A DNA stretch of 62,214 nucleotides from Candidatus Krumholzibacteriia bacterium (GTDB lineage: Bacteria > Krumholzibacteriota > Krumholzibacteriia > G020349025): positions 1 through 62,214 of the forward strand of contig DASRJO010000113.1 in the NCBI GenBank assembly GCA_035649435.1, read 5' to 3'. Positions 1-62,214 of this stretch are shown piece after piece. The notes beneath the pieces are model-generated. The model ran no database searches. It saw nothing but the letters and a program-made list of their open reading frames with translations, and was not told the DNA's origin. Numbering within the stretch: position 1 is the first letter of the stretch; every line of letters begins with the position of its first letter. The position numbers and the translations under genes are program-made.

Positions 1-875
1 AGCGCCCGGCGGCCCGTGCGATCGACCAGCGCCCCGAAGGCCGGGGTGGCGAAGATCGCGGCCAGGAACACGTAACCGTTCATGGTGCCGGCATCCTGCA
101 GCGACAGGCCATGTGCGTGCTGGAAGTACTTGATGGCGAACGTGCTGCGGAACGGGAAGATCACCGAATAGAACGCGATGCAAAGTCCCACCACGTACCA
201 ATAGGAGCGATCGAAGCGCACGAGATCGCGCAAGATCACACGTTCCGTTTTGGCCGGACGTTGCAGCGTGTAGCGACGTTCCGCGTACCGGTCGAGCAAG
301 TAGTAGGCGAACGTGGCCACGGCGCTGGCCGCGCACAGGCCGACCGCGAGGAGGAGTGGCTGTTGCCAGCCGGCATCGTAAAAGTTCTTGGCCCAGGTGG
401 GGGACACATCGGCTGCGTACGAACCGGCACGCGCGATGCTGAGATTGAAACCGAATGCCAAGCCGAGCCAGCGTCCCATGAACCACTGCCCGAGGCAAGT
501 GGTGATGGCGACGATCATCGATTCGGCACCGATGCCGAAGAGCAAGCGGCCCGCGGCCATCACCGGAAACGCCCCCGAGATGGCGGTCAAGATCGAGCCG
601 AGGACACAGATTCCGGCGAAGAGCAGCGTCGCCACCCGCGCGCCCATGCGATCGACCAGAACGCCGCCGATCAGCACGATGATGATGTTCGGCACGCTGT
701 AGATCGCGTTCAGCGTGCCGAGCTGCGTGTCGCTGAACCCGAGCAGCTTCTCCAAATGGTCGGCGAGCGGCGCGATCGAGTCGTAGACATAGTAATTGCC
801 GAACATCGCCAAGCTGACCAGCACCAGGACCGACCAGCGGATCCCTTGCGGGGGTGGCGGCAGTTTGTCGGCCAT
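1..875 (-). CDS. MFS-type transporter, N-terminal part (C-terminus runs off the left window edge)
   Basis: Absent from the ORF track because it is open at the window edge. My translation of the minus strand from the ATG at 875 gives MADKLPPPPQGIRWSVLVLVSLAMFGNYYVYDSIAPLADHLEKLLGFSDTQLGTLNAIYSVPNIIIVLIGGVLVDRMGARVATLLFAGICVLGS... This is a run of hydrophobic helices with an MFS loop-2/3-like GGVLVDRMGAR motif. The plus-strand ORF 111..941 is its R/D/H-rich antisense shadow. Confidence 0.7.
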   Translation of the reverse strand, partial: MADKLPPPPQGIRWSVLVLVSLAMFGNYYVYDSIAPLADHLEKLLGFSDTQLGTLNAIYSVPNIIIVLIGGVLVDRMGARVATLLFAGICVLGSILTAISGAFPVMAAGRLLFGIGAESMIVAITTCLGQWFMGRWLGLAFGFNLSIARAGSYAADVSPTWAKNFYDAGWQQPLLLAVGLCAASAVATFAYYLLDRYAERRYTLQRPAKTERVILRDLVRFDRSYWYVVGLCIAFYSVIFPFRSTFAIKYFQHAHGLSLQDAGTMNGYVFLAAIFATPAFGALVDRTGRRA

Positions 876-974
876 GCCTCGCCTTTCGCAGCGGACGGGC
901 CATCAAACCGATTCAGCGCACCGGCGTCAAGTGCGACGTGAGGATCGAAGAGAAAGGTGCCGACGGCGGAGTGG

Positions 975-2492
975 TCAGCTCTGCGGCTGGTGCAGCTTCC
1001 ACCATTGTTCGGCGCGGGCGTTGGTCCAGTTTTCGGGAACGGGGCAGGCCGCGAGCGCATCCGCCAGCTCACGGGCGCTCTGGAAGCGATCGTCGGGCTT
1101 CTTCGCCACGCACTTCAGGAGGATACGGTCCAGCTCCGGCGGGATCGGAACCTCGGCACGCTGCGACGCCGGGCTCGGCTCGGTCTTGACATGTTCGACC
1201 AGCACGCCGAGGGGTGTCCCGGATTCGAACAACGGCCTGCCGGTGACCAGCCAGTAACCGACGCAGCCGAGCGAGTAGAGGTCCGATCGCGCGTCGATCG
1301 GCTGTGTGCCGGTGATCACCTCGGGCGACATGTAGGCGGGTGTGCCGGTGGCAGTGCCTTCCGCCGTCGTCGTCTGACTCTCTTCTTGGTCCTTCTGTTG
1401 TTTGACGATCCCGAAATCCAGCACCTTGATGAAGTCGTACTTGATTCCCATGCGGCAAGCGTGGATGTTGGCCGGCTTGATGTCGCGGTGGATCAGGCTG
1501 TGATCGTGGGCATCGCCGAGGGCGTCGCAAGCTTGAAGCAGGAAATGCACCGCGCGCTCGACGGGGACCGGACCGAATCGCTCGACGAGGGTGGCCAGGT
1601 CGAGCCCGTCCAAGTACTCCATGACGTAATAGAAGACGCCCGATTGCGACAGGCCGAAATCGTAGAGCTCGACCGTGTGCGGTGAGCGCAGCTTCGCCGT
1701 GACCTGGGCTTCGCGCTCGAAACGGCGCAAGGCGCGGGCGCCGGAGTCCCCATCGCTCCCGCCGAGGAGCTCGGGACGGATCAACTTGATCGCCGCCGGC
1801 CGCGACAACAAGTGATGTCGCGCCAGCCACACTTCCCCCATCCCACCGGTGCCGATCTTCTCGACCAGATCGTACATGCCGGCCATGCTCGCTCGCATAT
1901 AGCCAGCACGGTATTTGCTGGTGAGCAGCGTGCCGAGAATCGCGACGGCGACGCCGACGGTCATCGCCACCAGGACAGGCATCGTGGTCGCAGTGCTCAC
2001 CAGTCCGGAAACGAGCGAGGCCTCCGGGTTCTGGCTCCGCACGAACAGTCCCAGCACGAACGGAATGGCGGCTGTCGGGAGAACGATGAACACCGCCCGT
2101 CGCCATGTGTTGGGAACGAGAATGCCGTAGGCAACGAGGAGCAGAAGAAAGTGCAGTGCTGCCTCGTGCCAGTAAGATGTGGCGGCGGCAGCATTTCCCG
2201 CCGTCGTCGCGGTCAGGATCCTGGCGTAGTGCGACACGGCCAAGGACACACCCATGGCGCCGAATGTCATGAGCTCGAGGCCGCGGAGCTGGCGAAGCGA
2301 GAACATGCGACGCGCGAAGAGCAGAGCGGTGGCGCCTGCCAGGGCGACGACCGACACCGAAGAGACGATGCCGGCCGCGGTTGCGCCAGCCAGGAAATCG
2401 CGCACCGCGAGCACGGCGCTCAGGAATGCAAACACGATCCCCGCGCCGCGCAACAGCGGCTGCAGCGCCATCGCAGTCGCCAAATCCTCCAT
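975..2492 (-). CDS. Hanks-type Ser/Thr protein kinase with N-terminal polytopic membrane domain
   Basis: ORF 975..2492 (505 aa), ATG at 2492. The C-terminal half carries the G-loop GTGGMGEVW, the AIKLI lysine, the catalytic loop HRDIKPANI, DFG and TPAYMSPE. The first ~200 aa form 5-6 hydrophobic helices. Confidence 0.85.
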   Translation of the reverse strand: MEDLATAMALQPLLRGAGIVFAFLSAVLAVRDFLAGATAAGIVSSVSVVALAGATALLFARRMFSLRQLRGLELMTFGAMGVSLAVSHYARILTATTAGNAAAATSYWHEAALHFLLLLVAYGILVPNTWRRAVFIVLPTAAIPFVLGLFVRSQNPEASLVSGLVSTATTMPVLVAMTVGVAVAILGTLLTSKYRAGYMRASMAGMYDLVEKIGTGGMGEVWLARHHLLSRPAAIKLIRPELLGGSDGDSGARALRRFEREAQVTAKLRSPHTVELYDFGLSQSGVFYYVMEYLDGLDLATLVERFGPVPVERAVHFLLQACDALGDAHDHSLIHRDIKPANIHACRMGIKYDFIKVLDFGIVKQQKDQEESQTTTAEGTATGTPAYMSPEVITGTQPIDARSDLYSLGCVGYWLVTGRPLFESGTPLGVLVEHVKTEPSPASQRAEVPIPPELDRILLKCVAKKPDDRFQSARELADALAACPVPENWTNARAEQWWKLHQPQS

Positions 2493-2765
2493 GCCCGAAC
2501 CGGGCTGGACTCCCCCCTGCGGTCAGAAGCGGCGGACGGGGGTCCGAGCGGACGTGGGTGCCGGTGCAGGCAAATCCTCGGTCAGCGGCAGGGTCGGTGT
2601 TTGGACCGCATCATTCATCGATGATCTCCTCCTGGCCGGAGCGCCAACAGCGCGCCGGGAGCTGAATATATCACGCCAACCCGCAGGGGCTCGTGGGAAG
2701 CACGACGCGACCAGAACGCTGCAAGCTTGGTTCGCGCGCAAACGGCCGCGAGGAGTACCGGGCTC

Positions 2766-3836
2766 CTAGCGAAATACGCCTTTCACCGCGGAGATCGACT
2801 TCGAGGACACGACAGTCGGCATGGAGAACTTGTACACGGTGCGGCCGACCGCATACCCGAGGGTCGGGCTCAACATGTGGAAGCTGTTGACGTTGCGTCC
2901 GAAGGGATCGGACACCCAGGTGAGCCCGCCGTCCTCGGTCCGGTAGGTCGTCAATGGGGAACCGCCGATCCAGCCAAGGTTTTCGGTGGCGAAGCCGATT
3001 CCTTGCTCGCGGACGTTGACGAAATCGCCTTCGATCCACGTCTTCCCGCCGTCCGTGGTCTTGAGAAATACGGGCGCGTTGTGACCGGATTCGAGCGAAA
3101 CGTAGCCGGTGCTTCGCGAGGGGAACGAGATCTTCCAACCCCACAAACCGGATTCGCTCCCGAGGTAACGCGTCGTCCAAGAGACTCCGCCATCCGCGGT
3201 CCACAGAACCACTGCCTTTGACTGGTGTGGGAACGCGCCACGACCGCCGACGACGAAACCAGAGTCCGGCGAGACGAAATGGACGTCCACCAAGGTCGCG
3301 GCCCAGGGCGACATGTCGATCGTCGTCCAATGGGCGCCGCCGTCGTGGGTCTTGACCAGGCGCGCAGGACCTTCGTACGTCCCGCAGCCATAAACGGTGG
3401 CGGCATTCACGGCCCAGAAACCACAGATGCCGGTCGGCACGGGTGCGGTCAGATCGGCCACTGGGACGAAGGTGATGCCGCCATCGGTCGTCGCATACAG
3501 CGGGTACTGAGAGAACAAGGAACCGACCCAGCCCCGGAGCGAGTCGGTGAAGACGACGCTGCGGAAGAATGCGTCGGGTTCCTGGAAGCCGAGCTGCCAC
3601 GATGCGCCGCCGTCGGTCGTGCGGTGAACCTCGCCGTCGCGGTTCACCACCCAGCCGCGCTCGGCATCGATGAAGAACACGTCCTCGTGCCGGTCGGTTC
3701 GAATCGGGGCGCGCGGTAGCGCCTGCCAGCTCTGCGCGATCGCGCACTGCATGAGCCCGGAATAGACCAGGGCGACGGCCAAGAGACGAAGCGTGTATCG
3801 TTCAGCACGGCGCTGAAACCCGCGATGCAAGCGCAT
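2766..3836 (-). CDS. BNR/Asp-box repeat beta-propeller protein (Ycf48/sialidase-like), secreted
   Basis: ORF 2766..4004. I prefer the in-frame ATG at 3836 (MRLHRGF...LLAVALVYSGLMQCAIAQS looks like a signal peptide). Asp-box motifs recur: TTDGGASW, TTDGGITF, THDGGAHW, TADGGVSW, TTDGGKTW, TEDGGLTW. Confidence 0.75.
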   Translation of the reverse strand: MRLHRGFQRRAERYTLRLLAVALVYSGLMQCAIAQSWQALPRAPIRTDRHEDVFFIDAERGWVVNRDGEVHRTTDGGASWQLGFQEPDAFFRSVVFTDSLRGWVGSLFSQYPLYATTDGGITFVPVADLTAPVPTGICGFWAVNAATVYGCGTYEGPARLVKTHDGGAHWTTIDMSPWAATLVDVHFVSPDSGFVVGGRGAFPHQSKAVVLWTADGGVSWTTRYLGSESGLWGWKISFPSRSTGYVSLESGHNAPVFLKTTDGGKTWIEGDFVNVREQGIGFATENLGWIGGSPLTTYRTEDGGLTWVSDPFGRNVNSFHMLSPTLGYAVGRTVYKFSMPTVVSSKSISAVKGVFR

Positions 3837-4086
3837 CCTCGGTCTGCGTTTGACTGCGGCTTCTCGGAACACCATATTGCGGCACCCACCGTGCGTCGTG
3901 CCGACGGCGACTTCCCTTCCCCACACCATTCGGCTCCTCTGGAGCCGACACCACTGGGCCACAGCGATCGTCGTCCTCCCGTGAGCCCGGAGGGGTTCCA
4001 TCATGCCACAAATCGTTCTCGGTCCTACGCTTCCCGGACGCTACCCGCGCTGGGGCTACATTGACCGGCTCGAAAGCAATCCAGCC

Positions 4087-4749
4087 ATGCCTCGCGCGCT
4101 CGCGGCGACGCTCGCACTGGTCATCGCGGCCGGCATCGGGATCAGCGGCACGCGGCGGTTTTGGCCGAGCGGTGACGCGTTGGTTCTGGTCGAATCGCGC
4201 GAACTGACTGGCGTCCAGATCACTCCCTTTCGCATCTCCGCACCGCCGCTCGTGTACAAGACGAAGGTGGACCCCATGCCGGCACCACGCGAAAAGCAAG
4301 GAGTGATCGTGCCGGTCGACGACGCGGACGTCGTGACGGACGAAATCTCCGGCGAGCCCGGAGCCGGCAATGCACCAGGCGTCGTGAGCGGGATCTGCGA
4401 TGGAGAGACTTGGGACGGGTTGACACACTTCGGCACGACATCGGGCGAGTCCGAGTCATTCATCGTCGTCGAGCAAGAGCCGCAACTCGTGTGGATGCAA
4501 TCCCCGGAGTATCCGGAAATCGCACGGGATGCAGGCATCGAGGGGCGTGTGCTCGTGCGCGCTTTGGTCGGAGAAGACGGCAGCGTGCAGAAGGTGCTGC
4601 TGATTCAGAGCGTCCTCGGCCTCGACGAAGCGGCCTTGGAAGCGGGGATGACCGCCGTGTTCCGCCCAGCGTTGCAGCAAGGCCGGCCGATGGCTGTGTG
4701 GGTGGTCATCCCGATCGATTTCAGCCTGCGCGGTCCGGGCCTGGACTGA
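4087..4749 (+). CDS. TonB-family energy transducer (C-terminal TonB domain)
   Basis: ORF 4003..4749. The in-frame ATG at 4087 gives MPRALAATLALVIAAGIGISG (membrane anchor). The C-terminus reads PEYPEIARDAGIEGRVLVRALVGEDGSVQKVLLIQSVLGLDEAALEAGMTAVFRPALQQGRPMAVWVVIPIDF, which matches the TonB C-terminal domain pattern. Confidence 0.75.
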   Translation: MPRALAATLALVIAAGIGISGTRRFWPSGDALVLVESRELTGVQITPFRISAPPLVYKTKVDPMPAPREKQGVIVPVDDADVVTDEISGEPGAGNAPGVVSGICDGETWDGLTHFGTTSGESESFIVVEQEPQLVWMQSPEYPEIARDAGIEGRVLVRALVGEDGSVQKVLLIQSVLGLDEAALEAGMTAVFRPALQQGRPMAVWVVIPIDFSLRGPGLD

Positions 4750-4807
4750 ACGCCGAGGGGCCCGCCACGACTCGACGTCACTAGGCCCAAGCCCTCGGCA
4801 GGTGCGC

Positions 4808-7800
4808 TCAGCGTTGCACGACGAGCTTCTGCTTCAGGACGCGTTCGCCGATCTGCATGCGCACGAAGTAGATGCCGGCGGGCACGGGCATGCCGGTGTG
4901 GTCGCGCGTGTCCCAGTGCAGCATGTGCCGGCCGGGAGCTTGCGAGCCGCTCCGCAGCGCGCGCACGCGCTGACCGCGGGCGTTGTACACCACCAGCTCG
5001 ACGTCGGCCGGTGCGCGCAGCTCGTAGGCGATCGAGGCCAGCTCGCGCGTCGGGTTGGGGAAGACGCGTTCGAGCGTCGGCATCCATTGCTCGGTCTCGG
5101 ATGGAGGTTCGGCCGAGGTGATCTTCGTCGCGCCGCTCGGTCGGATCTCGACCGCGACGACGGCCCAGTCGGTGAGACCGGTGAAGACGCCGTCGAATGT
5201 CACCGCGCCAGCAGTGGTGGCACGTTCGACGGCGGTCAGCGAAGCCGCCGTCCCGCTCGTCCCCATCCGGGAATCGGCGCGTTGCGACCAGCCGCTTCCC
5301 GGCGTGAGAATGTGGCTGCGCTGCGCGGTGACACCGAATGCGATTCCCCCCTGCGTCGGGAGCGAGAAGCTGAACGATCCACCGTCGATGCCGTTGGCGC
5401 AGGCGCCGTTCGTCCCATTCGAATTCCCGGACACGATGTTGCCGATGGGCGTGGTGGCATCGGACCCCGCGTAGCGAGCGACCAGGATGACCGCGTTATC
5501 AGGCGGGGAGGCGAGCGTCGCGGTCACGACGCCAGGAGTGGGATTGCCCCTGGCGCGCCAGATCTCGACGCCGGTCTGGCTGCGACCGGCGCATTGCGCC
5601 CGCACGCGCGTCCAGGTGAGGCCGAGGCCGGTCACCGTCGTCACGCTACGCAAGCTCTTGCTCGCGACCGCGGCGAGGTAGAGATCTCCGGAGGTGCCGC
5701 CGAGCGGTGCGGTGGTGCTGACCGTGGCCGAGGCCGCGGCGCCGCCGGTCTGCGACTCGACGAACGTGACCGCTCCTGTGGACCCGGTCACACCGAGGCT
5801 CACCGTCGTTACGGCGCTTTGCGCCGTGCCATCACTCGCCCGGTAGGTGAAGCTGTCGGAGCCCGAGTATCCGCTGTTCGGCGTATAGACGAACGAACCA
5901 TTGGCGGCGAGCGACAGGCTGCCGTGGGTGGGGGAGGCAACTTGAACGGCGGTGAGCGGGTTGCCGTCCACGTCGCTGTCGTTCGTCAACACGCCCGGTG
6001 CGGCGATGTTGAGCACCCCGTCGCGAGCGACGCTCCAGACGTCGGCCTGCGCCACGGGAGCATCGTTCACTGCCGCCACGGCCAAGGTCACGCTCCCCGT
6101 AGCCGATCCACCCCGGCCATCGTTGAGCGTGTAGGTGAAGCCATCGTTGCCGTTCCAGTTGGCGGCCGGCGTATAGGTGAAGCTGCCATTCGCTTGCAAG
6201 TTGAGCGAGCCATGCGCGGGTGCGCTCCCCACGGCAGCGCTCAGAGGGTCGCCATCGGGATCGCTGTCGTTGCCCAGCACACCGGGTGCCGCAGCAGTGA
6301 ATGCGACGTCCTCGGTCACGGAGTAACTGTCATTCGTAGCCACCGGTGTCCCATTGCCGGGCACGCCGGTTCCGTTGCCGCGCTCAATGATGAGCTCCGG
6401 CTTGTTGGTGCCCTCGCGCGACGAGTAGCGCGCTACGTCGGACGTCGTCGTCGAGAGCGCGAAGCAATAAGTTCCGTTGCCGGTCACGACCGAGGTGAGG
6501 TTGATCTCTTCCCACTGTCCGGAAGTCACCTGTCCAGTCGCACCGATCGCCGTGCCCGAAATGACCGGTGCATTGGTCCACAAGATCCCGGTCTCGGTCC
6601 ACGGCGTCGAGGTGCCGTTATAGGTATTGGCGACGGAGTAGAGGGAGCCGCCGTTGGTGCTGCTCTCGGTCACGAAGAGTCGCAGGCGTGCCGAGGCGAC
6701 GACACTGAAGCCGCTGACCTGGAAGCGCAGATACGGGCGCTCGGTGCGGCTGCCGGCGCGTGTGCGGAATTCCGACGACGTGCCGTAGTTGCTCGACGGT
6801 TTGAAGGACGAAACGTAGGTGTCCGCCAACGGGTTGAAGGTGGCGGCAACCGGCCCGCCGACGCCGATCTTGGCCGTCGTGGTCGCGCTCACGCTCAGAG
6901 GATCATGCACGCGATAGATGAAGGTGTCGACGCCGTCGAACGCGGCCACCGGCGTGTAGGTGAAGGATCCGTCCGTGGCCATGCTCAGGCTGCCGAACTG
7001 CGGCCAGGTGACGATCTCCACCGTCAGCATGTCGCCGTCGGCATCGCCGTCGTTGGCGAGCACGCCGGGCACCGGCACCACGAGCGTGGTGGCGATGGGG
7101 GTCGTGTACGTATCGCTGGCCACGGTGGGGATGTCGTTCACCGGCATCACATTGAGTGTAACCGCCGCCGTCGCCGTGCCACCGCGCCCGTCGCTCGCGA
7201 TGTAAGTGAATTCGTCGCTGCCAGAGACGTTGGCGGCCGGCGTGTAGGTGAAGCTGCCATTGGCATTGAGAACGAGCGCGCCGTGGCTCGTCCCCGACTG
7301 CAGCGACACGGTAAGCGCATCGCCATCGGCATCGCCATCGTTGCCGAGCACACCGGGCGCCGGCACATTGAGAACCACGTCTTCGTTGGTGGAGTAGTCG
7401 TCGCTGCGGGCGACCGGCATCCGATTGCCGTCGTCGGTGACGATGGTGCCCTCGCCGCGCGAATCGGCGAACGTGGCGTTCGTGGGGTTCGACAGGTCGA
7501 CGAAGAAGTTCTCGTCGGCTTCGATGTTGAGATCACCGATCACACCCACGGTGATCGTGCGCGACGTCTGCGAGCTGCTCAAGCTCAGCGAGCCCGAGAC
7601 CGCGTTGTAGTCGTTCCCGGCCACGGCGCTGCCGTTGGCGCTCGCGTACTGCACGGTCACGGTCTGGCCGCTCACGGGGCTGGTGAGCGTGACGGTGAAG
7701 ACGGCGTTCGTGACTCCCGAGCTGCCCTCGTTCACACTCGCGTCCGAGATGGCGAGCTTCGGGTTCGCGGCTCCGCAAGGCCCGCGTGTGATCGGCGTCG

Positions 7801-8731
7801 AGTTGCTGTTCCATGGACTCCGCTTGAACTGGAACATGCTCGTGGTGTTGAGCGTCGCCGTCACCTGGACCGGCAGCTCGCTGCCTCCGTTTTCGACCTG
7901 GACGCGGACGATGTTGCTGGCGGAGAAAGGCTGGTCTTGGATCCAGCTGTGGCCATCGCCATGGATGAAGAGAATGGGCTTGGCGAAGGTTTTCGCCTCG
8001 CTCACGAACGGGTTGAAGAAGGTACTGTGATTGCTCCCTGGACCCGCCTGGGCGAAGATCACCGCGCCGCGCACTTGGGATGCCTTGGTCTGCAGCTGCT
8101 GCACCACCCAATCGGCATCGTCTTCCATGATGCTCGTGCTGTTGGAGCCGCCGACCAAGTTGATGCCGACGAACAAGATGCCCTTGTACACGTAGGCGAA
8201 GTTCTCGGTCCGGCCGCTCTGGCGCTCGGTGCTCGGCGAACAAGTCCAGTTCTGCTCGAGGCGCAGTAGGTACTGCGTCCAGTACGACCACCCTGTGGAT
8301 GGGTTCGAGCAGTCGGTGGTCTCGTTGTCGCCGGGCACGATGTAACACGGAACCAGGGACGATTTCAGGATGTTGGCGACGGTCTGGTAGCGATCGGCGC
8401 TGCAGGCTTCGCTGCCCGACTTGATGTCCCCGACGTGGGTGAGGAACTCCGATGGGCTGTAGAGATCGTGCTGGTCGATCTGCTGCTGGAACTCGGGGAT
8501 CTCGCTCGTGCCGTAGGGCACGTCGCCCATCACGGAAAACACCACGGGTTCATTGGCCTGGATGAGATCGTCCCAACCGGTGCCCCAGTCGGCCGCATGA
8601 ATCGGCGCGACAAGGGACAGTTCGAAGAGGGCCACTCCAGTGGCAATCGCGGCGAGTCGAGCAGCAAAGGCGACGAAAGTCCGACAACACCCGCGCGGGG
8701 CGCGAGCCCACACAAAGCGGCGATTGTTCAT
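4808..8731 (-). CDS. Large secreted metallophosphoesterase / Calx-beta / cadherin-like repeat protein with T9SS C-terminal sorting domain
   Basis: ORF 4808..8902. The in-frame ATG at 8731 gives MNNRRFVWARAP...AARLAAIATGVALF...APIHA (signal peptide).
- Calcineurin-like phosphoesterase motifs: VMGDVPYG, HVGDIKSG, IVPGDNE, FIHGDGHSW.
- Calx-beta-like block: ISDASVNEGSSGV...VQYASANGSAVAGNDY.
- Four cadherin/Big-like repeats: GVLGNDGDADGD, GVLANDGDADGD, GVLGNDSDPDGD, GVLTNDSDVDGN, each followed by GSFTYTP.
- A DNRLRE-like module: ADTYVSSFKPSSNYG...RPYLRFQVSG.
- C-terminal tail VFPNPTRELASIAYEL...VELVVYNARGQRV...AGIYFVRMQIGERVLKQKLVVQR, which fits the T9SS type-A CTD pattern. Confidence 0.85.
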   Translation of the reverse strand: MNNRRFVWARAPRGCCRTFVAFAARLAAIATGVALFELSLVAPIHAADWGTGWDDLIQANEPVVFSVMGDVPYGTSEIPEFQQQIDQHDLYSPSEFLTHVGDIKSGSEACSADRYQTVANILKSSLVPCYIVPGDNETTDCSNPSTGWSYWTQYLLRLEQNWTCSPSTERQSGRTENFAYVYKGILFVGINLVGGSNSTSIMEDDADWVVQQLQTKASQVRGAVIFAQAGPGSNHSTFFNPFVSEAKTFAKPILFIHGDGHSWIQDQPFSASNIVRVQVENGGSELPVQVTATLNTTSMFQFKRSPWNSNSTPITRGPCGAANPKLAISDASVNEGSSGVTNAVFTVTLTSPVSGQTVTVQYASANGSAVAGNDYNAVSGSLSLSSSQTSRTITVGVIGDLNIEADENFFVDLSNPTNATFADSRGEGTIVTDDGNRMPVARSDDYSTNEDVVLNVPAPGVLGNDGDADGDALTVSLQSGTSHGALVLNANGSFTYTPAANVSGSDEFTYIASDGRGGTATAAVTLNVMPVNDIPTVASDTYTTPIATTLVVPVPGVLANDGDADGDMLTVEIVTWPQFGSLSMATDGSFTYTPVAAFDGVDTFIYRVHDPLSVSATTTAKIGVGGPVAATFNPLADTYVSSFKPSSNYGTSSEFRTRAGSRTERPYLRFQVSGFSVVASARLRLFVTESSTNGGSLYSVANTYNGTSTPWTETGILWTNAPVISGTAIGATGQVTSGQWEEINLTSVVTGNGTYCFALSTTTSDVARYSSREGTNKPELIIERGNGTGVPGNGTPVATNDSYSVTEDVAFTAAAPGVLGNDSDPDGDPLSAAVGSAPAHGSLNLQANGSFTYTPAANWNGNDGFTYTLNDGRGGSATGSVTLAVAAVNDAPVAQADVWSVARDGVLNIAAPGVLTNDSDVDGNPLTAVQVASPTHGSLSLAANGSFVYTPNSGYSGSDSFTYRASDGTAQSAVTTVSLGVTGSTGAVTFVESQTGGAAASATVSTTAPLGGTSGDLYLAAVASKSLRSVTTVTGLGLTWTRVRAQCAGRSQTGVEIWRARGNPTPGVVTATLASPPDNAVILVARYAGSDATTPIGNIVSGNSNGTNGACANGIDGGSFSFSLPTQGGIAFGVTAQRSHILTPGSGWSQRADSRMGTSGTAASLTAVERATTAGAVTFDGVFTGLTDWAVVAVEIRPSGATKITSAEPPSETEQWMPTLERVFPNPTRELASIAYELRAPADVELVVYNARGQRVRALRSGSQAPGRHMLHWDTRDHTGMPVPAGIYFVRMQIGERVLKQKLVVQR

Positions 8732-8950
8732 TCGACTCAGCCTCCGGCTGCCCGGCACGACGCCTCCGGCTCGTCTTGAGCCTGTGGAAGCGCCGCCGAT
8801 GTTTTTTTTCCACCCGTCTCTGACGCAGTATGAAAAGTCTAATTGTTTCCAAGGAGGGCACACAAGGCCCCAATGTTCGGAGTCGCCGACTTCGAACTTC
8901 ACGGACTATTCGTCATGCACGAAAGTGCAAGTGGGTGGTTTGCCGCATTC

Positions 8951-11848
8951 TCAGCGAAAGTTGCGCACGAGTGCCGCGTCGCGGCTGCGTTGTCCTTGTT
9001 TGACCACCAGGCGTCGGTTGTCCGCCATCCATTCGATGGCGAAGACGATTCCCGACTGGAATTGGGTCAATTGCCTCGGATTGTGACCCTCCGCATCGAC
9101 CACCCAGACGTTTTCCACCCCGTCGTCGAGGATGCGCTCAATGGCGATGTTCGCCCCGTCGGGGGACCAGGCGTATTCGAAGCCGCGGCCCTCGGTGAAG
9201 TGGGTGATCTGTTGTGGTGGTGTGCCGTCGAAGCGCAGGCGGTAGAGGTTGAACCCCGGAAGCTCTCGATCGCGGAAAGTGATCGAGTTCCCATCCGGGC
9301 ACCAGGCAACATCGTTTCCCTGCGGGGGCAGAACGAAGGCCGCTAGCACCGAGCCGCCGCTCGCTGAGAACACTCTGAACTCGGTGCGCAGAATCGCCTC
9401 TCGTTGCACTGGTGCGACCAGGATAATGCGCGTCCCATCGGGCGAGACGAGCCCCAGCTCGCCCCAGGCTTGAGTCGAGACCAGAACGGGTTCGCCGCCA
9501 GCGGCGGGCACGGTGTAGACCGTGATCACCGAATCGCGGCGCGCGAAGCTGACGCAGCTGCCGTCGTTCGACACGTCCAGGAGCAGCTCGCTCGTTCCGG
9601 AGGTCAGCTGCCGCACGCCGCTGCCATCGGGCTTCATCGTCCAGACGTGATTGTCGCCCGCGGGTTCGAGCCGCTGGAAGGCGACACCCGTCGTGTAGGG
9701 AACGAAGTTGGTGACGAAACCGGCGTTGGTGGTGAGCACTCGGGGCGCACCGCCAGGCTCGAGTGACCACAGCTGCAGCAGTCCTTCGTGGATCGCGTTG
9801 AAGAAGATGTGTTCCCCATTCCCAGCTTGGACTCCCCCCGGCGAGTTCTCCGGGTTGGTGACGGACGTGATCTGGCGCGCCGCTTCGCCATCGACGGTCG
9901 CGATCCAGAGATTGGCCAGCGTGAGCGCGCGCGTGCTCGCGATCACATCGCTGGCGCTGGAAACGGAGACGCCGTTGTACGCAGTGAGATCATTGGTGAT
10001 GAGTCGCTTGTGGCGCCCGTCGCGATCGATGAGAAAGATCTGCGGCACGAACACGCCGGCGAGGTCGGCACCGGTGGCGACGAAGCCACTGCCGTCGGCG
10101 AGCCACTCCGGAGCCGTGAGCACCGCGGCCTTGTCGACGCGCACGACCTCGCGCCGGCCATCCTCGACCCGGTACACCACGAGCGTGCTGATGATGCCGC
10201 TCGCCCCCTGCTCGAACTCCGAGGCGACGACGAGCTTGCCGTCCGGGGACCAAGAGGGACCCCCGTTGTATACCTTGGGCCGCGGCAAGGTCGCGAGCGT
10301 GCGCTCCTCGCCGCTTTCCAGGTCACGCCACACGATGGTATCCATGTTTTTTTGTGGCACGCCACGATGGAAGACGAACTGTCTGCCGTCGGGGGAGAAC
10401 GACACACGCGAATCGACGTCGAACGCGCGTTCGCGTGGTGTGCCGCCGAGCGAGGCGACTTGCATGAGAGAGCTGTAATTCGGCGTGTCGGGTTTCGATT
10501 GCAGAAAGAACAGATAGTTGCCGTCCGGCGTGAAGCGCAAGCCGGAGAGAGCTTGATTCCCGAGCGGCAGGACCTCGACGTCGCTGCCGGTTGCGACCTG
10601 GCGGACACGCAGGCTGGAGCGGCCGCCGACCTGGGTCGAGTAGCCGAGATAGCGCCCGTCCTGGCTGAGAACGCATTCGACGACATCGCCGCGATTGGTC
10701 TGCGTCAGAATGCGCAGCGCCGCTGGCGCCGGCGATTGGCTCTCGCGGCGCCGTTCACGCATGACCTCGAGGCCGACCGCGACGATCACGGCCATTCCCA
10801 CCGCGGTCAGGACTGCGAGCCGCCGCGGCGTGAGCCCGCGTCGGGCCGGCGGCAACGCCGGTGTGGTCAGAATGCCGCTCCCGGACGACGCCGACGCGGA
10901 CAGCGAATCGAATTCGTCGACGATGTCGCGCAGCTCGATGGCGATGTCCTTCATCGATTGCAGCCGCTGTTCCGGGTTCTTCGCCAGGCAGCGGCGGATG
11001 ATGCGCCGGAGCTCGGCGGGCACGGCGGCGTTCAATTGATCGATTGGCGCCGGCTCCTGGCGCAGGATCTTGGTCATGGTTTCGACGCCGGTCTCGGCGG
11101 CGAATGGGTGCTTGCCGGTCCCGGCCTCGTAGAGCATGCAGCCGAGGGCGAAGATGTCGGAGCGGTGGTCGACGTTCTTGCCCTGCACTTGCTCCGGCGA
11201 CATGTAGCCCGCGGTTCCCAGAACCGCGCCGTCGCTGGTGCGATCGGTGGCCATGGTCTGGGCGTTGGTGGTGCTCGCATCGGCGGTGCGTGACTCGGTC
11301 AGCTTCGCCAGTCCAAAATCGAGCACCTTGGCGAAGCCATCGCCGGAGACCATGATGTTGCTGGGTTTGAGATCCCGGTGCACGATTCCGGCCGCGTGCG
11401 CCTTGGCGAGGCCGTCGGCGACTTGTGCCAGGTAACCGAGGAGAGTGCGCAGATCGGTGCCGTCGTGGATGAGATCCGAGAGCGTTTTGCCGCTCACGAG
11501 CTCCATCGAGATGTAGTGCACGGCGCCGGGATCGCGCGGTGATCCGTCCGCATCCAGCACCGACTCCTGGCCGATTTCGTAGATGGTGACGATGTTGGGA
11601 TGATTGAGCGAGGACGCCGACTTGGCTTCGAGGACGAACCGGCGTACGCGCTCTTCGGAGCGCACGAGCTCCGGGGGCAGGATCTTGAGCGCGACCTTGC
11701 GCTCGAGCGAGAGGTCGTCCGCCAGGTAGACCTCTCCCATGCCTCCGGCGCCGAGCGGTCCGATGATCCGGTAACGGGCGATGCGATCGCCCGGATGCAA
11801 CGTGCGTCCCGATGGCATGCCCGTCCTCCTCGTGCCAACCGGCGCCAT
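8951..11848 (-). CDS. Hanks-type Ser/Thr protein kinase with TM helix and C-terminal TolB-like (PD40 repeat) beta-propellers
   Basis: ORF 8951..11848 (965 aa). Kinase motifs are GAGGMGEVY, VALKIL, HRDLKPSNI, DFG and GTAGYMSPE. A TM helix (LAVLTAVGMAVIVAVGLEV) follows. PD40-like motifs then repeat: FTPDGNYLFF, FSPDGRQFVF, WSPDGKLVVA, VSPDGTRIIL, WCPDGNSITF, WSPDGANIAI. Confidence 0.85.
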   Translation of the reverse strand: MAPVGTRRTGMPSGRTLHPGDRIARYRIIGPLGAGGMGEVYLADDLSLERKVALKILPPELVRSEERVRRFVLEAKSASSLNHPNIVTIYEIGQESVLDADGSPRDPGAVHYISMELVSGKTLSDLIHDGTDLRTLLGYLAQVADGLAKAHAAGIVHRDLKPSNIMVSGDGFAKVLDFGLAKLTESRTADASTTNAQTMATDRTSDGAVLGTAGYMSPEQVQGKNVDHRSDIFALGCMLYEAGTGKHPFAAETGVETMTKILRQEPAPIDQLNAAVPAELRRIIRRCLAKNPEQRLQSMKDIAIELRDIVDEFDSLSASASSGSGILTTPALPPARRGLTPRRLAVLTAVGMAVIVAVGLEVMRERRRESQSPAPAALRILTQTNRGDVVECVLSQDGRYLGYSTQVGGRSSLRVRQVATGSDVEVLPLGNQALSGLRFTPDGNYLFFLQSKPDTPNYSSLMQVASLGGTPRERAFDVDSRVSFSPDGRQFVFHRGVPQKNMDTIVWRDLESGEERTLATLPRPKVYNGGPSWSPDGKLVVASEFEQGASGIISTLVVYRVEDGRREVVRVDKAAVLTAPEWLADGSGFVATGADLAGVFVPQIFLIDRDGRHKRLITNDLTAYNGVSVSSASDVIASTRALTLANLWIATVDGEAARQITSVTNPENSPGGVQAGNGEHIFFNAIHEGLLQLWSLEPGGAPRVLTTNAGFVTNFVPYTTGVAFQRLEPAGDNHVWTMKPDGSGVRQLTSGTSELLLDVSNDGSCVSFARRDSVITVYTVPAAGGEPVLVSTQAWGELGLVSPDGTRIILVAPVQREAILRTEFRVFSASGGSVLAAFVLPPQGNDVAWCPDGNSITFRDRELPGFNLYRLRFDGTPPQQITHFTEGRGFEYAWSPDGANIAIERILDDGVENVWVVDAEGHNPRQLTQFQSGIVFAIEWMADNRRLVVKQGQRSRDAALVRNFR

Positions 11849-12097
11849 GGTAGCCCGTGGTGGGCTTCATGCCAATCTCACCACGGACCGGCGCCGGATC
11901 CAGCGAGGCGGCTGGATGTCTGGCGCGATCGAACCCCCCAATTCCATGCATTGCGCACGAAGGGTGCCGTGATCGACGCCGGCTTGGATTCCATTCCGGG
12001 CAAAGCACGCGTCGACGTGCTAGGATCCTCGCATCACAACGTGTGTCGTTTCTTCAAGTTGCGAGTCGGTCTCAGGGCAGGCGCCCGGAGCACGAGC

Positions 12098-14437
12098 ATG
12101 ATTGGCCGCAGGCTGGGGCACTTCCGCATCCTCTCCGAGCTCGGAGCCGGGGGCATGGGTGTGGTCTACAAGGCCCAGGACGAGCAGCTGGCGCGGTTCG
12201 TTGCCCTCAAGCTATTGCGACCCGAATACGCAAAAAGTGAAGACAGTCGGCGCCGGTTCCTGCGCGAGGCACGCGCGGCCGCCCACGTCGAGCATTCGTA
12301 CATCGCCGCCATCCACGCGGCCGGCGAAGAAGACGACATTCTCTTCATCGCCATGGAGTATGTCAGCGGCTCGACGTTGCGGTCGATCCTGCGCCGGGGC
12401 CCGCTCTCGCCGCGAGATGCGCTGCACCATGGCATGGAAGTCGCCGAGGGTTTGGCGCACGCACACTCTCTCGGTGTCGTGCACCGTGATCTCAAGCCCG
12501 AGAACATCATGATCGGCAAGGATCACGCCAAGATCCTGGACTTCGGTCTCGCCAAGCTCCTGGAAGAGCGTGACGAGGAAGCGAGCTCTCTGTTCAGCTC
12601 GCGGGCCACGAGGTCGGATGACGAGACACGGCAATCGTCGCGGTTGGGAACACCCGCCTACATGTCGCCGGAACAGGTGCGTGGGACCCTGGTCGACAGT
12701 CGGTCGGACGTCTTCGCTTTCGGCGCCACCCTCTACGAGGCCTTGACGGGCCGAGCAATTTTCAAGCGCGAGACGAATGCGGACACGCTGGCCGCCATCC
12801 TGCGCGATGAGCCGGTGCCGGCGTCGAGCCTCAATCCCGCGGTTTCCGACGAGCTGCAGTGGGTGCTGGAGAAGGCCCTCGCCAAGGAACCACGCGACCG
12901 TTACCAGGACACGCGAGATTTGGTGGTCGACCTCGAACGCCTGCGCTGGAGGAAGGAGCGTCCGGTCGTTCCGTCGAACTCACAGGGTGAGAGGGCGCCA
13001 AGCGAGGACACCCCGACAGTCCCGCTGGCCGTCGATGCGCACGATTCGCCCGCGCCGGCTGGCTCCTCTCCCACACCAGTCACTTCCGAATCGCCGGCGC
13101 CGGTTGGTTCTGTTGCGTTCGAGCCCCAGAGTAACTCCAGTGGTGCTTCCACCATCCGCCCCAGACGACGCATCGGCTGGTGGATCGCCGGGGTGGCGGT
13201 CGTGGCGGTCATCGCTGTCGCGATCTTCTGGCCAGACCCGCCAGAATTGCCCGAGCCGTTGCCGCCTCCGTCACCGCCAGCCAGTGTGGTCTTTTACGAA
13301 CGAGGACTCCACTACCTGCGCGAGGAAGGCGAGACATTGGGCAGCCTCGACGACGCAATCCACATGTTCCACCGCTCCTTGGAAGCAGATTCGAACTCCG
13401 CCAACGCCTGGGCCGCTTTGGGCGAGGCGTATTGGACGCGGTTCAATCTCACGAAAGACGAAGCGTCGAGCGGCGAGGCCGAGAAGGCCGTCTCTCGGGC
13501 GCTCGCCATGGCTCCGGATCTGCCCGAGGTCCTCGTTGCCCAGGGGCGAGGATTGCTGGTCCAGCGGCGCTACGCCGACGCGCAGGCGGTGTTGCTGCGA
13601 GCCGTTGCCGAGCACGGGGATCTCGACATTGCGTGGTCCAATCTCGGCTGGGCGTATCAGGGGCAGCGCAATTATGCCGAAGGCTTGAAAGCCATTCGCC
13701 GCGCGATCGAGCTCAACCCGCAGAGCTTCCGTCACCACGTCTTGCTCGGCAATTTCTACCGCCGCTTCCGTGAGAACGAAGCCGCCATCGAGTCCTATCG
13801 CCGAGCCCTCGAGCTCAAGCCCAATAGCGTTTCCGCCTTGAACAACCTGGGAAGCGTCCTGCTGTTGAAGGCATCCTACGACGAAGCAGCGGAAGCCTTC
13901 ACCCGCTCGCTCAGTATCGAGAAGAACGCCAGCGCCTACGGCAATCTCGGCACCATACACTTCTACCGCGGGGACTATCCCGCGGCGGAAAAGAGCTACC
14001 GCAGTGCCCTGGAGCTGGAACCCAACGACAGCGTCCACTACCACAACCTGATCGATGCCCTGATCAAACAAGGGAAAAACGACGAGGTGCGCGCGGTGAG
14101 TGCGAAGGCGGCCACCCTGCTACAGCGGCAAGCCGACGAAATGCCCCAGGACGCAGAAGTGCGCGCGCGCCTCGGGATATTCTGCGCGCGCGCCGGCGAG
14201 GTCGAACGTGCACTGGATGCAGCGGCACGAGCCGAAGCGCTGCAACCCGGCAACGCCGAGATCCTGTTCCGTTCGGCCGCGATCCTTTGCATCGTCGACC
14301 GCACGGAAGAGGCACTGGACCGCTTGGAGAAAGCGGTCCAGAACGGCCTCAACAAGGTCGAGATCGAGAACAACGCCGACTTCGAACGCCTGCGCTCATC
14401 CCCTCGTTACCGCAGAATCCTCGATCTGGCCAGCTGA
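12098..14437 (+). CDS. Hanks-type Ser/Thr protein kinase with TM helix and C-terminal TPR repeats
   Basis: ORF 11600..14437. The in-frame ATG at 12098 gives MIGRRLGHFRILSELGAGGMGVVYKAQD. Kinase motifs are VALKLL, HRDLKPENI, DFG and GTPAYMSPE. A TM helix (WWIAGVAVVAVIAVAIFW) is followed by several TPR units (e.g. AWSNLGWAYQGQRNYAEGLKAIRRAIELNP). It is transcribed divergently from the 8951..11848 kinase. Confidence 0.85.
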   Translation: MIGRRLGHFRILSELGAGGMGVVYKAQDEQLARFVALKLLRPEYAKSEDSRRRFLREARAAAHVEHSYIAAIHAAGEEDDILFIAMEYVSGSTLRSILRRGPLSPRDALHHGMEVAEGLAHAHSLGVVHRDLKPENIMIGKDHAKILDFGLAKLLEERDEEASSLFSSRATRSDDETRQSSRLGTPAYMSPEQVRGTLVDSRSDVFAFGATLYEALTGRAIFKRETNADTLAAILRDEPVPASSLNPAVSDELQWVLEKALAKEPRDRYQDTRDLVVDLERLRWRKERPVVPSNSQGERAPSEDTPTVPLAVDAHDSPAPAGSSPTPVTSESPAPVGSVAFEPQSNSSGASTIRPRRRIGWWIAGVAVVAVIAVAIFWPDPPELPEPLPPPSPPASVVFYERGLHYLREEGETLGSLDDAIHMFHRSLEADSNSANAWAALGEAYWTRFNLTKDEASSGEAEKAVSRALAMAPDLPEVLVAQGRGLLVQRRYADAQAVLLRAVAEHGDLDIAWSNLGWAYQGQRNYAEGLKAIRRAIELNPQSFRHHVLLGNFYRRFRENEAAIESYRRALELKPNSVSALNNLGSVLLLKASYDEAAEAFTRSLSIEKNASAYGNLGTIHFYRGDYPAAEKSYRSALELEPNDSVHYHNLIDALIKQGKNDEVRAVSAKAATLLQRQADEMPQDAEVRARLGIFCARAGEVERALDAAARAEALQPGNAEILFRSAAILCIVDRTEEALDRLEKAVQNGLNKVEIENNADFERLRSSPRYRRILDLAS

Positions 14438-14490
14438 GAACCGATGGCCTGGATCGCCTTTCATCGCAGTCGCCGCGAGCGGTCCCACAC

Positions 14491-14853
14491 TCAAGGCTCG
14501 TCGACGATGATCACCGGATCCTCTTCGGTGACTAGAGTGCCGTTCGAGTCGAAACCACGGATGGTGTATTTCGCTGACAAGGGACTGGAGCCGCCCAGGT
14601 CAGGTACGTCTCCGTAAATCGTGCCTTTGCCCACGAACGGTTTCTTGAATTTCTTGCTGGAGCCAAAGAACTTGTGAGCGGGAAGCTGGAAATCGATCTC
14701 GGTTTCCACAATGTTCGGGTTGACGGCGTACACCGTCCAATTGATCCGGTCGAACTGCTTGGCCACCGGATAGGGCTGACTGACCACGGGTTTCGGTGCC
14801 GGGTCGGTTGCAGTAGGCGCGGGGAAAATGATGTCGAGATTGAGATTCGCCAC
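14491..14853 (-). CDS. Small hypothetical protein (ORFan, ~120 aa), lower GC than its surroundings
   Basis: ORF 14491..14913. The in-frame GTG at 14853 is preceded by AAGGGAG with 7-nt spacing on the minus strand. The product is VANLNLDIIFPAPTATDPAPKPVV...KYTIRGFDSNGTLVTEEDPVIIVDEP. It has no motif I recognise, and its codon usage is visibly more AT-rich than that of neighbouring genes. Confidence 0.5.
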   Translation of the reverse strand: MANLNLDIIFPAPTATDPAPKPVVSQPYPVAKQFDRINWTVYAVNPNIVETEIDFQLPAHKFFGSSKKFKKPFVGKGTIYGDVPDLGGSSPLSAKYTIRGFDSNGTLVTEEDPVIIVDEP

Positions 14854-15081
14854 GGGGGGTCTCCCTTTCGGAGTCCGGCTTCGAGCAAGGAAGGAATGAG
14901 GCAATTCAATCACATCTCGTCTTCTCGGTCAAATCGGCACCGTCGGATCAGGGGATCTACTGATTCCATCACCCGCTCGTGGGCTGGTCTTTGGGTTTGT
15001 CGACGAGTCTAGATCGACGAGTTTTGACAATTGCCTGGAAAGCGACTTCATGGTCGCCACCGGAACGGTTCCGGATGCTGA

Positions 15082-15807
15082 ATGAGGTACATGGGAATGC
15101 CGGACGACGACGAACCCTGGCCCGATTCGAGCGCAGCGCTCGATGAAGTTCAGAAGCGCCTCGCCACGACGCCGATGTCGCTCTGGCAGCCGCCAGGACC
15201 CGAAGTGGTCGCGCTGTTGCCATCGATCGCGGGGACCTTCGTCTGCTTCGGACGCGGGGGGAGTGGCGCCGGCGAGCGCGGTGACCAGGGCTGGGCGGGT
15301 GCGGCGTGGTTCGTGAACGGCGAGCTGGCCGCCACGGCGACCGCTCGTGCAACGGCGGCGGCTGCTTACGATCCGGGCCACCTCGCCCTGCGGGAGGGGC
15401 CGCTGCACGAAGCGGCGCTGCGCCGATTGCCGACACTTCCAGAACTATTGCTCGTCGATGCCACCGGCCGCGATCATCCGCGACGCGCCGGCCTGGCGTT
15501 GCATCTCGGCGCGAAGCTCCGCTGCGCGAGCGTCGGCGTCACCAATCGCTTGCTCGTCGCCACAGGCGATCTGCCGGCCGACGAGCCCGGTGCCGTGTCG
15601 CCGTTCACCTTCGACGGCGAGACCGTCGGCTGGTGGCTACGTGTACGGCGCGGTGTCCGCCCACTCGCCGTGCATGCCGCCTGGCGCACCGATGCCACGA
15701 CCGCGCTCGCCATCGTGCAAACGACTCTCAGCCGCGTGCGAACGCCCGAACCATTGCGCTTCGCGCGACGATTAGCACGCGAAGCGCGTGCTCGCGGCAC
15801 GCGATGA
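15082..15807 (+). CDS. nfi: Endonuclease V (deoxyinosine 3' endonuclease)
   Basis: ORF 15082..15807 (241 aa). It carries the EndoV-type motifs YDPGHLALREGP and LLLVDATGRDHPRRAGLALHLG followed by SVGVTNRLL, in the usual order and spacing for Nfi. Confidence 0.8.
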   Translation: MRYMGMPDDDEPWPDSSAALDEVQKRLATTPMSLWQPPGPEVVALLPSIAGTFVCFGRGGSGAGERGDQGWAGAAWFVNGELAATATARATAAAAYDPGHLALREGPLHEAALRRLPTLPELLLVDATGRDHPRRAGLALHLGAKLRCASVGVTNRLLVATGDLPADEPGAVSPFTFDGETVGWWLRVRRGVRPLAVHAAWRTDATTALAIVQTTLSRVRTPEPLRFARRLAREARARGTR

Positions 15808-15998
15808 AAACGAGGGGACTCTGCAGCGAACGCAGCCGCGTTGCGCGCGCCGAGGCGCGAGCGTGAAGACACAGTCTCTGCGGCAGGGACCTTGAGGGTG
15901 AACCATTGTCGGCCTGGGTCATTGTATTATCCACAATTCAGCAGAGTGATTCAAAATGCGCTACCACGCCGCCGCGCCGATGGGGATGGCAGATTCGG

Positions 15999-16100
15999 TG
16001 TAAACGCTGTTCCCATCGGCGCTCGGCGCCTACTGCGCACCGATTCCCCTGCCGTCCTCACGCCGCGAGTTGTGCCGCTTCTGTAAACGCTGTTCACATC
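15999..16100. repeat. Two copies of a 19-bp direct repeat, TGTAAACGCTGTTC(C/A)CATC, in an AT-richer intergenic region
   Basis: Copy 1 is at 15999..16017 and copy 2 at 16082..16100, matching at 18 of 19 positions and starting 83 bp apart. Each contains an imperfect palindrome, TGTnAAC-N4-GTTnACA. A related near-palindrome, GTGAGCGTTCAC, lies at 16149..16160. Confidence 0.6.
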
Positions 16101-16174
16101 CTCGAGTTCGCGCAAGGGTTGGCACGAAATAGGCTTCGCTGCGCAATTGTGAGCGTTCACTGTTACTCAACCTC

Positions 16175-16203
16175 TTGACATTCGACTCGCGTTTTTCTAT
16201 ATT
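16175..16203 (+). promoter_or_regulatory. Near-consensus sigma70-type promoter (TTGACA-N17-TATATT) upstream of the HNH gene
   Basis: TTGACA at 16175..16180, an exact 17-nt spacer, then TATATT at 16198..16203. The RBS AAGGTGG and the ATG at 16255 follow about 50 nt downstream. Confidence 0.5.
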
Positions 16204-16254
16204 CAGTTCGCCCTCCTCCCAAAAGAATTTGCTTCTCCTCAAGGTGGGGTCACC

Positions 16255-18837
16255 ATGAGTGTGGAGATTGCGATGCCAGAAACCACCGCCTTCGCAGCCA
16301 CGGAAGCGGCGACCGCCTTGCCGCGCCGGCAAGCCTCACACAGCGCTGGAGCACCCGCTCCTGGTGCTTGCGCGCCCGCCGCGCGCGCGATGGGCGCAGC
16401 TCCTGCGAACGTGCTCCAGGATGAAGCGACTCGCGGTGCCATTCGCATGAATGGCATTCGGGCTGCGATGGAGCAGCCATCGATCCCGTTCACGGTGCTC
16501 TCCGGCGATCGCCTGCTCTGCCGTCTCGCCGCCCTCCGCGACTCCATCACCGTTCCCATGGCGCGTGCCGCATTCGCGATCACGAAATGTGAAGCGTGGA
16601 CCGCCTGCGGCTACCGGAACATCTTCGATTTCGCGCGCGAGCGGCTCGATCGGGACCAGCGCTGGCTGCAGGACTTGGTGCGCCTGCACGAGACGCTGGA
16701 GAAGCATGCAGCGATCGCTGCAGCTTTCAGCGGGATCGACGGTGGACCGCTCCTCGGACAGATGGCAGCGATTCAAATCGGCCGCGTGGCAAGAGACTCC
16801 AATGTGGGCGCCTGGATCGAACGTGCGCGGAACATGCCGTTCGCGGAGCTGCGTGCTAAAGTGGTGCGGGACCTTGCGCGCGGCAGGGGCGTGCAAGCGC
16901 CAAGAATCGGCGAGCAGCAGCCCGGTGACGGCGCTCAGCCTGGCTCGTCACCTGCGGCGAGCTCCGAGACATTCGACGACGGGATGGATGCACCGCGTGT
17001 CGCGGTGCGTCAGATGGTGCCGCCGGACATCAAGATCATCTTCGACGACGTTCTCGAGCACCATCACGCGGTCGCGGGCTACGGCTCTGGTCCCGCGGCC
17101 TTCGTCGAAGCGCTCGGAGCCGAGGTCGCAGGCAGCGGCCTCGTGCTGCCGGAGGACTACCATCCTCGATTCCATCGCGGCACCATCAAGCACCGACCCG
17201 GGCAGATCTGGAACCACCTGGGTGAGGGAGTTTCTGCGAAGCGCGCAATCGAATGTTTGGGCACCGGGCTTGGCCCCATCTCGGAGCTCGCGTCACGGGC
17301 AAGCCGCAGGGCCCATCGTCACTTGACCGAGTTCGCCGAGGTTCAAGCTCGGCTCGCGCGCCTCGAGCGCAAGCTCGCCATCGAGTTCGGTGGCGCATCG
17401 AGGGTCGGGAACTCTGACAGCGCTTTGATCGGGGCCACAGCCGAAGATCAACTGACGATCGAGGCTGGGGACGGCAAAGTGCACACAGATTTGGCCGAGC
17501 TCGGACTCCGCTTCCAGGTCCCGGATGGAGTTGCGACCACTTCCGCAGCCTGGCTCGTCACAGACTCTCGGGTCATGTCGTGGTCACGCAAGCGCGACCT
17601 CAAGCGTCTCGCTGGCGTGCTGGGGTCACTGATCCGGCTGCAGAACACCATCGAGATGGACATCGCCGACCTCTTGCTCGAGCTCGACGAACATCAGGCT
17701 TGGAAATGGCTCGGCTTCGAGGACCTCGAGGACTACGCCGAAGAGCATCTCGGCATGGGACGATCCACAGCGCGCAAGCGCGTCTGGCTGGTCCGAAGCC
17801 TGCGTCACCGGCCCGAGATCCGCGCTGCCTTCGATGATGGCGTCCTCGGACTCGTGGCGACCCAGTGTGCCGTCGTGGCCTTGCGCGACGCTAGGGCCGA
17901 TGCAGCGCTCCAGAAGCAATGGATCGAGAACGCGCGCGACCGGACCGTGAAGGGTCTGCGGGACGACATCCGTCTGGTCAAACGCAACCATCTGCTCCGG
18001 TGCGTCGAGGTCGCACGTGGCTTGACCCCAGGTCTTGCTCCACGTTTTCCGGGCCGCGGACTCGCAGAATCGACTTCTGCTCCACGTTTTCCGGGTCAAG
18101 GACCGGCGCAATCCGATTCCGCTCCACGTTTTCCGGGTCAGCCACCCGACCCGCGTGCTCCACATCACTTCGCACCAGCGAGCGACGCCGAATGGCGGGC
18201 TGCGCTCCGCTTCGGGCCTGGACAAACCTTCGACTCCGTCTTCGCTCTCGGCTACGGGCTCCTCGAGCGCGTCGTCCATCACGGGCCTCTCATGGAAGTC
18301 CCCCTCACCTTCCATCTACTCGAGGCCGAAGCCAGCATTTTCCTGCGCAGCATCGAAGCCGCTCGACGAGTGCTCGTCGAGCGTGTCCAGAATTCGTCCG
18401 CACCCGGGGACCAGAGCCGATTTACTCCCGCGACGCGCATCGCACAAGACTACGTCCACCACGGTGAACGCGTCCCGAGCTGGGTCGGTCTCTTGGCCCT
18501 CCTCGAAGAATGGGTCATGGTGCACGACGCCTTGAAGTCCGACGGCACTCGACCCGTCCTCCGGCGCGACCGTTATCGCTGCATGGCACCGGGATGCACG
18601 GCGCGCGTCAACGTCCAGGTACATCACCTGGAATACCGCGGCTGGGGCGGCGACAACGCACCCGAGAACCTCCTCGTGCTCTGTGTGTTTCACCACTTGC
18701 AGGGCGAGCACGGTGGCTTGGCCCGTGTCCGCGGCCGCTCCCCGCTCGCTGTCGTCTGGCAGCTCGGCGTCGACGATCTCGCCGTCTGGTACCGAAACGA
18801 ACGCCGTATCCCGCCACCGACTGAGTTCATGCGCTGA
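16255..18837 (+). CDS. HNH endonuclease with two DUF222-like N-terminal modules (13E12-repeat-family-like architecture)
   Basis: ORF 16255..18837 (860 aa). The C-terminus carries an HNH motif: RYRCMAPGCTARVNVQVHHLEYRGWGGDNAPENLLVLCVFHHLQGEHGG. Two upstream modules resemble DUF222: KCEAWTACGYRNIFDFARERLDRDQRWLQDLVRLHETL... and DEHQAWKWLGFEDLEDYAEEHLGMGRSTARKRVWLVRSLRHRPEIRAAFDDGVLG... Confidence 0.8.
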   Translation: MSVEIAMPETTAFAATEAATALPRRQASHSAGAPAPGACAPAARAMGAAPANVLQDEATRGAIRMNGIRAAMEQPSIPFTVLSGDRLLCRLAALRDSITVPMARAAFAITKCEAWTACGYRNIFDFARERLDRDQRWLQDLVRLHETLEKHAAIAAAFSGIDGGPLLGQMAAIQIGRVARDSNVGAWIERARNMPFAELRAKVVRDLARGRGVQAPRIGEQQPGDGAQPGSSPAASSETFDDGMDAPRVAVRQMVPPDIKIIFDDVLEHHHAVAGYGSGPAAFVEALGAEVAGSGLVLPEDYHPRFHRGTIKHRPGQIWNHLGEGVSAKRAIECLGTGLGPISELASRASRRAHRHLTEFAEVQARLARLERKLAIEFGGASRVGNSDSALIGATAEDQLTIEAGDGKVHTDLAELGLRFQVPDGVATTSAAWLVTDSRVMSWSRKRDLKRLAGVLGSLIRLQNTIEMDIADLLLELDEHQAWKWLGFEDLEDYAEEHLGMGRSTARKRVWLVRSLRHRPEIRAAFDDGVLGLVATQCAVVALRDARADAALQKQWIENARDRTVKGLRDDIRLVKRNHLLRCVEVARGLTPGLAPRFPGRGLAESTSAPRFPGQGPAQSDSAPRFPGQPPDPRAPHHFAPASDAEWRAALRFGPGQTFDSVFALGYGLLERVVHHGPLMEVPLTFHLLEAEASIFLRSIEAARRVLVERVQNSSAPGDQSRFTPATRIAQDYVHHGERVPSWVGLLALLEEWVMVHDALKSDGTRPVLRRDRYRCMAPGCTARVNVQVHHLEYRGWGGDNAPENLLVLCVFHHLQGEHGGLARVRGRSPLAVVWQLGVDDLAVWYRNERRIPPPTEFMR
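18037..18162 (+). repeat. In-frame 42-bp tandem repeat (3 copies) inside the HNH gene
   Basis: GCTCCACGTTTTCCGGG starts at 18037, 18079 and 18121, an exact 42-bp period. A degenerate GCTCCACA follows near 18157. The repeat encodes APRFPG(R/Q)G... three times (APRFPGRGLAESTS / APRFPGQGPAQSDS / APRFPGQPPDPR). Confidence 0.85.
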
Positions 18838-19001
18838 CGGTGCGCTCGATCGCCGTCCTGGGGATCACTGAATCGTCAGGCAGTGTGGGGGGTGGACGTG
18901 GCATTTGCCGGTGGTCCGGAGTGCGCTGAACCAGCCGGCCGAGAACCGTGCTGTATCCCGCTACAGGCCACTGGCTCATGCCGGCACGGCGCCGCGAAAG
19001 A

Positions 19002-20678
19002 TCAGCGCGTCAGCTTGCGGTACTGGATCCGATGCGGCTGATCCGCCTCGCGGCCGAGTCGGGCGCGGCGCGACGCTTCGTAGTCCTGGTAATTGCCCTC
19101 GAACCAGACGACCTGGCTGTCGCCCTCGAATGCGAGGATGTGTGTCGCGATGCGGTCGAGGAACCAGCGGTCGTGGCTGATGACGACGACACAGCCGGCG
19201 AAGTCGAGCAGCGCCGCTTCCAATGCGCGCAAGGTGTCGACGTCGAGATCGTTGGTGGGCTCGTCGAGGAGCAGCACGTTGGCGCCCGCCATGAGCATTT
19301 TGGCGAGATGGAGCCGGTTGCGCTCGCCACCCGAGAGATCCGCGACGCGCTTCTGCTGGTCGGCGCCCTTGAAGTTGAACTGACCGACGTAGGCGCGTGA
19401 CATCATCGCGCGCTTTCCGACCTGGAGCTGATCGAGGCCGCCGGAGATCTCTTCGAACACGGTCTTTTCGCCGTCGAGCGAGTCCCGCACCTGGTCCACG
19501 TGCGCGATGACCACGGTCTCCCCCTGGCGCAGCGTGCCGGCGTCGGGAGTTTCCTGGCCGGTGATCAGGCGAAAGAGCGTCGTTTTCCCGGCCCCGTTCG
19601 GCCCGATGATGCCGACGATGCCGCCTGGCGGCAGGCTGAAGCTCAGATTCTCGAAGAGCAGATTGTCGCCATAGGCCTTGCGCAGCCCGGTCGCCTCGAT
19701 GACGACGTTGCCGAGCCGAGGCCCCGGCGGAATGTAGATTTCATCGGTCTCGCGCCGCGTTTCGGCTTCCGCGGCCAGCAGCTTCTCGTAGGCGGCGATG
19801 CGTTGGCGGCTGTGGTTCTTGCGCAGGTTCGGCGTCATCTGCATCCACTCGAGCTCGTGCTGCAATGTGCGCGCGCGCCCTGAGTTGGGCTTGTCCTGCT
19901 GTGTCAACACGCGCAGCTTCTGATCGAGCCACGAGGAGTAGTTGCCTTCCCACGGGATGCCGGCGCCGCGGTCGAGCTCCAGGATCCATGCAGCCGCCTT
20001 GTCGAGGAAATACCGGTCGTGCGTCACGGCCACGACCGTGCCCGGGTATTCGCGCAAGAAGCGCTCGAGCCAGGCGACGGACTCGGCGTCGAGATGATTG
20101 GTGGGCTCGTCGAGAAGCAGCAAGTCCGGCTTTTCGAGCAGCAACCGGCAGAGTGCGACGCGGCGCCGCTCACCGCCGGAGAGCGTGGACACCTCCGCAT
20201 CCGGGGGCGGGCAACGCAGCGCGTCCATGGCGATTTCGAGCTTGTGGTCGAGCTCCCAAGCGTTCACGGCCTCGATACGGTCTTGGACTCGCCCTTGCTC
20301 TTCGAGCAGCTTTTCCATTTCATCGCCGTCCAGCGGCTCGGAGAAACGCGCAGCGATCTGCTCGAAGCGGTCGAGGAGCGCACGAGTTTCCGCCACCGCC
20401 ATTTCGATGTTGCCCTTCACCGTCTTGGTGAAATCGAGCTGGGGTTCCTGCGGCAAGTAGCCGACCTTGGCGGTCTTGGCCGGCATCGCTTCGCCGGTGA
20501 ACTGCTGGTCCACACCGGCCATGATGCGCAGCAAGGTGCTCTTGCCGGCGCCGTTCGGGCCGATGACCCCGATCTTGGCACCCCAGAAGAACGACAACCA
20601 GATGCCCTTCAAGATCTCGACCTTCGGAGGGACGACCTTGCGCAGATCCTTGATGGTGAAGATGTACTCGCCGGCCAT
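19002..20678 (-). CDS. ettA: Energy-dependent translational throttle protein EttA (ABC-F ATPase)
   Basis: ORF 19002..20717. The in-frame ATG at 20678 gives MAGEYIFTIKDLRKVVPPKVEILKGIWLSFFWGAKIGVIGPNGAGKSTLLRIMAG, collinear with the EttA N-terminus. There are two ABC cassettes (GPNGAGKST / GPNGAGKTT; LSGGERRRVAL / LSGGERNRLHL), no TM domain, and the length is about 555 aa. Confidence 0.9.
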   Translation of the reverse strand: MAGEYIFTIKDLRKVVPPKVEILKGIWLSFFWGAKIGVIGPNGAGKSTLLRIMAGVDQQFTGEAMPAKTAKVGYLPQEPQLDFTKTVKGNIEMAVAETRALLDRFEQIAARFSEPLDGDEMEKLLEEQGRVQDRIEAVNAWELDHKLEIAMDALRCPPPDAEVSTLSGGERRRVALCRLLLEKPDLLLLDEPTNHLDAESVAWLERFLREYPGTVVAVTHDRYFLDKAAAWILELDRGAGIPWEGNYSSWLDQKLRVLTQQDKPNSGRARTLQHELEWMQMTPNLRKNHSRQRIAAYEKLLAAEAETRRETDEIYIPPGPRLGNVVIEATGLRKAYGDNLLFENLSFSLPPGGIVGIIGPNGAGKTTLFRLITGQETPDAGTLRQGETVVIAHVDQVRDSLDGEKTVFEEISGGLDQLQVGKRAMMSRAYVGQFNFKGADQQKRVADLSGGERNRLHLAKMLMAGANVLLLDEPTNDLDVDTLRALEAALLDFAGCVVVISHDRWFLDRIATHILAFEGDSQVVWFEGNYQDYEASRRARLGREADQPHRIQYRKLTR

Positions 20679-20782
20679 TCGCAGTTCCTCTCGAAGATCG
20701 TATTGGTCACGGGGCATGGTCCCGACTTCGCGTCGAGCTCGGAGGCCGTGAACCTACCGAAAAAGCAGCTTCGATTCAAGCG

Positions 20783-23215
20783 TCAGGTCACGGAGTCGGG
20801 GCTTACCGCCGTCCCCATCGACTTGATGTGGACGTCGCGCTGCGGGAAGGGAATGGCGATCCCAGCCGAACTCAGGGCCGCGAGCGCGGCGACGGCGACA
20901 TCGCTGCGGATGCGCATCCATTGGTCGATGTTCGTACTCCACACTCGCAGCTGGAAATCGAGCGAGCTGTCGCCGAAAGCGATGAACAGCGCCGAGGGCG
21001 GCGGTTGCGCGGCGACATCCGGGTGGCGGGCGCCGGCCGAGACGAGCAGGTCGATCACCGTCTGCGGATCGCTGCCGTACTCGACGCCCACGTTCACGTC
21101 GATGCGCCGCTGCCGGTCGGACAGGGTCCAGTTCACCACTTCGTTGGCGATCAAGTTGGCGTTGGGGACGATGACCTCGGCGCCTTCAAAAGTGCGCACG
21201 GTGCTCGAACGCATGCCGATGCGCTTGACCTCGCCGGTCGTTTGGCCAATCTGCACCGAGTCGCCGGGCATGATCGGGCGCTCGACCATCAAGATCAGCC
21301 CCGAAACGAAATTGTTGATCACGTTCTGCAGACCGAAGCCGACACCCACACCGAAGGCGCTGGCGATGATGGTGAATTTGCTGAGCTCGATGCCGGTGGC
21401 GGCGACGGCGAGAAAGAAACCGCAGAGCACGAGAATGTAGTGCACCCCGGTCGAGATCGCATACGGCAAGCCGCGCGGCAAGGACACACGCGGGTAGATT
21501 TCTTCGGCGAGAATGAATCGCACCGCACGCGACACCAGGACGGCAGCTCCCACCGTGACCGCAAAGCTCACGATGTCGCCGAGGGAGAAGGCGAATTCAC
21601 CGAAGCGGGCCTGGGCAGCCAGGATTTTGCGCACGCCGCTCGTGACGACGCCCCAGAGCAGCATGGCTTGCAGCGCCTTCTGCACCCACAAGAAAACCAG
21701 CAGCGCGCCCAGTAGGACGGTCGCGCGCCGGTGCAGCATCGCTTCGTGGTTGCGGACCAGCGGCGACTTGCGCAGGTACGAGATGCGGAAAACGACGCGC
21801 AGCAGCGCTTCCACCACCAAGAACGCACCGTAGAGCGCCAGGCCGAGATACGCTGCGCGCACGACCCCGCGCATGGTGAGCGAAGCCAACGACGCATTGC
21901 CCACGATGTTGGCGAGGAGCGCGATCGACACCAGGCCGAAGGCGATCCATTGCAGGGCGAGCACCAAGCGCCGTGACGCGGTGGTTGGATCGGACGCGCG
22001 CCGTGAGCGGCGCAGCATGGGCACCAGAACCCAAAGAGCCAGCACGCATTGGAGAACGAGCACGAATCGTTGCAGCGGTGAGAGGTAGATCGCCAGCTCG
22101 GCGAGAATGCTCAAGACACGCAACGCGACGAGGGCGGACAGGAGATAGGTGTGTCGGACGATCCAGGGTGGGAGGACTCGGAATAACGGAATGAAAAGGA
22201 GCGTGGTTCCGACATCGAGCACGAGAAAAGGCAACCCCGGCAATGCGAGCGTGGTGACGAGGGCGGCGGCGATCGTGGCCGCGGAGACTGGCCGCGACAG
22301 GATCCGGACCGCCGCTCCCATGTCTTGCTCCGGGTGACGTTTTCGCATCCGGCGCCCGAGCTGAATGGCGATCGCGAGGAGAACGAGGAAGAGAGCCCCA
22401 CAAGCGATCAAAGCTTTGCGTTCCATGACCACGAACTCGCGAACTTCCTGCACGTCGTTTCGCAGGCCCGTGGTGGCTTGGTCGAGTTGCTCGCCCAACC
22501 CGAATGGTGGATGCAGAGCCACGCTCCAAAGCGGCGGGACGTCGAGGACGGAGAGCTGCATGCGTGCACGCGTGCGCGCCGCCTCGATCATTTGGAGGCC
22601 CTCGTCTAGGAAGTTCTCGGCGCGTCCCACCTGTCCTTCGACGGTGAAAACCTCGGCGCGGCGCTCGAGGAAGCGAGTTTCGATCGCAGTAATGGAGTCG
22701 ATGGCCTCGCGGGGGACCTCCAACAGCTGCGGCGGCGCCAGCGAATCCAGGCCTGCGAGCGTCGCAACCCATGTCGAACGCAGATCGAGCAACGTTTGCA
22801 GGTCGTGATCGATGGAGCGCCCCCGCCGCTGCAGCTTTGCATGCCAGGACACAATGGGGGTTCGCACTCGTCTGACGCGGCGCTCCATCTCCGCCACGTC
22901 GCGGGTGGAAACAGCTTTGTCGATCAGGCCCTCGGTCGATGCGAGCAGTTCTTGGGCGCGGTCGAGCGCCGCCGGCAAAGCGCCGCGAATCGCGTCCAAT
23001 TCGGCGTCGGGTCCATGACGATCGCGCATGAACTCGAGCACCGCCTGGGTCTCTTGCATCTTGACGGAGATCAACGATTGCGGAATCGGCTGCACGACTG
23101 GCGCGGATTCCTGTTGGGCGGGAGCCGATGGGGTCTCTGCCGCAGCTGGCACGGACAAGATGGATGAGACGAGGGCAAGCGAGACGAGAGCATTCACGCC
23201 GACGGAACCCCCCAT
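20783..23215 (-). CDS. Mechanosensitive ion channel, MscS superfamily, MscK-like with a large N-terminal periplasmic/TM extension
   Basis: This is the C-terminal 810 codons of ORF 20783..24595. The in-frame ATG at 23215 gives MGGSVGVNALVSLALVSSILSVPAAAE (signal). A coiled periplasmic region and many TM helices follow, and then the MscS core GLQNVINNFVSGLILMVERPIMPGDSVQIGQTTGEVKRIGMRSSTVRTFEGAEVIVPNANL. The upstream 460 aa of the track ORF read through the ABC ATPase gene in another frame and are not real. Confidence 0.85.
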   Translation of the reverse strand: MGGSVGVNALVSLALVSSILSVPAAAETPSAPAQQESAPVVQPIPQSLISVKMQETQAVLEFMRDRHGPDAELDAIRGALPAALDRAQELLASTEGLIDKAVSTRDVAEMERRVRRVRTPIVSWHAKLQRRGRSIDHDLQTLLDLRSTWVATLAGLDSLAPPQLLEVPREAIDSITAIETRFLERRAEVFTVEGQVGRAENFLDEGLQMIEAARTRARMQLSVLDVPPLWSVALHPPFGLGEQLDQATTGLRNDVQEVREFVVMERKALIACGALFLVLLAIAIQLGRRMRKRHPEQDMGAAVRILSRPVSAATIAAALVTTLALPGLPFLVLDVGTTLLFIPLFRVLPPWIVRHTYLLSALVALRVLSILAELAIYLSPLQRFVLVLQCVLALWVLVPMLRRSRRASDPTTASRRLVLALQWIAFGLVSIALLANIVGNASLASLTMRGVVRAAYLGLALYGAFLVVEALLRVVFRISYLRKSPLVRNHEAMLHRRATVLLGALLVFLWVQKALQAMLLWGVVTSGVRKILAAQARFGEFAFSLGDIVSFAVTVGAAVLVSRAVRFILAEEIYPRVSLPRGLPYAISTGVHYILVLCGFFLAVAATGIELSKFTIIASAFGVGVGFGLQNVINNFVSGLILMVERPIMPGDSVQIGQTTGEVKRIGMRSSTVRTFEGAEVIVPNANLIANEVVNWTLSDRQRRIDVNVGVEYGSDPQTVIDLLVSAGARHPDVAAQPPPSALFIAFGDSSLDFQLRVWSTNIDQWMRIRSDVAVAALAALSSAGIAIPFPQRDVHIKSMGTAVSPDSVT

Positions 23216-24336
23216 GCGATCTGCCGCTGTGTTTCGGGGTCGAAGAAGTGGAGCCGGTGGCGCTGGAAGTGCAACCCCACCTGGGCGCCGAGAGCGAGCC
23301 CGACCTGGCCCGGCACGAGGACACGCACCGGCTCTGCGCTCGGTTGCTCGAGCACGACGTGGAGCAGCGTCTCGCGACCGAGTGGTTCGACGACGTCCAC
23401 ACGTCCGCGCGCGTCGGCCCCCGAACCGTCGGGGATGGACACATCCTCGGGACGGATGCCGACGACGACCGGGCGGGAATCCGTCGCCCTCGAAGCGGGA
23501 GCTTTCCCGTCCTGCGGCAACGCGGGAAAAGGCGGCAGGTCGATGACCGCACCCGTCATCTCGAGGCGTGAGGTCTTCCCATCGGGTGTGCGCGTGATCG
23601 AGCCTGGAAGAAGATTCATCCGCGGCGAGCCGACGAAGCGTGCGACGAACTGCGTCGCCGGGCGGTTGTAGATCTCGAGCGGCGTGCCAACCTGGAGGAA
23701 GCGCCCAGAATGCATCACGGCGACACGGTCGCCGAGCGTCATCGCCTCTTCCTGATCGTGGGTCACGTAGAGCATGGGCACGTGCAGCTCCCGGTGCAAG
23801 CGTGCGATCTCGGTGCGCGTTTGCACGCGCAGCTGCACGTCGAGATTGGAGAGCGGCTCGTCGAGGAGGAATGTCTTGGCGTTGCGCGCGATGGCACGCC
23901 CGAGAGCGACGCGCTGGCGCTGCCCGCCGGAGAGCTGCGAGGGCTTGCGGTCGAGGAGCGTGGTGATTCCGAGACTCTCGGCGACCTCCGTGGCGCGCCG
24001 AGCGACTGCTTGGCGCGATTCGCCGCGCATCTTGAGACCGAAACCCAGGTTGTCGCGCACACTCATGTGTGGGTAGAGGGCGTAGTTCTGAAACACCATG
24101 GCGATGTCGCGCTGCTGTGGTGGCAGCTCGGTCACGTCGCGACCACCCAGGAGCACACGGCCCTGCGTCGGCGACTCGATCCCCGCCACGATCCGGAGCA
24201 GCGTGCTCTTGCCACACCCCGAGGGTCCGAGGAGGACGACGAGCTCGCCGTCGCGGACTTCGAGGTCGACGCCGGCCACGGCGGTGTGACCGCCGGGGAA
24301 GATTTTCTCGATCGCCTCGAGGCGCAGCTCGGGCAT
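23194..24336 (-). CDS. Sugar ABC transporter ATP-binding protein (MalK/UgpC/MsiK type)
   Basis: ORF 23194..24360. The in-frame ATG at 24336 is preceded by AGGAGG with 5-nt spacing. Motifs are Walker A GPSGCGKST, the Q-loop MVFQNYALYPHMSV, the signature LSGGQRQRVALGRA and Walker B FLLDEPLSNLD, plus a C-terminal MalK-like regulatory/TOBE domain. The stop at 23194 lies 22 nt inside the MscK-like gene start. Confidence 0.9.
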   Translation of the reverse strand: MPELRLEAIEKIFPGGHTAVAGVDLEVRDGELVVLLGPSGCGKSTLLRIVAGIESPTQGRVLLGGRDVTELPPQQRDIAMVFQNYALYPHMSVRDNLGFGLKMRGESRQAVARRATEVAESLGITTLLDRKPSQLSGGQRQRVALGRAIARNAKTFLLDEPLSNLDVQLRVQTRTEIARLHRELHVPMLYVTHDQEEAMTLGDRVAVMHSGRFLQVGTPLEIYNRPATQFVARFVGSPRMNLLPGSITRTPDGKTSRLEMTGAVIDLPPFPALPQDGKAPASRATDSRPVVVGIRPEDVSIPDGSGADARGRVDVVEPLGRETLLHVVLEQPSAEPVRVLVPGQVGLALGAQVGLHFQRHRLHFFDPETQRQIAWGVPSA

Positions 24337-24358
24337 GGTTCCTCCTGGAATCTGCGGC

Positions 24359-25966
24359 ATGATACTCGATGCCCTCGCGGCCAGGCGGGTTGCGTTCCCC
24401 CGGGGCTTCCCGGATGATGACCGCCGTCATTCGGCCAAGGAGGAGATCGCCATTCCTCGTGCACGCGCAAGGACGGCACGTGACGCAGCGCCGACACCCA
24501 GGCCGCTGCAAGGATGGGCTCGGCGCGGCCGGGTACTGCCGCGATGGGTCGTCTGCATCGGCGCCCTCACCGTGATTGGTTGCGGCCGAACGCACGACGA
24601 GTCTCGGATCCCGGCAGAAACCGGCGCGAGCGACGCCGAGGCGGCCTTCCTCGACACACTGGAAGTACGCACCTTCCGCTGGTTCTGGGACCTGAGCGCG
24701 TCACGCACGGGGCTCACGCCCGACCGCTGGCCGACGCTTTCGTTCGCGAGCGTGAGCGCCACGGGATTCGCGCTCACGGCTTATCCCATCGGCGTCGAAC
24801 GTGGCTACGTGACGCGTGACCTTGCGCGCCGCCGTGTACTCGAGACCTTGCAATGGTTCTGGTCGGCGCCGCAGGATACGTCGCGCACCGGAGCCACGGG
24901 CTATCGCGGCTTCTTCTATCACTTTCTCGACGCCGAGACCGGACTCCGCTTTCGCGATGTCGAGCTCTCCACGGTGGACACCGCTCTCTTCCTGGCCGGC
25001 GCGCTCTTCTGCCAGTCCTACTTCGACGGCGAGGCGTCGGAGGAAACTGACATCCGCGCGCTGACCGATTCGCTGTACGCGCGCGTCGACTGGCGTTGGG
25101 CACAGGTGCGCCCGCCCTCGATCGGCCATGGTTGGACGCCCGAGGAAGGCCATCTTGCTTACGATTGGCGCGGCTACAACGAGGCGATGCTCGTCTACTT
25201 GCTGGCACTCGCATCTCCCACACACCCCGTGTCTGCCGAGGCCTGGGAATCCTGGACGTCGGGATACCGCTTCGGAACATTCCACGGCCAGGAACATGTG
25301 GGATTCGCGCCACTCTTCGGCCATCAGTACACGCATGTGTGGATCGACTTCCGCGGCATCCAAGACGCGGCCATGCGCGCGCATGGGCTCGACTACTTCG
25401 AGAATTCGCGCCGCGCCGTGGTGGCACAGCATGCGTACGCTGTCGCCAACCCGATGGGCTGGTCGGGCTACGGGGCGGAGCTTTGGGGGTTGACCGCCTG
25501 CGACGGTCCGGTCGAGGGTGCGTTCGAGATCGACGGCATGCGGCGCGAGTTCCACACCTACTGGGCGCGCGGCGCTTCCTTCACCAATGTGCAAGACGAC
25601 GGCACGATCTCACCCGCGGCCGCGGCAGGATCCATCGCCTTCGCCCCGGATCTGGTGATCCCCATGTTGCGGGTGCTCCGCGACACCTACGGGACGCATG
25701 TCTTCGCCCGCTACGGTTTCGTCGACGCGCTCAACCCCACGTTCAAGCTCCAGGTTCCGGTCCAGCACGGACGCGTCGATCCGGAGCTCGGTTGGTTCGA
25801 CACCGATTACCTCGGCATCGATCAAGGCCCGGTGTTGGCGATGGTGGAGAATCACCGGAGCGAGCTGGTGTGGCGGATGATGCGCCGCAACCCCCACGTC
25901 GTCCGCGGTCTGCGCGCCGCCGGATTCACCGGCGGTTGGCTGGCGACGTTGCCGGAGGGACGATGA
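24359..25966 (+). CDS. Glucoamylase-like (alpha/alpha)6 protein of the PF10091 / GH144 type (candidate endo-beta-1,2-glucanase), lipoprotein-like
   Basis: ORF 24335..25966. Motifs I associate with the putative-glucoamylase / GH144 family are FRWFWD, GFFYHFLDAETGLR, LSTVDTALFLAGALFCQSYF, GYNEAML, FGHQYTHVWIDFRGIQD, YFENSRRA, NPMGWSGYGAELWGLTACDG, GFVDALN and YLGIDQGP. The lipobox-like LTVIGC follows RRGRVLPRWVV. The start is uncertain: the only canonical in-frame starts are 24335/24359, whereas a strong AGGAGG (24438..24443) sits 8 nt before an in-frame ATT at 24452. Confidence 0.65.
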   Translation: MILDALAARRVAFPRGFPDDDRRHSAKEEIAIPRARARTARDAAPTPRPLQGWARRGRVLPRWVVCIGALTVIGCGRTHDESRIPAETGASDAEAAFLDTLEVRTFRWFWDLSASRTGLTPDRWPTLSFASVSATGFALTAYPIGVERGYVTRDLARRRVLETLQWFWSAPQDTSRTGATGYRGFFYHFLDAETGLRFRDVELSTVDTALFLAGALFCQSYFDGEASEETDIRALTDSLYARVDWRWAQVRPPSIGHGWTPEEGHLAYDWRGYNEAMLVYLLALASPTHPVSAEAWESWTSGYRFGTFHGQEHVGFAPLFGHQYTHVWIDFRGIQDAAMRAHGLDYFENSRRAVVAQHAYAVANPMGWSGYGAELWGLTACDGPVEGAFEIDGMRREFHTYWARGASFTNVQDDGTISPAAAAGSIAFAPDLVIPMLRVLRDTYGTHVFARYGFVDALNPTFKLQVPVQHGRVDPELGWFDTDYLGIDQGPVLAMVENHRSELVWRMMRRNPHVVRGLRAAGFTGGWLATLPEGR

Positions 25967-27300
25967 ACGCGATCTGCCGCGCGAAGCGAGATCGACCCAC
26001 CAATCGACGAATGCACGTCGTCTGGATGGCCGTGGCCTTTGGGATTCCCGCCTGCGGCGGCTCGGAAGATGCGCAGCCGACGACGTTGCGCTTCTGGGCC
26101 ATGGGGCGCGAAGGCGAAGTGGTGCAAGAGATGTTGCGCGACTTCGAGGTGGAGCAACCCGGCATCCGAGTGCGGCTGCAACAGATTCCTTGGACCGCGG
26201 CACATGAGAAGCTGCTCACCGCGCACGTGGGGCGATCGACGCCGGATCTCGCCCAGCTCGGCAACACTTGGATCGCCGAGTTCACCGCTCTCCGCGCGCT
26301 GGAGCCGCTCGACGATCGGATCGCAGCTTCGACGACCCTCGACTCGACGTCGTATTTCGCCGGCATCTGGGAGACGAATCGGATGCAGGACAACATCTAT
26401 GGTGTGCCCTGGTACGTGGACACGCGCCTTCTCTTCTATCGCAAGGACATCCTGGCCCGCGCCGGTTACGATTCGATCCCCGCCACGTGGAGCGAATGGC
26501 GCACCGTGATGGAGGCGATGCTGCGCGTTGTCGGCAAGGACCATTACACCATTCTCCTGCCGCTCAACGAGTGGCTGCCGGTCGCGCTCCTCGGCCTACA
26601 GACGGGTTCGCCGCTCCTCGCCGACGCAGGCACGCGCGGCGCGTTCGCCGCGCCGCCGTTCCGGCGTGCCTTCGCGTTCTACGTCGATCTGTTCCAGAGC
26701 GGTCTCGCGCCGCCGGTGACCAACACGGAGATCGCCAACCTCTATCAGGAGTTCGAGCGCGCTTACTTCACCATGTACATCACGGGTCCGTGGAACTTGG
26801 GCGAGTTTCGCCGGCGGCTGCCGCCGGAATCCCAGGACACCTGGGCGACATCGCCGCTCCCGGGCCCGGATGGGCCCGGCGTGTCGATCGCGGGCGGATC
26901 GAGTCTCGTGCTCTTCCGCGGCTCGCGCCACAAGGAAGCCGCCTGGCGGCTGGTCGAGTTCCTGTCCCGACCCGAGCAGCAGCTGCGCTTCTACCATCTC
27001 ACCGGGAACTTGCCGGCGCGCGTGGAGACTTGGGGCGACACGGCGCTGACACAAGATGCCAACATGCGCGCCTTCGGCGCCCAGCTGCGTCGTGTGGTGC
27101 CGGCGCCCAAAGTGCCGGAATGGGAGCTGATCGCGACACGGCTGCAAGAGCGCGGCGAGCTCGCAGTGCGCGGCAGCGTGAACCTCGATTCGGTCCTGGC
27201 CATGCTCGACCGCGACGTCGATCGGATTCTCGAAAAACGGCGCTGGATGCTGGAACATGGGCGACTCACGACGGCGGGACCCGGGAGCACGAGCCCATGA
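25963..27300 (+). CDS. ABC transporter extracellular solute-binding protein (family 1, oligosaccharide type)
   Basis: In-frame part of ORF 25096..27300. The ATG at 25963 overlaps the upstream stop (ATGA) and follows GGAGGGA. The N-terminus MNAICRAK...MHVVWMAVAFGIPACGGSEDAQ is lipoprotein-like. The body (TLRFWAMGREGEVVQEML..., IPWTAAHEKLLTA, GVPWYVDTRLLFYRKD) matches sugar SBPs. Confidence 0.85.
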   Translation: MNAICRAKRDRPTNRRMHVVWMAVAFGIPACGGSEDAQPTTLRFWAMGREGEVVQEMLRDFEVEQPGIRVRLQQIPWTAAHEKLLTAHVGRSTPDLAQLGNTWIAEFTALRALEPLDDRIAASTTLDSTSYFAGIWETNRMQDNIYGVPWYVDTRLLFYRKDILARAGYDSIPATWSEWRTVMEAMLRVVGKDHYTILLPLNEWLPVALLGLQTGSPLLADAGTRGAFAAPPFRRAFAFYVDLFQSGLAPPVTNTEIANLYQEFERAYFTMYITGPWNLGEFRRRLPPESQDTWATSPLPGPDGPGVSIAGGSSLVLFRGSRHKEAAWRLVEFLSRPEQQLRFYHLTGNLPARVETWGDTALTQDANMRAFGAQLRRVVPAPKVPEWELIATRLQERGELAVRGSVNLDSVLAMLDRDVDRILEKRRWMLEHGRLTTAGPGSTSP

Positions 27301-27331
27301 CCACGGTGGCCATGAACTGGAGCACGAGTCC

Positions 27332-28222
27332 ATGAGCACGGCGGTCGAACGGCGGCAAGCGCGCGTCGCCGGTCTGTTCTTCGGGCCTGCGGTTCTTCTC
27401 ATCGGCGTCTTCTTCTTCGTGCCTGTGTGCATCGGGCTCCTCCTCAGCCTCACGGACTTCGACCTCTATGCCATCGGTGCGCGCGAGGCCGCGCGTTTCG
27501 TTGGCCTGCGCAACTATGCCGACATGCTGGCGAACCCGGTGTTCTGGACCGCTCTCCGCAACACGCTCTACTTCGTCCTCGTCGGCACACCGCTCTCGGT
27601 GCTGGTGTCGCTCGTGGGGGCGCTGCTGCTCAACGCCAAGCTCGTGCGCTACCGGTCGTTCTTTCGCACCGTGTACTTCGTGCCCGTGGTGACCACGCTC
27701 GTCGCCGTCTCCATCGTTTGGCGCTATCTCTACCATCCACGCTATGGGCTCGTGAACCATGCCCTCGGCTGGTTCGATCTCGGTCCGGTCGATTGGCTCG
27801 GCGATCCGCATTGGTCGATGCCGGGCATCATCTTTCTGTCGGTGTGGAAGAACTTCGGTTACAACATGCTGATCTTCATCGCCGGGCTGCAGAACATTCC
27901 CGAGGAGCGTTACGAGGCGGCGGCCATCGATGGCGCGGGGGCCTGGCGGCGCTTCCGTCACGTCACCCTGCCCGGGCTCGCGCCGATCTTTCTCTTCGTC
28001 GGTGTCACGACGATGATCGGCAGCTTCCAGATCTTCGCCGAGCCCTATGTCATGACCCAAGGTGGGCCCCTGCGCAGCACCACGAGCCTGGTTCTGTTCA
28101 TGTACGAGGAAGGGTTCCGCTGGTGGCGGATGGGGGTCGCGGCGGCGATCGCCTTCCTGCTCTTCCTGCTGACGTTCGCCTGGACCTTGGTGCAGCTGCG
28201 CTTGCAGCAAGGAAAGCGATGA
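27332..28222 (+). CDS. Sugar ABC transporter permease (MalF/UgpA-like)
   Basis: In-frame ATG at 27332 within ORF 27257..28222. There are six hydrophobic segments and the EAA motif YEAAAIDGAGAWRRFRHVTLPGL. Confidence 0.9.
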   Translation: MSTAVERRQARVAGLFFGPAVLLIGVFFFVPVCIGLLLSLTDFDLYAIGAREAARFVGLRNYADMLANPVFWTALRNTLYFVLVGTPLSVLVSLVGALLLNAKLVRYRSFFRTVYFVPVVTTLVAVSIVWRYLYHPRYGLVNHALGWFDLGPVDWLGDPHWSMPGIIFLSVWKNFGYNMLIFIAGLQNIPEERYEAAAIDGAGAWRRFRHVTLPGLAPIFLFVGVTTMIGSFQIFAEPYVMTQGGPLRSTTSLVLFMYEEGFRWWRMGVAAAIAFLLFLLTFAWTLVQLRLQQGKR

Positions 28223-29043
28223 AACGCCGTACGCTGCAGATCTCGAGCCTGCATGCGGCGCTCCTCCTCGGCGCCGTGGTGACTCTGACGCCGCTCGCGT
28301 GGATGGTGTCGGCGTCGCTCATGCCGGCGGGCGACGCCAACGTTTTCCCGCCGCGCTTCTTGCCGCGCAAGATCACATTCGAGCACTACGTGGCGCTGTT
28401 CACCCGGCTCGATCTCGCGCGGCATTTCATGAACAGCGTCGTCGTCACCGTGACGGCCACGGTGCTCTCCGTCATCCTCAATGGGCTCGCGGGCTATGCC
28501 TTCGCCAAGCTGGTGTTCCCGGGTCGGGAAAAGCTCTTCCGCGCTCTGACTTTGGCGCTCGTCATCCCGTCGCAAGTGGGGATGCTGCCGCTCTTTCTCC
28601 TGCTGCGCGAGATGGGGTTCGTCAACACGTACGCCGGCGTCATCGTGCCGTATCTCGCCAGCGTCCTCGGCATCTTCATGGTCCGGCAGTACGTCGTCGG
28701 CGTGCCCGATGATCTCTTGCACGCGGCGCGGGTGGACGGTGCGGGGGAGTTTCGACTGTTCTGGAGCGTCGTCGTCCCCGTCATCCAGCCCATTCTGGTG
28801 ACCTTGGCCGCGTTCACCTTCCTCTCCGCCTGGAACGACTTCATGTGGCCGCTCATCGTCTTGAGCGATGACCAGAACTACACGTTGCCCGTGGCCCTCG
28901 CGAATCTCGTGGGCGAGCACGTGCTCGACACCGAGCTCATGATGGCCGGATCGGTCCTCACCATCCTGCCGGCGTTGCTCGTCTTCCTCGTCTTCCAGCG
29001 CGCCTACGTCCGCGGCATCCTGGCCGGGAGCGTCAAGGGTTGA
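28219..29043 (+). CDS. Sugar ABC transporter permease (MalG/UgpE-like)
   Basis: In-frame ATG at 28219 within ORF 27427..29043, overlapping the upstream stop (ATGA). The EAA motif is LLHAARVDGAGEFRLFWSVVVPVI. Confidence 0.9.
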   Translation: MKRRTLQISSLHAALLLGAVVTLTPLAWMVSASLMPAGDANVFPPRFLPRKITFEHYVALFTRLDLARHFMNSVVVTVTATVLSVILNGLAGYAFAKLVFPGREKLFRALTLALVIPSQVGMLPLFLLLREMGFVNTYAGVIVPYLASVLGIFMVRQYVVGVPDDLLHAARVDGAGEFRLFWSVVVPVIQPILVTLAAFTFLSAWNDFMWPLIVLSDDQNYTLPVALANLVGEHVLDTELMMAGSVLTILPALLVFLVFQRAYVRGILAGSVKG

Positions 29044-32000
29044 GAGCGAAATCGGTGCATCTCATTCTCGCATTCGGCTGTCTGCTGATGCCTGCTGGCG
29101 CTGCGAACTGCCAGGTGGCGAGCGATCGCCGGCTGGATGCCAAGTCACTCGTGGTCGACGACTTCGAGGACCCGAGCCAGTGGTCGGTGCACCCCGCGGA
29201 TGGCGTCGACCTCGTGATCCGGTCCGAAGCGGGACTGCGCGGCCGTTGCCTGCGGCTCGACTTCGACTTCCACGGCGGCGGCGGTTATGCCGTGGCGCGC
29301 CGGACGCTCGCGCTCGAGCTGCCGGAGAACTATGCCTTTTCCTTCCGCTTGCGCGGAGAAGCACCACCCAACCATCTCGAGTTCAAGCTCGTCGATGCGA
29401 GCGGCGACAACGTGTGGTGGCACGTGCGGCGCGACGTGCGATTCGGGCGCGACTGGGAAACGGTGACGATCAAGAAGCGACACATCACTTTTGCTTGGGG
29501 ACCTCTGGGAGGCGGCGAGATTCGCCAGGTGGCGGCGCTCGAGTTCGCCATCACCGCCGGCAGCGGCGGCAAGGGCACGGTCTGGATCGACGAGCTCGAG
29601 CTGCGGACTTTGCCGCCTCCGAACGCGGTGCCGCCGCAACCCGTGGCAAGAGCCTCGTCGGTGCGGGGCGGCAGCGATGCGGCGCGCGCCACGGACGGCG
29701 ATGGATCCACCAGCTGGGAATCTGCAAGCAACGATGCGAAGCCATGGATCGAGCTCGACTTGGGCGAAAGCCGCGAGTTCGGTGGTCTCGCACTCGACTG
29801 GGAGCCAGGCCGTCATCCCACGGACTACGACATCGAGTGCTCCGATGACGGGACGACCTGGCGAACAGTGCGCTCCGTGCGTGGCGGCAACGGGGGGCGC
29901 GACCTGCACTATTTGCCCGAATCGGAATCGCGGCGACTGCGCGTGAATGTCCGGCGTGGTCCGGAGCGCGGTGTCGCCCTGCGTGAGATCACGATCCAAT
30001 CGCTCGCGTGGTCGGCGACGCGAACCGCGTTCTTCGAGGCCGTGGCGCGTGAGGCACCCCGGGGTACGTTCCCACGCGGCATGAGCGGCGAGCAGAACTA
30101 TTGGACGGTCGTCGGCGTGGATCGCGACGCGCGAGAAGCGCTATTCGGTGAAGATGGAGCGCTCGAGATCGGTCGCGGCGAGATCAGCATCGAACCGTTT
30201 CTCTGGCATCACGGCCAGCTCGTCACCTGGGCCGACGTGGAGACCGAGCATTTTCTTGAAGAAGGCAGCCTGCCCATTCCCTCGGTGCGCTGGCGGATTG
30301 GCGACCTAGAGCTGCTCGTGACCGCGTTCGCAACGGGGGAACCCGGCCGTAGCGCCGTCATCGCGCGCTACCGCGTGCGCAACCGCGGAGGGGAGAGCGT
30401 GCAGGCGAAGCTCTTCCTGGCGCTCCGGCCGTTCCAGGTGAACCCACCCACGCAGTCCCTCAACTTGCTGGGCGGCACGGCACCGTTGCGTTCCATCGCC
30501 TTCGAAGGGGACCGCGCGATCGTGAACGAAACACACCGGTTGCGGTCGCTGTCGCAACCGGCCGCATCTGGCGCGGTGCACTTCGACGGCGGTGATATCG
30601 TCGCCGACTTTCTCCGTCGCGGCGTTCTCCCACCGCAGCAGACCGTGAAGGACGAATTCGAAGCGGCCTCCGGAGCCATCGCCTACTCGCTCGACCTCGC
30701 GCCCGGAGAAGAGAGTGACGTGGGTGTCGTCGTTCCTCTCTATGCCGGGACGAAGATCGAGTTGCCAGCGGCAGCGAAGGGGTCATCCCGGTCGGCATCT
30801 GCCGATGCAGCACAAAGCTGGGTGGAGGAACGTCTCGAACGCTGCCGCGTGGACTGGCGCGAAAAGCTCGATCGCGTCGTGATCGAGCTCCCGGATTCCG
30901 CGGTGACGCAGTCGTTGCGTGCGCAGATCGGCTGGATCCTGGTCAACCGTGCAGGGGCGGCGATCCAGCCGGGGACACGCTCCTATGCTCGTTCGTGGAT
31001 CCGCGACGGGGCATTGACGTCCTCGGCCCTGCTCCGTGTCGGTCACGCCGATGCGGCGCGAGATTTCCTCGCATGGTTCGCGCCGCACCAGTATGCGAAC
31101 GGCAAGGTGCCGTGCGTGGTGGACTCGCGCGGCGCCGATCCCACGCCCGAGCACGACAGTACGGGCGAGTTCATTTTTCTCGCGACCGAGGTGCTGCGCA
31201 TGAGCGGGGATCGCGCTCTCGCCGAGCGTCTGTGGCCGCGCGTGCTGGCGGGCGCGGCGTACCTAGATTCGCTGCGCTCCACCCGGCGCACCGCCGACTA
31301 CCAAACGCCTGCGAATCGCCACTTTTTCGGTTTGCTGCCGCCATCCATCAGCCACGAAGGCTACTCGGCCAAGCCCATGCACTCGTACTGGGACGATTTC
31401 TGGGCGGTGCGGGGATTCCGCGATGCGGTGTTCCTCGCCGAGGCATTGGGGCGAAGCGGCGACCGGGACCGGCTCGTGGCGAGCCGCGACGAGTTCGAGC
31501 ACGATGTCGCAGCATCGGTCATGGCGGCCATCGCACATCATCGAATCGATTACGTCCCGGGATGCGCCGACATGGGCGACTTCGACGCCACGTCGACGAC
31601 GATCCTCCTTTCGCCCGTCCAAGCCGAAGGACTCGTGCCAAAGGCGGCCCTGGAGCGAACCTTCGCCAAGTACCTCGAGTTCTCCGCGGAGCGCAGCAAG
31701 GGAGCGCCCTGGGAGGCATTCACACCCTATGAGATCCGCAACATCGGTGCGTGTGTTCGACTGGGTTGGCGCGAGCGTGCCAACGAGCTCCTCCAGTTCT
31801 TTCTCGCAACGCAGCGGCCGCATGGCTGGCGCCAGTGGCCCGAAGTGGTGTGGCAGGACGAACGCACACCCCGGTTCCTCGGAGATCTGCCGCACGGCTG
31901 GGTCGGCTCGGATTACATCCGCTCCGTCCTCGACATGCTGGCGTACGAAAACGAGGCAGACGATACGCTCGTCCTTGCCGCCGGCGTGCCGGTCGATTGG

Positions 32001-32258
32001 CTGCGCGACAAGGGCGTCGTCGTTCGCAACCTTTCCACATCCTTCGGGCCGTTGAGCTATTCGCTGGGTATGCGAGGTGACGAGGTCGCGTTGCGCATCG
32101 AGTCGGGATTGCGCCTGCCCGCAGGCGGTGTGGTCGTGCGTGCGCCCACGCCCTGGCCGATCGGCAAGGTCGTTCTCGACGGCGCAACCGTGAGTCCGGG
32201 GCCCGCAGGCGAGATCGTGCTGCGCAATCTGCCGGCCACGCTCGTGCTCCGACGGTGA
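29040..32258 (+). CDS. Secreted multidomain protein: CIA30/CBM11-like module, F5/8 type C (discoidin) module and a GH15-like (alpha/alpha)6 domain; uncharacterised candidate glycoside hydrolase
   Basis: ORF 29040..32258 (1072 aa). The TTG start overlaps the permease stop (TTGA), and an alternative GTG lies at 29055. The signal peptide is LILAFGCLLMPAGAANC. The N-terminal module runs from VVDDFEDPSQW to KGTVWIDELEL. The discoidin-like block reads ATDGDGSTSWES...KPWIELDLGESREFGGLALDWEPGRHPTDYDIECSDDGTTW. The C-terminal half carries SYARSWIRDGALTSSALL (a Y..W.RD motif as in GH15/clan GH-L enzymes), GLLPPSISHEGY and HSYWDDFW. Confidence 0.7.
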   Translation: MRAKSVHLILAFGCLLMPAGAANCQVASDRRLDAKSLVVDDFEDPSQWSVHPADGVDLVIRSEAGLRGRCLRLDFDFHGGGGYAVARRTLALELPENYAFSFRLRGEAPPNHLEFKLVDASGDNVWWHVRRDVRFGRDWETVTIKKRHITFAWGPLGGGEIRQVAALEFAITAGSGGKGTVWIDELELRTLPPPNAVPPQPVARASSVRGGSDAARATDGDGSTSWESASNDAKPWIELDLGESREFGGLALDWEPGRHPTDYDIECSDDGTTWRTVRSVRGGNGGRDLHYLPESESRRLRVNVRRGPERGVALREITIQSLAWSATRTAFFEAVAREAPRGTFPRGMSGEQNYWTVVGVDRDAREALFGEDGALEIGRGEISIEPFLWHHGQLVTWADVETEHFLEEGSLPIPSVRWRIGDLELLVTAFATGEPGRSAVIARYRVRNRGGESVQAKLFLALRPFQVNPPTQSLNLLGGTAPLRSIAFEGDRAIVNETHRLRSLSQPAASGAVHFDGGDIVADFLRRGVLPPQQTVKDEFEAASGAIAYSLDLAPGEESDVGVVVPLYAGTKIELPAAAKGSSRSASADAAQSWVEERLERCRVDWREKLDRVVIELPDSAVTQSLRAQIGWILVNRAGAAIQPGTRSYARSWIRDGALTSSALLRVGHADAARDFLAWFAPHQYANGKVPCVVDSRGADPTPEHDSTGEFIFLATEVLRMSGDRALAERLWPRVLAGAAYLDSLRSTRRTADYQTPANRHFFGLLPPSISHEGYSAKPMHSYWDDFWAVRGFRDAVFLAEALGRSGDRDRLVASRDEFEHDVAASVMAAIAHHRIDYVPGCADMGDFDATSTTILLSPVQAEGLVPKAALERTFAKYLEFSAERSKGAPWEAFTPYEIRNIGACVRLGWRERANELLQFFLATQRPHGWRQWPEVVWQDERTPRFLGDLPHGWVGSDYIRSVLDMLAYENEADDTLVLAAGVPVDWLRDKGVVVRNLSTSFGPLSYSLGMRGDEVALRIESGLRLPAGGVVVRAPTPWPIGKVVLDGATVSPGPAGEIVLRNLPATLVLRR

Positions 32259-32361
32259 GATGGTGGAACAGGACACAACTCGAACGGCCGCCCCCGCAAC
32301 GAATACGAACTGCCCAGCGCGCCCGATGTCGCCCAACCTGGTACAGAGCATCTCTTCTCGA

Positions 32362-34467
32362 TCACTCGTCGATCTGGTGCAATTTCTGTCCCGCAGCCGC
32401 CGTCATCTGCGGGTCGCGCATCGCGAGTTCCAGGAGTCGGCGAGCGGCGTCTTTTCTGCCGACCTGCAGGTAAGAATCCACGAGCGCAGCCACGACCTCC
32501 CACCCGGCCTCGCCGCTCCCGGTGCGCAACACCGGCTCGAGCCGAGCAATGGCAGCGCTGTGCTCGCCGGCCAGGTTGTACGCGAGCCCGAGGTATCGCA
32601 AGACGCGTGGATTCTCGGCACCTCCATGGCGCTCGAGGAGTCGGCCGATCTGGATGGCCTCGCGACAGAGCTGTTCATTCGCGCTCGTGGCTGTCGATTG
32701 GAGGTGGCGATTGCAGGCGAGCAGGAGCCACGTGAGCTCGAGTCGCCAGAGCGACACGCGCGCGACCGATTCCCGCGCCACGCGAAACAGCGGCGCTGCG
32801 GCTTCGTAGTCGCCGCCCTCCATTCGATAGACACCGATCACCCACTCGAGCGGTCGCTCGGTTTCTCCGTGCAGGCTCGGATCGCGCCAGCGCTCGACCG
32901 CCTTGCGGTCGACATCGCTCATGCGCGTTAGCAATTCCTTGTCGAGCCGGTCGACGCGTCGGTACGCCGCTTCGTTGTTCTTCCGGAAGAAGTCGATCTC
33001 GAAGAGCTTGCGCAGATGACTGGCGGCGAGGTAGTCGGTATAGACGCTGTGCCCCAGTCGATCGGCGACACGATCCCAGGGGGATTGTTTCTCGATCGCC
33101 TCTGCGCTCACGTGCAGAGGCTCTGGCATCGCGGCCATTGTCGTGGCCAAGGTGCGGGCGAACAAAGATTGTCCGCGCAATGACAGATGAACGTGGTCGT
33201 CCAAGAGCTCCCACCCGATCGCTCCGCCCGGGCTCTCGGCGCGGAATGCGGCTTCCATGTCGCACAGGATGGCACCCTCACTTGCCGCGTCCCGCACCGC
33301 GGCCTGCGCCGCGCTCGTCGCTCGCCAAGGCATGGTGTCGAGATCGCGCGCGCGCACGTAAGCCGCCAGAGCCTCCGTGTGCCGTTCCAGTTGGCTCAGC
33401 GCCTGCCCCAGAATGAAATGTACGCGAGCATTCGAGGGATCCAAGTCGATCATCGCGCGCGCCTTCTCTGCCGCACCCCCGGGGTCGTCGGTCAGCAACT
33501 TCGCAGCGAGCGACAGGTTCTGCTCGAAAGCATGTCGCTCCGCGTCGGGGAGCTGCGGTGCGGCATCGGACCCGATCGGCGCCAGATCCCGCTCGTTTGT
33601 CGGCACCGTGCACAAGATCACCGGCACCTTACGAGCGGCACAACGCCGCACCATGGAGGCCAAGTGTGAGCGCAGGCTCTTCGCCGCGGCTTCGCGCATT
33701 CGATCGTCGTCGCGGATTTGCGACTTCGCCGCCGCCGCCCGCTCCATCAGCGTGCCGCTCTTCGGCGCTTTGTCTTGCATCCGCGACTGCAGCCATTGCG
33801 ACAACCCGAGCCCGCGCACCCAACGCAGCAGGCGCATGCCGACCGGGGACCTTGCGAGGCGCGGCAGCGACGCCATGCCATAGGCGCCGTAGAATTCGTT
33901 GTTGCCCACCATCAACACCACGAGGTCGGGGTCGTGATCGAGGACCTCGTCGAGAATGCAGAGGACCGGATAGCTCGCGACCGCGGTGGCGCCGAAGTTC
34001 AGCACCTCGACCGCTCGCTCGCCGCCCCAGGCCTCGCGCAGCATCGTCTCGAGAAAGGATCCATTGGTGAGCGGCAACGGTTGTGGGAATCCCTGAATCG
34101 CCGACTCGCCGAGGAAGGCGATGCGCGTGGTCTTGGCGGGTTTGGGCGTGGTGAAGTGGATCTCGCGCATGCCGCCACCCTGGACCGCACGCCCGAAGAA
34201 GGTGTCCGTGCCGCGTCGGCTGGTGTCGTACCACGTGACGCCATCGTCTTCGCCCACACGCTGGATCACGGATGGATAGCCGCCGTAACCGCCGAGCCGG
34301 GACATGATCTCTGCCAGGACAAAGACGGCGCACGGCAACGTCCACATGACAAGATGGAAGACGAAACGCCGGCGCCTCGAGAGGGCTCGCACCGAAGGAC
34401 GGACCGCGCGTCCGGTGGCAGGGCGTCCCGGTGACGCCTTCGCCCGGCCTCGTCTCTTCCGCGTCAT
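32362..34467 (-). CDS. Membrane-anchored SGNH/GDSL-type hydrolase fused to TPR-like repeats
   Basis: ORF 32362..34467 (701 aa). It has a basic N-terminus followed by a TM helix (FVFHLVMWTLPCAVFVLAEIM). The SGNH blocks are IAFLGESAIQGFP (block I), VLMVGNNEFYG (block III) and LLDDHVHLSLRG (block V, DxxH). The C-terminal half is helical and TPR-like. Confidence 0.65.
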   Translation of the reverse strand: MTRKRRGRAKASPGRPATGRAVRPSVRALSRRRRFVFHLVMWTLPCAVFVLAEIMSRLGGYGGYPSVIQRVGEDDGVTWYDTSRRGTDTFFGRAVQGGGMREIHFTTPKPAKTTRIAFLGESAIQGFPQPLPLTNGSFLETMLREAWGGERAVEVLNFGATAVASYPVLCILDEVLDHDPDLVVLMVGNNEFYGAYGMASLPRLARSPVGMRLLRWVRGLGLSQWLQSRMQDKAPKSGTLMERAAAAKSQIRDDDRMREAAAKSLRSHLASMVRRCAARKVPVILCTVPTNERDLAPIGSDAAPQLPDAERHAFEQNLSLAAKLLTDDPGGAAEKARAMIDLDPSNARVHFILGQALSQLERHTEALAAYVRARDLDTMPWRATSAAQAAVRDAASEGAILCDMEAAFRAESPGGAIGWELLDDHVHLSLRGQSLFARTLATTMAAMPEPLHVSAEAIEKQSPWDRVADRLGHSVYTDYLAASHLRKLFEIDFFRKNNEAAYRRVDRLDKELLTRMSDVDRKAVERWRDPSLHGETERPLEWVIGVYRMEGGDYEAAAPLFRVARESVARVSLWRLELTWLLLACNRHLQSTATSANEQLCREAIQIGRLLERHGGAENPRVLRYLGLAYNLAGEHSAAIARLEPVLRTGSGEAGWEVVAALVDSYLQVGRKDAARRLLELAMRDPQMTAAAGQKLHQIDE

Positions 34468-34543
34468 GCGCCCTTCCGGATGGCGAGAGTGTATCGGAGA
34501 AATGGTACTCGCTCGGAACGTAAGCTGTCGTGATCGATGAGCT

Positions 34544-35953
34544 TCACTCGTCGAGGACCGCGCCGCGCGAGCGAATGACTTCGCGGTAGAAATGCGCGCT
34601 GGCCTTGGGCGTGCGCACCTGGGTGTCGAAGTCGACGTGCACGAGGCCGAAGCGTTTGGAGAAGCCGCTGGCCCATTCGAGGTTGTCGAGAAGCGACCAG
34701 GCGAAGTAGCCGCGCAGGTCGACGCCGCGCTGCATGGCGGCTCGGGCGGAGCGCAGGTGGGTGCGGAAGTAGTCGACGCGCAAGGGATCCTTCACCACTC
34801 CACTCGCATCGACGGGCGGATCGGCGAAGGCGGCGCCGTTCTCGGTGACATAGAGCCGCAGGTCGCCGTAGCGCTCCTTCACCCAGCAGAGCGTGCGCGT
34901 GAGGCTCTCCGGGTGCACCTCCCAGTCGAGCTCGGTGTAGACGCTGCCGCGTTGGCGCTCGGACCGCGCCTGCAGCAGTCCGGCCTGGGGATCGTGCCGC
35001 ACGACGTTGCGCGTGTAGTAGTTGATTCCCAGGAAATCGATCGGCGTGCCGATGAGGGTGAAATCCCGTGCGGGGAACTCGGGCCAGGCGCTGCCGAACA
35101 TCTGATGCAGCTCCTCGGGGTAATGACCGAAGAAGACCGCATCCAAGTATTGGCGGTTCATGTACGCGTCGGCGCGTTGCGTCGCTGCCAGATCCTCGGC
35201 TCGTTCCGAAGCCGGGACCTTCGGCTCGAGATTGACCACGAGACCGATCTGCCCGCGGCCGTCGCTCCGGAATGCCTGCACCGCCGATCCGTGCGCACGC
35301 AGGAGGTTGTGCGACACGTGCGGCACTTCTTCGAGACTGCTGTGCCCGGGGGCGTGAACGCCATGCAAATAGCCGGCATCGGCGACGACCCACGGTTCGT
35401 TGAGTGTCGCCCAGAGCGGCACCCGGTCGCCAAGTGCGCGGAAGACGATGTGCGCGTAATCGCCGAACCAGCCGGCGACGTCGCGGTTCAACCAGCCGCC
35501 GCGATCGTCGAGGGCGGCGGGCAGATCCCAATGGTAGAGCGTGATGCAGGGCTGGATGCCCACTGCGAGCAACGCATCCACCAAGCGCGCGTAGAAATCG
35601 AGACCGGCGCGGTTCACGCGCCCATGGCCCTCGGGAAGGACGCGCGCCCAGGCGATGCTGAAGCGGTACGCCTGCAGTCCGAGCTCGTGCATGAGTGCCA
35701 CGTCATCCAGTGCGCGGCGATAGTGGTCACAGGCGACATCGCCCGTTGCTCCATCCTGCATGCGGCCGGGCGTGTGCGCGAAGAGGTGCCAATTGCTGGC
35801 TCCGGCGCCATCGGCGAGCGGCGAACCTTCGACTTGATACGCCGATGTCGCGGCTCCAAAGAGGAAGTCGGCGGGGAACAGAGTGCGATCGCCGGGCGGC
35901 GGCTGGTTCTGCGCCTCGGGTGGGGAAGGGACGCCGCGCTCGTTCGATCTCAT
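34544..35953 (-). CDS. GH1 beta-glucosidase
   Basis: In-frame ATG at 35953 within ORF 34544..36187, overlapping the GH94 stop (ATGA). Motifs are FLFGAATSAYQVEG, the acid/base ATLNEPWVV and the nucleophile LYVTENGAAF. There is no signal peptide. Confidence 0.9.
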   Translation of the reverse strand: MRSNERGVPSPPEAQNQPPPGDRTLFPADFLFGAATSAYQVEGSPLADGAGASNWHLFAHTPGRMQDGATGDVACDHYRRALDDVALMHELGLQAYRFSIAWARVLPEGHGRVNRAGLDFYARLVDALLAVGIQPCITLYHWDLPAALDDRGGWLNRDVAGWFGDYAHIVFRALGDRVPLWATLNEPWVVADAGYLHGVHAPGHSSLEEVPHVSHNLLRAHGSAVQAFRSDGRGQIGLVVNLEPKVPASERAEDLAATQRADAYMNRQYLDAVFFGHYPEELHQMFGSAWPEFPARDFTLIGTPIDFLGINYYTRNVVRHDPQAGLLQARSERQRGSVYTELDWEVHPESLTRTLCWVKERYGDLRLYVTENGAAFADPPVDASGVVKDPLRVDYFRTHLRSARAAMQRGVDLRGYFAWSLLDNLEWASGFSKRFGLVHVDFDTQVRTPKASAHFYREVIRSRGAVLDE

Positions 35954-38900
35954 GCTTTGACTCCGTCGAGTTTGCCGAGCACGAGATCGACACGATGCGT
36001 GCGGCCATCGCCGAGCAGCGGCACGTACGCGACTCCCGCACTCACGGCGAGCGGCTTGCCGTCCAGCTGGGCCTCGCGGACGCCGAGGCCGCGGCCGTGC
36101 GTGTTGCGCGCGGCGATCTCGTAGCGAGTCGACTCGCCGGGAGGTTGATAGCGCAACGTGAACCCCGGCCAGTCGTCCGGGACGCATGGAAAAATCCGGA
36201 TGGTGTTGCCCTCGACCAAACGGAAGCCGAGGAGCGATTCCAACACGATGCGATACATCCAGCCAGCAGAACCCGTGTACCAGGTCCAGCCGCCGCGGCC
36301 CACGTGCGGCGGTGCGCCGTAGACATCGGCGGCCACGACAAAGGGTTCGACGCGGTAGACCTCGACGGATTCTCGGCTCCTCGTGTGGTGCATAGGGCTC
36401 AGCATCTCGAGGAGGCTCGCGACTCGATTGTTCTCACCCAGCTCGGCCAGGGCGCGCACCACCCAGAGAGCCGCGTGCGTGTACTGTCCGCCGTTCTCAC
36501 GCACGCCACGCGCATAGCCTTTGATGTAGCCGGGATCATCCGCGCTGTCGGCGAAAGGCGGCCACAGCAACCGGATGATCCCTTCCGTCTCCGAGATCAA
36601 GTGTTCATCGGCGGCGCGCATGGCGCCTCTGGCCCGATCCACGGGCGCCGCGCCCGACAACACCGCCCATGCTTGCACGAGCGCGTCGATGTGGCATTCT
36701 TCACTCTCGCGCGAGCCGAGCGGCTTGCCGTTGTCGTAGTAACCACGGCGGTACCACTCGCCGTCCCAACCGCTCGTTTCGAGAGCCGCTTGCAACTCGC
36801 GGCGATGCTGCTCGTAGCGCCGCACCCGTTCGCCATCGCGACGGTTGTCGCAAAGACCCACGAAATCGCCAAGGACGGCGTAGAGGAAGAATCCCATCCA
36901 CACACTTTCGCCGCGCCCCTCGCGGCCGACGCGGTTCATGCCGTCGTTCCAATCTCCCGTGCCGAACAGCGGCAGCCCGTGTGCGCCGCGCACGAGGGAG
37001 CGGTCGATGGCTCGGCAGCAGTGCTCGTACAGCGTGCCCTCGGTGGCAGAAAGGCGTGGTTCGAGGTAGGCCTCGTCCTCGCCCGGAGCGAGCGCGCGGG
37101 CACTGAGATACGGCAGGCGTTCGTCGAGGATGCGCCAATCGCCGGTCGCGAGAACGTAATGCGCGCTCAGGAACGGCAGCCAGAGGAGATCGTCGGCGAA
37201 GTGCGTGCGGATGCCACGATCGCGGGGTGGATGCCACCAGTGCAGCACGTCGCCGTCCTCGAACTGATGCGCGGCGTGCAGGAGAATCTGCGCGCGCGTC
37301 CTGTCCGGCCAAATCGGCAGCAGCGCCGAGGCATCCTGAATCTGATCGCGGTAGCCGAATGCCCCGCCCGATTGATACAGCGCCGTGCGTGCCCAGATGC
37401 GGCAGGCGAGTGTCTGGTACGGCAGCCAGCCGTTCGCGAGCAGGTCGAGGGCTCGTGACGGGGTCTCGATCTGCAGTCTCGCGAAGCTCTGGTGCCAGAA
37501 CGCCAGCACATCGCGGCGCGAAGTTTCCACGGCGTCGAGCGAACCGTAGCGCTCGACAAGCACGCGCACCTCGTGCATGTCGCGTCCTTCGCCGAAGAGA
37601 AAGCAAACTGCAGACGTCGACCCCGGGGATAGCTCCACGGTCACCTGCTGCGCGAAGCAGGGATCGAGCCCGCCACCCGTCCGGCCATCGAGCGTCGAGC
37701 CATGACGCAGCGCCGCGGGATGGGCCATGCTGCCGTTCCGACCCAGGAACGACATGCGGTCGGCACTCACGTGCGCGGCGGGGTTCGGTGCCGATGCGGC
37801 GAACGCGATGCTGCTGGCGAATTCTCCCGCCGCTGGATTCCGCGCCAGCAGGGCCCCCGTTTCGCCGTCGCGCTCGCACACGATGTCGGTGGCGCTTTCC
37901 TCCGGCAGAGCCCCGAGTACGAGTCGTTGATAGGCGAAGAGCGAGAGTCGACGCCGGTGATCGCTCGCGTTCGTGAGCTGGACGACCGTGCACTTCACCG
38001 GATCGTGTCGTGGCACGAACAGCGTTGTTTCCTGCACCAGCGCATGGCTCTGGTGTCGGAATCCGCTCCAGCCGAAGCCGTGGCGCACCTCGTAGTCCCC
38101 GTCGGCGGGAGCCGGACCCGGGAGTAGCGACCAGAAATCTCCCGTCGCCTCGTCGCGGATGTAGAGCGCCTCACCATGCGAATCGAGAACGGGGTCATTG
38201 GCCCAGGGGGTGAGCCGGTGCTCGCGACTGTTCTGGCTCCACGTGCACCCGGCACCCGTTTCGCTCGCCAGGAAGCCGAAGCGTTCGTTGGCGATCACGT
38301 TCGTCCATGGTTGCGGCGGCAGTCCGTGCAGCGAGCCTCCCTCGCCGCGCAGGGACAGACAGTACTCGCGCCCATGATTGGCGAAGCCGCCGTAACCATT
38401 GGTGTACTCGAGACTCTCGGTCGTGGACATCCGGGCCGCGAGATCGACTGGCGCGGGCGAAGCGGATGCGCGAGCTGCTGCTTTCTTGCGTTTCCGTGCG
38501 AACACCGTCGCCGAGGGCGGTGCGGCCGAGCCGCTCAAGTCAGGCAGAGTCTCGCCCACGACCAGGCGTGCCCGGCTCTCGAGGAGATCGATGTCGGCGG
38601 TCCGCCCCAGGTCGAGAACACGCAGCGTCCCGGCCCATGGCCGCTTCCCATCCTCGTTGGGGATTGGACTCTCGCCGCCGAGAAGCACGAGATCGATCGG
38701 GAGGCCGAGATCGCGCCAGACCGCGTGCATCGCCAGGATCCTATTCGCGGCGGCGGAAGCCCGGCCCAGAACGAATGGACGCTGTGGCGAGAGACCCAGT
38801 CGCTCGAGATCTTCCCGCACCTCGTTGCCAGTGGGACGCGGCGTGCACAACGAGGGATGACGGTAGAGGAGGGCTCCTGCCAGGGCGTGCGCGTACTCGC

Positions 38901-39807
38901 CTTCGGCAAGGTCGAGGCCTCTGCGCGCGAGGGCGGCGCGCGCCGACGACTCCGCGTGGTCGAAGGCCGTGTCGATTGCGCTAGCGCTCGAATGGTCGGC
39001 CACCATCGAGAGCGCCCGATCGCGATCCTCCGCGGCGCCGAGCAGGAATGTGGCGACGCGACTTTCTCCCGCGGCCAGGTCGAACACGCAACGAAGGCTC
39101 ACGATCGGATCCAACACGTCGCCGCAAGTTCCCGTGAGCGCAGTGCGAAGCGCGAGAGGTGCGGCACGTGAGCCACCGCGGCCGAGGAAACGCGCTCGAT
39201 CGGTTTCGTGCCCCGAAACGTCCGCACCGCAAAGCGCGTGCACGAGCCAGGGATGCTGTTCGCTCGGCGAGCGCGGCCGACGTCGGGCCAGAAGCGCGGC
39301 CAGCGCGGGAAAGGACTCGGTCTGCACGAACAATTTCGAGAAGGCGGGATGCGCCGCATGGTCGGGCGCGGGTGCGAGCACCACCTCGGCATAGCTCGTG
39401 ATCTCGAGCCGGATGCGGCGCGACGAACGATTCTCGATCGTGAGCCGTCGCATTTCGAGCGCGGCCGCGGCGGCGACGGCGATGTCGAGCCGGCAGACGA
39501 CGCCATCGTCCTCCCGTTCGATGCGGAAGCGGCCCGGCACCCAGGTCGCCTGATAGTGTTTCGCCGGACGCTGGATCAGGTGATGTCCCACCAACCACGC
39601 GACGCCGCTCACGAGATCGCGCACGTAGATTGAAAACGCGTCCGGATCCGCGACGCGATCACCACTCCAAGAAGTGCACGCATGACCTCGGTACCACGAA
39701 CCGCCCGTTCCCGCGGCGCTCACGAGCACCCGATAATCGCCGTTGGAAAGGAAACGCACCGTCGGCGCGTCTCGCGCCTGCGGATCCAGTGGTGGTGCTC
39801 TCAACAC
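35950..39807 (-). CDS. GH94 glycoside phosphorylase of the cyclic-beta-1,2-glucan-synthase C-terminal / 1,2-beta-oligoglucan phosphorylase type
   Basis: ORF 35950..39807 (1285 aa, GTG start). It has two GH94 N-terminal-type modules (VRFLSNGDYRVLVSAAGTGGSWYRG... and LEYTNGYGGFANHGREY...PWTNVIANERFGFLASETGAGCTW). A catalytic (alpha/alpha)6 region with LFGTGDWNDGMNRVG (the GH94 DWND catalytic Asp motif) and YTGSAGWMYR follows. There is no signal peptide and no GT84 synthase domain. Confidence 0.8.
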   Translation of the reverse strand: MLRAPPLDPQARDAPTVRFLSNGDYRVLVSAAGTGGSWYRGHACTSWSGDRVADPDAFSIYVRDLVSGVAWLVGHHLIQRPAKHYQATWVPGRFRIEREDDGVVCRLDIAVAAAAALEMRRLTIENRSSRRIRLEITSYAEVVLAPAPDHAAHPAFSKLFVQTESFPALAALLARRRPRSPSEQHPWLVHALCGADVSGHETDRARFLGRGGSRAAPLALRTALTGTCGDVLDPIVSLRCVFDLAAGESRVATFLLGAAEDRDRALSMVADHSSASAIDTAFDHAESSARAALARRGLDLAEGEYAHALAGALLYRHPSLCTPRPTGNEVREDLERLGLSPQRPFVLGRASAAANRILAMHAVWRDLGLPIDLVLLGGESPIPNEDGKRPWAGTLRVLDLGRTADIDLLESRARLVVGETLPDLSGSAAPPSATVFARKRKKAAARASASPAPVDLAARMSTTESLEYTNGYGGFANHGREYCLSLRGEGGSLHGLPPQPWTNVIANERFGFLASETGAGCTWSQNSREHRLTPWANDPVLDSHGEALYIRDEATGDFWSLLPGPAPADGDYEVRHGFGWSGFRHQSHALVQETTLFVPRHDPVKCTVVQLTNASDHRRRLSLFAYQRLVLGALPEESATDIVCERDGETGALLARNPAAGEFASSIAFAASAPNPAAHVSADRMSFLGRNGSMAHPAALRHGSTLDGRTGGGLDPCFAQQVTVELSPGSTSAVCFLFGEGRDMHEVRVLVERYGSLDAVETSRRDVLAFWHQSFARLQIETPSRALDLLANGWLPYQTLACRIWARTALYQSGGAFGYRDQIQDASALLPIWPDRTRAQILLHAAHQFEDGDVLHWWHPPRDRGIRTHFADDLLWLPFLSAHYVLATGDWRILDERLPYLSARALAPGEDEAYLEPRLSATEGTLYEHCCRAIDRSLVRGAHGLPLFGTGDWNDGMNRVGREGRGESVWMGFFLYAVLGDFVGLCDNRRDGERVRRYEQHRRELQAALETSGWDGEWYRRGYYDNGKPLGSRESEECHIDALVQAWAVLSGAAPVDRARGAMRAADEHLISETEGIIRLLWPPFADSADDPGYIKGYARGVRENGGQYTHAALWVVRALAELGENNRVASLLEMLSPMHHTRSRESVEVYRVEPFVVAADVYGAPPHVGRGGWTWYTGSAGWMYRIVLESLLGFRLVEGNTIRIFPCVPDDWPGFTLRYQPPGESTRYEIAARNTHGRGLGVREAQLDGKPLAVSAGVAYVPLLGDGRTHRVDLVLGKLDGVKA

Positions 39808-39879
39808 AGCCCCCAGCGGCGGGCGTCTCGTTGGGCAGATGAGCCCAGGTCATCGGTGCGAAATCGGCGGCCCGCTCAC

Positions 39880-39899
39880 TGTAGGACTAAGGTCCTACA
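39880..39899. promoter_or_regulatory. Perfect 20-bp palindrome TGTAGGAC-TAAG-GTCCTACA in the divergent GH94/lacI control region
   Basis: The arms at 39880..39887 and 39892..39899 are exact reverse complements with a 4-nt spacer. The site lies 73 nt upstream of the GH94 GTG (39807). It is a candidate operator for a second regulator or a 5'-UTR hairpin. Confidence 0.4.
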
Positions 39900-39941
39900 A
39901 GGGAAAGTCCAACTGTGAGCTTGACGGCGCGGGGGTGTTCG

Positions 39942-39955
39942 TGTAACCGTTTACA
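39942..39955. promoter_or_regulatory. LacI/GalR-family operator (TGTAACCGTTTACA)
   Basis: The site fits the family consensus TGnAAnCGnTTnCA at all fixed positions and is 12/14 self-complementary. It lies between the divergent GH94 operon start (39807) and the LacI-family gene start (40023). Confidence 0.6.
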
Positions 39956-40022
39956 CGCTCGAACCGAGCGTCTCGCCTGGCGCCCGCGCGTCCAGAAACG
40001 GCGCGGCGCATCGGAGTTCGTC

Positions 40023-41153
40023 GTGGCGACCATCCGAGATGTCGCACGCCTGGCCGGCGTGTCCATCGCCACGGTCTCGCGGGTCTTCAACAACAGCCCG
40101 CGCGTGAGCGAGGAAAGTGCCCGCCGCGTCCGCGCGGCGGCGACGCGGCTCGACTACTGGCCGAACACCGGTGCACGCAGCCTCACCACCAGCCGCACCC
40201 ATGCGCTCGGCGTTCTCCTTCCCGATCTCTTCGGCGAGTTCTTTTCCGAGGTCATTCGCGGCATCGACCATGCCGCGCGTGAAGAAAAGCTGCAAATCCT
40301 CGTCTCCAGCTCGCACGCCGACACCGGCGAGCTCGTCACCGCGGCCCGCGCCATGCGCGGGCGCATCGACGGCCTCATCGCCATGGTGCCCGACAACGGC
40401 GCGGGGTCCGAGATCCAGCAGATCGTGCGGCGTTTTCCCGTGGTGTTCATGAACCCGCGCACCAAGATGAACGGCTGCAACACGGTGTCCATCGCCAACT
40501 ACGATGGCGCGCGCGCAGTGGTGGAGCACCTCGTCGGTCTCGGCCACACGCGGATCGCGACGATCCGCGGGCCGAAGGGCAACGCGGATGCCGAGCAGCG
40601 CCTGCGCGGTTACCGGGACGCGCTGCGCGCCGCCGGCCAGATGCCGGAACCGAAGCTCGAGCTGCAGGGAGATTTCACCGAGAGGTCGGGGTTCCAGTGC
40701 TGCGCCGAGCTGCTTCACCTCGAGCCGAGGCCGTCCGCCGTGTTCGCTGCCAACGACTACATGGCGATTGGGTTGCTGAGCGCCCTGCGCGATGCCGGAA
40801 TCGATGTGCCGAAGGCCATGGCGGTCACCGGCTTCGACGACATCGCCTTCGCGCGCTACCTCGATCCGGCGCTCACGACGGTGCATGTGGACGCCTATGG
40901 GCTGGGAGAGCAGGCGACGCGATCGCTCGTGCCGTTCATGCGTGCTTCACGGCCTTCGCGTTGCACCCATATCGTCTTGCCGGCGACCTTGGCGGTGCGC
41001 AGTTCTTGCGGCGCCGCCGACGCACCGCAAGCGGGGCCCATCCGTCGCCGCCGGCGCGAGACCGAGCCCGTGCCTGTCAAAGGCAAGGCTCCGCTTCGAG
41101 TCCGGAGTCCATCGCCTACCATGCGGCGGCCGCGCGGCAAGGCAGGTGTGTGA
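40023..41153 (+). CDS. LacI-family transcriptional regulator
   Basis: In-frame GTG at 40023 (GGAG 6 nt upstream) within ORF 39915..41153. The N-terminal HTH is ATIRDVARLAGVSIATVSRVFNN, followed by a periplasmic-binding-fold sugar domain (ALGVLLPDLFGEFFSEVIRGI..., VTGFDDIAFARYLDPALTTV). The last ~40 aa form an unusual Arg/Pro-rich tail. Confidence 0.85.
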   Translation: MATIRDVARLAGVSIATVSRVFNNSPRVSEESARRVRAAATRLDYWPNTGARSLTTSRTHALGVLLPDLFGEFFSEVIRGIDHAAREEKLQILVSSSHADTGELVTAARAMRGRIDGLIAMVPDNGAGSEIQQIVRRFPVVFMNPRTKMNGCNTVSIANYDGARAVVEHLVGLGHTRIATIRGPKGNADAEQRLRGYRDALRAAGQMPEPKLELQGDFTERSGFQCCAELLHLEPRPSAVFAANDYMAIGLLSALRDAGIDVPKAMAVTGFDDIAFARYLDPALTTVHVDAYGLGEQATRSLVPFMRASRPSRCTHIVLPATLAVRSSCGAADAPQAGPIRRRRRETEPVPVKGKAPLRVRSPSPTMRRPRGKAGV

Positions 41154-41226
41154 TGACGATCCCCCCATTCAAGACCGTTGCGCACGATCACTCGAAATCG
41201 CATTTACTCGTGAGGAGGCACCAGCC

Positions 41227-43128
41227 ATGAACGTCGCAAGAGCAACCCTGTTCTTCTTGGTCGCGACGTTGCTCGCCGCGACCACCGTCTGGGCGCAGGC
41301 ACCGCGCCAGGACGCTATTTGGGCCAAGCGCTCGCAACGCCCGATCACACTCAACGGCGTGCTGAGCGAACCCGGGTGGGCCGTGGCCGAATCGGTCGTG
41401 ATCAACATGGCCACGGATACCGGCATCCCCGGCAGCGGGTGGAAATACGAGGGCGGCATCCTGCCGAGCGATCCGACCCGTGCGACGCTCAAGTTCCTCG
41501 TCGTAGGCAACCAGCTCTACCTGGGTGCGGTGGTGCGCGACAAATCGATCGGCGGCTCGATCGATTTCAATCGCTTCGACGGCTTGCTGATGGGGCTCAA
41601 GAACCACTCGGACCCCAACGCGCCCAAGCCGACGGCGGAATACTTCTACTCGTGGTGGTATCCAGTGGAAGCCAATCCACCCCAACCACAGCCTGTAGGG
41701 TATCCGCCGAGTTTCATCGGCATTTGGGCCAATTTGCCAGCCGGCTCGCCGCGGAGCGCCGAGCAAATCGCCAACTGGGACGCCGTGACCGTCGTGCACG
41801 GGCAAACGAACACCGACACGTCACTCGACACCGACTACACGGTGGAAATGCGCTTCAACTTGACGCCGATGGGGTACGACGTGACCCAGCCCGAAGGCGA
41901 CATCATCGAGTGGAACGTTTCGATCTACGACTGCGACTGGCAGTGGCCGCTCAACGTCAACATGCTGTCCTACAACCGTGTGTGGTACCAGAGTCCGTGG
42001 GGCAACACCGGCTGGTACGACGAAGTGCACATCTACGCCCGGCCCGACGTGACGGTGGAATCCAACAACCCGTTGCCGACCATTCAACCGGAGCTCATCG
42101 TGCCCAATGGCGCAGCCCTGGCCGCGCCCACGATGAACGGCACGCTGACGGAACCCGTGTGGAGCACTCTCGCCTACAGGTTCGACATGCGCTACGGCGA
42201 CGACGCCTTGCGCCAGACGTATCCGGGCGTCGGTCCGTATCGAGCGGGGCAGCATCAACCCACGGTGAACGGTTCGCAGGCGGCGATCCTCGACCCGGCC
42301 GATGCCACGGTGCGGATGTTCTTCCGCGGCGACCGGCTCTACTTGGGTTTCGACGTGCGCGACCAGGTCGTGCAGTACCACGCCAACTTCGATCGCTGGG
42401 ATGGCTTCCTGGTCACTCTCAACGAACGCGTGCAGCGCGGTCCCGACAACGAGCTGCTGGGCAGGCGGCTGTCCTTCCAGGTGAGCGCGGCTGGCACCGC
42501 GACACCACAGGACTATCTGACGACGTTGGTGGCCGCAGGCGATGCGCAAGTCAGCCTTGCCCTCAAGAGCGCCACCACCGTGGACACGCTGGGGACGACG
42601 GCCGATCAGGGCTACACGGCGGAGATGTGGGTGGATCTGACCGCACTCGGCTACCCTGTGGGATTGGGGGATGGAACGCTCTTCCTCGGCGTCAACTATC
42701 TGGATGGCGATTCGTTCGTGCCCAGCAGCGACAGCTATGGCTCGCGGACGTGGTGGTTCCGTGAGTACGAGGGTCAATGCTGCCCGGTGTGGGCCTACAT
42801 GGCGCCCTCGCCGCCGACCGATATCGCTCTTCCCGAGGCGAATCTCGACGGCTCGATCCTGCTCGGAAGCTACCCGAATCCGGCGCCGCGGCCGACGATC
42901 CGCTACGCGCTCGCAAGCTCGAGCCAAGTGACGTTGGAGGTCTTCGATGTCGCCGGCCGTCTGGTCGAGCGCCGGCTTCTCGGGTTGCAGAACGCCGGCC
43001 TCGGCGAAGCTGCTTTCGGCGGCAAAGGGCGGTCCGCCGGCGTGTATGTTTACCGGCTCAACGTGAACGACCCGGCGACGGGCGCCTTGCGCAAGACCCT
43101 CTCCGGACGGCTCGTCGTCGTCAAGTGA
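41227..43128 (+). CDS. Secreted protein with two CBM9-like/DOMON-like modules and a T9SS C-terminal sorting domain
   Basis: In-frame ATG at 41227 (GAGGAGG upstream) within ORF 40792..43128. The signal peptide is MNVARATLFFLVATLLAATTVWAQA. The module starts are PITLNGVLSEPGWAVAESV and PTMNGTLTEPVWSTLAYRF (the I-DG-LDE--W pattern of CBM9-like domains). The tail SYPNPAPRPTIRYALASSSQVTLEVFDVAGRLV...GVYVYRLNV...LVVVK fits the CTD pattern. Confidence 0.7.
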   Translation: MNVARATLFFLVATLLAATTVWAQAPRQDAIWAKRSQRPITLNGVLSEPGWAVAESVVINMATDTGIPGSGWKYEGGILPSDPTRATLKFLVVGNQLYLGAVVRDKSIGGSIDFNRFDGLLMGLKNHSDPNAPKPTAEYFYSWWYPVEANPPQPQPVGYPPSFIGIWANLPAGSPRSAEQIANWDAVTVVHGQTNTDTSLDTDYTVEMRFNLTPMGYDVTQPEGDIIEWNVSIYDCDWQWPLNVNMLSYNRVWYQSPWGNTGWYDEVHIYARPDVTVESNNPLPTIQPELIVPNGAALAAPTMNGTLTEPVWSTLAYRFDMRYGDDALRQTYPGVGPYRAGQHQPTVNGSQAAILDPADATVRMFFRGDRLYLGFDVRDQVVQYHANFDRWDGFLVTLNERVQRGPDNELLGRRLSFQVSAAGTATPQDYLTTLVAAGDAQVSLALKSATTVDTLGTTADQGYTAEMWVDLTALGYPVGLGDGTLFLGVNYLDGDSFVPSSDSYGSRTWWFREYEGQCCPVWAYMAPSPPTDIALPEANLDGSILLGSYPNPAPRPTIRYALASSSQVTLEVFDVAGRLVERRLLGLQNAGLGEAAFGGKGRSAGVYVYRLNVNDPATGALRKTLSGRLVVVK

Positions 43129-43177
43129 CGACAAAGGAGTGTCGTCGCGAGCAAGCGGCATTTGGAGGCAGCAGAGC

Positions 43178-45838
43178 GTGAAGCGCGCAAAGACGGTCTG
43201 TTGTCGGGCGCGAGCGGCTCTCGTCGTCGGCTGGCTCGTTTGCTTGCAGCCGTCTCCAGGGAGCGCGGGGACGACCGGGACGATCGCCGGCGAAGTGACC
43301 GACGCCCAGAAGCGACCCGTGATCGCCGCCACGGTCTTCATCCCGGGATCCCCCTTCGGAGCGTTCACGAACGAACTGGGTCGATACAACATCCTCAACG
43401 TGCCAGCGGGAACATACGAGGTGCAGATCAACCGCGTCGGCTTCAAGGCTCTCACCATCCGTGATGTCGTGGTCTCGGCCGACCAGACGACGCGGCTCGA
43501 CGCCGTGCTCGAGGAAACGGCGATCACGACGGAAACCGTCGTCGTCTCCGCCAAGCGGCCGCCGGTGGACGTGAGGCTCACGAGCAGCATCGCCCGGCTG
43601 CAGAGCGAAGAGATCGCCAAGCTGCCGGTGCAAGAGCTGCAGGACGTGGTGAATCTGCAGGCGGGTGTCGTCAACGGTCATTTCCACGGCGGCCGCCTCG
43701 GTGAGGTGCAGTACCAAGTGGACGGCGTCACGATCAACAACGCCTTCGACAACACCGCGAGTCTCCGGGTGGATCGTTCGCTGCTGCAGGAAGTGCAGGT
43801 CATCACCGGCACATTCGACGCCGAGTACGGACAAGCCATGAGCGGTGTCGTGAACGCCGTCCTCAAGGACGGGAGCGAGAAGTTCCAGGCCGAGGCGGAG
43901 CTCTTCGGCGGCGGTTTCTTCTTCCCGGGCCGTGCCGACGAACGCCTGGTGGATGACGAGGTCCAACCCACGGCCGTCGGCAACCTGACGCTCTCGGTGA
44001 GTGGTCCGGTGGGGGTGCCGCAGACGGTATTCCTCGTGAATGCCCGGCGCTACGAGTTCGAGGATTACGTGCCTGCCGCGCGCATTTTCCTGCCGGCGCC
44101 ATCGGTCGCCTACCGCCCCGACTCAACCAGCTATCCCATCGCCACGGTCGGGGACGGCGAAGAATCACCCCTCGGTTACTCGCGCGAGTGGTCCGGAGCG
44201 CTCAAGATCACCAATCGGTCGATCTCGAACCTCAAGATTGGATACCAAGTGCTGGTGAACGACATCGAGGGACGGCGCACCGACTACGCCTTCCGCGCCA
44301 ATCCGGACGGCATGGTCAGTCAACACACGTTCTCGCTGGCGCATGGTCTCGACCTCACACGCAACCTGGGTAAATCCACCTACCTCGACTTCAGCCTGCG
44401 TCAGAACTACTTCGACTACATCGATGAGGCCTACGAGGACGTGTTCGACATCCGCTACGATGCCGCGGGCCCGCCCGATATTTCCGATATCGAGCCGGGC
44501 CTCGTCCAATGGGGCGTCGACTTCACGCGCTTCCATCAGACTACGAACACGGTGCTGTTCAAGAGCAAGCTCGTGAGCCAGGTGACGCCTGTGCAGCAGC
44601 TCAAGCTGGGATTGGAGATGCAGTTTCCCAAGCTGCAGTTCGGCACGCCCGGGCACGTGGTCCTGACCGGGGCCGGCCTCCAGCGTTACGTCGACGAGCC
44701 CCCGGACTGGCCGGGGGTGCAGACCTACTGGCCGGTGCTCGGCGCGGTCTTCGTCCATGACCAGCTCGAATGGCGCGACTTCGCGCTCCGGGTCGGCGCT
44801 CGCCTCGACTACTTCGACGCGCGATCGTCGCTCCCGAGCGATCTCGCCAACCCGGCCAATGCCATCCCCGTGCCGCAGCAGTCCGTTCCGGTGCCAACCC
44901 AGCCCAAGGTCTTCCTGTCGCCGCGCCTGGGGGTGGCCTACCCGATCACGGAGAGTGCCGGCGTGCACTTCGCCTACGGACATTTCGTGCAGTTTCCCAC
45001 CCTGCGCGACGTGTTCACCAACGCCGATTACTCGTTCCTGGCGCGGGTTCAGGCCTCCACTTCCGAATTCAGACACGTCATGGGCAACCCGGACGTCGAT
45101 CCGGAGAAATCGGTTCAATACGAGTTCGGGTACAAACAAGCTCTGTCGGAAGACTTCGGTTTCGAGGTGAGCCTGTTCTACAAGGACATCCGCGACTTGC
45201 TCGGCAGCGAGTTCATCAACACCTATAACGACGCGACCTACGCGCGGCTCACGAACGTCGACTTCGGCAGCGTCGGTGGCTTCACCATCACGCTCGACCA
45301 CCGGCGACTGGGACCGGCCAGCTTCGCTCTCGACTATACGTGGACACGCGCGATCGGGAACTCGAGCGAACCCTACGAAACTGCCTCCCGCGCCGATGTC
45401 GGCGAGGATCCTCGACCGCGCGTGATCCCGTTCGATTGGGATCAGCGCCACACACTCAACATCACCCTCGCCTTGGCGAAGCCCCAGGTCTACTCGATCA
45501 GTACCGTACTGCGGGCGGCCAGCGGCCAGCCTTACACCCCAGAGACCGAGCTGGGCGGGTTCGAGTTCGGTGTGGGCGAGAATGCCGCGCGCAAGCCCTC
45601 AGGCGTCGTGGTCGATCTGCGCGGCGAACGCAGCTTCGGCTGGGTGGGACAGCGCTGGGGCCTGTTCGGCCGCGTCTTCAACGTGTTCGACTCGCGCTTC
45701 TTCAACGGCGGGGTGTTCGCGGACACGGGGAGCCCCTTCTATTCGCGCTTCCCCGACCAAGTGGAGCTCAGCGCACCGACACGCTTCTATTCGCCGCGGC
45801 GTGTCGAGATCGGTTTCACCGTGCGCATGGGTCTTTGA
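43178..45838 (+). CDS. TonB-dependent receptor with N-terminal carboxypeptidase-regulatory-like domain (SusC-like build)
   Basis: ORF 43139..45838. The preferred start is GTG at 43178 (GGAGG 8 nt upstream). The CarbopepD_reg-like segment is TGTIAGEVTDAQKRPVIAATVFIPGSPFGAFTNELGRYNILNVPAGTYEVQINRVGF. The plug reads LQSEEIAKLPVQELQDVVNLQAGVV...QVDGVTINN...VITGTFDAEYGQAMSGVVN, and a long beta-barrel follows. Confidence 0.85.
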   Translation: MKRAKTVCCRARAALVVGWLVCLQPSPGSAGTTGTIAGEVTDAQKRPVIAATVFIPGSPFGAFTNELGRYNILNVPAGTYEVQINRVGFKALTIRDVVVSADQTTRLDAVLEETAITTETVVVSAKRPPVDVRLTSSIARLQSEEIAKLPVQELQDVVNLQAGVVNGHFHGGRLGEVQYQVDGVTINNAFDNTASLRVDRSLLQEVQVITGTFDAEYGQAMSGVVNAVLKDGSEKFQAEAELFGGGFFFPGRADERLVDDEVQPTAVGNLTLSVSGPVGVPQTVFLVNARRYEFEDYVPAARIFLPAPSVAYRPDSTSYPIATVGDGEESPLGYSREWSGALKITNRSISNLKIGYQVLVNDIEGRRTDYAFRANPDGMVSQHTFSLAHGLDLTRNLGKSTYLDFSLRQNYFDYIDEAYEDVFDIRYDAAGPPDISDIEPGLVQWGVDFTRFHQTTNTVLFKSKLVSQVTPVQQLKLGLEMQFPKLQFGTPGHVVLTGAGLQRYVDEPPDWPGVQTYWPVLGAVFVHDQLEWRDFALRVGARLDYFDARSSLPSDLANPANAIPVPQQSVPVPTQPKVFLSPRLGVAYPITESAGVHFAYGHFVQFPTLRDVFTNADYSFLARVQASTSEFRHVMGNPDVDPEKSVQYEFGYKQALSEDFGFEVSLFYKDIRDLLGSEFINTYNDATYARLTNVDFGSVGGFTITLDHRRLGPASFALDYTWTRAIGNSSEPYETASRADVGEDPRPRVIPFDWDQRHTLNITLALAKPQVYSISTVLRAASGQPYTPETELGGFEFGVGENAARKPSGVVVDLRGERSFGWVGQRWGLFGRVFNVFDSRFFNGGVFADTGSPFYSRFPDQVELSAPTRFYSPRRVEIGFTVRMGL

Positions 45839-45863
45839 CTGCGGACCGCGAGGGAGGTGAGAC

Positions 45864-48800
45864 ATGCAATTCACGACCGAGACACGACGCAGCGGGCTCG
45901 CTGTCACTGTGTTGCTTCTGCTGTCGAGCCCAGCAGCCCCTGTGCAAGGACAGGTCACGACACCCGTGCCGGCGGATCAGCGCGGGACGCTCAACGCCGA
46001 GCGCTCCGGCATCCACGACGCCGCCAATATCCGCACTCTCTTTTGGAACTACGGCATGGTGGGTGACTATCCGGTCGACCCGGTGAACGTGGATCTCAGT
46101 GTCTTCCATTCCGCCGAGGTGCCGGAGGGCTCGGGGATGAACTACAGCGACGGGATCACACCCTTCGTGCTCGCCAAAGTGCGGCAGCGCAATGGTCTCG
46201 ATGCCTACATCATGGAAACTGGTTTTCGCGAGCGTCAAGGGCTCTCGCCCTACTTCAACCGCGTGATGCGATTCGAGCCGAGGCCAGGCTACTTCCAGGC
46301 CGATCCGGGACGGAGCCCGGCGCGCTCGCCGGCCATCAGCAGCGACCCGCGCACATGGCCGGACTTCTGGCCGGACAAGCAGCTCGATCCGGAGGATCCC
46401 GGCTGGCGCGGCAGCTGGAACGGCTACTTCGGCAAACGCGCTGCGGCCGACCAGGAAAGCTTCATGGTCATGGACGACCAATTCTACGACGCCTGGGATT
46501 ACTACCCCGACGAGCGCGATCTCACACGCCGCGGGCTCGGCCTGCGCATCGAAGTGCGTGGTTTCCAATGGGCCAATCCTCAGGCCGGGAACGTCATATT
46601 CTGGCACTACGACATCACCAACGAAGGCACCACCGACTACGACGACAACATCATCTTCGGTCTCTACATGGACTCGGGTGTCGGCGGCTCGGCGCTCTCC
46701 TGCGACGGCATCTACGAATCCGACGACGACAACGCATTCTTCGACCGCACCTTCGACCAGGACGTGATCAACCTGGTCTACACCTGGGACCGCTTCGGCC
46801 ACGGCCGCGATCTGGGGAGCACGTGCGCGCGCACCGGGTATCTCGGTTACGCCTACCTCGAGACACCCGGCAATCCATTCGACGGCGCGGACAACGACGA
46901 AGACGGCATCACCGACGAACGGCGCGACGCGGGCCCGGGTGAGCTCATCGTGGGCCAGGACGCGATCGCGGCTTGGGTGGAAGGACACTACAACCGCGCA
47001 CAGTTCGAGTTGGAGTACGGGCCGCTCGCCAACCGCCCCGCCTACCGTGCCGGGCGCTGGTGGACGGGTGACGAGGACATGGATTGGAACCCGGAGCTGC
47101 ACGATCTGGGTGGTGACGGCGTACCGGACACCGACGATCTCGGCGAAGGCGATGGCGTGCCGACCACCGGGGAAGCCAACTTCGACCGCACCGACCTCAA
47201 CGAGTCGGACCAGATCGGTCTCACCGGGTTCAAGATCAACCGCATCAAGGCGGGGCAGGGAAATCCCAGCCAGGAGGTCGACGGCGTCCTCTTCTTCACC
47301 GAGAGCAACAACTGGCCGCAGCGCCTGTATCAGCAATTCACCAACCCGGACCCGGCATTGCGCTTCGACCCGCCGCTGGCCTCGAACTACAACATCGGTT
47401 TCCTCTTCGCCTCGGGTCCGTTCGAGCTGCGCGCTGGGCAGACCGAGCGGTTCAGCCTGGCGTTGGCTTACGGCGGCGACCTCAACGAATTGCGACGCAC
47501 CGTACGCACGGTGCAGAAGATCTACGACGCCAACTATCAGTTCGCGGTGCCGCCGAAGCTGCCGACGGTCACTGCCGAAGCGAGCGATGGGAGGGTCCGG
47601 CTGTCGTGGGACGACGTGGCCGAGCGCAGTGCCGATCCGGTGACCGGCGAGTTCGATTTCGAAGGCTACCGCATCTATCGCTCCACGGATCCGGAATTCC
47701 GCGACGTCAAGCTGATCAGCACGGGCACGGGGACGGGTCCGCTCGGCAACGGCCGGCCCAGTGCGCAGTTCGATCTCGTGAACGGCAAGATCGGCTTCTC
47801 GCAACAGACGGTGGAGGGCGTGGCCTACTACTTGGGCGATGACACCGGCCTCACCCACACGTGGACGGATTCGACCGCAGTCAATGGTCAGCTCTATTAC
47901 TACGCCGTCACGGCTTACGATCACGGCTCGGAAGCTTTCGATTTCTATCCGTCCGAGAATTCCATCTCGGTGTCCAAGACTCGGCGCGGCGGGACGATCC
48001 TGGCCTCGAATGTCGCGGAGGTTCGGCCCGAGCCCCCGGTGCGCGGGTACGTCCGAGCGCGCACGGATGCGCTCTCCCATGCCGCCGGCGATGGCATCGG
48101 CTCGATCCGGATCGAAGTGCTGAACTCGGCTCTCGTGCCCGACGACAAGCTGTTCAAGATCAGCTTCTCGGGCCATCCGGACAACGTGCGGGCCGAAGGC
48201 TATGCACTCATCGACAGCACGTCCGAGCAGGTCGTGTTCGACACCGGCCGCGATTTGGAGGGTGTGGGAAACGGGCCGGTGGGTGCCGGGCTCCTGCCCG
48301 TGATCGCAACACAGAAGACGGTGGAAGTCGATTCAGTCCGGACGGGTTTCGCCTCCGGGGGCCCGACCAACGCCCAGATCCTGGTTGATTACCAAACGGT
48401 GCTTCCCATCAACCGGCGGCGGTCGGGCTTCCCGGAGGACTTGGAGATCACCTTCGCCGATGTCGTTGTCGATACGGGGCTCGCCATCTTCCCAATCCCG
48501 GCCCGCGCGGCGAAATTCCGGGTGATGGCGCACACGGCGATGGGTGATCGCCCGATGAACTTCCGCTTCCGTGACCTGGATAATGATGGGACCTTGAGCC
48601 GGCCGGACGAGTTCGTGGACGTCGTCACGTACGTGGACGAGGCACCTGGGATGCCACAGGTCACCTGGAGGTTCGTGATCTCGGGCACGAGCGACGGCGG
48701 CGCTCTGCGACCGCCGCGAGATGGGGATGTGTTCACGCTCCGGCTCACCAAGCCATTCGGGGTTGGGGACCTCTTCGTCTTCACCACGAGCGGCGAGTTC

Positions 48801-49139
48801 GTGGACGCCGAGCAGGCGGTGAGTGCGAACGACCGGCCCTACGTGGTGCCGAATCCCTACGTGGGATCGGCCAGCTTCGAGCCGGAGCGATTCAACATCG
48901 CGGGACGGGGTGAACGACGGATCGAGTTCCGCAACCTGCCGCAGTCGTGCACGATCCGGATCTACACCGTGCGTGGCGAGCTAGTGCAGACCTTGGTGCA
49001 CGACGGCTCGACCGCCGGTGCCGTGGCGTGGAACCTCCGCACCAAGGACAACCTGGACCTGGCCCCGGGCCTGTATGTGTTCCACGTCGATGCTGGAGCG
49101 GTCGAGTCGAGCATCGGCAAGTTCGCGGTCATCAAGTGA
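45864..49139 (+). CDS. Large secreted hypothetical protein (1091 aa) with Ca-binding Asp-rich loops, an FN3-like module and a T9SS-CTD-like tail
   Basis: ORF 45864..49139, with AGGGAGG upstream and a 25-nt gap after the TBDR gene. The signal peptide is LAVTVLLLLSSPAAPVQGQ. Thrombospondin-type-3-like loops are DGADNDEDGITDE and DLGGDGVPDTDDLGEGDGVP. The FN3-like segment is PTVTAEASDGRVRLSWDDV...FEGYRIYRS. The tail is VVPNPYVGSA...CTIRIYTVRGELV...GLYVFHVDAG...GKFAVIK. The N-terminal 400 aa match no family I can name. Confidence 0.7.
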   Translation: MQFTTETRRSGLAVTVLLLLSSPAAPVQGQVTTPVPADQRGTLNAERSGIHDAANIRTLFWNYGMVGDYPVDPVNVDLSVFHSAEVPEGSGMNYSDGITPFVLAKVRQRNGLDAYIMETGFRERQGLSPYFNRVMRFEPRPGYFQADPGRSPARSPAISSDPRTWPDFWPDKQLDPEDPGWRGSWNGYFGKRAAADQESFMVMDDQFYDAWDYYPDERDLTRRGLGLRIEVRGFQWANPQAGNVIFWHYDITNEGTTDYDDNIIFGLYMDSGVGGSALSCDGIYESDDDNAFFDRTFDQDVINLVYTWDRFGHGRDLGSTCARTGYLGYAYLETPGNPFDGADNDEDGITDERRDAGPGELIVGQDAIAAWVEGHYNRAQFELEYGPLANRPAYRAGRWWTGDEDMDWNPELHDLGGDGVPDTDDLGEGDGVPTTGEANFDRTDLNESDQIGLTGFKINRIKAGQGNPSQEVDGVLFFTESNNWPQRLYQQFTNPDPALRFDPPLASNYNIGFLFASGPFELRAGQTERFSLALAYGGDLNELRRTVRTVQKIYDANYQFAVPPKLPTVTAEASDGRVRLSWDDVAERSADPVTGEFDFEGYRIYRSTDPEFRDVKLISTGTGTGPLGNGRPSAQFDLVNGKIGFSQQTVEGVAYYLGDDTGLTHTWTDSTAVNGQLYYYAVTAYDHGSEAFDFYPSENSISVSKTRRGGTILASNVAEVRPEPPVRGYVRARTDALSHAAGDGIGSIRIEVLNSALVPDDKLFKISFSGHPDNVRAEGYALIDSTSEQVVFDTGRDLEGVGNGPVGAGLLPVIATQKTVEVDSVRTGFASGGPTNAQILVDYQTVLPINRRRSGFPEDLEITFADVVVDTGLAIFPIPARAAKFRVMAHTAMGDRPMNFRFRDLDNDGTLSRPDEFVDVVTYVDEAPGMPQVTWRFVISGTSDGGALRPPRDGDVFTLRLTKPFGVGDLFVFTTSGEFVDAEQAVSANDRPYVVPNPYVGSASFEPERFNIAGRGERRIEFRNLPQSCTIRIYTVRGELVQTLVHDGSTAGAVAWNLRTKDNLDLAPGLYVFHVDAGAVESSIGKFAVIK

Positions 49140-49156
49140 AGTTGGGGAGCAGCGGG

Positions 49157-50167
49157 ATGAAGCGTGTCGTGGTCACTGAGCTCCTGTGCGCGATGGTGCT
49201 CGGGGAATCGGCGGTGGCGCAGACACAGGTGGGAACCACGATCGGCCAGTTCCTGGCCATCGAGCCGAGCGCGCGCATCGCGGCGATGGGAAACGCCGGC
49301 GTGGCGGTGGGCGGCGGCATCCAGGCCGTCTACTACAACCCGGGGGCGCTGGGTCTCGTGCCGTCGACCTCATTTCAATTCAGCCATGGCGTCTGGTTCG
49401 CCGACATCCGCTACGAGTACGCCGCGGCAGCGATCTCGCTCGAGGATTGGGGCAATCTCCTGGTCAGCGTGACCGCGCTCAACTCGGGCGACATCGAGGT
49501 GCGCACGGTGACGGCGCCGCTGGGCACAGGGGAGCTGTACTCCGCCCAAGATCTCGCCTTTGGCATCGGCTATGCCCGCCAGGTGACCGACCGCTTCGCC
49601 GCCGGCGCACAGTTCAACTATCTCAACGAGACGATCTGGCACAGCTCTCTCAATGCTTACACGCTCAGCTTCGGCACGACGTACCGAATCAACGATGCCG
49701 GCTTGACGCTCGGGGCGAGCGTGCTCAACTTCGGCACTCGCAGCGGCTACGACGGCCTCGATCTCACGATCCAGTACGACGCCGACCCCGATCAGCACGG
49801 GGACAACAGCGCTCTTCCCGCCGAGCAATCCACCGACGAGTTCCCCGTGCCGACGGTTTTCCGTGTTGGGATGAGCTATCCGCAGCGGACGAGCGCCTCG
49901 AGCACGATCTTGATGACCGTGGATGCGTTCCACCCCAATGACAACACGGAGGGCCTGAGCCTCGGCTGGGAGTGGACATGGAAGGACGCGCTGGCGCTGC
50001 GCGCTGGGTATCAGAGCTTGGGCCAGCAAGACTCCGAGCTCGGACCGACCGCGGGCGTCGGCTTGAGTGGCAACATCGCTTCGCGCCGTTTCCAACTCGA
50101 CTACGGCTGGGCCTCGCACACGGTCTTGCCGGAAATGCATCGCATCACCTTCACGCTGACGATGTGA
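49157..50167 (+). CDS. PorV/PorQ-family outer-membrane beta-barrel protein
   Basis: In-frame ATG at 49157 within ORF 48947..50167, 17 nt after the upstream stop. The signal peptide is MKRVVVTELLCAMVLGESAVAQT. The family-typical N-terminus is GQFLAIEPSARIAAMGNAGVAVGGGIQAVYYNPGALG. Amphipathic beta-strands alternate through to the C-terminal ITFTLTM. Confidence 0.7.
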   Translation: MKRVVVTELLCAMVLGESAVAQTQVGTTIGQFLAIEPSARIAAMGNAGVAVGGGIQAVYYNPGALGLVPSTSFQFSHGVWFADIRYEYAAAAISLEDWGNLLVSVTALNSGDIEVRTVTAPLGTGELYSAQDLAFGIGYARQVTDRFAAGAQFNYLNETIWHSSLNAYTLSFGTTYRINDAGLTLGASVLNFGTRSGYDGLDLTIQYDADPDQHGDNSALPAEQSTDEFPVPTVFRVGMSYPQRTSASSTILMTVDAFHPNDNTEGLSLGWEWTWKDALALRAGYQSLGQQDSELGPTAGVGLSGNIASRRFQLDYGWASHTVLPEMHRITFTLTM

Positions 50168-50171
50168 GGCC

Positions 50172-51848
50172 ATGGAACCAAACCGAACAACACGAGGCAG
50201 CGCGCGCGATCCGGCCCGAGGCGAAACCTCACGCACGAAGTGGCCAAAGGGAGTGAGTCCTTTGATCCGGTCCATCCTCCGTTCCTGTCTGCTCGCGATC
50301 GTCCTCACCGGTCCGCCGACCGCGGCCAAGGCGCTCAGCACGGAGGCGTTGCTCGATACGCTGCAGCACACCGCGTTCGACTTCTTCTGGAACGAGGTGA
50401 ATGTCAGCAACGGGCTCATCAAGGATCGCAACACTTCGGGGTCGCCGTGCAGCATCGCCTCGCTGGGCTTCGGGCTCTCGGCCATCTGCATCGGCATCGA
50501 TCATGGGTGGGTGAGCCGCGACGCCGGCCGTGCACGCATCCTGACGGCGTTGCAGACCTTGTGGACGGCGCCGCAGAGCTCCGCGGCCAGCGGCACCATT
50601 GGCTACCAAGGTCTCTACTACCACTTCCTCGACATGACCACGGCGACGCGGACGTGGAACTCCGAGCTGTCCACCATCGACACAGCTCTGCTGTTCGCCG
50701 GCGTCATCGACGCCAAGCAATTCTTCGACACCGCCGCCGCCGGGGACGTGCAGGTGCGAGAGCTCGCCGACTCCATTTATCAGCGCGCCAACTGGGAGTT
50801 CATGCGCAACTTCGCGCCCTCGATCTACATGGGCTGGAAGCCGGGCACCGGATTCTCCGGCTTCGGTCAGTGGATCGGTTACAACGAGGCGATGATCCTG
50901 TTCATCCTGGCGCTGGGATCGCCGACGCATCCGGTACCCACGAGCACGTGGACCGCGTGGACCGCCGGCTACGATTGGGACACACAGTACGGGCAGACCT
51001 ACGTCACCTTCCCGCCGCTCTTCGGACACCAGTACAGCCACTGCTGGATCGATTTCTACAACATCCGGGATGCCTACATGCAGAATCGTGGCATCACCTA
51101 CTTCGAGAACTCGCGACGGGCCACCTTGGCGCAGCAGGCTTACTGCATCGCCAACCCGCTCGGTCGTGTCGGCTATGGCGCCAACGTCTGGGGGATCACG
51201 GCCAGCGACGCACCCACAGGCTATTCGGCGCATGGCGCACCGCCTCCCCAGAACGACGATGGAACCATCGCCCCTACGGCGGTCGCCGGCTCCATCCCGT
51301 TCGCCCCCGAGATCGTCGTGCCGACCTTGCATCATCTGTACGACACCTACGGCGCTCAGCTCTTCTCCACGTACGGGTTCCGCGATGCCTTCAATCTGGG
51401 GGCGAATTGGTGGGACACCGATACCATCGGCATCGATCAGGGGCCGATCATCATCATGATCGAGAACTACCGCACGAACCGGGTGTGGAATCGCTTCATG
51501 CAGAACCCCGACGTCCAACGCGGGCTGCAGCGCGCCGGCTTCGTCGTCGCCACCGACCTGGCCGCGGGCGGCGGCGCAGGGGAGCCACGCTTCACCTTGT
51601 CGCAGAATCGGCCCAACCCCGTGCGCGCAGACGCCTTGGTGCCTTTCCGTCTCGATGCGGTCGGGCGCGTGTCGATGGGACTCTACGACGTGGCAGGGCG
51701 TCGCGTGCGCCGGATCCTGGATGGTGTCTACGCGCCAGGTGCGCACACGGTCCCTCTCGACACCACGGGCCTTCCGAACGGGACGTATTACATCCGATTG
51801 GAGGTGAACGGCGAGCGGCAGGCGAAAGCGTGCTTGGTCATCCGCTGA
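50172..51848 (+). CDS. Second PF10091 / GH144-type glucoamylase-like protein, with T9SS C-terminal sorting domain
   Basis: ORF 50172..51848. An alternative TTG start at 50262 has AAAGGGAG 8 nt upstream and would give IRSILRSCLLAIVLTGPPTAAKA as the signal peptide. It shares the motif series of 24359..25966: FDFFWNE, GLYYHFLDMTTATR, LSTIDTALLFAGVIDAKQFF, GYNEAMI, FGHQYSHCWIDFYNIRD, YFENSRRA, NPLGRVGYGANVWGITASD, GFRDAFN, IGIDQGP. The tail is NRPNPVRADALVPFRL...VSMGLYDVAGRRV...GTYYIRLEVNGERQAKACLVIR. Confidence 0.7.
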   Translation: MEPNRTTRGSARDPARGETSRTKWPKGVSPLIRSILRSCLLAIVLTGPPTAAKALSTEALLDTLQHTAFDFFWNEVNVSNGLIKDRNTSGSPCSIASLGFGLSAICIGIDHGWVSRDAGRARILTALQTLWTAPQSSAASGTIGYQGLYYHFLDMTTATRTWNSELSTIDTALLFAGVIDAKQFFDTAAAGDVQVRELADSIYQRANWEFMRNFAPSIYMGWKPGTGFSGFGQWIGYNEAMILFILALGSPTHPVPTSTWTAWTAGYDWDTQYGQTYVTFPPLFGHQYSHCWIDFYNIRDAYMQNRGITYFENSRRATLAQQAYCIANPLGRVGYGANVWGITASDAPTGYSAHGAPPPQNDDGTIAPTAVAGSIPFAPEIVVPTLHHLYDTYGAQLFSTYGFRDAFNLGANWWDTDTIGIDQGPIIIMIENYRTNRVWNRFMQNPDVQRGLQRAGFVVATDLAAGGGAGEPRFTLSQNRPNPVRADALVPFRLDAVGRVSMGLYDVAGRRVRRILDGVYAPGAHTVPLDTTGLPNGTYYIRLEVNGERQAKACLVIR

Positions 51849-51947
51849 TCGCTGCCGCGGATTTCGCATCGCTTGCATCTTGTTCTTGTCATGCGTGGTC
51901 CAGCGTCATGAACGCTCGAGGTCATTTTTGTTTCGATTCGTGCGCAT

Positions 51948-52021
51948 GATCGAGTGGGTGATTGCACCCGATTTCATCAAAAGAAGAAACGAGGTTGAAA
52001 CACGATCGAGTGGCTGATAGC
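51948..52021. repeat. 18-bp direct repeat GATCGAGTGG(G/C)TGAT(T/A)GC, two copies, in the AT-richer gap upstream of 52118
   Basis: The copies at 51948..51965 and 52004..52021 match at 16 of 18 positions and start 56 bp apart. They sit inside the only large gap (269 bp) of the plus-strand gene array 40023..54469, so this is a candidate internal promoter/operator region. Confidence 0.5.
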
Positions 52022-52117
52022 TTCGGACTGAACGACTCGACTTTGTGCCCCCTGCGCCTTGTTCAAGGAGCCATTTTCGCGTCCACGTTGCAGAGCTTCG
52101 TACGAGGAGGAACATCC

Positions 52118-54469
52118 ATGAGACGCTTCGATTCTCGTGCTGGGGTGATGGCCGTTGTCGCGGCCGTCGGCCTGGTGTGCTTCGCGGCGGCCTTTGGAGG
52201 CACGGCTCGTGCGACACCGTTGCCCAACGGTGCCAGCATCGAGGCCCGTACCTTCAACGACTGCGGCCTGTCGACCCTTACGGTGACGAACAATTTCCCG
52301 GCGTCGGTCGAGATCACCGATGCGATGCATCCGGCGTGCCTTGGCTTCGCCAACCTGCACAGCTTCAGTTTCTCGGAGGACGGCGGCGCGACCGCTGCCG
52401 CCTTCGCCAACAACTCGAGCTTCCGGTTCGGCGCCGACTTCACCCTCAGCGGCCCGGGCGAAGGAGAAGGCGGGCTGCGCCTTTCCCCGTGGTGGTCGCA
52501 GTTGGTGGACGGGCGTTTCATGGCGAACGCGACGAGCGGCGAAATCGCCGTGTTCGGCGGCCGCCTGCCCTTCTACAGCTTCACCGTCAATCACGGCATC
52601 TCCTATGTCAAAGGCACGACGATCCGTTTCGAGCTGACCTATCTGGACAATGGGTTGAGCGCAGCGGATCCGGCCACGGTTCAGTACCGCGCGATCTACG
52701 GTGGCAACACCTACGATAGCCCGGTGCTCTCGTTCGACATGGGCAACCCGGGGGAGGATCCTCCGTACGGACTGTGGGGGATGCTGAACGACGGGCGGGC
52801 CGGCGGTTACTTCCAGGTGCGAGCCAACACCGGAGTTGCGCTCACCGCCAACTGGTCGAACGTCGAGTTCACCCCGCTCGGGACGCCGGATGTGAACGCC
52901 GCGACGATCGAGGCCCGCACGTTCAACGACTGTGCGCTCTCGACGCTCACGACGACGAACAACTATCCGACGCTCGTCGAGATCACCGATGAGATGAATC
53001 CGGCGTGTCTCGGTTTCGCCAACTTGCACAGCTTCAGCTTCTCCGAAGACGGCGGAGTGACACCTGCGGTGTTCAACAACGTTTCGATCTTCCGCTTCGG
53101 AGCCGATTTCACGCTCAGCGGCGCGGGCACAGGGGAAGGCGGTCTGCGGCTCTCCCCATGGTGGTCGCAGTTCGTGGACGGGCGCTTCATGGCGAACGCG
53201 ACGACCGGCGAGATCGCCTGCTTCGGTGGCCGCCTGCCCTTCTACAGCTTCACCGTGAATCACGGCATCACCTACGTGAAGGGCACGACGATCCACATGG
53301 AGCTGACCTACAACCCGAACGGGCTGAGTGCCGCGGACCCGGCGACGATCCAGTACCGCGTGGTCTCTGGCGGCAGCACCTACGACAGCCCGGTGCTGAC
53401 GTTCGACGAGGGCAACGCGGGCGAGGATCCACCCTTCGGTTTGTGGGGGATGCTGAACAACGGACGTGCTGGCGGCTACTTCCAGGTGCGCGCCAACACC
53501 GGCGCCGCGCTCACGGCCACGTGGGGGAACATCACGTTCGGGACTTGCCTCGTCACGATGGACTTCACATTCCAACCTGAGACTCTCAATCTGAAAGCGC
53601 AGGGAAACTTCGTGACCGGCTACCTCGAGCCGCCGGCGGGCTACGCGGCGGAAGACATCGACGTGTCCTCGATCCTGCTCAACGGCACGGTGGCGGTGGC
53701 GGACGGCGCGCCGACATCGATCGGCGACTTCGACGGGGACGGTGTCGCGGACCTGAAGGTCAAGTTCAGCCGTTCCGAAGTCTTGGCAGTCCTGTCCGCG
53801 GGCGATGACGTCCAGGTGTCGGTGAGTGGAACCGTGGCGGGCGACTGCTTCCAGGGTTCGGACATGATCCGGGTCAAGGACTCGGGTCTCCATTCGCCAC
53901 CGCACGGCGCGGTCCTCGTCGCCGGAACCCAGGCCGAGGTGATCTGGGAGGTGGACAGTCACTACCCGAGGGTGGACCTGATTTCGTCCTTCGATGGCGG
54001 CGCCACCTGGAACATCGAGGCGCGCCGGCTGCAGAACACCGGCACCTACCAATGGACCGTTCCTGCCGTGCTCACGGACCAGGCGTCGCTCGCAGTGGTC
54101 GTGATCCACGGCGAGAACGCGGACCTGGAGCTGGAAGCCGAGCTGGGCCAGAGCAGTGCCACGTTCTCCATCACGACGCCCACGGACGCGCTCAATCGCG
54201 GCAACGTCTTCGCGCTGCATGGCGTGTCGCCGAACCCCGCACGGCTCGGCATCACGGTGAACTTCAGCTTGGCCAGCTCGGAGCCGGCGAAGCTCGAGGT
54301 CTTCGACGTGCGCGGACGGCAGGTTGCTGACGCCGACGTCGGCACGATGGGTCCAGGCATGCACAGCCTGACGTTCGGCAAGGAGAAAAACCTCGCTGCC
54401 GGCGTCTACATGGTGCGGCTCACCAAGGGGGATCGCAGCCTCCGGGTGCGAGCAACCGTGATCCAGTAG
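52118..54469 (+). CDS. Secreted protein with a tandemly duplicated 223-aa domain of unknown function, a Ca-binding DxDxDG-like motif, an Ig-like region and a T9SS C-terminal sorting domain
   Basis: In-frame ATG at 52118 (GAGGAGG upstream) within ORF 51962..54469. The signal peptide is MRRFDSRAGVMAVVAAVGLVCFAAAFGGTARA. Two near-identical domains follow (see the repeat feature), then DFDGDGVADLKVKF, and then the tail VSPNPARLGITVNFSLASSEPAKLEVFDVRGRQV...GVYMVRLTKGDRSLRVRATVIQ. Confidence 0.7.
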   Translation: MRRFDSRAGVMAVVAAVGLVCFAAAFGGTARATPLPNGASIEARTFNDCGLSTLTVTNNFPASVEITDAMHPACLGFANLHSFSFSEDGGATAAAFANNSSFRFGADFTLSGPGEGEGGLRLSPWWSQLVDGRFMANATSGEIAVFGGRLPFYSFTVNHGISYVKGTTIRFELTYLDNGLSAADPATVQYRAIYGGNTYDSPVLSFDMGNPGEDPPYGLWGMLNDGRAGGYFQVRANTGVALTANWSNVEFTPLGTPDVNAATIEARTFNDCALSTLTTTNNYPTLVEITDEMNPACLGFANLHSFSFSEDGGVTPAVFNNVSIFRFGADFTLSGAGTGEGGLRLSPWWSQFVDGRFMANATTGEIACFGGRLPFYSFTVNHGITYVKGTTIHMELTYNPNGLSAADPATIQYRVVSGGSTYDSPVLTFDEGNAGEDPPFGLWGMLNNGRAGGYFQVRANTGAALTATWGNITFGTCLVTMDFTFQPETLNLKAQGNFVTGYLEPPAGYAAEDIDVSSILLNGTVAVADGAPTSIGDFDGDGVADLKVKFSRSEVLAVLSAGDDVQVSVSGTVAGDCFQGSDMIRVKDSGLHSPPHGAVLVAGTQAEVIWEVDSHYPRVDLISSFDGGATWNIEARRLQNTGTYQWTVPAVLTDQASLAVVVIHGENADLELEAELGQSSATFSITTPTDALNRGNVFALHGVSPNPARLGITVNFSLASSEPAKLEVFDVRGRQVADADVGTMGPGMHSLTFGKEKNLAAGVYMVRLTKGDRSLRVRATVIQ
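52232..53569 (+). repeat. 669-bp tandem duplication (2 copies) encoding the duplicated unknown domain
   Basis: ATCGAGGCCCG occurs at 52238 and 52907, a 669-nt (223-codon) period. The copies share long identical peptide runs: IEARTFNDC, PACLGFANLHSFSFSEDGG, FRFGADFTLSG, GEGGLRLSPWWSQ, VDGRFMANAT, FGGRLPFYSFTVNHGI, YVKGTTI, NGLSAADPAT, GRAGGYFQVRANTG. Confidence 0.85.
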
Positions 54470-54489
54470 ACGTTTCTTGCCTCTATACT

Positions 54490-54519
54490 CCGGGGTCCGG
54501 CCGAGCGGCCGGGCCCCGG
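54490..54519 (+). terminator. GC-rich stem-loop, candidate intrinsic terminator of the 52118..54469 gene
   Basis: CCGGGGTCCGGCC-GAGC-GGCCGGGCCCCGG forms a 13-bp stem (one G-U pair) with a 4-nt loop, starting 20 nt after the stop. No U-tract follows, so function is uncertain. Confidence 0.45.
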
Positions 54520-54588
54520 ATTCCGACGCATGCGCGCCCCGCCTGCCTCGAATCCATCCCATCGTCCGAACAGCGAAATGGATCGCGC

Positions 54589-55989
54589 ATGCAGGCACGC
54601 GACTACGACCTCGTCGTCATCGGCAGCGGCCCCGCCGGGGAGAAAGGCGCCGTGACCGCCGCCGTCTTCGGCAAACGCGTGGCGGTGGTGGAGAAGGCGG
54701 AACGGGTCGGTGGCGCCGTGGCCAACACGGGAACGCTTCCGAGCAAGACCTTGCGCGAGACCGCGCTCGCGCTCTCGGGGCTCAAGGCGCGGCACCTCTA
54801 TGGTGTCGACCTCTCGCTCCGGCGCGAGGCGACCGTGGCCGATTTCATGCATCACGAGAAGCAGGTCGGTGCAGCGGAGCGTCAGCGGGTGCTGGACTAC
54901 TTCGGCGACTTGCGAATCACGTTGCACCGAGGGCATGCGAGCTTCGTCGATGCGCACACGGTCCGCGTGCGCGGCGGCGATGGCGAGCAACTGTTGCGCG
55001 GCGAGAAGTTCCTCATCGCCACCGGGTCGGCCCCGCATCGGCCGGCCGCGTTCGATTTCAGCGACCCGCGCATCTGCGATTCCGACACCATCTTGCACAT
55101 CGCGAAGCTGCCAGAGCGGCTCGCGGTCGTGGGCGCCGGCGTCATCGGCAGTGAATACGCCTGCACCTTCGCGGCGCTCGGGGCCGATGTGACCATCGTC
55201 GACGGACGCGAGAGCCTTCTCGGCTTCCTCGATCGCGAGGTCTCCACGGCCTTGCAGGCCGCGATGCAGGACCTCTGGATCACGTTCGTCTGGCAGGACA
55301 CCGTGGAGCGCTGCACCGTCCCCGCCACCGGCGACATCGAGCTGCATCTCGCCTCGGGCGCGAACTTGCGTGCCGACACGGTTCTCGTCGCCGCCGGGCG
55401 CGTGAGCAACACCGCGGCCCTGGACCTGGGGGCCGCAGGGATCACGCCCGGTGAAGGGGGCGTGCTCGAGGTGGACCGCGTTTTCCGCACCGCGGTGCCG
55501 CACATCTATGCCGCGGGCGACGTCGTCGGCTTCCCCGCGCTCGCATCGACCAGCATGGAACAGGCGCGCGTGGCGATGACGCACGCATTCGATCTCGGTT
55601 ACAAGACGCAGGTGTCGCCGGTGCTGCCGAACGGGATCTATACGATTCCAGAAGTGAGTATGGCGGGAGAGACCGAGGAATCCCTGCGCGAGAAGGGCAT
55701 CGACTACGTCGTCGGCAAGGCTCCGTACCAGGAGAACGCGCGCGGCTGCATCATCGGCGACCGGCGCGGCTTCCTCAAACTGCTCTTCCGCCGCGACGAC
55801 ATGCGCTTGCTGGGCGTGCATGTCATCGGCGAACAGGCGACGGAGATCGTGCACATCGGCTTGCTGGTGCTCCTCGCCGAGGGCGGCTTCGATCTCATCA
55901 ACCGCACCTGCTTCAACTACCCGACGCTCGGCGCGCTGTACCAGCGTGCGTCGGCACTGGCGCTCGCGAGTCAGCGCGGGATCCTGTAG
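54589..55989 (+). CDS. sthA: Soluble pyridine nucleotide transhydrogenase (Si-specific NAD(P)+ transhydrogenase)
   Basis: ORF 54589..55989 (466 aa), collinear with E. coli SthA as I recall it: DLVVIGSGPAGEKGA, GGAVANTGTLPSKTLRE (no CxxxxC redox disulfide), FLIATGSAPHRP, VVGAGVIGSEYA, AAGDVVGFPALAS, GIYTIPEVSMAGETE and FNYPTLGALY. Confidence 0.85.
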   Translation: MQARDYDLVVIGSGPAGEKGAVTAAVFGKRVAVVEKAERVGGAVANTGTLPSKTLRETALALSGLKARHLYGVDLSLRREATVADFMHHEKQVGAAERQRVLDYFGDLRITLHRGHASFVDAHTVRVRGGDGEQLLRGEKFLIATGSAPHRPAAFDFSDPRICDSDTILHIAKLPERLAVVGAGVIGSEYACTFAALGADVTIVDGRESLLGFLDREVSTALQAAMQDLWITFVWQDTVERCTVPATGDIELHLASGANLRADTVLVAAGRVSNTAALDLGAAGITPGEGGVLEVDRVFRTAVPHIYAAGDVVGFPALASTSMEQARVAMTHAFDLGYKTQVSPVLPNGIYTIPEVSMAGETEESLREKGIDYVVGKAPYQENARGCIIGDRRGFLKLLFRRDDMRLLGVHVIGEQATEIVHIGLLVLLAEGGFDLINRTCFNYPTLGALYQRASALALASQRGIL

Positions 55990-56016
55990 TCGACGGGCCG
56001 AAAAGGAGATGGAGTC

Positions 56017-56355
56017 ATGAGCGAGCTCGAAGGCATGAAGTGCGTGGCGTGCCGGGGCGGCGAACCGCAGATCACACCGGAGGAAAAGGAACGGATTCGG
56101 CCGCAGGTGCCGGAGTGGCAGATCGTCGAGCGCGAGGGCATCGAGCGCTTGGAGCGCACGTTCAAGTTCCAGAACTTCGTCGAGGCGATGCGTTTCACCA
56201 ACGCGGTGGCCGCCATCGCCGAAACCGAGGGGCACCACCCGGCGATTCTCACCGAATGGGGCAAGGTGACGGTGTCCTGGTGGACGCACAAGATCCGCGG
56301 CCTGCATCGCAACGACTTCATCATGGCGGCGAAAACAGATGCGCTCGGCCGCTGA
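56017..56355 (+). CDS. phhB: Pterin-4-alpha-carbinolamine dehydratase
   Basis: ORF 56017..56355 (112 aa). It has the PCD signature around ETEGHHPAILTEWGKVTVSWWTH and the typical length. Confidence 0.85.
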   Translation: MSELEGMKCVACRGGEPQITPEEKERIRPQVPEWQIVEREGIERLERTFKFQNFVEAMRFTNAVAAIAETEGHHPAILTEWGKVTVSWWTHKIRGLHRNDFIMAAKTDALGR

Positions 56356-56364
56356 GGCCGATGG

Positions 56365-58611
56365 TCAGACGATCGAAGCGGGCTTCTCGCACAGAGCGCG
56401 CGCGGCTTCGACGACCTGCGCCTCCGAGGGCAGCACCGTGAACGCCGCCGGCCCGAGCGGGATGTAGGTGTCGGCGCCGACGACGCGCCGCATGGGCAAT
56501 CCGGGCCCGCATTGTTCCACCAGGACAGTGAAGATCTGTTCGCTCGTGCCGCCGCTCCGGCGGCCTTCGTCCACCACCAGGACGCGACTGCATTCACGCG
56601 CATGGTGCGCCACGGCTTCTTCGTTCAACGGTTGCAACCAGCGCAAATCGACAACGCGTGCGTGGATGCCGTGTGTTTCGCGCAAGGTGCGTGCCGCGCG
56701 CAGCGACATGAGCACGCCGTTGCCGAAGGTGATCACGGCGAGATCGTGGTGCTCGGGAAAGTAAACGCGCTCGGCGCCGAACGGCACCGCCTCGCCGGGC
56801 GCCGGGAAGGGGAAGAGCCACGCGCCATCTTTGCTCTCGTAGAGGTCCTTGGTCATGTAGAGCGCGATCGGCTCGAGGAAGAACACCACGCGGCCGTCGA
56901 CTTTGGCGAGCGCGGCGCAGGTGCGCAGCATGCCGACGGCATCGTCGCCGCGCGTGGGGCTCGCGACGACGAGGCCCGGAATGTCGCGCAGCGCCGTGAT
57001 GCTGTTGTCGTTGTGGAAGTGGCCGCCGAAGCCGCGCTGGTAGGCGAACGATGCGATCCGCACCAGCATCGGGTTGCGGTACGCGCCGTTGGAGAAGAAT
57101 TGCAGCGAGCAGGCCTCGCCCCGGATCTGATCGCAGGCGTTGTGGAAGTAGGCGAGGTACTGGATCTCGGCGATGGGCAGCATGCCGACGTTGGCGAAGC
57201 CTTGCGCGAGACCCAGGATCGACTCTTCGTCGAGGAGCGTGTTGAACACGCGGCCGGCCTTGAAAGTCTTTTCGAGACCGGCGGTGACGTGATAGACGCC
57301 GCCCTTGCGCGCCACGTCCTCGCCGAAGACGACTGCCTGCGGATACTTGAGCAGGAGATCGACGAGACCGGCGTTGATCAGCGCCGCCAGATGCCGCGGT
57401 GGCTGGCGTTCGGGAAGGGCCGCTTCCGAGCCGTGCAGTGCCAGGCGGCGCGTGGTGTAATCGGCGCGCTGCGCCTCGGCTTCGACCGCGTCGGGCGAGT
57501 ACGGTGCGAGCGGCGCCATCACCTGCGCCGCCGAGGTGAGACGCGGGCAGTCGAGGACTTCTTCGCCGATGGCTTCGGTGCGCGCGCGCAGCGCTTCGTA
57601 GCGTTCGAGAATGGCGCCCGCTTCCATGAGCCCCGATTCGAGAACGATGCGCGCCGAGGCCAGCAGCGGGTCGCGCTTCTCGTCGGCTTCGACCTCGGCG
57701 ACCGGCCGGTACTCGAGCTCGACATCGGTGCCGGCGTGACCGAGCAGCCGCACGACTTCGAGGTGCAGGAAGACGGGTGCGCGGCGCGAACGACAGTGCT
57801 CGGCGGCGGCGGCGGCCACGTCGTGCGCCTCGACGACATCCAGTCCATTGGCGCGGTAGTAGGCGAGGTTGGGCTTGTTGCTGAACTCGTGCTCGATGTA
57901 GCCGGGCGGCGACTTGACCGAGATGCCGATGCCGTTGTCTTCGCAGACGAAGAGGATCGGCACGGGGAGTTTTTGGAAATGCGTCCAGCTCGCCATGTTG
58001 AAGGCGCCGAGCGCGCTCTTGTGATTGGTGCTGGCGTCGCCGAAGCTGCAGAGCACGATGCTGTCCGGCGGCACGGGCGGCAAGACGCCGATCTTGCGTG
58101 CGCGCCCGAGCGCGAGTGCGGTGCCGACGGCCTTCGGTAGATGACTGGCGATCGTGCTCGTCTGCGGCAGCACCCAGAGCGGAACGCTGCCCCACACCTT
58201 GTGACGCCCGCCCATGGGATCGAGCGTGCTCGCAGCCTGCGAGAAGATGGTGTCGCGCACGGGATCGATGCCCGGAACCTGACGTGCGCGTTCCACCATG
58301 AGAGCGGCGCTGCGGTAGTGGAGGAAGGCAGGGTCTGTGTGCCGCAACACGCGCCCGAGAACGGCATTGCCCTCGTGTCCGGCGGACCCAATGGTGTAGA
58401 AGGCCGCGTCGCGCGCGCGCAGCTTGCGGGCGATCAGGTCCAAGTGCCGCGCTGCCATCTGCGACTCGAAGATTTGCAGCAGCTCGCGGCCGCGGAGCAA
58501 GCTCCCGGGACGCACGGGGTCGTCTGCGGCCACGCGCATGCCCGGGGACCCCTGCCACGCGCGCAGGAACTCCACGAAGTTGCGATCGACGATCTCGGCG
58601 CGGTTGAACAT
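56365..58611 (-). CDS. Fused alpha/beta E1 component of a 2-oxoacid dehydrogenase (TPP-dependent)
   Basis: ORF 56365..58665. I prefer the in-frame ATG at 58611 (MFNRAEIVDRNF...), which avoids a 47-nt overlap with the upstream gene. The alpha-like half contains HEGNAV...FGDASTNH...LPVPILFVCEDNGIGIS. The beta-like half contains VFGEDVARKGGVY, NTLLDEESILGLAQG and QYLAYFHNA. Confidence 0.75.
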   Translation of the reverse strand: MFNRAEIVDRNFVEFLRAWQGSPGMRVAADDPVRPGSLLRGRELLQIFESQMAARHLDLIARKLRARDAAFYTIGSAGHEGNAVLGRVLRHTDPAFLHYRSAALMVERARQVPGIDPVRDTIFSQAASTLDPMGGRHKVWGSVPLWVLPQTSTIASHLPKAVGTALALGRARKIGVLPPVPPDSIVLCSFGDASTNHKSALGAFNMASWTHFQKLPVPILFVCEDNGIGISVKSPPGYIEHEFSNKPNLAYYRANGLDVVEAHDVAAAAAEHCRSRRAPVFLHLEVVRLLGHAGTDVELEYRPVAEVEADEKRDPLLASARIVLESGLMEAGAILERYEALRARTEAIGEEVLDCPRLTSAAQVMAPLAPYSPDAVEAEAQRADYTTRRLALHGSEAALPERQPPRHLAALINAGLVDLLLKYPQAVVFGEDVARKGGVYHVTAGLEKTFKAGRVFNTLLDEESILGLAQGFANVGMLPIAEIQYLAYFHNACDQIRGEACSLQFFSNGAYRNPMLVRIASFAYQRGFGGHFHNDNSITALRDIPGLVVASPTRGDDAVGMLRTCAALAKVDGRVVFFLEPIALYMTKDLYESKDGAWLFPFPAPGEAVPFGAERVYFPEHHDLAVITFGNGVLMSLRAARTLRETHGIHARVVDLRWLQPLNEEAVAHHARECSRVLVVDEGRRSGGTSEQIFTVLVEQCGPGLPMRRVVGADTYIPLGPAAFTVLPSEAQVVEAARALCEKPASIV

Positions 58612-58618
58612 ACGGCCG

Positions 58619-59782
58619 TCAGAAGGCCGAGACGCCGGTGATCTCGCGTCCGACCGCGAGCTCATGGATCGTCTCGGTCCCCTCGTACGTGATCACGCTC
58701 TCCAGGTTGAGCATGTGCCGGATGGGTGAGCATTCGACGCTGATGCCGCCCGCGCCCAGGATGTCGCGCGCCTCGCGTGCAACGTCGAGCCCCATGCGCA
58801 CGTTGTTCCACTTGGCGAGCGAGACCTGCGCCGGGTGCATCGTGCCCTTGTCCTTGAGACGCCCGAGTTGCAGCGCCAGCAATTGTCCGGTGGTGATGCG
58901 GCGCGTCATGTCGGCGAGCCGGCGCTGGATCGTCTGCGTGTGCGAGAGCGGGCGGCCGAAGAGGACACGGTGGTGACTGAATGCCAACGCCTCGCGGTAG
59001 CTGGCGATGGCGGCGCCGATCGCTCCCCAGGCGATGCCGAAGCGTGCCTGCGTCAAGCACGAGAGCGGCGACTTGAGACCGGCGGCGAGCGGCAGCCGGC
59101 TCGATTCCGGAAGCTCGACGTGATCGAGGAAGAGCTCCGAAGTGATCGAGGCGCGCAGCGAGTATTTCTTCAGGATGTCGCGCGCGCTGTAGCCCTTCAT
59201 GCCCTTCTCGACGATGAAGCCGAGGATGCCTTCTTCACCCAGCGCCCAGACGATGGCGATGTCCGCGATCGTGCCGTTCGTGATCCACATCTTGGCGCCG
59301 TTCAGCACCCACGCATCGCCGTGACGCGTGGCGCGCGTCTTCATCGCACCCGGGTCCGAGCCGCCGTCCGGTTCGGTGAGACCGAAGCAGCCGATGACTT
59401 CGCCTCGCGCCATGCGCGGCAGCCATTTTTCTTTCTGCGCGGCAGTGCCATACGCATGGATCGGCCACATGCAGAGGCTTCCCTGCACCGAGACGAAGCT
59501 GCGCAGCCCACTGTCGCCGCGCTCGAGCTCCTGGCACACGAGACCGTACGCCACGTTGTTGAGCCCGGCGCAGTCGTAGCCCTCGAGGTTGCAGCCGAGC
59601 AACCCCATCTCGGCCATCTCGGGCACGAGCTCCTTGGGGAAGCGATGGTCGTCGAATGCCTGGGAGATGATCGGCAGCACGCGGTCGTCCACCCAGCGGC
59701 CGACGCTGCGCTGGATGTCGCGCTCCGCCTCGTCGAGTAGGCCCGTCATGTCGAAAAAGTCGGTGGGGTCCAGGCCTTTCAT
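58619..59782 (-). CDS. gcdH: Glutaryl-CoA dehydrogenase (acyl-CoA dehydrogenase family)
   Basis: In-frame ATG at 59782 (GGAGGA upstream) within ORF 58619..59824. Motifs are GCFGLTEPDGGSDPGAMKT, AKMWITNG, ITSELFLD and the C-terminal TYEGTETIHELAVGREITG, typical of GCDH. Confidence 0.8.
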   Translation of the reverse strand: MKGLDPTDFFDMTGLLDEAERDIQRSVGRWVDDRVLPIISQAFDDHRFPKELVPEMAEMGLLGCNLEGYDCAGLNNVAYGLVCQELERGDSGLRSFVSVQGSLCMWPIHAYGTAAQKEKWLPRMARGEVIGCFGLTEPDGGSDPGAMKTRATRHGDAWVLNGAKMWITNGTIADIAIVWALGEEGILGFIVEKGMKGYSARDILKKYSLRASITSELFLDHVELPESSRLPLAAGLKSPLSCLTQARFGIAWGAIGAAIASYREALAFSHHRVLFGRPLSHTQTIQRRLADMTRRITTGQLLALQLGRLKDKGTMHPAQVSLAKWNNVRMGLDVAREARDILGAGGISVECSPIRHMLNLESVITYEGTETIHELAVGREITGVSAF

Positions 59783-59992
59783 GCATCCTCCGAGGTCGTT
59801 TGGGGGCGATCCGGCACGCGCCACCTGGGCAGTCTAGGCGAGCGCCGAGCGCGTTTCCAGCCACTTCGGGGGCGGGCTGAATCGTGCATGCAGAGTGGGC
59901 AGGCGCGGCCGGCCGGAACTCGGCTCGAATCGCTGCCGCTCTGAGCTTCGCCCTTGCCGCGCCCCGAAGAAGTGCGCCATTCTTGCTTTGAT

Positions 59993-60928
59993 ATGCATGT
60001 CGCCCTCGTCACCTGCACGAATCCGCCGCAGGAAGATTTCGACGCACCGCCGTTGCTCGCGGCCTTGCGAGCGAGCGGCCATCGTAGTGCCGAGGTCGCC
60101 TGGGACGATCCGGCGATCGCCTGGGACCAGTACGACGCGGCCCTGCTGCGATCGACGTGGGACTACTTCCATCGTCTCGAGGACTTCTTGGATTGGGCGG
60201 CACGCGTCGCGTCGTCCATTCCGCTGTGGAACTCGCTCGCCTTCGTGCGCTGGAACACGCACAAGTTCTACCTGCAAGAGCTGGCGGCGATGGGCATCCC
60301 GATCGCGCCGACGGAGTTCGTGCCGGCACACACGCATCTCGATGTCGCATCTGTGCTCGCGGCACGCGGCTGGGATGCCGCGGTGATCAAGCCGGCGGTG
60401 TCGGCCGATGCGTTCGCGACCTTGCGTGTCGAGCGCGGCGCCGAGCAGCCTGGCCAGGATCACCTTGCAAGCCACCGCGAGCGCGACATGCTCGTGCAGC
60501 GCTATCTGCCGACCGTCGTCGAGCCAGGGGAACGCTGTCTCGTCTTCATCGACGGCGATTTCTCGCACGCGGTGCGCAAACGCTCGCTGTTTCGCGGCGG
60601 GCGACATGCGGGCCCCGAGGGCGTGCCGGTGCCCGCGGAGGAAGACGAGATCGCGCTCGCACGTCGCATCCTGGCATGCGCCGGCCGAGCGGTCGCGGAA
60701 GAAGCCGCGGGCAGTTCGATCTCCTGCGTGGTGGCCGACGGTGCGGGAGACGCAGAGCGAATCGAAGCGCCGCTCTACGCCCGCGTCGATCTGTTGCGGG
60801 ACGAGGCCGGAACACCGCATCTCATGGAATTGGAGCTCGTGGAGCCGAGCCTGTTCTTCGATGCGCGCGCCGGCTCGGAGATGCGTCTTGTCCAAGCACT
60901 CGAGAGTCGAGCGCGGCAGCGCGATTGA
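59993..60928 (+). CDS. ATP-grasp fold protein (RimK/glutathione-synthetase-like)
   Basis: In-frame ATG at 59993 (MHVALVTC...) within ORF 59954..60928. Motifs are WNTHKFYLQELAAMGIPIAPTEFV, AVIKPAVSADAF and LVQRYLP...GERCLVFIDGDFSHAVRK, ending in ELELVEPSLFF. This order is typical of ATP-grasp enzymes. Confidence 0.55.
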   Translation: MHVALVTCTNPPQEDFDAPPLLAALRASGHRSAEVAWDDPAIAWDQYDAALLRSTWDYFHRLEDFLDWAARVASSIPLWNSLAFVRWNTHKFYLQELAAMGIPIAPTEFVPAHTHLDVASVLAARGWDAAVIKPAVSADAFATLRVERGAEQPGQDHLASHRERDMLVQRYLPTVVEPGERCLVFIDGDFSHAVRKRSLFRGGRHAGPEGVPVPAEEDEIALARRILACAGRAVAEEAAGSSISCVVADGAGDAERIEAPLYARVDLLRDEAGTPHLMELELVEPSLFFDARAGSEMRLVQALESRARQRD

Positions 60929-60932
60929 GTTT

Positions 60933-62214
60933 CTACCACACGCCCGAGCCGACCTCGACGACGAAGGTCACTTCATTCACTGGCAGAAGCCCCTTGTATT
61001 GAATCCCGCCGCGCAGACCCCAGAAATCCATCAGCTTCGACATGAAGCTCAACGGCGAGTGCCGGATGTTGGCCCGGAAGCGGATGCCGGTTTCGGCGAT
61101 CCAGGCCCGGTGGGCAGCGCCCAAATCGTCCACGTCTTTTTCGTAGCCGACGGAGAAATAGCCGTCCAGCCAGCGCGAAGCGGACGATGTGTACAAGAGG
61201 CCGTAGCTGAAGTCGCGCAGCTTGTCGTCCTTGATGTAGATCCGATTGAGCACCCATCCGCCTGCCAGGGGATCGGTGAAGTTCTTGACGATGAATAGGG
61301 GAAATGTGAACGACACACCGAGATCTCCGTCCACTCGCAGCGCTGTCGAAAGCGACTTGATGAAGGATTCGTTTTCGACCCAGCCTGTGAAATTCTTGAA
61401 TTCGGACGCCTTGTCGATCTCGGGCCAATCGGGTGAGCCTTTGTCGGCGATGAACGGCACGAGGTGCGGATCGGCGGCGGCGAGCTCGGGGCGCGGGAAG
61501 GGCCGGAGCTCGTAGGCCGCCCGCGGCGCCGCGGCGTCATCGCGGCCGGGCCGCGCATGCAACGCGCTGTCCTCTGGAAGGGGCGGGAAGATGCGATCCT
61601 CGGGGGTTCGCACTTTCGCGAACCATGACTCGAAGCCGCCGGTGAACAGCCCGCCACCCCGAATCACGTCGCGCACGCCCCAAGCATCGTTCACGCGCCG
61701 ATTGACGTCGTACCCCGGTGTGTAATAGCCGTCCCCGTTCTTGTCGGTGCAGGTCGCGTGCTTGCCTTCCTCCACCAACAGGGTGATGGGGAACCGGGTT
61801 TCCGGGTCGACGACGAGCGTGTTGTCGAACCACATGACCCCATGGGCCTTCGCGTTCACACGCGCGATCCCGATCGCATAGGGGCACTCGGGGCATCCAT
61901 CGCGGATCCAGATGCCGATCTTCATCTCGACCGATTCCACGTCGTGCTGATGACCGCCGAAGCCTTCCTCGGACGGGTAGTAGAAGAAGAAGTCGAGATC
62001 GAGGCGCTCGACTTGTCGTAGATCGAGCACGGACTTGCCGCGGTCGGCCGGATCGGGCTCGAGCGGCGGCGCGACCGCATCCTTGCGCGTGAGGATCGTC
62101 CGCACCCGGTAGTACACCACGGGCGCATCGGGCGCCGTCTCGAACGGGAATGCAGCAGGAACCCGAATGTCCGCGCCGCTCGCATTCATCAACGACGGCT
62201 CGTCGGGCGAAAAC
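60933..62214 (-). CDS. Hypothetical protein, possibly an outer-membrane barrel at its C-terminus; the 5' end may run off the right window edge
   Basis: ORF 60933..62192 (TTG; ATG at 62189). The frame stays open to the window end. The product contains DKNGDGYYTPGYD (an EF-hand-like loop). The C-terminal third consists of alternating beta-strand-like segments and ends in ...VTFVVEVGSGVW (terminal aromatic residue). I recognise no family. Confidence 0.5.
   Translation of the reverse strand, partial: FSPDEPSLMNASGADIRVPAAFPFETAPDAPVVYYRVRTILTRKDAVAPPLEPDPADRGKSVLDLRQVERLDLDFFFYYPSEEGFGGHQHDVESVEMKIGIWIRDGCPECPYAIGIARVNAKAHGVMWFDNTLVVDPETRFPITLLVEEGKHATCTDKNGDGYYTPGYDVNRRVNDAWGVRDVIRGGGLFTGGFESWFAKVRTPEDRIFPPLPEDSALHARPGRDDAAAPRAAYELRPFPRPELAAADPHLVPFIADKGSPDWPEIDKASEFKNFTGWVENESFIKSLSTALRVDGDLGVSFTFPLFIVKNFTDPLAGGWVLNRIYIKDDKLRDFSYGLLYTSSASRWLDGYFSVGYEKDVDDLGAAHRAWIAETGIRFRANIRHSPLSFMSKLMDFWGLRGGIQYKGLLPVNEVTFVVEVGSGVW

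Follow-up and report, generated by a model that had tools for sequence, protein, structure and literature searches.

The 31-kb locus described here, at positions 23194-54469 of a 62,214-nucleotide stretch of DNA from a Candidatus Krumholzibacteriia bacterium (the whole stretch is referred to as the window), raises the question of whether a diderm of this kind can bring a beta-1,2-glucan from outside the cell into its cytoplasm. A first-pass annotation had proposed such a pathway from a gene set comprising two GH144-type proteins, a GH94, a coupled GH1, a solute-binding protein, two permeases, a divergent ATPase, a LacI regulator with its operator, and a TonB-dependent receptor. All of these are present at the coordinates given below, with matches far above chance, and searches of the translations with Pfam models recovered both PF10091 and PF06165. 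An MscS-type mechanosensitive channel is encoded directly upstream of the locus, here and in one related locus (L081; L numbers denote the loci compared). Gene content, homologies, conserved catalytic residues, synteny and the operator footprint can be read directly from the DNA. The proposed pathway is well supported by homology and conserved synteny, and we consider it likely, with good confidence, that the locus encodes a three-compartment system, under LacI control, with which a diderm of the Krumholzibacteriota/Eisenbacteria type uses linear or cyclic beta-1,2-glucan from outside the cell.

GH144 proteins, ABC importer and p1072

The two glucoamylase-like proteins proved to be of the GH144/PF10091 type, as had been suggested. 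GH144_1 (24335..25966, plus strand; start codon uncertain) matched PF10091 with an E value of 3.8e-78 (262.4 bits) and GH144_2 (50172..51848, plus strand) with an E value of 3.3e-82 (275.7 bits), the gathering score being 27; the two are 45% identical to each other. GH144_1 scored 534.6 bits against the Xanthomonas beta-1,2-glucanase XcSGL (8xul) and 143 bits against CpSGL (5gzh), while the corresponding scores for GH144_2 were 383 and 199.7 bits. In the SGL clan, numbered as in XcSGL, E239 is the general acid, F286 lies near the nucleophilic water and Y367 is at subsite -3 (PMC12102758). We mapped these residues by aligning both proteins to 8xul (the E239Q mutant; chain-numbering offset, 14) with HMMER, and found their equivalents at E283, F328 and Y409 in GH144_1 and at E239, F284 and Y351 in GH144_2. 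PF10091 score, similarity to XcSGL and CpSGL, and clan-defining residues thus all place both proteins in GH144, and GH144_1 is a close XcSGL homologue in which the substrate-contact residues are kept. GH144_1 has a lipobox (VIGC|G, Cys83) and is predicted to be a lipoprotein endo-beta-1,2-glucanase on the periplasmic side. GH144_2 combines a signal peptide, the GH144 domain and a T9SS-type C-terminal domain, and is predicted to be a cell-surface endo-beta-1,2-glucanase.

The stop codon of GH144_1 overlaps the start of the solute-binding protein gene (25963..27300, plus strand) in an ATGA at 25963-25966; the latter gene is concealed in a longer ORF opening at 25096. Its product is a lipoprotein (lipobox IPAC|G) with homologues that carry PF01547/PF13416. 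In a search of the PDB it scored 446.7 bits against 3uor and 230.6 bits (E 3.2e-67) against Lin1841, the Sopn binder (5ysb), with all remaining matches at or below 115 bits; by homology, it appears to be of the Lin1841 type, clearly above other sugar binders. Permease 1 (27332..28222, plus strand; PF00528, E 1.6e-19) and permease 2 (28219..29043, plus strand; PF00528, E 7.9e-15) follow, each starting inside its longest ORF, and permease 2 overlaps the permease 1 stop. The MalK-type ATPase (23194..24360, minus strand; PF00005, E 2.8e-36, with OB_MalK and TOBE_2) is divergent from the importer operon, and its likely start is the second Met, at 24336. The ATPase has homologues at the equivalent position in L081 and L085 and, next to GH94, in L002.

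The last gene of this group encodes p1072 (29040..32258, plus strand; 1072 aa), whose start overlaps the permease 2 stop and which has a signal peptide. F5/8-type-C was its sole match in Pfam, and a profile of its family matched PDB sequences in the CBM32 domain alone. The AF2 model (pLDDT 89.5) comprises an N-terminal beta-sandwich, a CBM32 nearest to chitosan/glucan-binding modules, a beta-supersandwich, an (alpha/alpha)6 barrel and a C-terminal beta-sandwich. Foldseek related it to GH15, GH94 and GH116 at 10-13% identity (9ju0, E 1.8e-16; 1lf6, TMt 0.60), and hhalign to the GH94 family with a probability of 83.6%. Assignment to GH15 was rejected by sequence (TIGR01577, 22 bits; cut-off, 820.7). 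Homologues number at least 5925. The operon context of p1072 is shared by L002, L010 and L081-L086, and a homologue stands at the edge of L090. Based on the modelled fold, we regard p1072 as a putative, unclassified hydrolase with a glucoamylase/GH94-like fold.

LacI regulator and outer-membrane cassette

The LacI-family repressor (40020..41153, plus strand; PF00356, PF13377 [Peripla_BP_3] and PF00532), with a true start at about 40020 inside the longest ORF, occupies the same position in L010, L081 and L084-L087. Upstream of it lies a promoter-operator block (39920..39956, no strand assigned) consisting of an invariant TTGAC (39921-39925), 15 nt, and the LacI-type palindrome GTGTAACCGTTTACAC (39941-39956). 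The 16-bp palindrome has exactly one exact match in the window, in keeping with the operator that the first-pass annotation had described. A 14-mer of it occurs once in each of 7 syntenic loci and in none of the other 80 loci compared; in 6 of the 7 it sits in the GH94/LacI spacer, and in L082 it is upstream of the GH35 gene. Mean identity across the spacer is 46%, and no blocks other than TTGAC and the palindrome are invariant. The locus has three transcription units and one operator in total, and searching the window revealed none upstream of the GH144_1-importer operon.

Between LacI and the TonB-dependent receptor (TBDR), here and in all relatives examined, lies p633 (41227..43128, plus strand; start inside the longest ORF), a secreted CBM9-like protein (CBM9_1, 24.3 bits) with a signal peptide and a candidate surface glycan-binding protein. 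The TBDR (43139..45838, plus strand), whose position is conserved across relatives, matched PF00593, Plug and an N-terminal PF13620 (CarboxypepD_reg). A Bacteroidota-type SusC/SusD locus was considered and rejected: no locus protein matched a SusD family in the Pfam or NCBIfam models, and the TBDR scored 50.6 bits against the SusC/RagA model TIGR04056, for which the cut-off is 368. Next is p1091 (45864..49139, plus strand), a very conserved protein with a signal peptide, FN3/Ig-like domains and DxDxDG-rich loops that matched no Pfam family. It has at least 2175 homologues, the best 120 of which are 65-87% identical to it, and it is flanked by the TBDR and the PorV-like gene in all relatives examined. 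Its AF2 model (pLDDT 59.6) is confident in residues 562-1091 alone, and residues 1-560 are not predictable. The PorV/PorQ-family outer-membrane beta-barrel (49157..50167, plus strand; start inside the longest ORF) scored 167.5 bits against NF033709 (cut-off, 90); the TBDR and the PorV-like barrel named in the first-pass annotation were thus both recovered. Neither equivalog assignment was accepted for the barrel (PorQ, 89.6 against 220; PorV, 63.9 against 250), which appears from these scores to be a paralogue within the PorV/PorQ family. GH144_2 and p835 (51962..54469, plus strand; likely start 52118) complete the operon. The secreted p835 contains a 223-aa tandem duplication, visible as a 669-nt direct repeat of 81% identity (52226-52894 and 52895-53563), and has a homologue at the same place in L087.

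The locus had also been credited with four proteins bearing T9SS C-terminal domains, a count that holds in part. Against TIGR04183 (cut-off, 23), p835 (29.6 bits) and p633 (25.0 bits) are above the curated threshold and GH144_2 is just below it (21.8 bits), although its homologues carry Por_Secre_tail; the domain of p1091, for which FlgD_ig and PorZ-tail matches were weak, was recognized by alignment with the other three alone. A PNP...V(F/Y)DxxGRxV...G(V/I)Y pattern is common to all four. No T9SS core genes were found within the window.

GH94, GH1 and the nature of the substrate

The GH94 (35950..39807, minus strand; 1285 aa) matches PF06165 in two stretches (463.9 bits) as well as PF17167 (386.3 bits) and, like GH1, has no signal peptide; both are predicted to be cytoplasmic. 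It retains GDWNDGMN, and its catalytic Asp, D955, aligns with D2528, the catalytic residue of RrCGS. Its best match was the cyclic glucan synthase Cgs (8rf9/8rf0, 820 bits), with which it is colinear over GP1 and GP2-GP3: residues 7-295 align with GP1 (Cgs 1532-1825) and residues 445-1227 with GP2-GP3 (Cgs 2004-2780), while an insert of ~150 residues (296-444) sits at the position of RFL (Cgs 1847-2012) but does not align with it. Cellobiose/chitobiose phosphorylases (CBP/ChBP) scored 268 bits, and LpSOGP (5h3z) scored 25.6 bits (E 2e-5). The protein had been likened both to the C-terminal phosphorylase part of Cgs and to stand-alone 1,2-beta-oligoglucan phosphorylases; the first likeness stands, whereas the second fails, and membership of the SOGP clade (Lin1839/LpSOGP) was rejected on these scores. 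Considering that GH94 falls outside that clade, its predicted beta-1,2 specificity rests on the Cgs domain and not on the SOGP family. In Brucella CGS, the C-terminal domain alone phosphorolyses linearised cyclic glucan (PMC3960220). Our best inference is that GH94 works like SOGP, as a beta-1,2-(oligo)glucan phosphorylase.

The possibility that GH94 is a full cyclic glucan synthase was rejected, as the 1285-aa ORF begins at GP1 and no GT84/GT2 domain, GH189-type cyclase domain or transmembrane segment was found in the protein, nor any GT84/GT2 or GH189 domain in the whole window. In a tree of 81 sequences, it fell inside a stand-alone clade (L010, L003, L002, L008) whose neighbours are catabolic genes. 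The best 120 database matches were all 1120-1380 aa long; among matches in genomes, 54 of 80 were ORFs of >1500 aa reaching upstream of the GH94 match (2926 aa in one example). Unlike Cgs, with its GT84, GH189 and transmembrane segments, this GH94 is free-standing, soluble and in a catabolic operon with GH1, and by sequence it appears to be an evolutionarily detached Cgs module.

The GH1 beta-glucosidase (34544..35953, minus strand; PF00232, E 7.8e-160) starts at 35953, inside the longest ORF (34544-36187), and overlaps the GH94 stop in an ATGA (35950-35953), which confirms the translational coupling proposed earlier. Its best PDB match was 6jfp (628.8 bits). The sophorose-preferring Td2F2 scored 441-444 bits, no closer than many other GH1s, and GH1 is not especially close to characterised sophorose-preferring members; it is, judging from these matches, of a generic BglB type. 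Downstream is a membrane-anchored GDSL/SGNH-like protein with TPR (32362..34467, minus strand; Lipase_GDSL_2, 33.7 bits), which is also encoded 3' of GH1 in the closest relative, L088, and is missing from L010 and L081-L086. This protein is a lineage-specific accessory and, speculatively, a putative esterase acting on substituted glucans.

The kinship of GH94 with Cgs suggests an alternative in which the genes are not for foraging: GH94, the periplasmic GH144 and p1072 would recycle glucan made by the cell itself, and its periplasmic beta-1,2-glucans, whether osmoregulated or cyclic, would in this way be turned over or remodelled. A detached Cgs module would suit such a role, one full-length Cgs (L037) has a GH144 neighbour, and the upstream MscS-type channel here and in L081 would fit osmoregulation. 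This reading must nevertheless accommodate a window lacking GT84/GT2 and GH189, a GH94 ORF that begins at GP1, a GH144 with a T9SS export domain, a TBDR inside the operon, and LacI-type control together with a binding-protein importer, both typical of catabolic loci, and we consider it unlikely. A slightly less probable alternative is that the GH144 and GH94 assignments mislead on linkage and that the substrate is some other beta-glucan or beta-linked oligosaccharide, such as cellodextrin, laminarin or chito-oligosaccharide. GH94 is indeed closer to cellobiose/chitobiose phosphorylases than to LpSOGP, GH1 is generic, and the CBM32 of p1072 most resembles chitosan/glucan-binding modules; however, GH94 matches the Cgs phosphorylase domain far better than anything else, activity in the GH144 enzymes assayed to date is on beta-1,2-glucan or on oligosaccharides of it (PMC12102758, PMC8861115) and GH144_1 is close to one of these enzymes, XcSGL, and the binding protein groups with Lin1841 and not with cellodextrin or chitobiose binders.

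Distribution, proposed route and relation to known systems

Loci that match this one in almost every gene occur in MAGs of Krumholzibacteriota, Eisenbacteria and Latescibacteria, with the same gene set in L010, L081-L087, L089 and L090, and the core operon is also found in the cultured Pseudoduganella flava (L002). A p1072 protein is a constant member of the locus. FCB-type loci carry a conserved LacI-p633-TBDR-p1091-PorV-like cassette. That two unrelated neighbours are joined here, one an ABC/cytoplasmic operon for sophoro-oligosaccharides and the other an outer-membrane T9SS/TBDR cassette of other purpose, is the least probable reading of all, since, although P. flava and L083 have the core operon without the cassette and p633, p1091 and p835 have no assignable function, the cassette has its own GH144 with an export domain, is headed by the only LacI of the locus, and in all of the FCB-type loci sampled (L010, L081, L084-L087, L089 and L090) lies next to genes for GH94, GH1 or the importer.

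For the use of exogenous beta-1,2-glucan, we propose the following route, in which all activities, all localisations and the inducer are predictions from sequence. GH144_2, p633, p1091 and p835, each by means of its T9SS-type C-terminal domain, would be exported and retained on the cell surface, perhaps assisted by the locus-encoded PorV/PorQ-family barrel, and GH144_2 would cut the polymer endolytically. Fragments would cross the outer membrane through the TBDR. In the periplasm, GH144_1 would trim them to sophoro-oligosaccharides, and p1072, predicted to be an inverting hydrolase whose acid is E773 and whose base is E898, may remove something beyond the reach of the GH144s. The Lin1841-like binding protein, two permeases and MalK would then import Sop(n), which GH94, using D955, would phosphorolyse from the non-reducing end to alpha-glucose-1-phosphate, leaving sophorose to be hydrolysed by the coupled GH1. 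The LacI-to-p835 operon has a conserved promoter that overlaps the single palindrome, and LacI would bind to this palindrome until released by an oligosaccharide effector. Several observations weigh against the route: GH94 stands outside the characterised SOGP clade, GH1 is generic, a single operator serves a locus of three transcription units, the T9SS scores of GH144_2 and p1091 are marginal, and the window lacks T9SS core genes.

Parts of this route have counterparts in described systems. Listeria innocua lin1839-1843 similarly combines a Sop(n) binding-protein importer, with a homologous binding protein, a GH94 phosphorylase and a beta-glucosidase, but it belongs to a monoderm, lacks an endo-glucanase and an outer-membrane layer, uses GH3 rather than GH1, and has a GH94 of another clade, one that includes the solved LpSOGP. 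Streptomyces griseus SGR_2422-2427 shares a GH1 (SGR_2426) with a Lin1841-like Sop(n) importer, an endo-beta-1,2-glucanase and an esterase-like accessory gene, yet it is from a monoderm, its endo-glucanase is GH193 and not GH144, and it has no GH94 (PMC12369401). The Bacteroidota GH144 PULs (Chitinophaga pinensis CpSGL; Bacteroides thetaiotaomicron BT_3567) also pair a GH144 endo-beta-1,2-glucanase with a TonB-dependent outer-membrane importer; they are SusC/SusD-type loci that work by hydrolysis (GH3), whereas the present locus has no SusD, takes up its substrate at the inner membrane by an ABC importer and ends in a phosphorolytic step.

The first-pass annotation knew of no described locus in which phosphorolysis is coupled with an outer-membrane layer. 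This was wrong, as the Ignavibacterium album SGL cluster IALB_1177-1187 is one, and the same outside-periplasm-cytoplasm model was proposed for it, speculatively, by Kobayashi et al. 2022 (PMC8861115). Both loci have two GH144s, a TonB-dependent transporter, a Sopn-type binding protein with its ABC importer, and a stand-alone GH94 of the Cgs type, homologous to the Cgs C-terminal domain. They differ in that I. album has a GH35 beta-1,2-glucosyltransferase (IaSGT) and is stated to have no beta-glucosidase homologue, whereas GH1 is coupled to GH94 in the window; the published description includes no T9SS domains, PorV-like barrel or proteins of the p1091, p633 or p1072 type, and draws some genes as "prediction difficult" (PMC8861115). 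Two syntenic MAG loci, L082 and L090, combine GH35 with a GH94 that is short, at 800 aa, and seem to stand midway between the I. album and GH1-bearing versions. New over the I. album description are the T9SS/PorV-like layer, the GH1 partner and p1072.

A similar cluster has thus already been described, and the version in the window adds several conserved, so far uncharacterised proteins. We tentatively suggest, while giving it somewhat less than even credence, that p1072 founds a new GH family, an obligate periplasmic member of multi-phylum beta-1,2-glucan loci, and that the p633/TBDR/p1091/PorV-paralogue cassette is a T9SS-tethered capture device. If so, p1072 would be a hydrolase derived from the GH94/GH15 fold, with the phosphate-binding His replaced and a Glu as base, and it would cleave a linkage beyond the GH144s, such as one at a branch, at a substituted unit or at the alpha-1,6 bond that closes Xanthomonas-type cyclic glucans. 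The cassette, for its part, would stand in for SusD and for surface glycan-binding proteins in SusD-less FCB candidate phyla.

Gene organization and export signals

At 65% G+C, the window contains many long spurious ORFs; genes were chosen first by third-position G+C, and their starts were then refined from the translations. The genes of the locus are closely packed into three transcription units. Unit A, on the forward strand, comprises GH144_1, the first of two GH144 paralogs (24335/24359-25966), a binding protein (25963-27300), permease 1 (27332-28222), permease 2 (28219-29043), and p1072, named, like other proteins here, for its length in amino acids (29040-32258), with overlaps at three of the four gene junctions. 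A MalK-type ATPase is encoded divergently on the reverse strand (23194-24360). Unit B, also on the reverse strand, carries GH94 (39807-35950), GH1 (35953-34544, overlapping GH94 at an ATGA), and a GDSL/TPR protein (34467-32362). Unit C runs forward through LacI (~40020-41153), p633 (41227-43128), a TonB-dependent receptor (TBDR; 43139-45838), p1091 (45864-49139), a PorV-like barrel (49157-50167), GH144_2 (50172-51848), and p835 (51962/52118-54469), with intergenic gaps of 4 to 73 nt as far as GH144_2. The GH94 product of the gene callers (P0241) starts 16 residues downstream of the ORF start used here. The MalK and GH144_1 ORFs, in head-to-head orientation, share positions 24335-24360, and no ATG, GTG, or TTG codon lies between 24359 and the GH144_1 lipobox (~24570). 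An ATT stands 6 nt past a strong Shine-Dalgarno-like sequence, AAGGAGGAG (24438-24446), raising the possibility that GH144_1 uses a noncanonical start codon.

Pfam and NCBIfam searches bore out every family named in the first-pass annotation, and neither collection gave a SusD match among the locus proteins. Lipoboxes were read from the translations of GH144_1 and the binding protein, and signal peptides were found in p1072, p633, p1091, the PorV-like protein, and GH144_2; none was found in GH94 or GH1. The C-terminal 85 to 100 residues of p633, p1091, GH144_2, and p835 can be aligned with one another and, elsewhere in the window, with the FlgD_ig/Por_Secre_tail region that Pfam identifies at the end of an unrelated cadherin-like protein.

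Elsewhere in the window, a 1,364-aa surface protein (4808-8902, reverse strand) with four Big_9/cadherin-like repeats, CBM96 (an alginate-type binding module), Calx-beta, and a FlgD_ig/Por_Secre_tail C-terminal domain is further T9SS-type cargo, unrelated to the glucan locus. A TonB gene lies at 4003-4749. Three Ser/Thr protein kinases are encoded within 14 kb (975-2492 and 8951-11848, reverse; 11600-14437, forward), one with PD40/beta-propeller repeats and one with a long TPR array. Directly upstream of the locus is a reverse-strand MscS-type mechanosensitive channel gene (20783 to ~23190; the Pfam matches fall in the C-terminal part of a long ORF, 20783-24595); in one Krumholzibacteria MAG (L081), MscS and ABC-F ATPase genes flank the locus. 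Coding-biased ORFs at 16255-18837 (forward), 59954-60928 (forward), and 60933-62192 (reverse) matched no Pfam family at an E value of 1e-4 or better.

Enzymes of the putative beta-1,2-glucan pathway

We compared GH94 with its solved relatives. [quoted passage not shown] The alignment spans Cgs residues 1532-1825 and 2004-2780, which correspond to GP1 and GP2-GP3 of the cryo-EM subdomains, and leaves an unaligned stretch of ~150 residues at the position of the Rossmann-like insert. The catalytic Asp D2528 of RrCGS corresponds to D955 in the window GH94. Since the C-terminal domain of Brucella CGS alone phosphorolyzes linearized cyclic glucan (PMC3960220), a free-standing protein of this type can, by analogy, work as a beta-1,2-glucan phosphorylase. 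The notion that the best 80 genome matches were all stand-alone relatives was rejected: full-length Cgs account for 54 of them, contig ends truncate another 14, and 10 stand alone. In a neighbor-joining tree, the window GH94 clusters with stand-alone proteins from four related loci (L010, L003, L002, and L008), all four of which have catabolic neighbor genes. The best 120 matches in a large protein collection are all 1,120 to 1,380 aa long; an exact look-up of the window product gave no match.

Other arrangements occur among the loci compared. A short GH94 (800 to 807 aa, without the GP1/RFL part) is present in some syntenic loci, and L082 also carries GH35 instead of GH1; the genes concerned lie at 13274-15697 and 17266-19635 in L082 and at 17519-19921 in L090. 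A GH35 of this kind from I. album has been characterized as a beta-1,2-glucosyltransferase (PMC8861115). In an Acidobacteriota MAG (L037, ~14105-15322), a GH144 homolog lies directly downstream of a full-length Cgs, which suggests that glucan synthesis and trimming genes can be linked too.

Both GH144 paralogs, which are 45% identical, matched XcSGL of Xanthomonas campestris (8xul; GH144_1, 534.6 bits; GH144_2, 383 bits), a demonstrated beta-1,2-glucanase, and CpSGL (5gzh; PDB name Endo-beta-1,2-glucanase), the founding GH144 member (PMC12102758). The clan-defining residues E239, F286, and Y367 (PMC12102758) are kept in both; the Q at position 239 in the 8xul alignment arises because that structure is the E239Q mutant. 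Among solved structures, the binding protein matched 3uor (446.7 bits) and then Lin1841, the Listeria sophoro-oligosaccharide binder (230.6 bits), with the remaining sugar binders at 115 bits or less. By its sequence matches, GH1 is an ordinary BglB-type beta-glucosidase (top match 6jfp, 628.8 bits; sophorose-preferring Td2F2, 441 to 444 bits), and its linkage preference cannot be inferred from sequence.

For p1072, Pfam detects only a CBM32/F5-8-C domain, and sequence and family-profile searches of solved structures found nothing beyond it. The family has at least 5,925 members, all named "discoidin domain-containing" or "hypothetical," and we found no relevant literature tying discoidin/CBM32 proteins to beta-1,2-glucan. 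A confident AlphaFold model (pLDDT 89.5, pTM 0.88; 56-sequence alignment) consists of a beta-sandwich (37-190), CBM32 (200-320), a beta-supersandwich (355-566), an (alpha/alpha)6 barrel (577-967), and a C-terminal beta-sandwich. Foldseek matched it to GH15 dextran dextrinase and glucodextranase, GH94 phosphorylases including Cgs, and GH116, all at 10 to 13% identity. Membership in GH15 was rejected, as TIGR01577 scored 22 bits, well under its cutoff. Profile-profile comparison with the GH94 family gave a significant match (probability 83.6%, E value 8e-6) over 520 columns. In this alignment, the invariant R655-D656 of p1072 lies opposite GH94 R820-D821, the invariant PPSISHE(773)GY lies opposite the catalytic-Asp loop, and EAFTPYE(898) replaces GQYTH(1111)AA, the GH94 motif that we take to hold the phosphate-binding His. 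With E773 and E898 so placed, we infer from this remote alignment that p1072 is a putative inverting hydrolase on a phosphorylase/glucoamylase scaffold. Its signal peptide and its constant position downstream of the permease genes suggest a probable role in periplasmic trimming.

Putative surface proteins and regulation

Conservation of p1091 is striking: it is 65 to 87% identical across its best 120 matches, above the identity of the locus enzymes. Its AF2 model is poor for the most conserved half (the N-terminal 560 residues), with only the FN3/Ig-like domains and tail confident; its Foldseek matches were generic FN3/Ig noise (TM < 0.25), from which no function was drawn. p633 has a marginal CBM9-like match. 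The barrel matched the PorV/PorQ family and neither equivalog model. p835 contains a 669-nt (223-aa) tandem duplication (52226-53563; 81% nucleotide identity), and its homolog in the related locus L087 is 784 aa. Judging from position and export signals, we read p633, p1091, p835, and the barrel as a candidate T9SS-tethered capture layer that would replace SusD and surface glycan-binding proteins.

Only one good LacI-type palindrome, GTGTAACCGTTTACAC (39941-39956), is present in the window. Seven syntenic loci each contain a single exact copy of its 14-mer core, six of them in the GH94/LacI spacer and L082 upstream of its GH35 gene; the core is absent from the 80 other loci compared. When seven spacers were aligned (46% mean identity), the only invariant blocks were the palindrome and a TTGAC 15 nt upstream of it, the layout expected if an operator overlaps a rightward promoter at its core. 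On this layout, autoregulation of unit C by LacI is very probable, and LacI control of units A and B only conjectural. The window yielded no further LacI operator, upstream of GH144_1 included. Between the conserved TTGAC and the start of GH94 is a perfect 8+4+8 palindrome, TGTAGGACtaagGTCCTACA (39880-39899), with one copy in the window (0.05 expected by chance); it is absent from all 90 related loci and was discounted as a regulatory site because it is conserved in no relative.

Conservation and significance of the locus

We examined synteny at the loci of seven p1072 homologs and three p1091 homologs. Nine of the 10 share a neighborhood of GH144-SBP-permease-permease-p1072 plus either GH94 with GH1 or GH35 with the short 800-aa GH94. 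The outer-membrane module, wherever present in the sample, reads LacI-p633-TBDR-p1091-PorV-like-GH144 with Por_Secre_tail, and TonB/ExbB/ExbD genes adjoin several loci. Nearly the whole locus, in the same order and without the GDSL/TPR gene, is found on a 165-kb contig of an uncultured bacterium (L010). In Pseudoduganella flava (L002), the outer-membrane cassette is missing and the core operon reads GH144-SBP-permease-permease-p1072-GH1-GH94-MalK. Named MAGs with p1072 or p1091 homologs belong to Krumholzibacteria, Eisenbacteria, Latescibacteria, and Limnocylindria. The closest relative is L087, whose p1091 is 87% identical and whose flanks likewise carry Pyr_redox, Pterin_4a, and E1 dehydrogenase genes.

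The tenth locus, L088, is the closest relative among those carrying p1072. It keeps GH144-SBP-permease-permease-p1072, GH1, and GDSL/TPR; the stretch analyzed ends before any GH94. A block inserted between p1072 and GDSL-TPR/GH1 (L088 7900-14975), made up of a 74-aa GH1 fragment together with unrelated genes for serine, homoserine, and methionine biosynthesis, points to a recent rearrangement at that junction. The GDSL-TPR gene, found in the closest lineage only, was rejected as a core component. In L085 (5629-8295), a single predicted 888-aa product spans GH144 and the binding protein, reflecting either a genuine fusion or a gene call that reads through the ATGA junction.

The first-pass annotation knew of no described locus joining phosphorolysis to a TBDR/T9SS surface layer. 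The same three-compartment model was stated for the I. album cluster by Kobayashi et al. in 2022, who noted that the TonB-dependent step had no biochemical support and left some genes unassigned (PMC8861115). The importer/glucosidase logic of the window locus is also seen in the Listeria and Streptomyces clusters. The kind of system is therefore already known. The window version differs in four respects: GH1 is coupled to GH94, p1072 is always present, the LacI-p633-TBDR-p1091-PorV-like-GH144 cassette is conserved, and the locus is widespread in FCB candidate phyla.

The protein families of the locus are the part most worth following. Four of them, the Cgs-type GH94, p1072, and two conserved surface proteins, gain a defined substrate context. 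The free-standing putative phosphorylase could serve glucan synthesis, p1072 would be a new protein with a modeled glucoamylase-like fold, and the locus offers a putative case in which TonB-dependent glycan import dispenses with SusD. In Rhizobiaceae, Brucella, and Xanthomonas, beta-1,2-glucans act in symbiosis and virulence, and these glucans are osmoprotectants as well; to our knowledge, little has been learned of their recycling in soils and sediments. The locus type is common in uncultured Krumholzibacteriota, Eisenbacteria, and Latescibacteria, with the core also in cultured Proteobacteria, a distribution that hints at consumers of beta-1,2-glucans.

Follow-up and report, generated by a model that had tools for sequence, protein, structure and literature searches.

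The segment examined here raises the question of how oligosaccharides might be captured and imported by a TonB-dependent receptor (TBDR) encoded without a SusD partner. It lies on contig DASRJO010000113.1 of a Candidatus Krumholzibacteriia bacterium, analyzed over 62,214 nt (hereafter, the window), and comprises four plus-strand genes: the TBDR (43139..45838; 899 aa from a GTG start at 43139, or 886 aa from the GTG at 43178); a 1091-aa secreted protein of a family without a name, here termed BIG (45864..49139); a 336-aa PorV/PorQ-family outer-membrane barrel with a signal peptide (49157..50167; NF033709); and a GH144 endo-β-1,2-glucanase homolog with a T9SS CTD (50172..51848; PF10091, TIGR04183). 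Gaps of 25, 17, and 4 nt separate these genes in that order, with a GGAGG ribosome-binding site preceding BIG, and all four were found at the coordinates and spacings given in a first-pass annotation of this DNA. That annotation also held SusD to be absent, and the searches bear this out: SusD-family Pfam models matched neither BIG nor any neighboring ORF at E ≤ 0.01, and the 25-nt gap is too small for a missed gene between the TBDR and BIG.

The triad of TBDR, BIG, and barrel sits in a ~30 kb β-1,2-glucan utilization locus with two GH144 genes, GH94, GH1, an ABC importer, and a LacI regulator. The GH144 gene following the barrel (PF10091, 275.7 bits; TIGR04183, 21.8 bits; a weak Por_Secre_tail match) probably encodes the extracellular enzyme of the locus. 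Downstream of it lies an 835-aa ORF (51962..54469, plus strand), a further CTD protein (TIGR04183, 29.6 bits) whose true start is probably near 52118 and for which a PDB sequence search gave no relative. Upstream of the TBDR is a CBM9-like protein of about 633 aa with a T9SS type A CTD (41227..43128, plus strand; TIGR04183, 24.5 bits against a cutoff of 23). Its PF06452 score of 23.2 bits falls just under the cutoff of 23.4, and a signal peptide is present at the corrected start, 41227; this protein is a candidate surface glycan-binding protein and frequent fourth member of the cassette. The LacI-family regulator (39915..41153, plus strand; PF00356, PF13377) is preceded by the GH94 enzyme (35950..39807, minus strand; PF06165, 463.9 bits; PF17167, 386.3 bits), a homolog both of 1,2-β-oligoglucan phosphorylase and of cyclic glucan synthase (C-terminal part) that would supply the cytoplasmic step of the pathway. 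The inner-membrane part of the locus (23194..29043) consists of a minus-strand ABC ATPase, recognized by sequence alone from its Walker A motif GPSGCGKST, a second GH144 without a CTD (24335–25966; PF10091, 262.4 bits), a solute-binding protein (PF01547), and two permeases (PF00528 twice).

The TBDR itself contains CarboxypepD_reg (PF13620 and PF13715, about 43280–43513), Plug (PF07715, about 43577–43849), and barrel (PF00593, about 44270–45685) domains, together with a candidate TonB box, ETVVVSA. It fails the SusC/RagA model TIGR04056 (50.6 bits versus a cutoff of 368), which matches its N-terminal domain alone. Judged by these profiles, the TBDR belongs to a receptor lineage other than SusC/RagA, so that the missing SusD would be no anomaly within the SusC family. 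A match to PF25183 (OMP_b-brl_4) is sub-threshold in this receptor and strong in the TBDRs of the paralogous cassettes described below.

The first 29 residues of BIG are a Sec signal peptide; a lipobox Cys is absent, so that BIG, unlike SusD, is not a lipoprotein. Beyond weak CTD-level matches, it falls in no Pfam or NCBIfam family; its more than 2000 homologs are every one named "hypothetical," and the family comprises 4157 clusters at 50% identity. Residues 30–562 (45951..47549, plus strand), which the first-pass annotation had called unassignable, remain without a Pfam family and now have an AF2 model (m51e191ea670c, pLDDT 85.9) of a β-rich, supersandwich-like fold. In Foldseek, this region matched N-terminal supersandwich domains from enzymes of the GH15-like, GH94, GH116, GH149, and GH63 groups at low TM-scores (0.2–0.25), so the resemblance to these domains of carbohydrate enzymes, as modeled, holds at the domain level alone. 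Asp-rich loops of the Ca-binding type at residues 341–356 and 401–452 flank a helical insertion (361–400) and can be read directly in the sequence (DNDEDGITDE, residues 343–352; DGVPDTDDLGEGDGVPT, around residues 418–434). In the AF2 models, residues 563–722 (47550..48029, plus strand) form an FN3-like domain with a long insertion, conserved W582, F599, Y678, and Y680, the motif YYYAVTAYD, and weak similarity to the Fn3-like protein of PDB 3mpc (E 0.43). The earlier labels of thrombospondin-type-3-like loops and an FN3-like module thus gain no Pfam match at E ≤ 0.01 and survive as Asp loops in the sequence and an FN3-like fold in the model. Residues 723–985 (48030..48818, plus strand) are two fast-evolving β-sandwich domains in the full-length AF2 model (pLDDT about 90), and they probably serve as a stalk or spacer.

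The remaining residues, 986–1091 (48819..49139, plus strand), form a T9SS-type CTD whose terminal motif, GKFAVIK in BIG, is conserved family-wide. The tail shows the T9SS CTD sequence pattern, as the first-pass annotation had noted, yet it stays below the generic type A models, and its sole match is a weak one, at 16 bits, to the C-terminal domain of the PorZ model. Among 43 members of the BIG family, CTD matches were to the PorZ model in 14, the PorU model in 13, and the generic type A model in 6; the PorU and PorZ matches were sub-threshold (14–23 bits) in the members inspected. By these profiles, the CTD of BIG appears to resemble the CTDs that PorU and PorZ retain.

The assignment of the 49157–50167 product to the PorV/PorQ family is well founded, since it scores 167.5 bits against NF033709 (cutoff 90) over profile positions 1–325 of 326. 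Its Pfam PorV score of 25.9 is just under the threshold of 27, and it weakly matches PorV of PDB 6h3i (E 0.042) and the BamG model (28.6 bits versus a cutoff of 250). It fails the equivalog models for PorV (63.9 versus 250), PorQ (89.6 versus 220), and PorV2. All six paralogous barrels tested (L081, L083, L085–L088) likewise pass NF033709, at 180–242 bits, and fail the PorV and PorQ equivalogs, which sets these six apart as a subfamily of their own.

Peptide patterns drawn from the query retrieved orthologous loci from 80 species-level genomes of Eisenbacteria, Krumholzibacteriia, Ignavibacteria, Calditrichia, KSB1, and Rhodothermales. The TBDR gene is directly upstream of BIG in 59/60 of these loci, the barrel gene directly downstream in 72/72, and a CBM9-CTD gene upstream of the TBDR in 52/52; GH144 is present in all 42 loci with sufficient flank, GH94 is syntenic in 53 and LacI in 48, and the 835-aa CTD protein follows GH144 in 34. 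We also inspected ten BIG paralogs (30–45% identity) picked among the 150 best representatives of the family, a sample outside which its remote members fall. The TBDR-BIG-barrel order is kept in nine of these ten contexts, the exception (L090) having no barrel gene downstream of BIG; a TBDR is directly upstream of BIG wherever upstream sequence is available, and the fragments flanking the L092 paralog also match TBDR and barrel. These cassettes occur in loci for mannoside, xylan, mannan, and starch, beside GH130/GH38, CBM20-CTD, GH26-CTD with CBM9-CTD, GH10 (twice), GH13 with CBM20-CTD, an ABC importer, and TrmB, GDSL or FG-GAP proteins, and a two-component regulator; CBM9-CTD or FG-GAP-CTD genes adjoin them.

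Given this recurrence in both orthologous and paralogous contexts, the arrangement is far beyond chance, and the synteny seen in relatives extends to loci with quite different CAZymes. Pairwise identities of TBDR, BIG, and barrel correlate across seven cassette types (r = 0.61–0.80), so the three diverge as a unit. The broader proposal of the first-pass annotation, an essentially undescribed, SusD-less, TBDR-centered architecture with an embedded PorV paralog, stands, because neither the SusD HMMs, nor the conservation of the triad, nor the PorV/PorQ models refuted it; the architecture is recurrent, and our literature search for this gene order found nothing beyond uninterpreted gene maps.

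The side-by-side triad around varied sugar-degrading enzymes suggests that the SusC/SusD pair for glycan uptake has a counterpart as yet undescribed. With a probability of roughly 0.55, we favor a reading in which the TBDR, BIG as a T9SS-exported capture partner, and its own barrel as a surface anchor together act as the core for uptake in PUL-like loci of FCB-superphylum lineages, apart from the classical SusC/SusD system. In the window, the module would serve β-1,2-glucan utilization, with the CBM9-like CTD protein usually encoded just upstream. From its family assignment and CTD, the tagged GH144 would be secreted by the T9SS and cut β-1,2-glucan extracellularly. BIG would be exported by the same system without release, its PorU/PorZ-like CTD remaining bound to the barrel of the adjacent gene on the model of PorU staying on PorV and PorZ on PorQ. 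The 1:1 gene pairing, the co-divergence, and the CTD similarity point to this step, and for the same reasons a barrel devoted to anchoring BIG is more likely than one that presents every CTD cargo encoded in the locus. The supersandwich-like N-terminal region of BIG may then capture oligosaccharides and hand them to the adjacent TBDR, in a role functionally analogous to that of SusD or surface glycan-binding proteins. After import by the TBDR, the second GH144, the ABC importer, GH94, and GH1 would finish breakdown, as family assignments and the I. album model (PMC8861115) suggest.

Conservation within BIG bears on this reading and on its rivals. Outside the Asp loops, the N-terminal region scores 0.74–0.87 among orthologs versus 0.07–0.38 among paralogs, which indicates constraint inside a given glycan context and divergence from one context to the next. 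For the Asp loops, FN3, and CTD, conservation extends to orthologs and paralogs alike, and residues 723–985 are the least conserved (0.51 in orthologs, about 0.2 in paralogs). BIG is also the best-conserved gene of the orthologous loci, at a median 65% identity across phyla, a value unusual for a surface glycan-binding protein that could instead mark an enzyme or a machine component. If an enzyme, it would found a new surface carbohydrate-active family, possibly Ca-dependent, with the TBDR and barrel as mere co-regulated neighbors. G224, R232, D343, D444, and D449 are invariant across all paralogs, and these residues, acidic ones and R232 among them, could denote a common active site instead of a scaffold; the N-terminal fold, too, is like domains of the enzymes listed above. 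We nevertheless think this improbable: the domains matched are non-catalytic supersandwiches, the modeled secondary structure contains no (α/α)6 barrel, and most of the invariant Asp lie in DxDxDG-type loops typical of Ca sites. Moreover, the invariant residues are common to β-1,2-glucan, mannoside, xylan, and starch cassettes, which misfits one glycosidic specificity, and the strict 1:1 pairing with TBDR and barrel would go unexplained.

Alternatively, BIG and the barrel might act as a T9SS station for sorting or attachment that is dedicated to the locus, a local analog of PorU/PorV/PorZ/PorQ that collects or anchors the GH144-CTD, CBM9-CTD, and 835-aa CTD proteins beside the TBDR. The family of the barrel, the PorU- and PorZ-like CTD of BIG, and the further CTD-tagged proteins beside nearly every cassette speak for such a station. 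We hold it to be unlikely, given that BIG matches these proteins in the CTD alone and resembles neither the sortase region of PorU nor the propellers of PorZ, that its PorZ match in fold space is a generic β-sandwich, and that so strongly substrate-context-dependent an N-terminal region is unexpected for a generic sorting factor. An earlier proposal, in which the PorV paralog presents the CTD cargo of the locus, is close to this idea. Very little speaks for a TBDR that works outward or outside glycan import, in Oar-like secretion or outer-membrane biogenesis, with a secondary CAZyme association. PF25183 matches accompany the CarboxypepD_reg domain, a combination known from Oar-type receptors; in Myxococcus, protein secretion depends on one such receptor. 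The barrel also has its weak BamG match. Against it stand the Plug domain and candidate TonB box of the receptor, the T9SS export signal that BIG itself carries, and the content of every long locus: sugar regulators (LacI, TrmB, two-component system), sugar importers of the inner membrane (ABC, MFS, SSF), and sugar enzymes of the cytoplasm.

The uptake module that we favor shares with SusC/SusD (RagA/RagB) a TBDR with an N-terminal CarboxypepD_reg-type domain, a surface-exposed partner encoded immediately after it, and a CAZyme locus that also encodes a regulator and importers of the inner membrane, the unit being reused for many glycans. It differs in its receptor, which fails the SusC/RagA model, and in its partner: SusD is a roughly 550-aa α-helical lipoprotein, whereas BIG is roughly 1100 aa, β-rich, and equipped with a T9SS CTD in place of a lipobox. 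Sus also has no counterpart of the third obligatory gene of the triad, the PorV/PorQ-like barrel. The pairing of such a barrel with a large protein bearing a PorU/PorZ-like CTD recalls PorU-PorV and PorZ-PorQ of Porphyromonas and Flavobacterium, where PorU and PorZ keep their CTDs and are thereby held on their barrels, and where porU and porV are often adjacent. Unlike these, the barrel here fails both equivalogs, BIG has neither sortase region nor propellers, and the pair is not a single housekeeping machinery but recurs in numerous diverged copies, every one next to a TBDR within a substrate locus. Proteobacterial CUT loci (Xanthomonas, Caulobacter) resemble the triad in importing oligosaccharides TonB-dependently without SusD; their receptors, in contrast to the TBDR here, act alone or with periplasmic partners, and we know of no T9SS-exported partner or PorV-like barrel in them.

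Published gene maps of the Rhodothermus marinus xylan (Rmar_1067-1074) and alginate (tonB-hypA-hypB) loci show a TBDR, a hypothetical CTD protein, and then a hypothetical or "PorV/PorQ family" protein, adjoining CTD-tagged CAZymes and a LacI regulator (PMC6987092, PMC9530828). The genes are merely listed as hypothetical in these reports, with no unit or function put forward (PMC6987092, PMC9530828). HypA (2181 nt, about 726 aa) is shorter than BIG, it and Rmar_1071 are likened to BIG by their place in the gene maps, and the xylan locus differs in additionally containing a true SusC/SusD pair. In I. album, the SGL (GH144) cluster IALB_1177-1187 includes two GH144, a GH94 SOGP homolog, an ABC-importer binding protein, and a TonB-dependent transporter, a β-1,2-glucan gene set that, by its published description, matches that of the window (PMC8861115). 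The GH35 glucosyltransferase studied in that report was not seen in the window. Of the triad, the report names just the transporter ("no biochemical evidence") and leaves the large protein and PorV-like gene undiscussed (PMC8861115). Four Ignavibacteria MAGs (L069, L073, L076, and L077) carry the orthologous locus, including both BIG and the barrel.

The TonB-dependent receptor (TBDR) gene of the triad, which encodes CarboxypepD_reg, Plug, and barrel domains, starts at position 43139 or 43178 of the forward strand and ends at 45838. It is followed after 25 nt by a gene with an upstream GGAGG (45864–49139, +) that encodes a 1091-aa secreted protein of an unnamed family, hereafter BIG; after 17 nt by a 336-aa PorV/PorQ-like barrel (49157–50167, +); and after a further 4 nt by a GH144 gene bearing a T9SS C-terminal domain (CTD) (GH144-CTD; 50172–51848, +). 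These closely consecutive forward-strand ORFs show coding-type GC3 in a window of ~65% G+C. A promoter and terminator scan of 39700–54800 found sites no more numerous than in shuffled sequence, so we base the putative operon of these four genes only on the 25-, 17-, and 4-nt gaps. SusD Pfam families matched none of the ORFs tested in the window at E ≤ 0.01, and a search for a second cassette or BIG paralog elsewhere in the window found none. The first-pass annotation had read this region as a SusD-less module of TBDR, 1091-aa protein, PorV-like barrel, and GH144, and its coordinates, gap lengths, and lack of a SusD match, in BIG and in neighboring genes, all hold.

We compared the receptor and barrel with models of known classes. 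The TBDR belongs with generic TonB-dependent receptors, a class defined by a Plug domain, a 22-strand barrel domain, and a TonB box: it matches the Plug and barrel models (PF07715, 27.6 bits, cutoff 23.9; PF00593, 90.9 bits, cutoff 27), and we read the sequence ETVVVSA directly before Plug as a candidate TonB box. It is not a member of the SusC/RagA model TIGR04056, against which it scored 50.6 bits (cutoff 368.25) over profile positions 2–119 only, the N-terminal domain, and the gene directly after it is BIG, rather than the SusD/RagB gene of a SusC-type pair. The barrel passes the PorV/PorQ family model NF033709 (167.5 bits, cutoff 90, profile positions 1–325 of 326), as the first-pass annotation had anticipated, yet it is neither PorV nor PorQ: it fails the PorV equivalog NF033710 (63.9 bits, cutoff 250), the PorQ equivalog NF033711 (89.6 bits, cutoff 220), and the PorV2 equivalog model, and falls narrowly under the threshold of Pfam PorV (25.9 against 27). 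Six barrels encoded beside BIG paralogs (L081, L083, and L085–L088) behave in the same way, passing NF033709 at 180–242 bits and failing the PorV and PorQ equivalogs at 53–106 bits.

BIG matched no Pfam family, and its sole NCBIfam match was to the PorZ C-terminal domain at ~16 bits (16.3). A word-indexed search returned more than 2000 relatives at 60–87% identity, all named "hypothetical protein" and none with a Pfam domain, and exhaustive HMMER searching of representatives at 50% identity returned 4157 relatives at E ≤ 1e-3 and 609 at E ≤ 1e-30. The relatives found by HMMER are typically 1000–1600 aa long and 35–45% identical to the query, and nearly all end in ...GKFA[IV]IK. SusD/RagB proteins are defined by a SusD-like Pfam match, a length of ~500–600 aa, a lipoprotein signal peptide, and an alpha-helical TPR-like fold; BIG and 42 family members gave no match to SusD Pfam models, and BIG has a Sec-type signal peptide without a cysteine and a predicted fold that is mostly beta.

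The C-terminus of BIG is CTD-like in sequence pattern and in its predicted beta-sandwich, which bears out part of the first-pass description of a T9SS-CTD-like tail, but the generic type A models were not reached (no match to TIGR04183 or PF18962 at E ≤ 0.1; cutoffs of 23 and 27 bits). Among 43 BIG family members, NCBIfam searches matched the PorZ C-terminal domain in 14, PorU in 13, and the generic type A CTD in 6 (TIGR04183 at E ≤ 0.01). BIG is not full-length PorU (NF033707, cutoff 420) or PorZ (NF052228, cutoff 260), and the PorU and PorZ matches span only the last 50–110 model residues, at 14–23 bits in the paralogs inspected. The best PorU match across the family had an E value of 3.1e-11, with confinement to the CTD established for the members inspected. 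We rejected homology to PorU, as the matches of 13/43 relatives were CTD-only in every member inspected; BIG is neither PorU nor PorZ. At least four other CTD proteins are encoded in the window alone, and thus the organism must possess a T9SS. Neighboring ORFs of 778 and 835 aa pass TIGR04183 (24.5 and 29.6 bits), and GH144-CTD scores just under its cutoff (21.8 bits). The presence of the system is also supported by a further T9SS cargo, a 1364-aa protein (4808–8902, −) that combines a CTD with Calx-beta, CBM96, and four Big_9/cadherin-like repeats.

Structure prediction of BIG depended on the alignment supplied. With 44 close orthologs, AF2 resolved only residues 710–1091, as beta-sandwiches and the CTD, and left most of residues 1–710 at pLDDT < 50; Foldseek searches with this model returned only generic FN3/Ig strings. 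A diverse 67-sequence alignment gave a confident model of residues 1–730 (pLDDT 85.9, pTM 0.85), mostly beta-strand, with a helical insertion at 361–400, Asp-rich loops at 341–356 and 401–452, and an FN3-like domain at ~563–722. The thrombospondin type 3 and FN3 modules called in the first-pass annotation survive as DxDxDG-type loops visible in the sequence and as a predicted FN3-like sandwich, but they lack HMM support: neither Pfam TSP_3 nor fn3 matched BIG or any of 42 relatives at E ≤ 0.01. Foldseek comparison of residues 1–730 with the PDB returned the N-terminal beta-supersandwich domains of dextran dextrinase, GH94 phosphorylases, GH116, GH149, GH63, and cyclic glucan synthase at TM-scores of only 0.2–0.25, a predicted likeness at the level of the domain only. 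A PDB sequence search with the BIG profile gave nothing usable.

Conservation differs along the protein when each domain is scored by the share of its residues that agree with the query. Residues 30–562 outside the Asp loops are at 0.74–0.87 in orthologs (0.57 in the helical insertion) and 0.07–0.38 in paralogs. The Asp loops (0.75–0.76 in orthologs, 0.46–0.55 in paralogs), the FN3 domain at 563–722 (0.74 and 0.43), and the CTD at 986–1091 (0.72 and 0.48) are kept in both groups, and residues 723–985 are fast-evolving in both (0.51 and about 0.2). This pattern fits a protein made of a context-specific head, a generic scaffold and anchor, and a spacer. In some paralogs (P0145, residues 721–784; P0149, residues 731–794), the first variable beta-sandwich weakly matches two NCBIfam models, SprA/Sov at ~21 bits and "phage tail tube protein 6XGR" at ~30 bits (cutoff 60), probably through a shared small sandwich motif.

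GH144 is a family of endo-beta-1,2-glucanases, and 1,2-beta-oligoglucan phosphorylases belong in GH94. The triad (43139–50167) forms the outer-membrane part of a ~30-kb locus in which both families are represented. The locus includes an ABC ATPase (23194–24360, −), a second GH144 without a CTD (24335–25966), a solute-binding protein with two permeases (about 26100–29043), an F5/8-type-C protein (29040–32258, +), a GDSL/TPR protein (32362–34467, −), GH1 (34544–36187, −), GH94 (35950–39807, −), and LacI (39915–41153). A CBM9-like CTD protein (41227–43128, +) precedes the triad, and the weakly CTD-tagged GH144 and an 835-aa CTD protein (51962–54469, +) follow it. Both GH144 genes, assigned to the family from sequence, pass the PF10091 cutoff (262.4 bits for the second GH144 and 275.7 bits for GH144-CTD). 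Because GH144 and GH94 occur together and the gene set matches that of the Ignavibacterium album SGL cluster (PMC8861115), we assign this as a beta-1,2-glucan utilization locus.

Several of its genes merit separate mention. The mechanically called 778-aa ORF shares ~360 nt with the 3' end of LacI; because the conserved part and the signal peptide MNVARATLFFLVATLLAATTVWAQA start at 41227, the CBM9-like gene is shorter (~633 aa, start corrected to 41227), and the excess is 40792–41226 (+). The 835-aa ORF, which probably starts near 52118, is found in 34 orthologous loci. PDB sequence searches gave no usable relatives for either protein; each may bind beta-1,2-glucan or be a new enzyme. The only domain of the 1072-aa F5/8-type-C protein is the discoidin domain at residues 203–315, which leaves ~900 residues with no domain assignment.

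To examine synteny, we scanned one genome per GTDB species with query-derived patterns, which located 378 places with a close BIG relative, and compared the window proteins by tblastn with the best 80 of these. The best 80 loci come from Eisenbacteria, Krumholzibacteriia, Ignavibacteria/Melioribacteraceae, Calditrichia, KSB1, Rhodothermales, and unclassified "Bacteroidota" MAGs; the closest among them is from an unclassified MAG (L001, 87% identity), followed by Eisenbacteria. The whole locus is syntenic. Counting loci with enough flank, BIG directly follows the TBDR in 59/60 and directly precedes the barrel in 72/72, the CBM9-like CTD gene is found upstream in 52/52, and GH144 occurs in 42/42; the triad sought by the first-pass annotation in related genomes is thus conserved. 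Within the locus, median identity is highest for BIG (65%), ahead of GH144 (58%), LacI (56%), CBM9-CTD (54%), TBDR (53%), barrel (52%), and GH94 (46%).

The same gene order recurs in loci directed at other sugars. We examined the genomic places of ten BIG paralogs, all from the nearer part of the family, and found a CarboxypepD_reg-TBDR, the BIG paralog, and a PorV-like barrel in this order in 8/10. In a ninth, on a short contig (L092), flanking fragments match the TBDR C-terminus and the barrel N-terminus. The neighborhoods hold three GH130, two GH38, MFS, and ROK genes (L081/L082); a CBM20-CTD protein (L083/L084); CBM9-CTD and GH26-CTD (L085); GDSL/TPR and FG-GAP/ASPIC proteins with CBM9-CTD (L086); two GH10 with CBM9-CTD (L087); GDSL (L088); a two-component regulator with a Reg_prop/Y_Y_Y sensor (L089); and, in a starch locus, GH13, CBM20-CTD, an ABC importer, TrmB, and GH13-CTD (L091). 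We therefore rejected specificity of BIG for beta-1,2-glucan, given paralogs in mannoside, xylan, mannan, and starch loci. Across seven cassette types homology is full length (TBDR 28–44%, BIG 30–45%, and barrel 31–54% identity), and the pairwise identities of the three proteins correlate (r = 0.61–0.80), as expected if the genes duplicate and diverge as one unit. The TBDR, the CTD-bearing surface protein, and the PorV/PorQ-family barrel are thus a conserved, co-diverging gene unit that is reused across sugar loci of differing specificity.

The only one of the ten places without a downstream barrel gene is L090 (212–3541), whose upstream side is cut off; the CTD of its BIG paralog has ordinary FlgD_ig and Por_Secre_tail matches, and the protein may be a freed, conventionally secreted derivative. 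Rotamase (PPIase, SurA-like) genes adjoin the cassette in L091 (4427–6133) and L089 (13562–15445) and might encode a dedicated periplasmic chaperone. L089 also contains a second CarboxypepD_reg and TonB-barrel gene pair (18691–21384) starting ~6 kb downstream of the cassette, which hints at tandem cassettes in one genome.

We somewhat favor the reading, at a probability of about 0.55, that BIG functions as an analogue of SusD or of glycan-binding proteins at the cell surface, with the T9SS and the barrel displaying it in place of a lipid anchor. BIG would be exported by the T9SS and held through its PorU/PorZ-like CTD on the barrel encoded beside it. The CTDs of T9SS cargo are seen docked on PorV in complex structures such as PDB 6h3i. 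Oligosaccharides released by the secreted GH144 would be captured by the N-terminal region and passed to the TBDR, and the second GH144, the ABC importer, GH94, and GH1 would complete the pathway. The first-pass interpretation along these lines is partly supported: the gene arrangement is well established, as is its conservation, and the mechanism is inferred on good grounds. That BIG is instead a new surface enzyme would accord with its high conservation and invariant acidic residues, but these residues are common to different glycan contexts and the predicted model has no (alpha/alpha)6 catalytic barrel, making this alternative unlikely. We consider it equally improbable that BIG acts with the barrel as a local station at which the other CTD cargos of the locus are sorted or attached; the barrel is more likely the private anchor of BIG than the presenter of all locus cargo. 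An export or other non-glycan role for the triad, which sits among sugar-utilization genes, seems very improbable.

SusC/SusD is the paradigm of glycan foraging and defines polysaccharide utilization loci (PULs) in genome annotation. The triad would resemble it in working mode but is not a member of that family, in that the SusC model, SusD models, lipoprotein signal, and helical fold are all unmatched. Among TBDR-centered glycan utilization loci, a known kind, what is new is the putatively T9SS-dependent accessory pair of BIG and barrel. Literature searches on PorV-like/PorQ proteins, T9SS CAZymes, SusD, and GH144-TonB yielded no description of the three genes as a unit. The same gene order is visible in maps of Rhodothermus marinus, which we liken to the triad by gene order alone and in which the middle genes are only "hypothetical": Rmar_1070 (TBDR), Rmar_1071 (hypothetical, cell-attached, CTD), and Rmar_1072 (hypothetical) in the xylan locus (PMC6987092), and tonB, hypA ("T9SS type A sorting domain"), and hypB ("PorV/PorQ family protein") in the alginate locus (PMC9530828). 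Cultivable carriers of this gene order exist in R. marinus, and probably in I. album, making the proposed uptake unit directly testable.

Extended further, though at slightly less than even odds, many FCB-superphylum bacteria outside the Bacteroidia would have a second, lipoprotein-independent mode of glycan capture at the cell surface, in which each PUL-like locus supplies its own TBDR, a capture protein of ~1100 aa exported by the T9SS, and a dedicated PorV/PorQ-like barrel gripping the uncleaved CTD. If so, the T9SS would assemble nutrient-import machines in addition to secreting enzymes and adhesins, and the BIG family would correspond in function to SusD. PorV/PorQ-type barrels, known as secretion shuttles, would also serve to anchor uptake machinery permanently. 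A role would be given to a huge family of "hypothetical proteins" that comprises 4157 clusters at 50% identity and is covered by no model in Pfam or NCBIfam. The SusC/SusD-based definition of PULs omits CAZyme loci of Ignavibacteria, Calditrichia, Eisenbacteria, Krumholzibacteriia, KSB1, and part of Rhodothermales, lineages abundant in soil, sediment, and hot springs, and the TBDR-BIG-barrel signature would be a simple marker to find and delimit such loci. For beta-1,2-glucan biology, the triad would suggest a candidate for the outer-membrane step that is missing from the I. album pathway.

GDSL-lipase proteins are found repeatedly next to BIG cassettes in loci that are unrelated, namely in the window (32362–34467, −), L086 (2356–4641 and 15996–18191), and L088 (9266–10048), with TPR repeats in those of the window and L086; carbohydrate esterase activity is one possibility for them. 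Elsewhere in the window, ORFs of 860 aa (16255–18837, +) and 419 aa (60933–62192, −) are without a Pfam match, the latter ending in an outer-membrane-protein-like ...GSGVW. Two large divergent ORFs resemble Ser/Thr protein kinases: that at 11600–14437 (+) has a Pfam Pkinase match and TPR repeats, and that at 8951–11848 (−) appears, judging from its sequence, to be a kinase with a TolB/WD40-like C-terminus.
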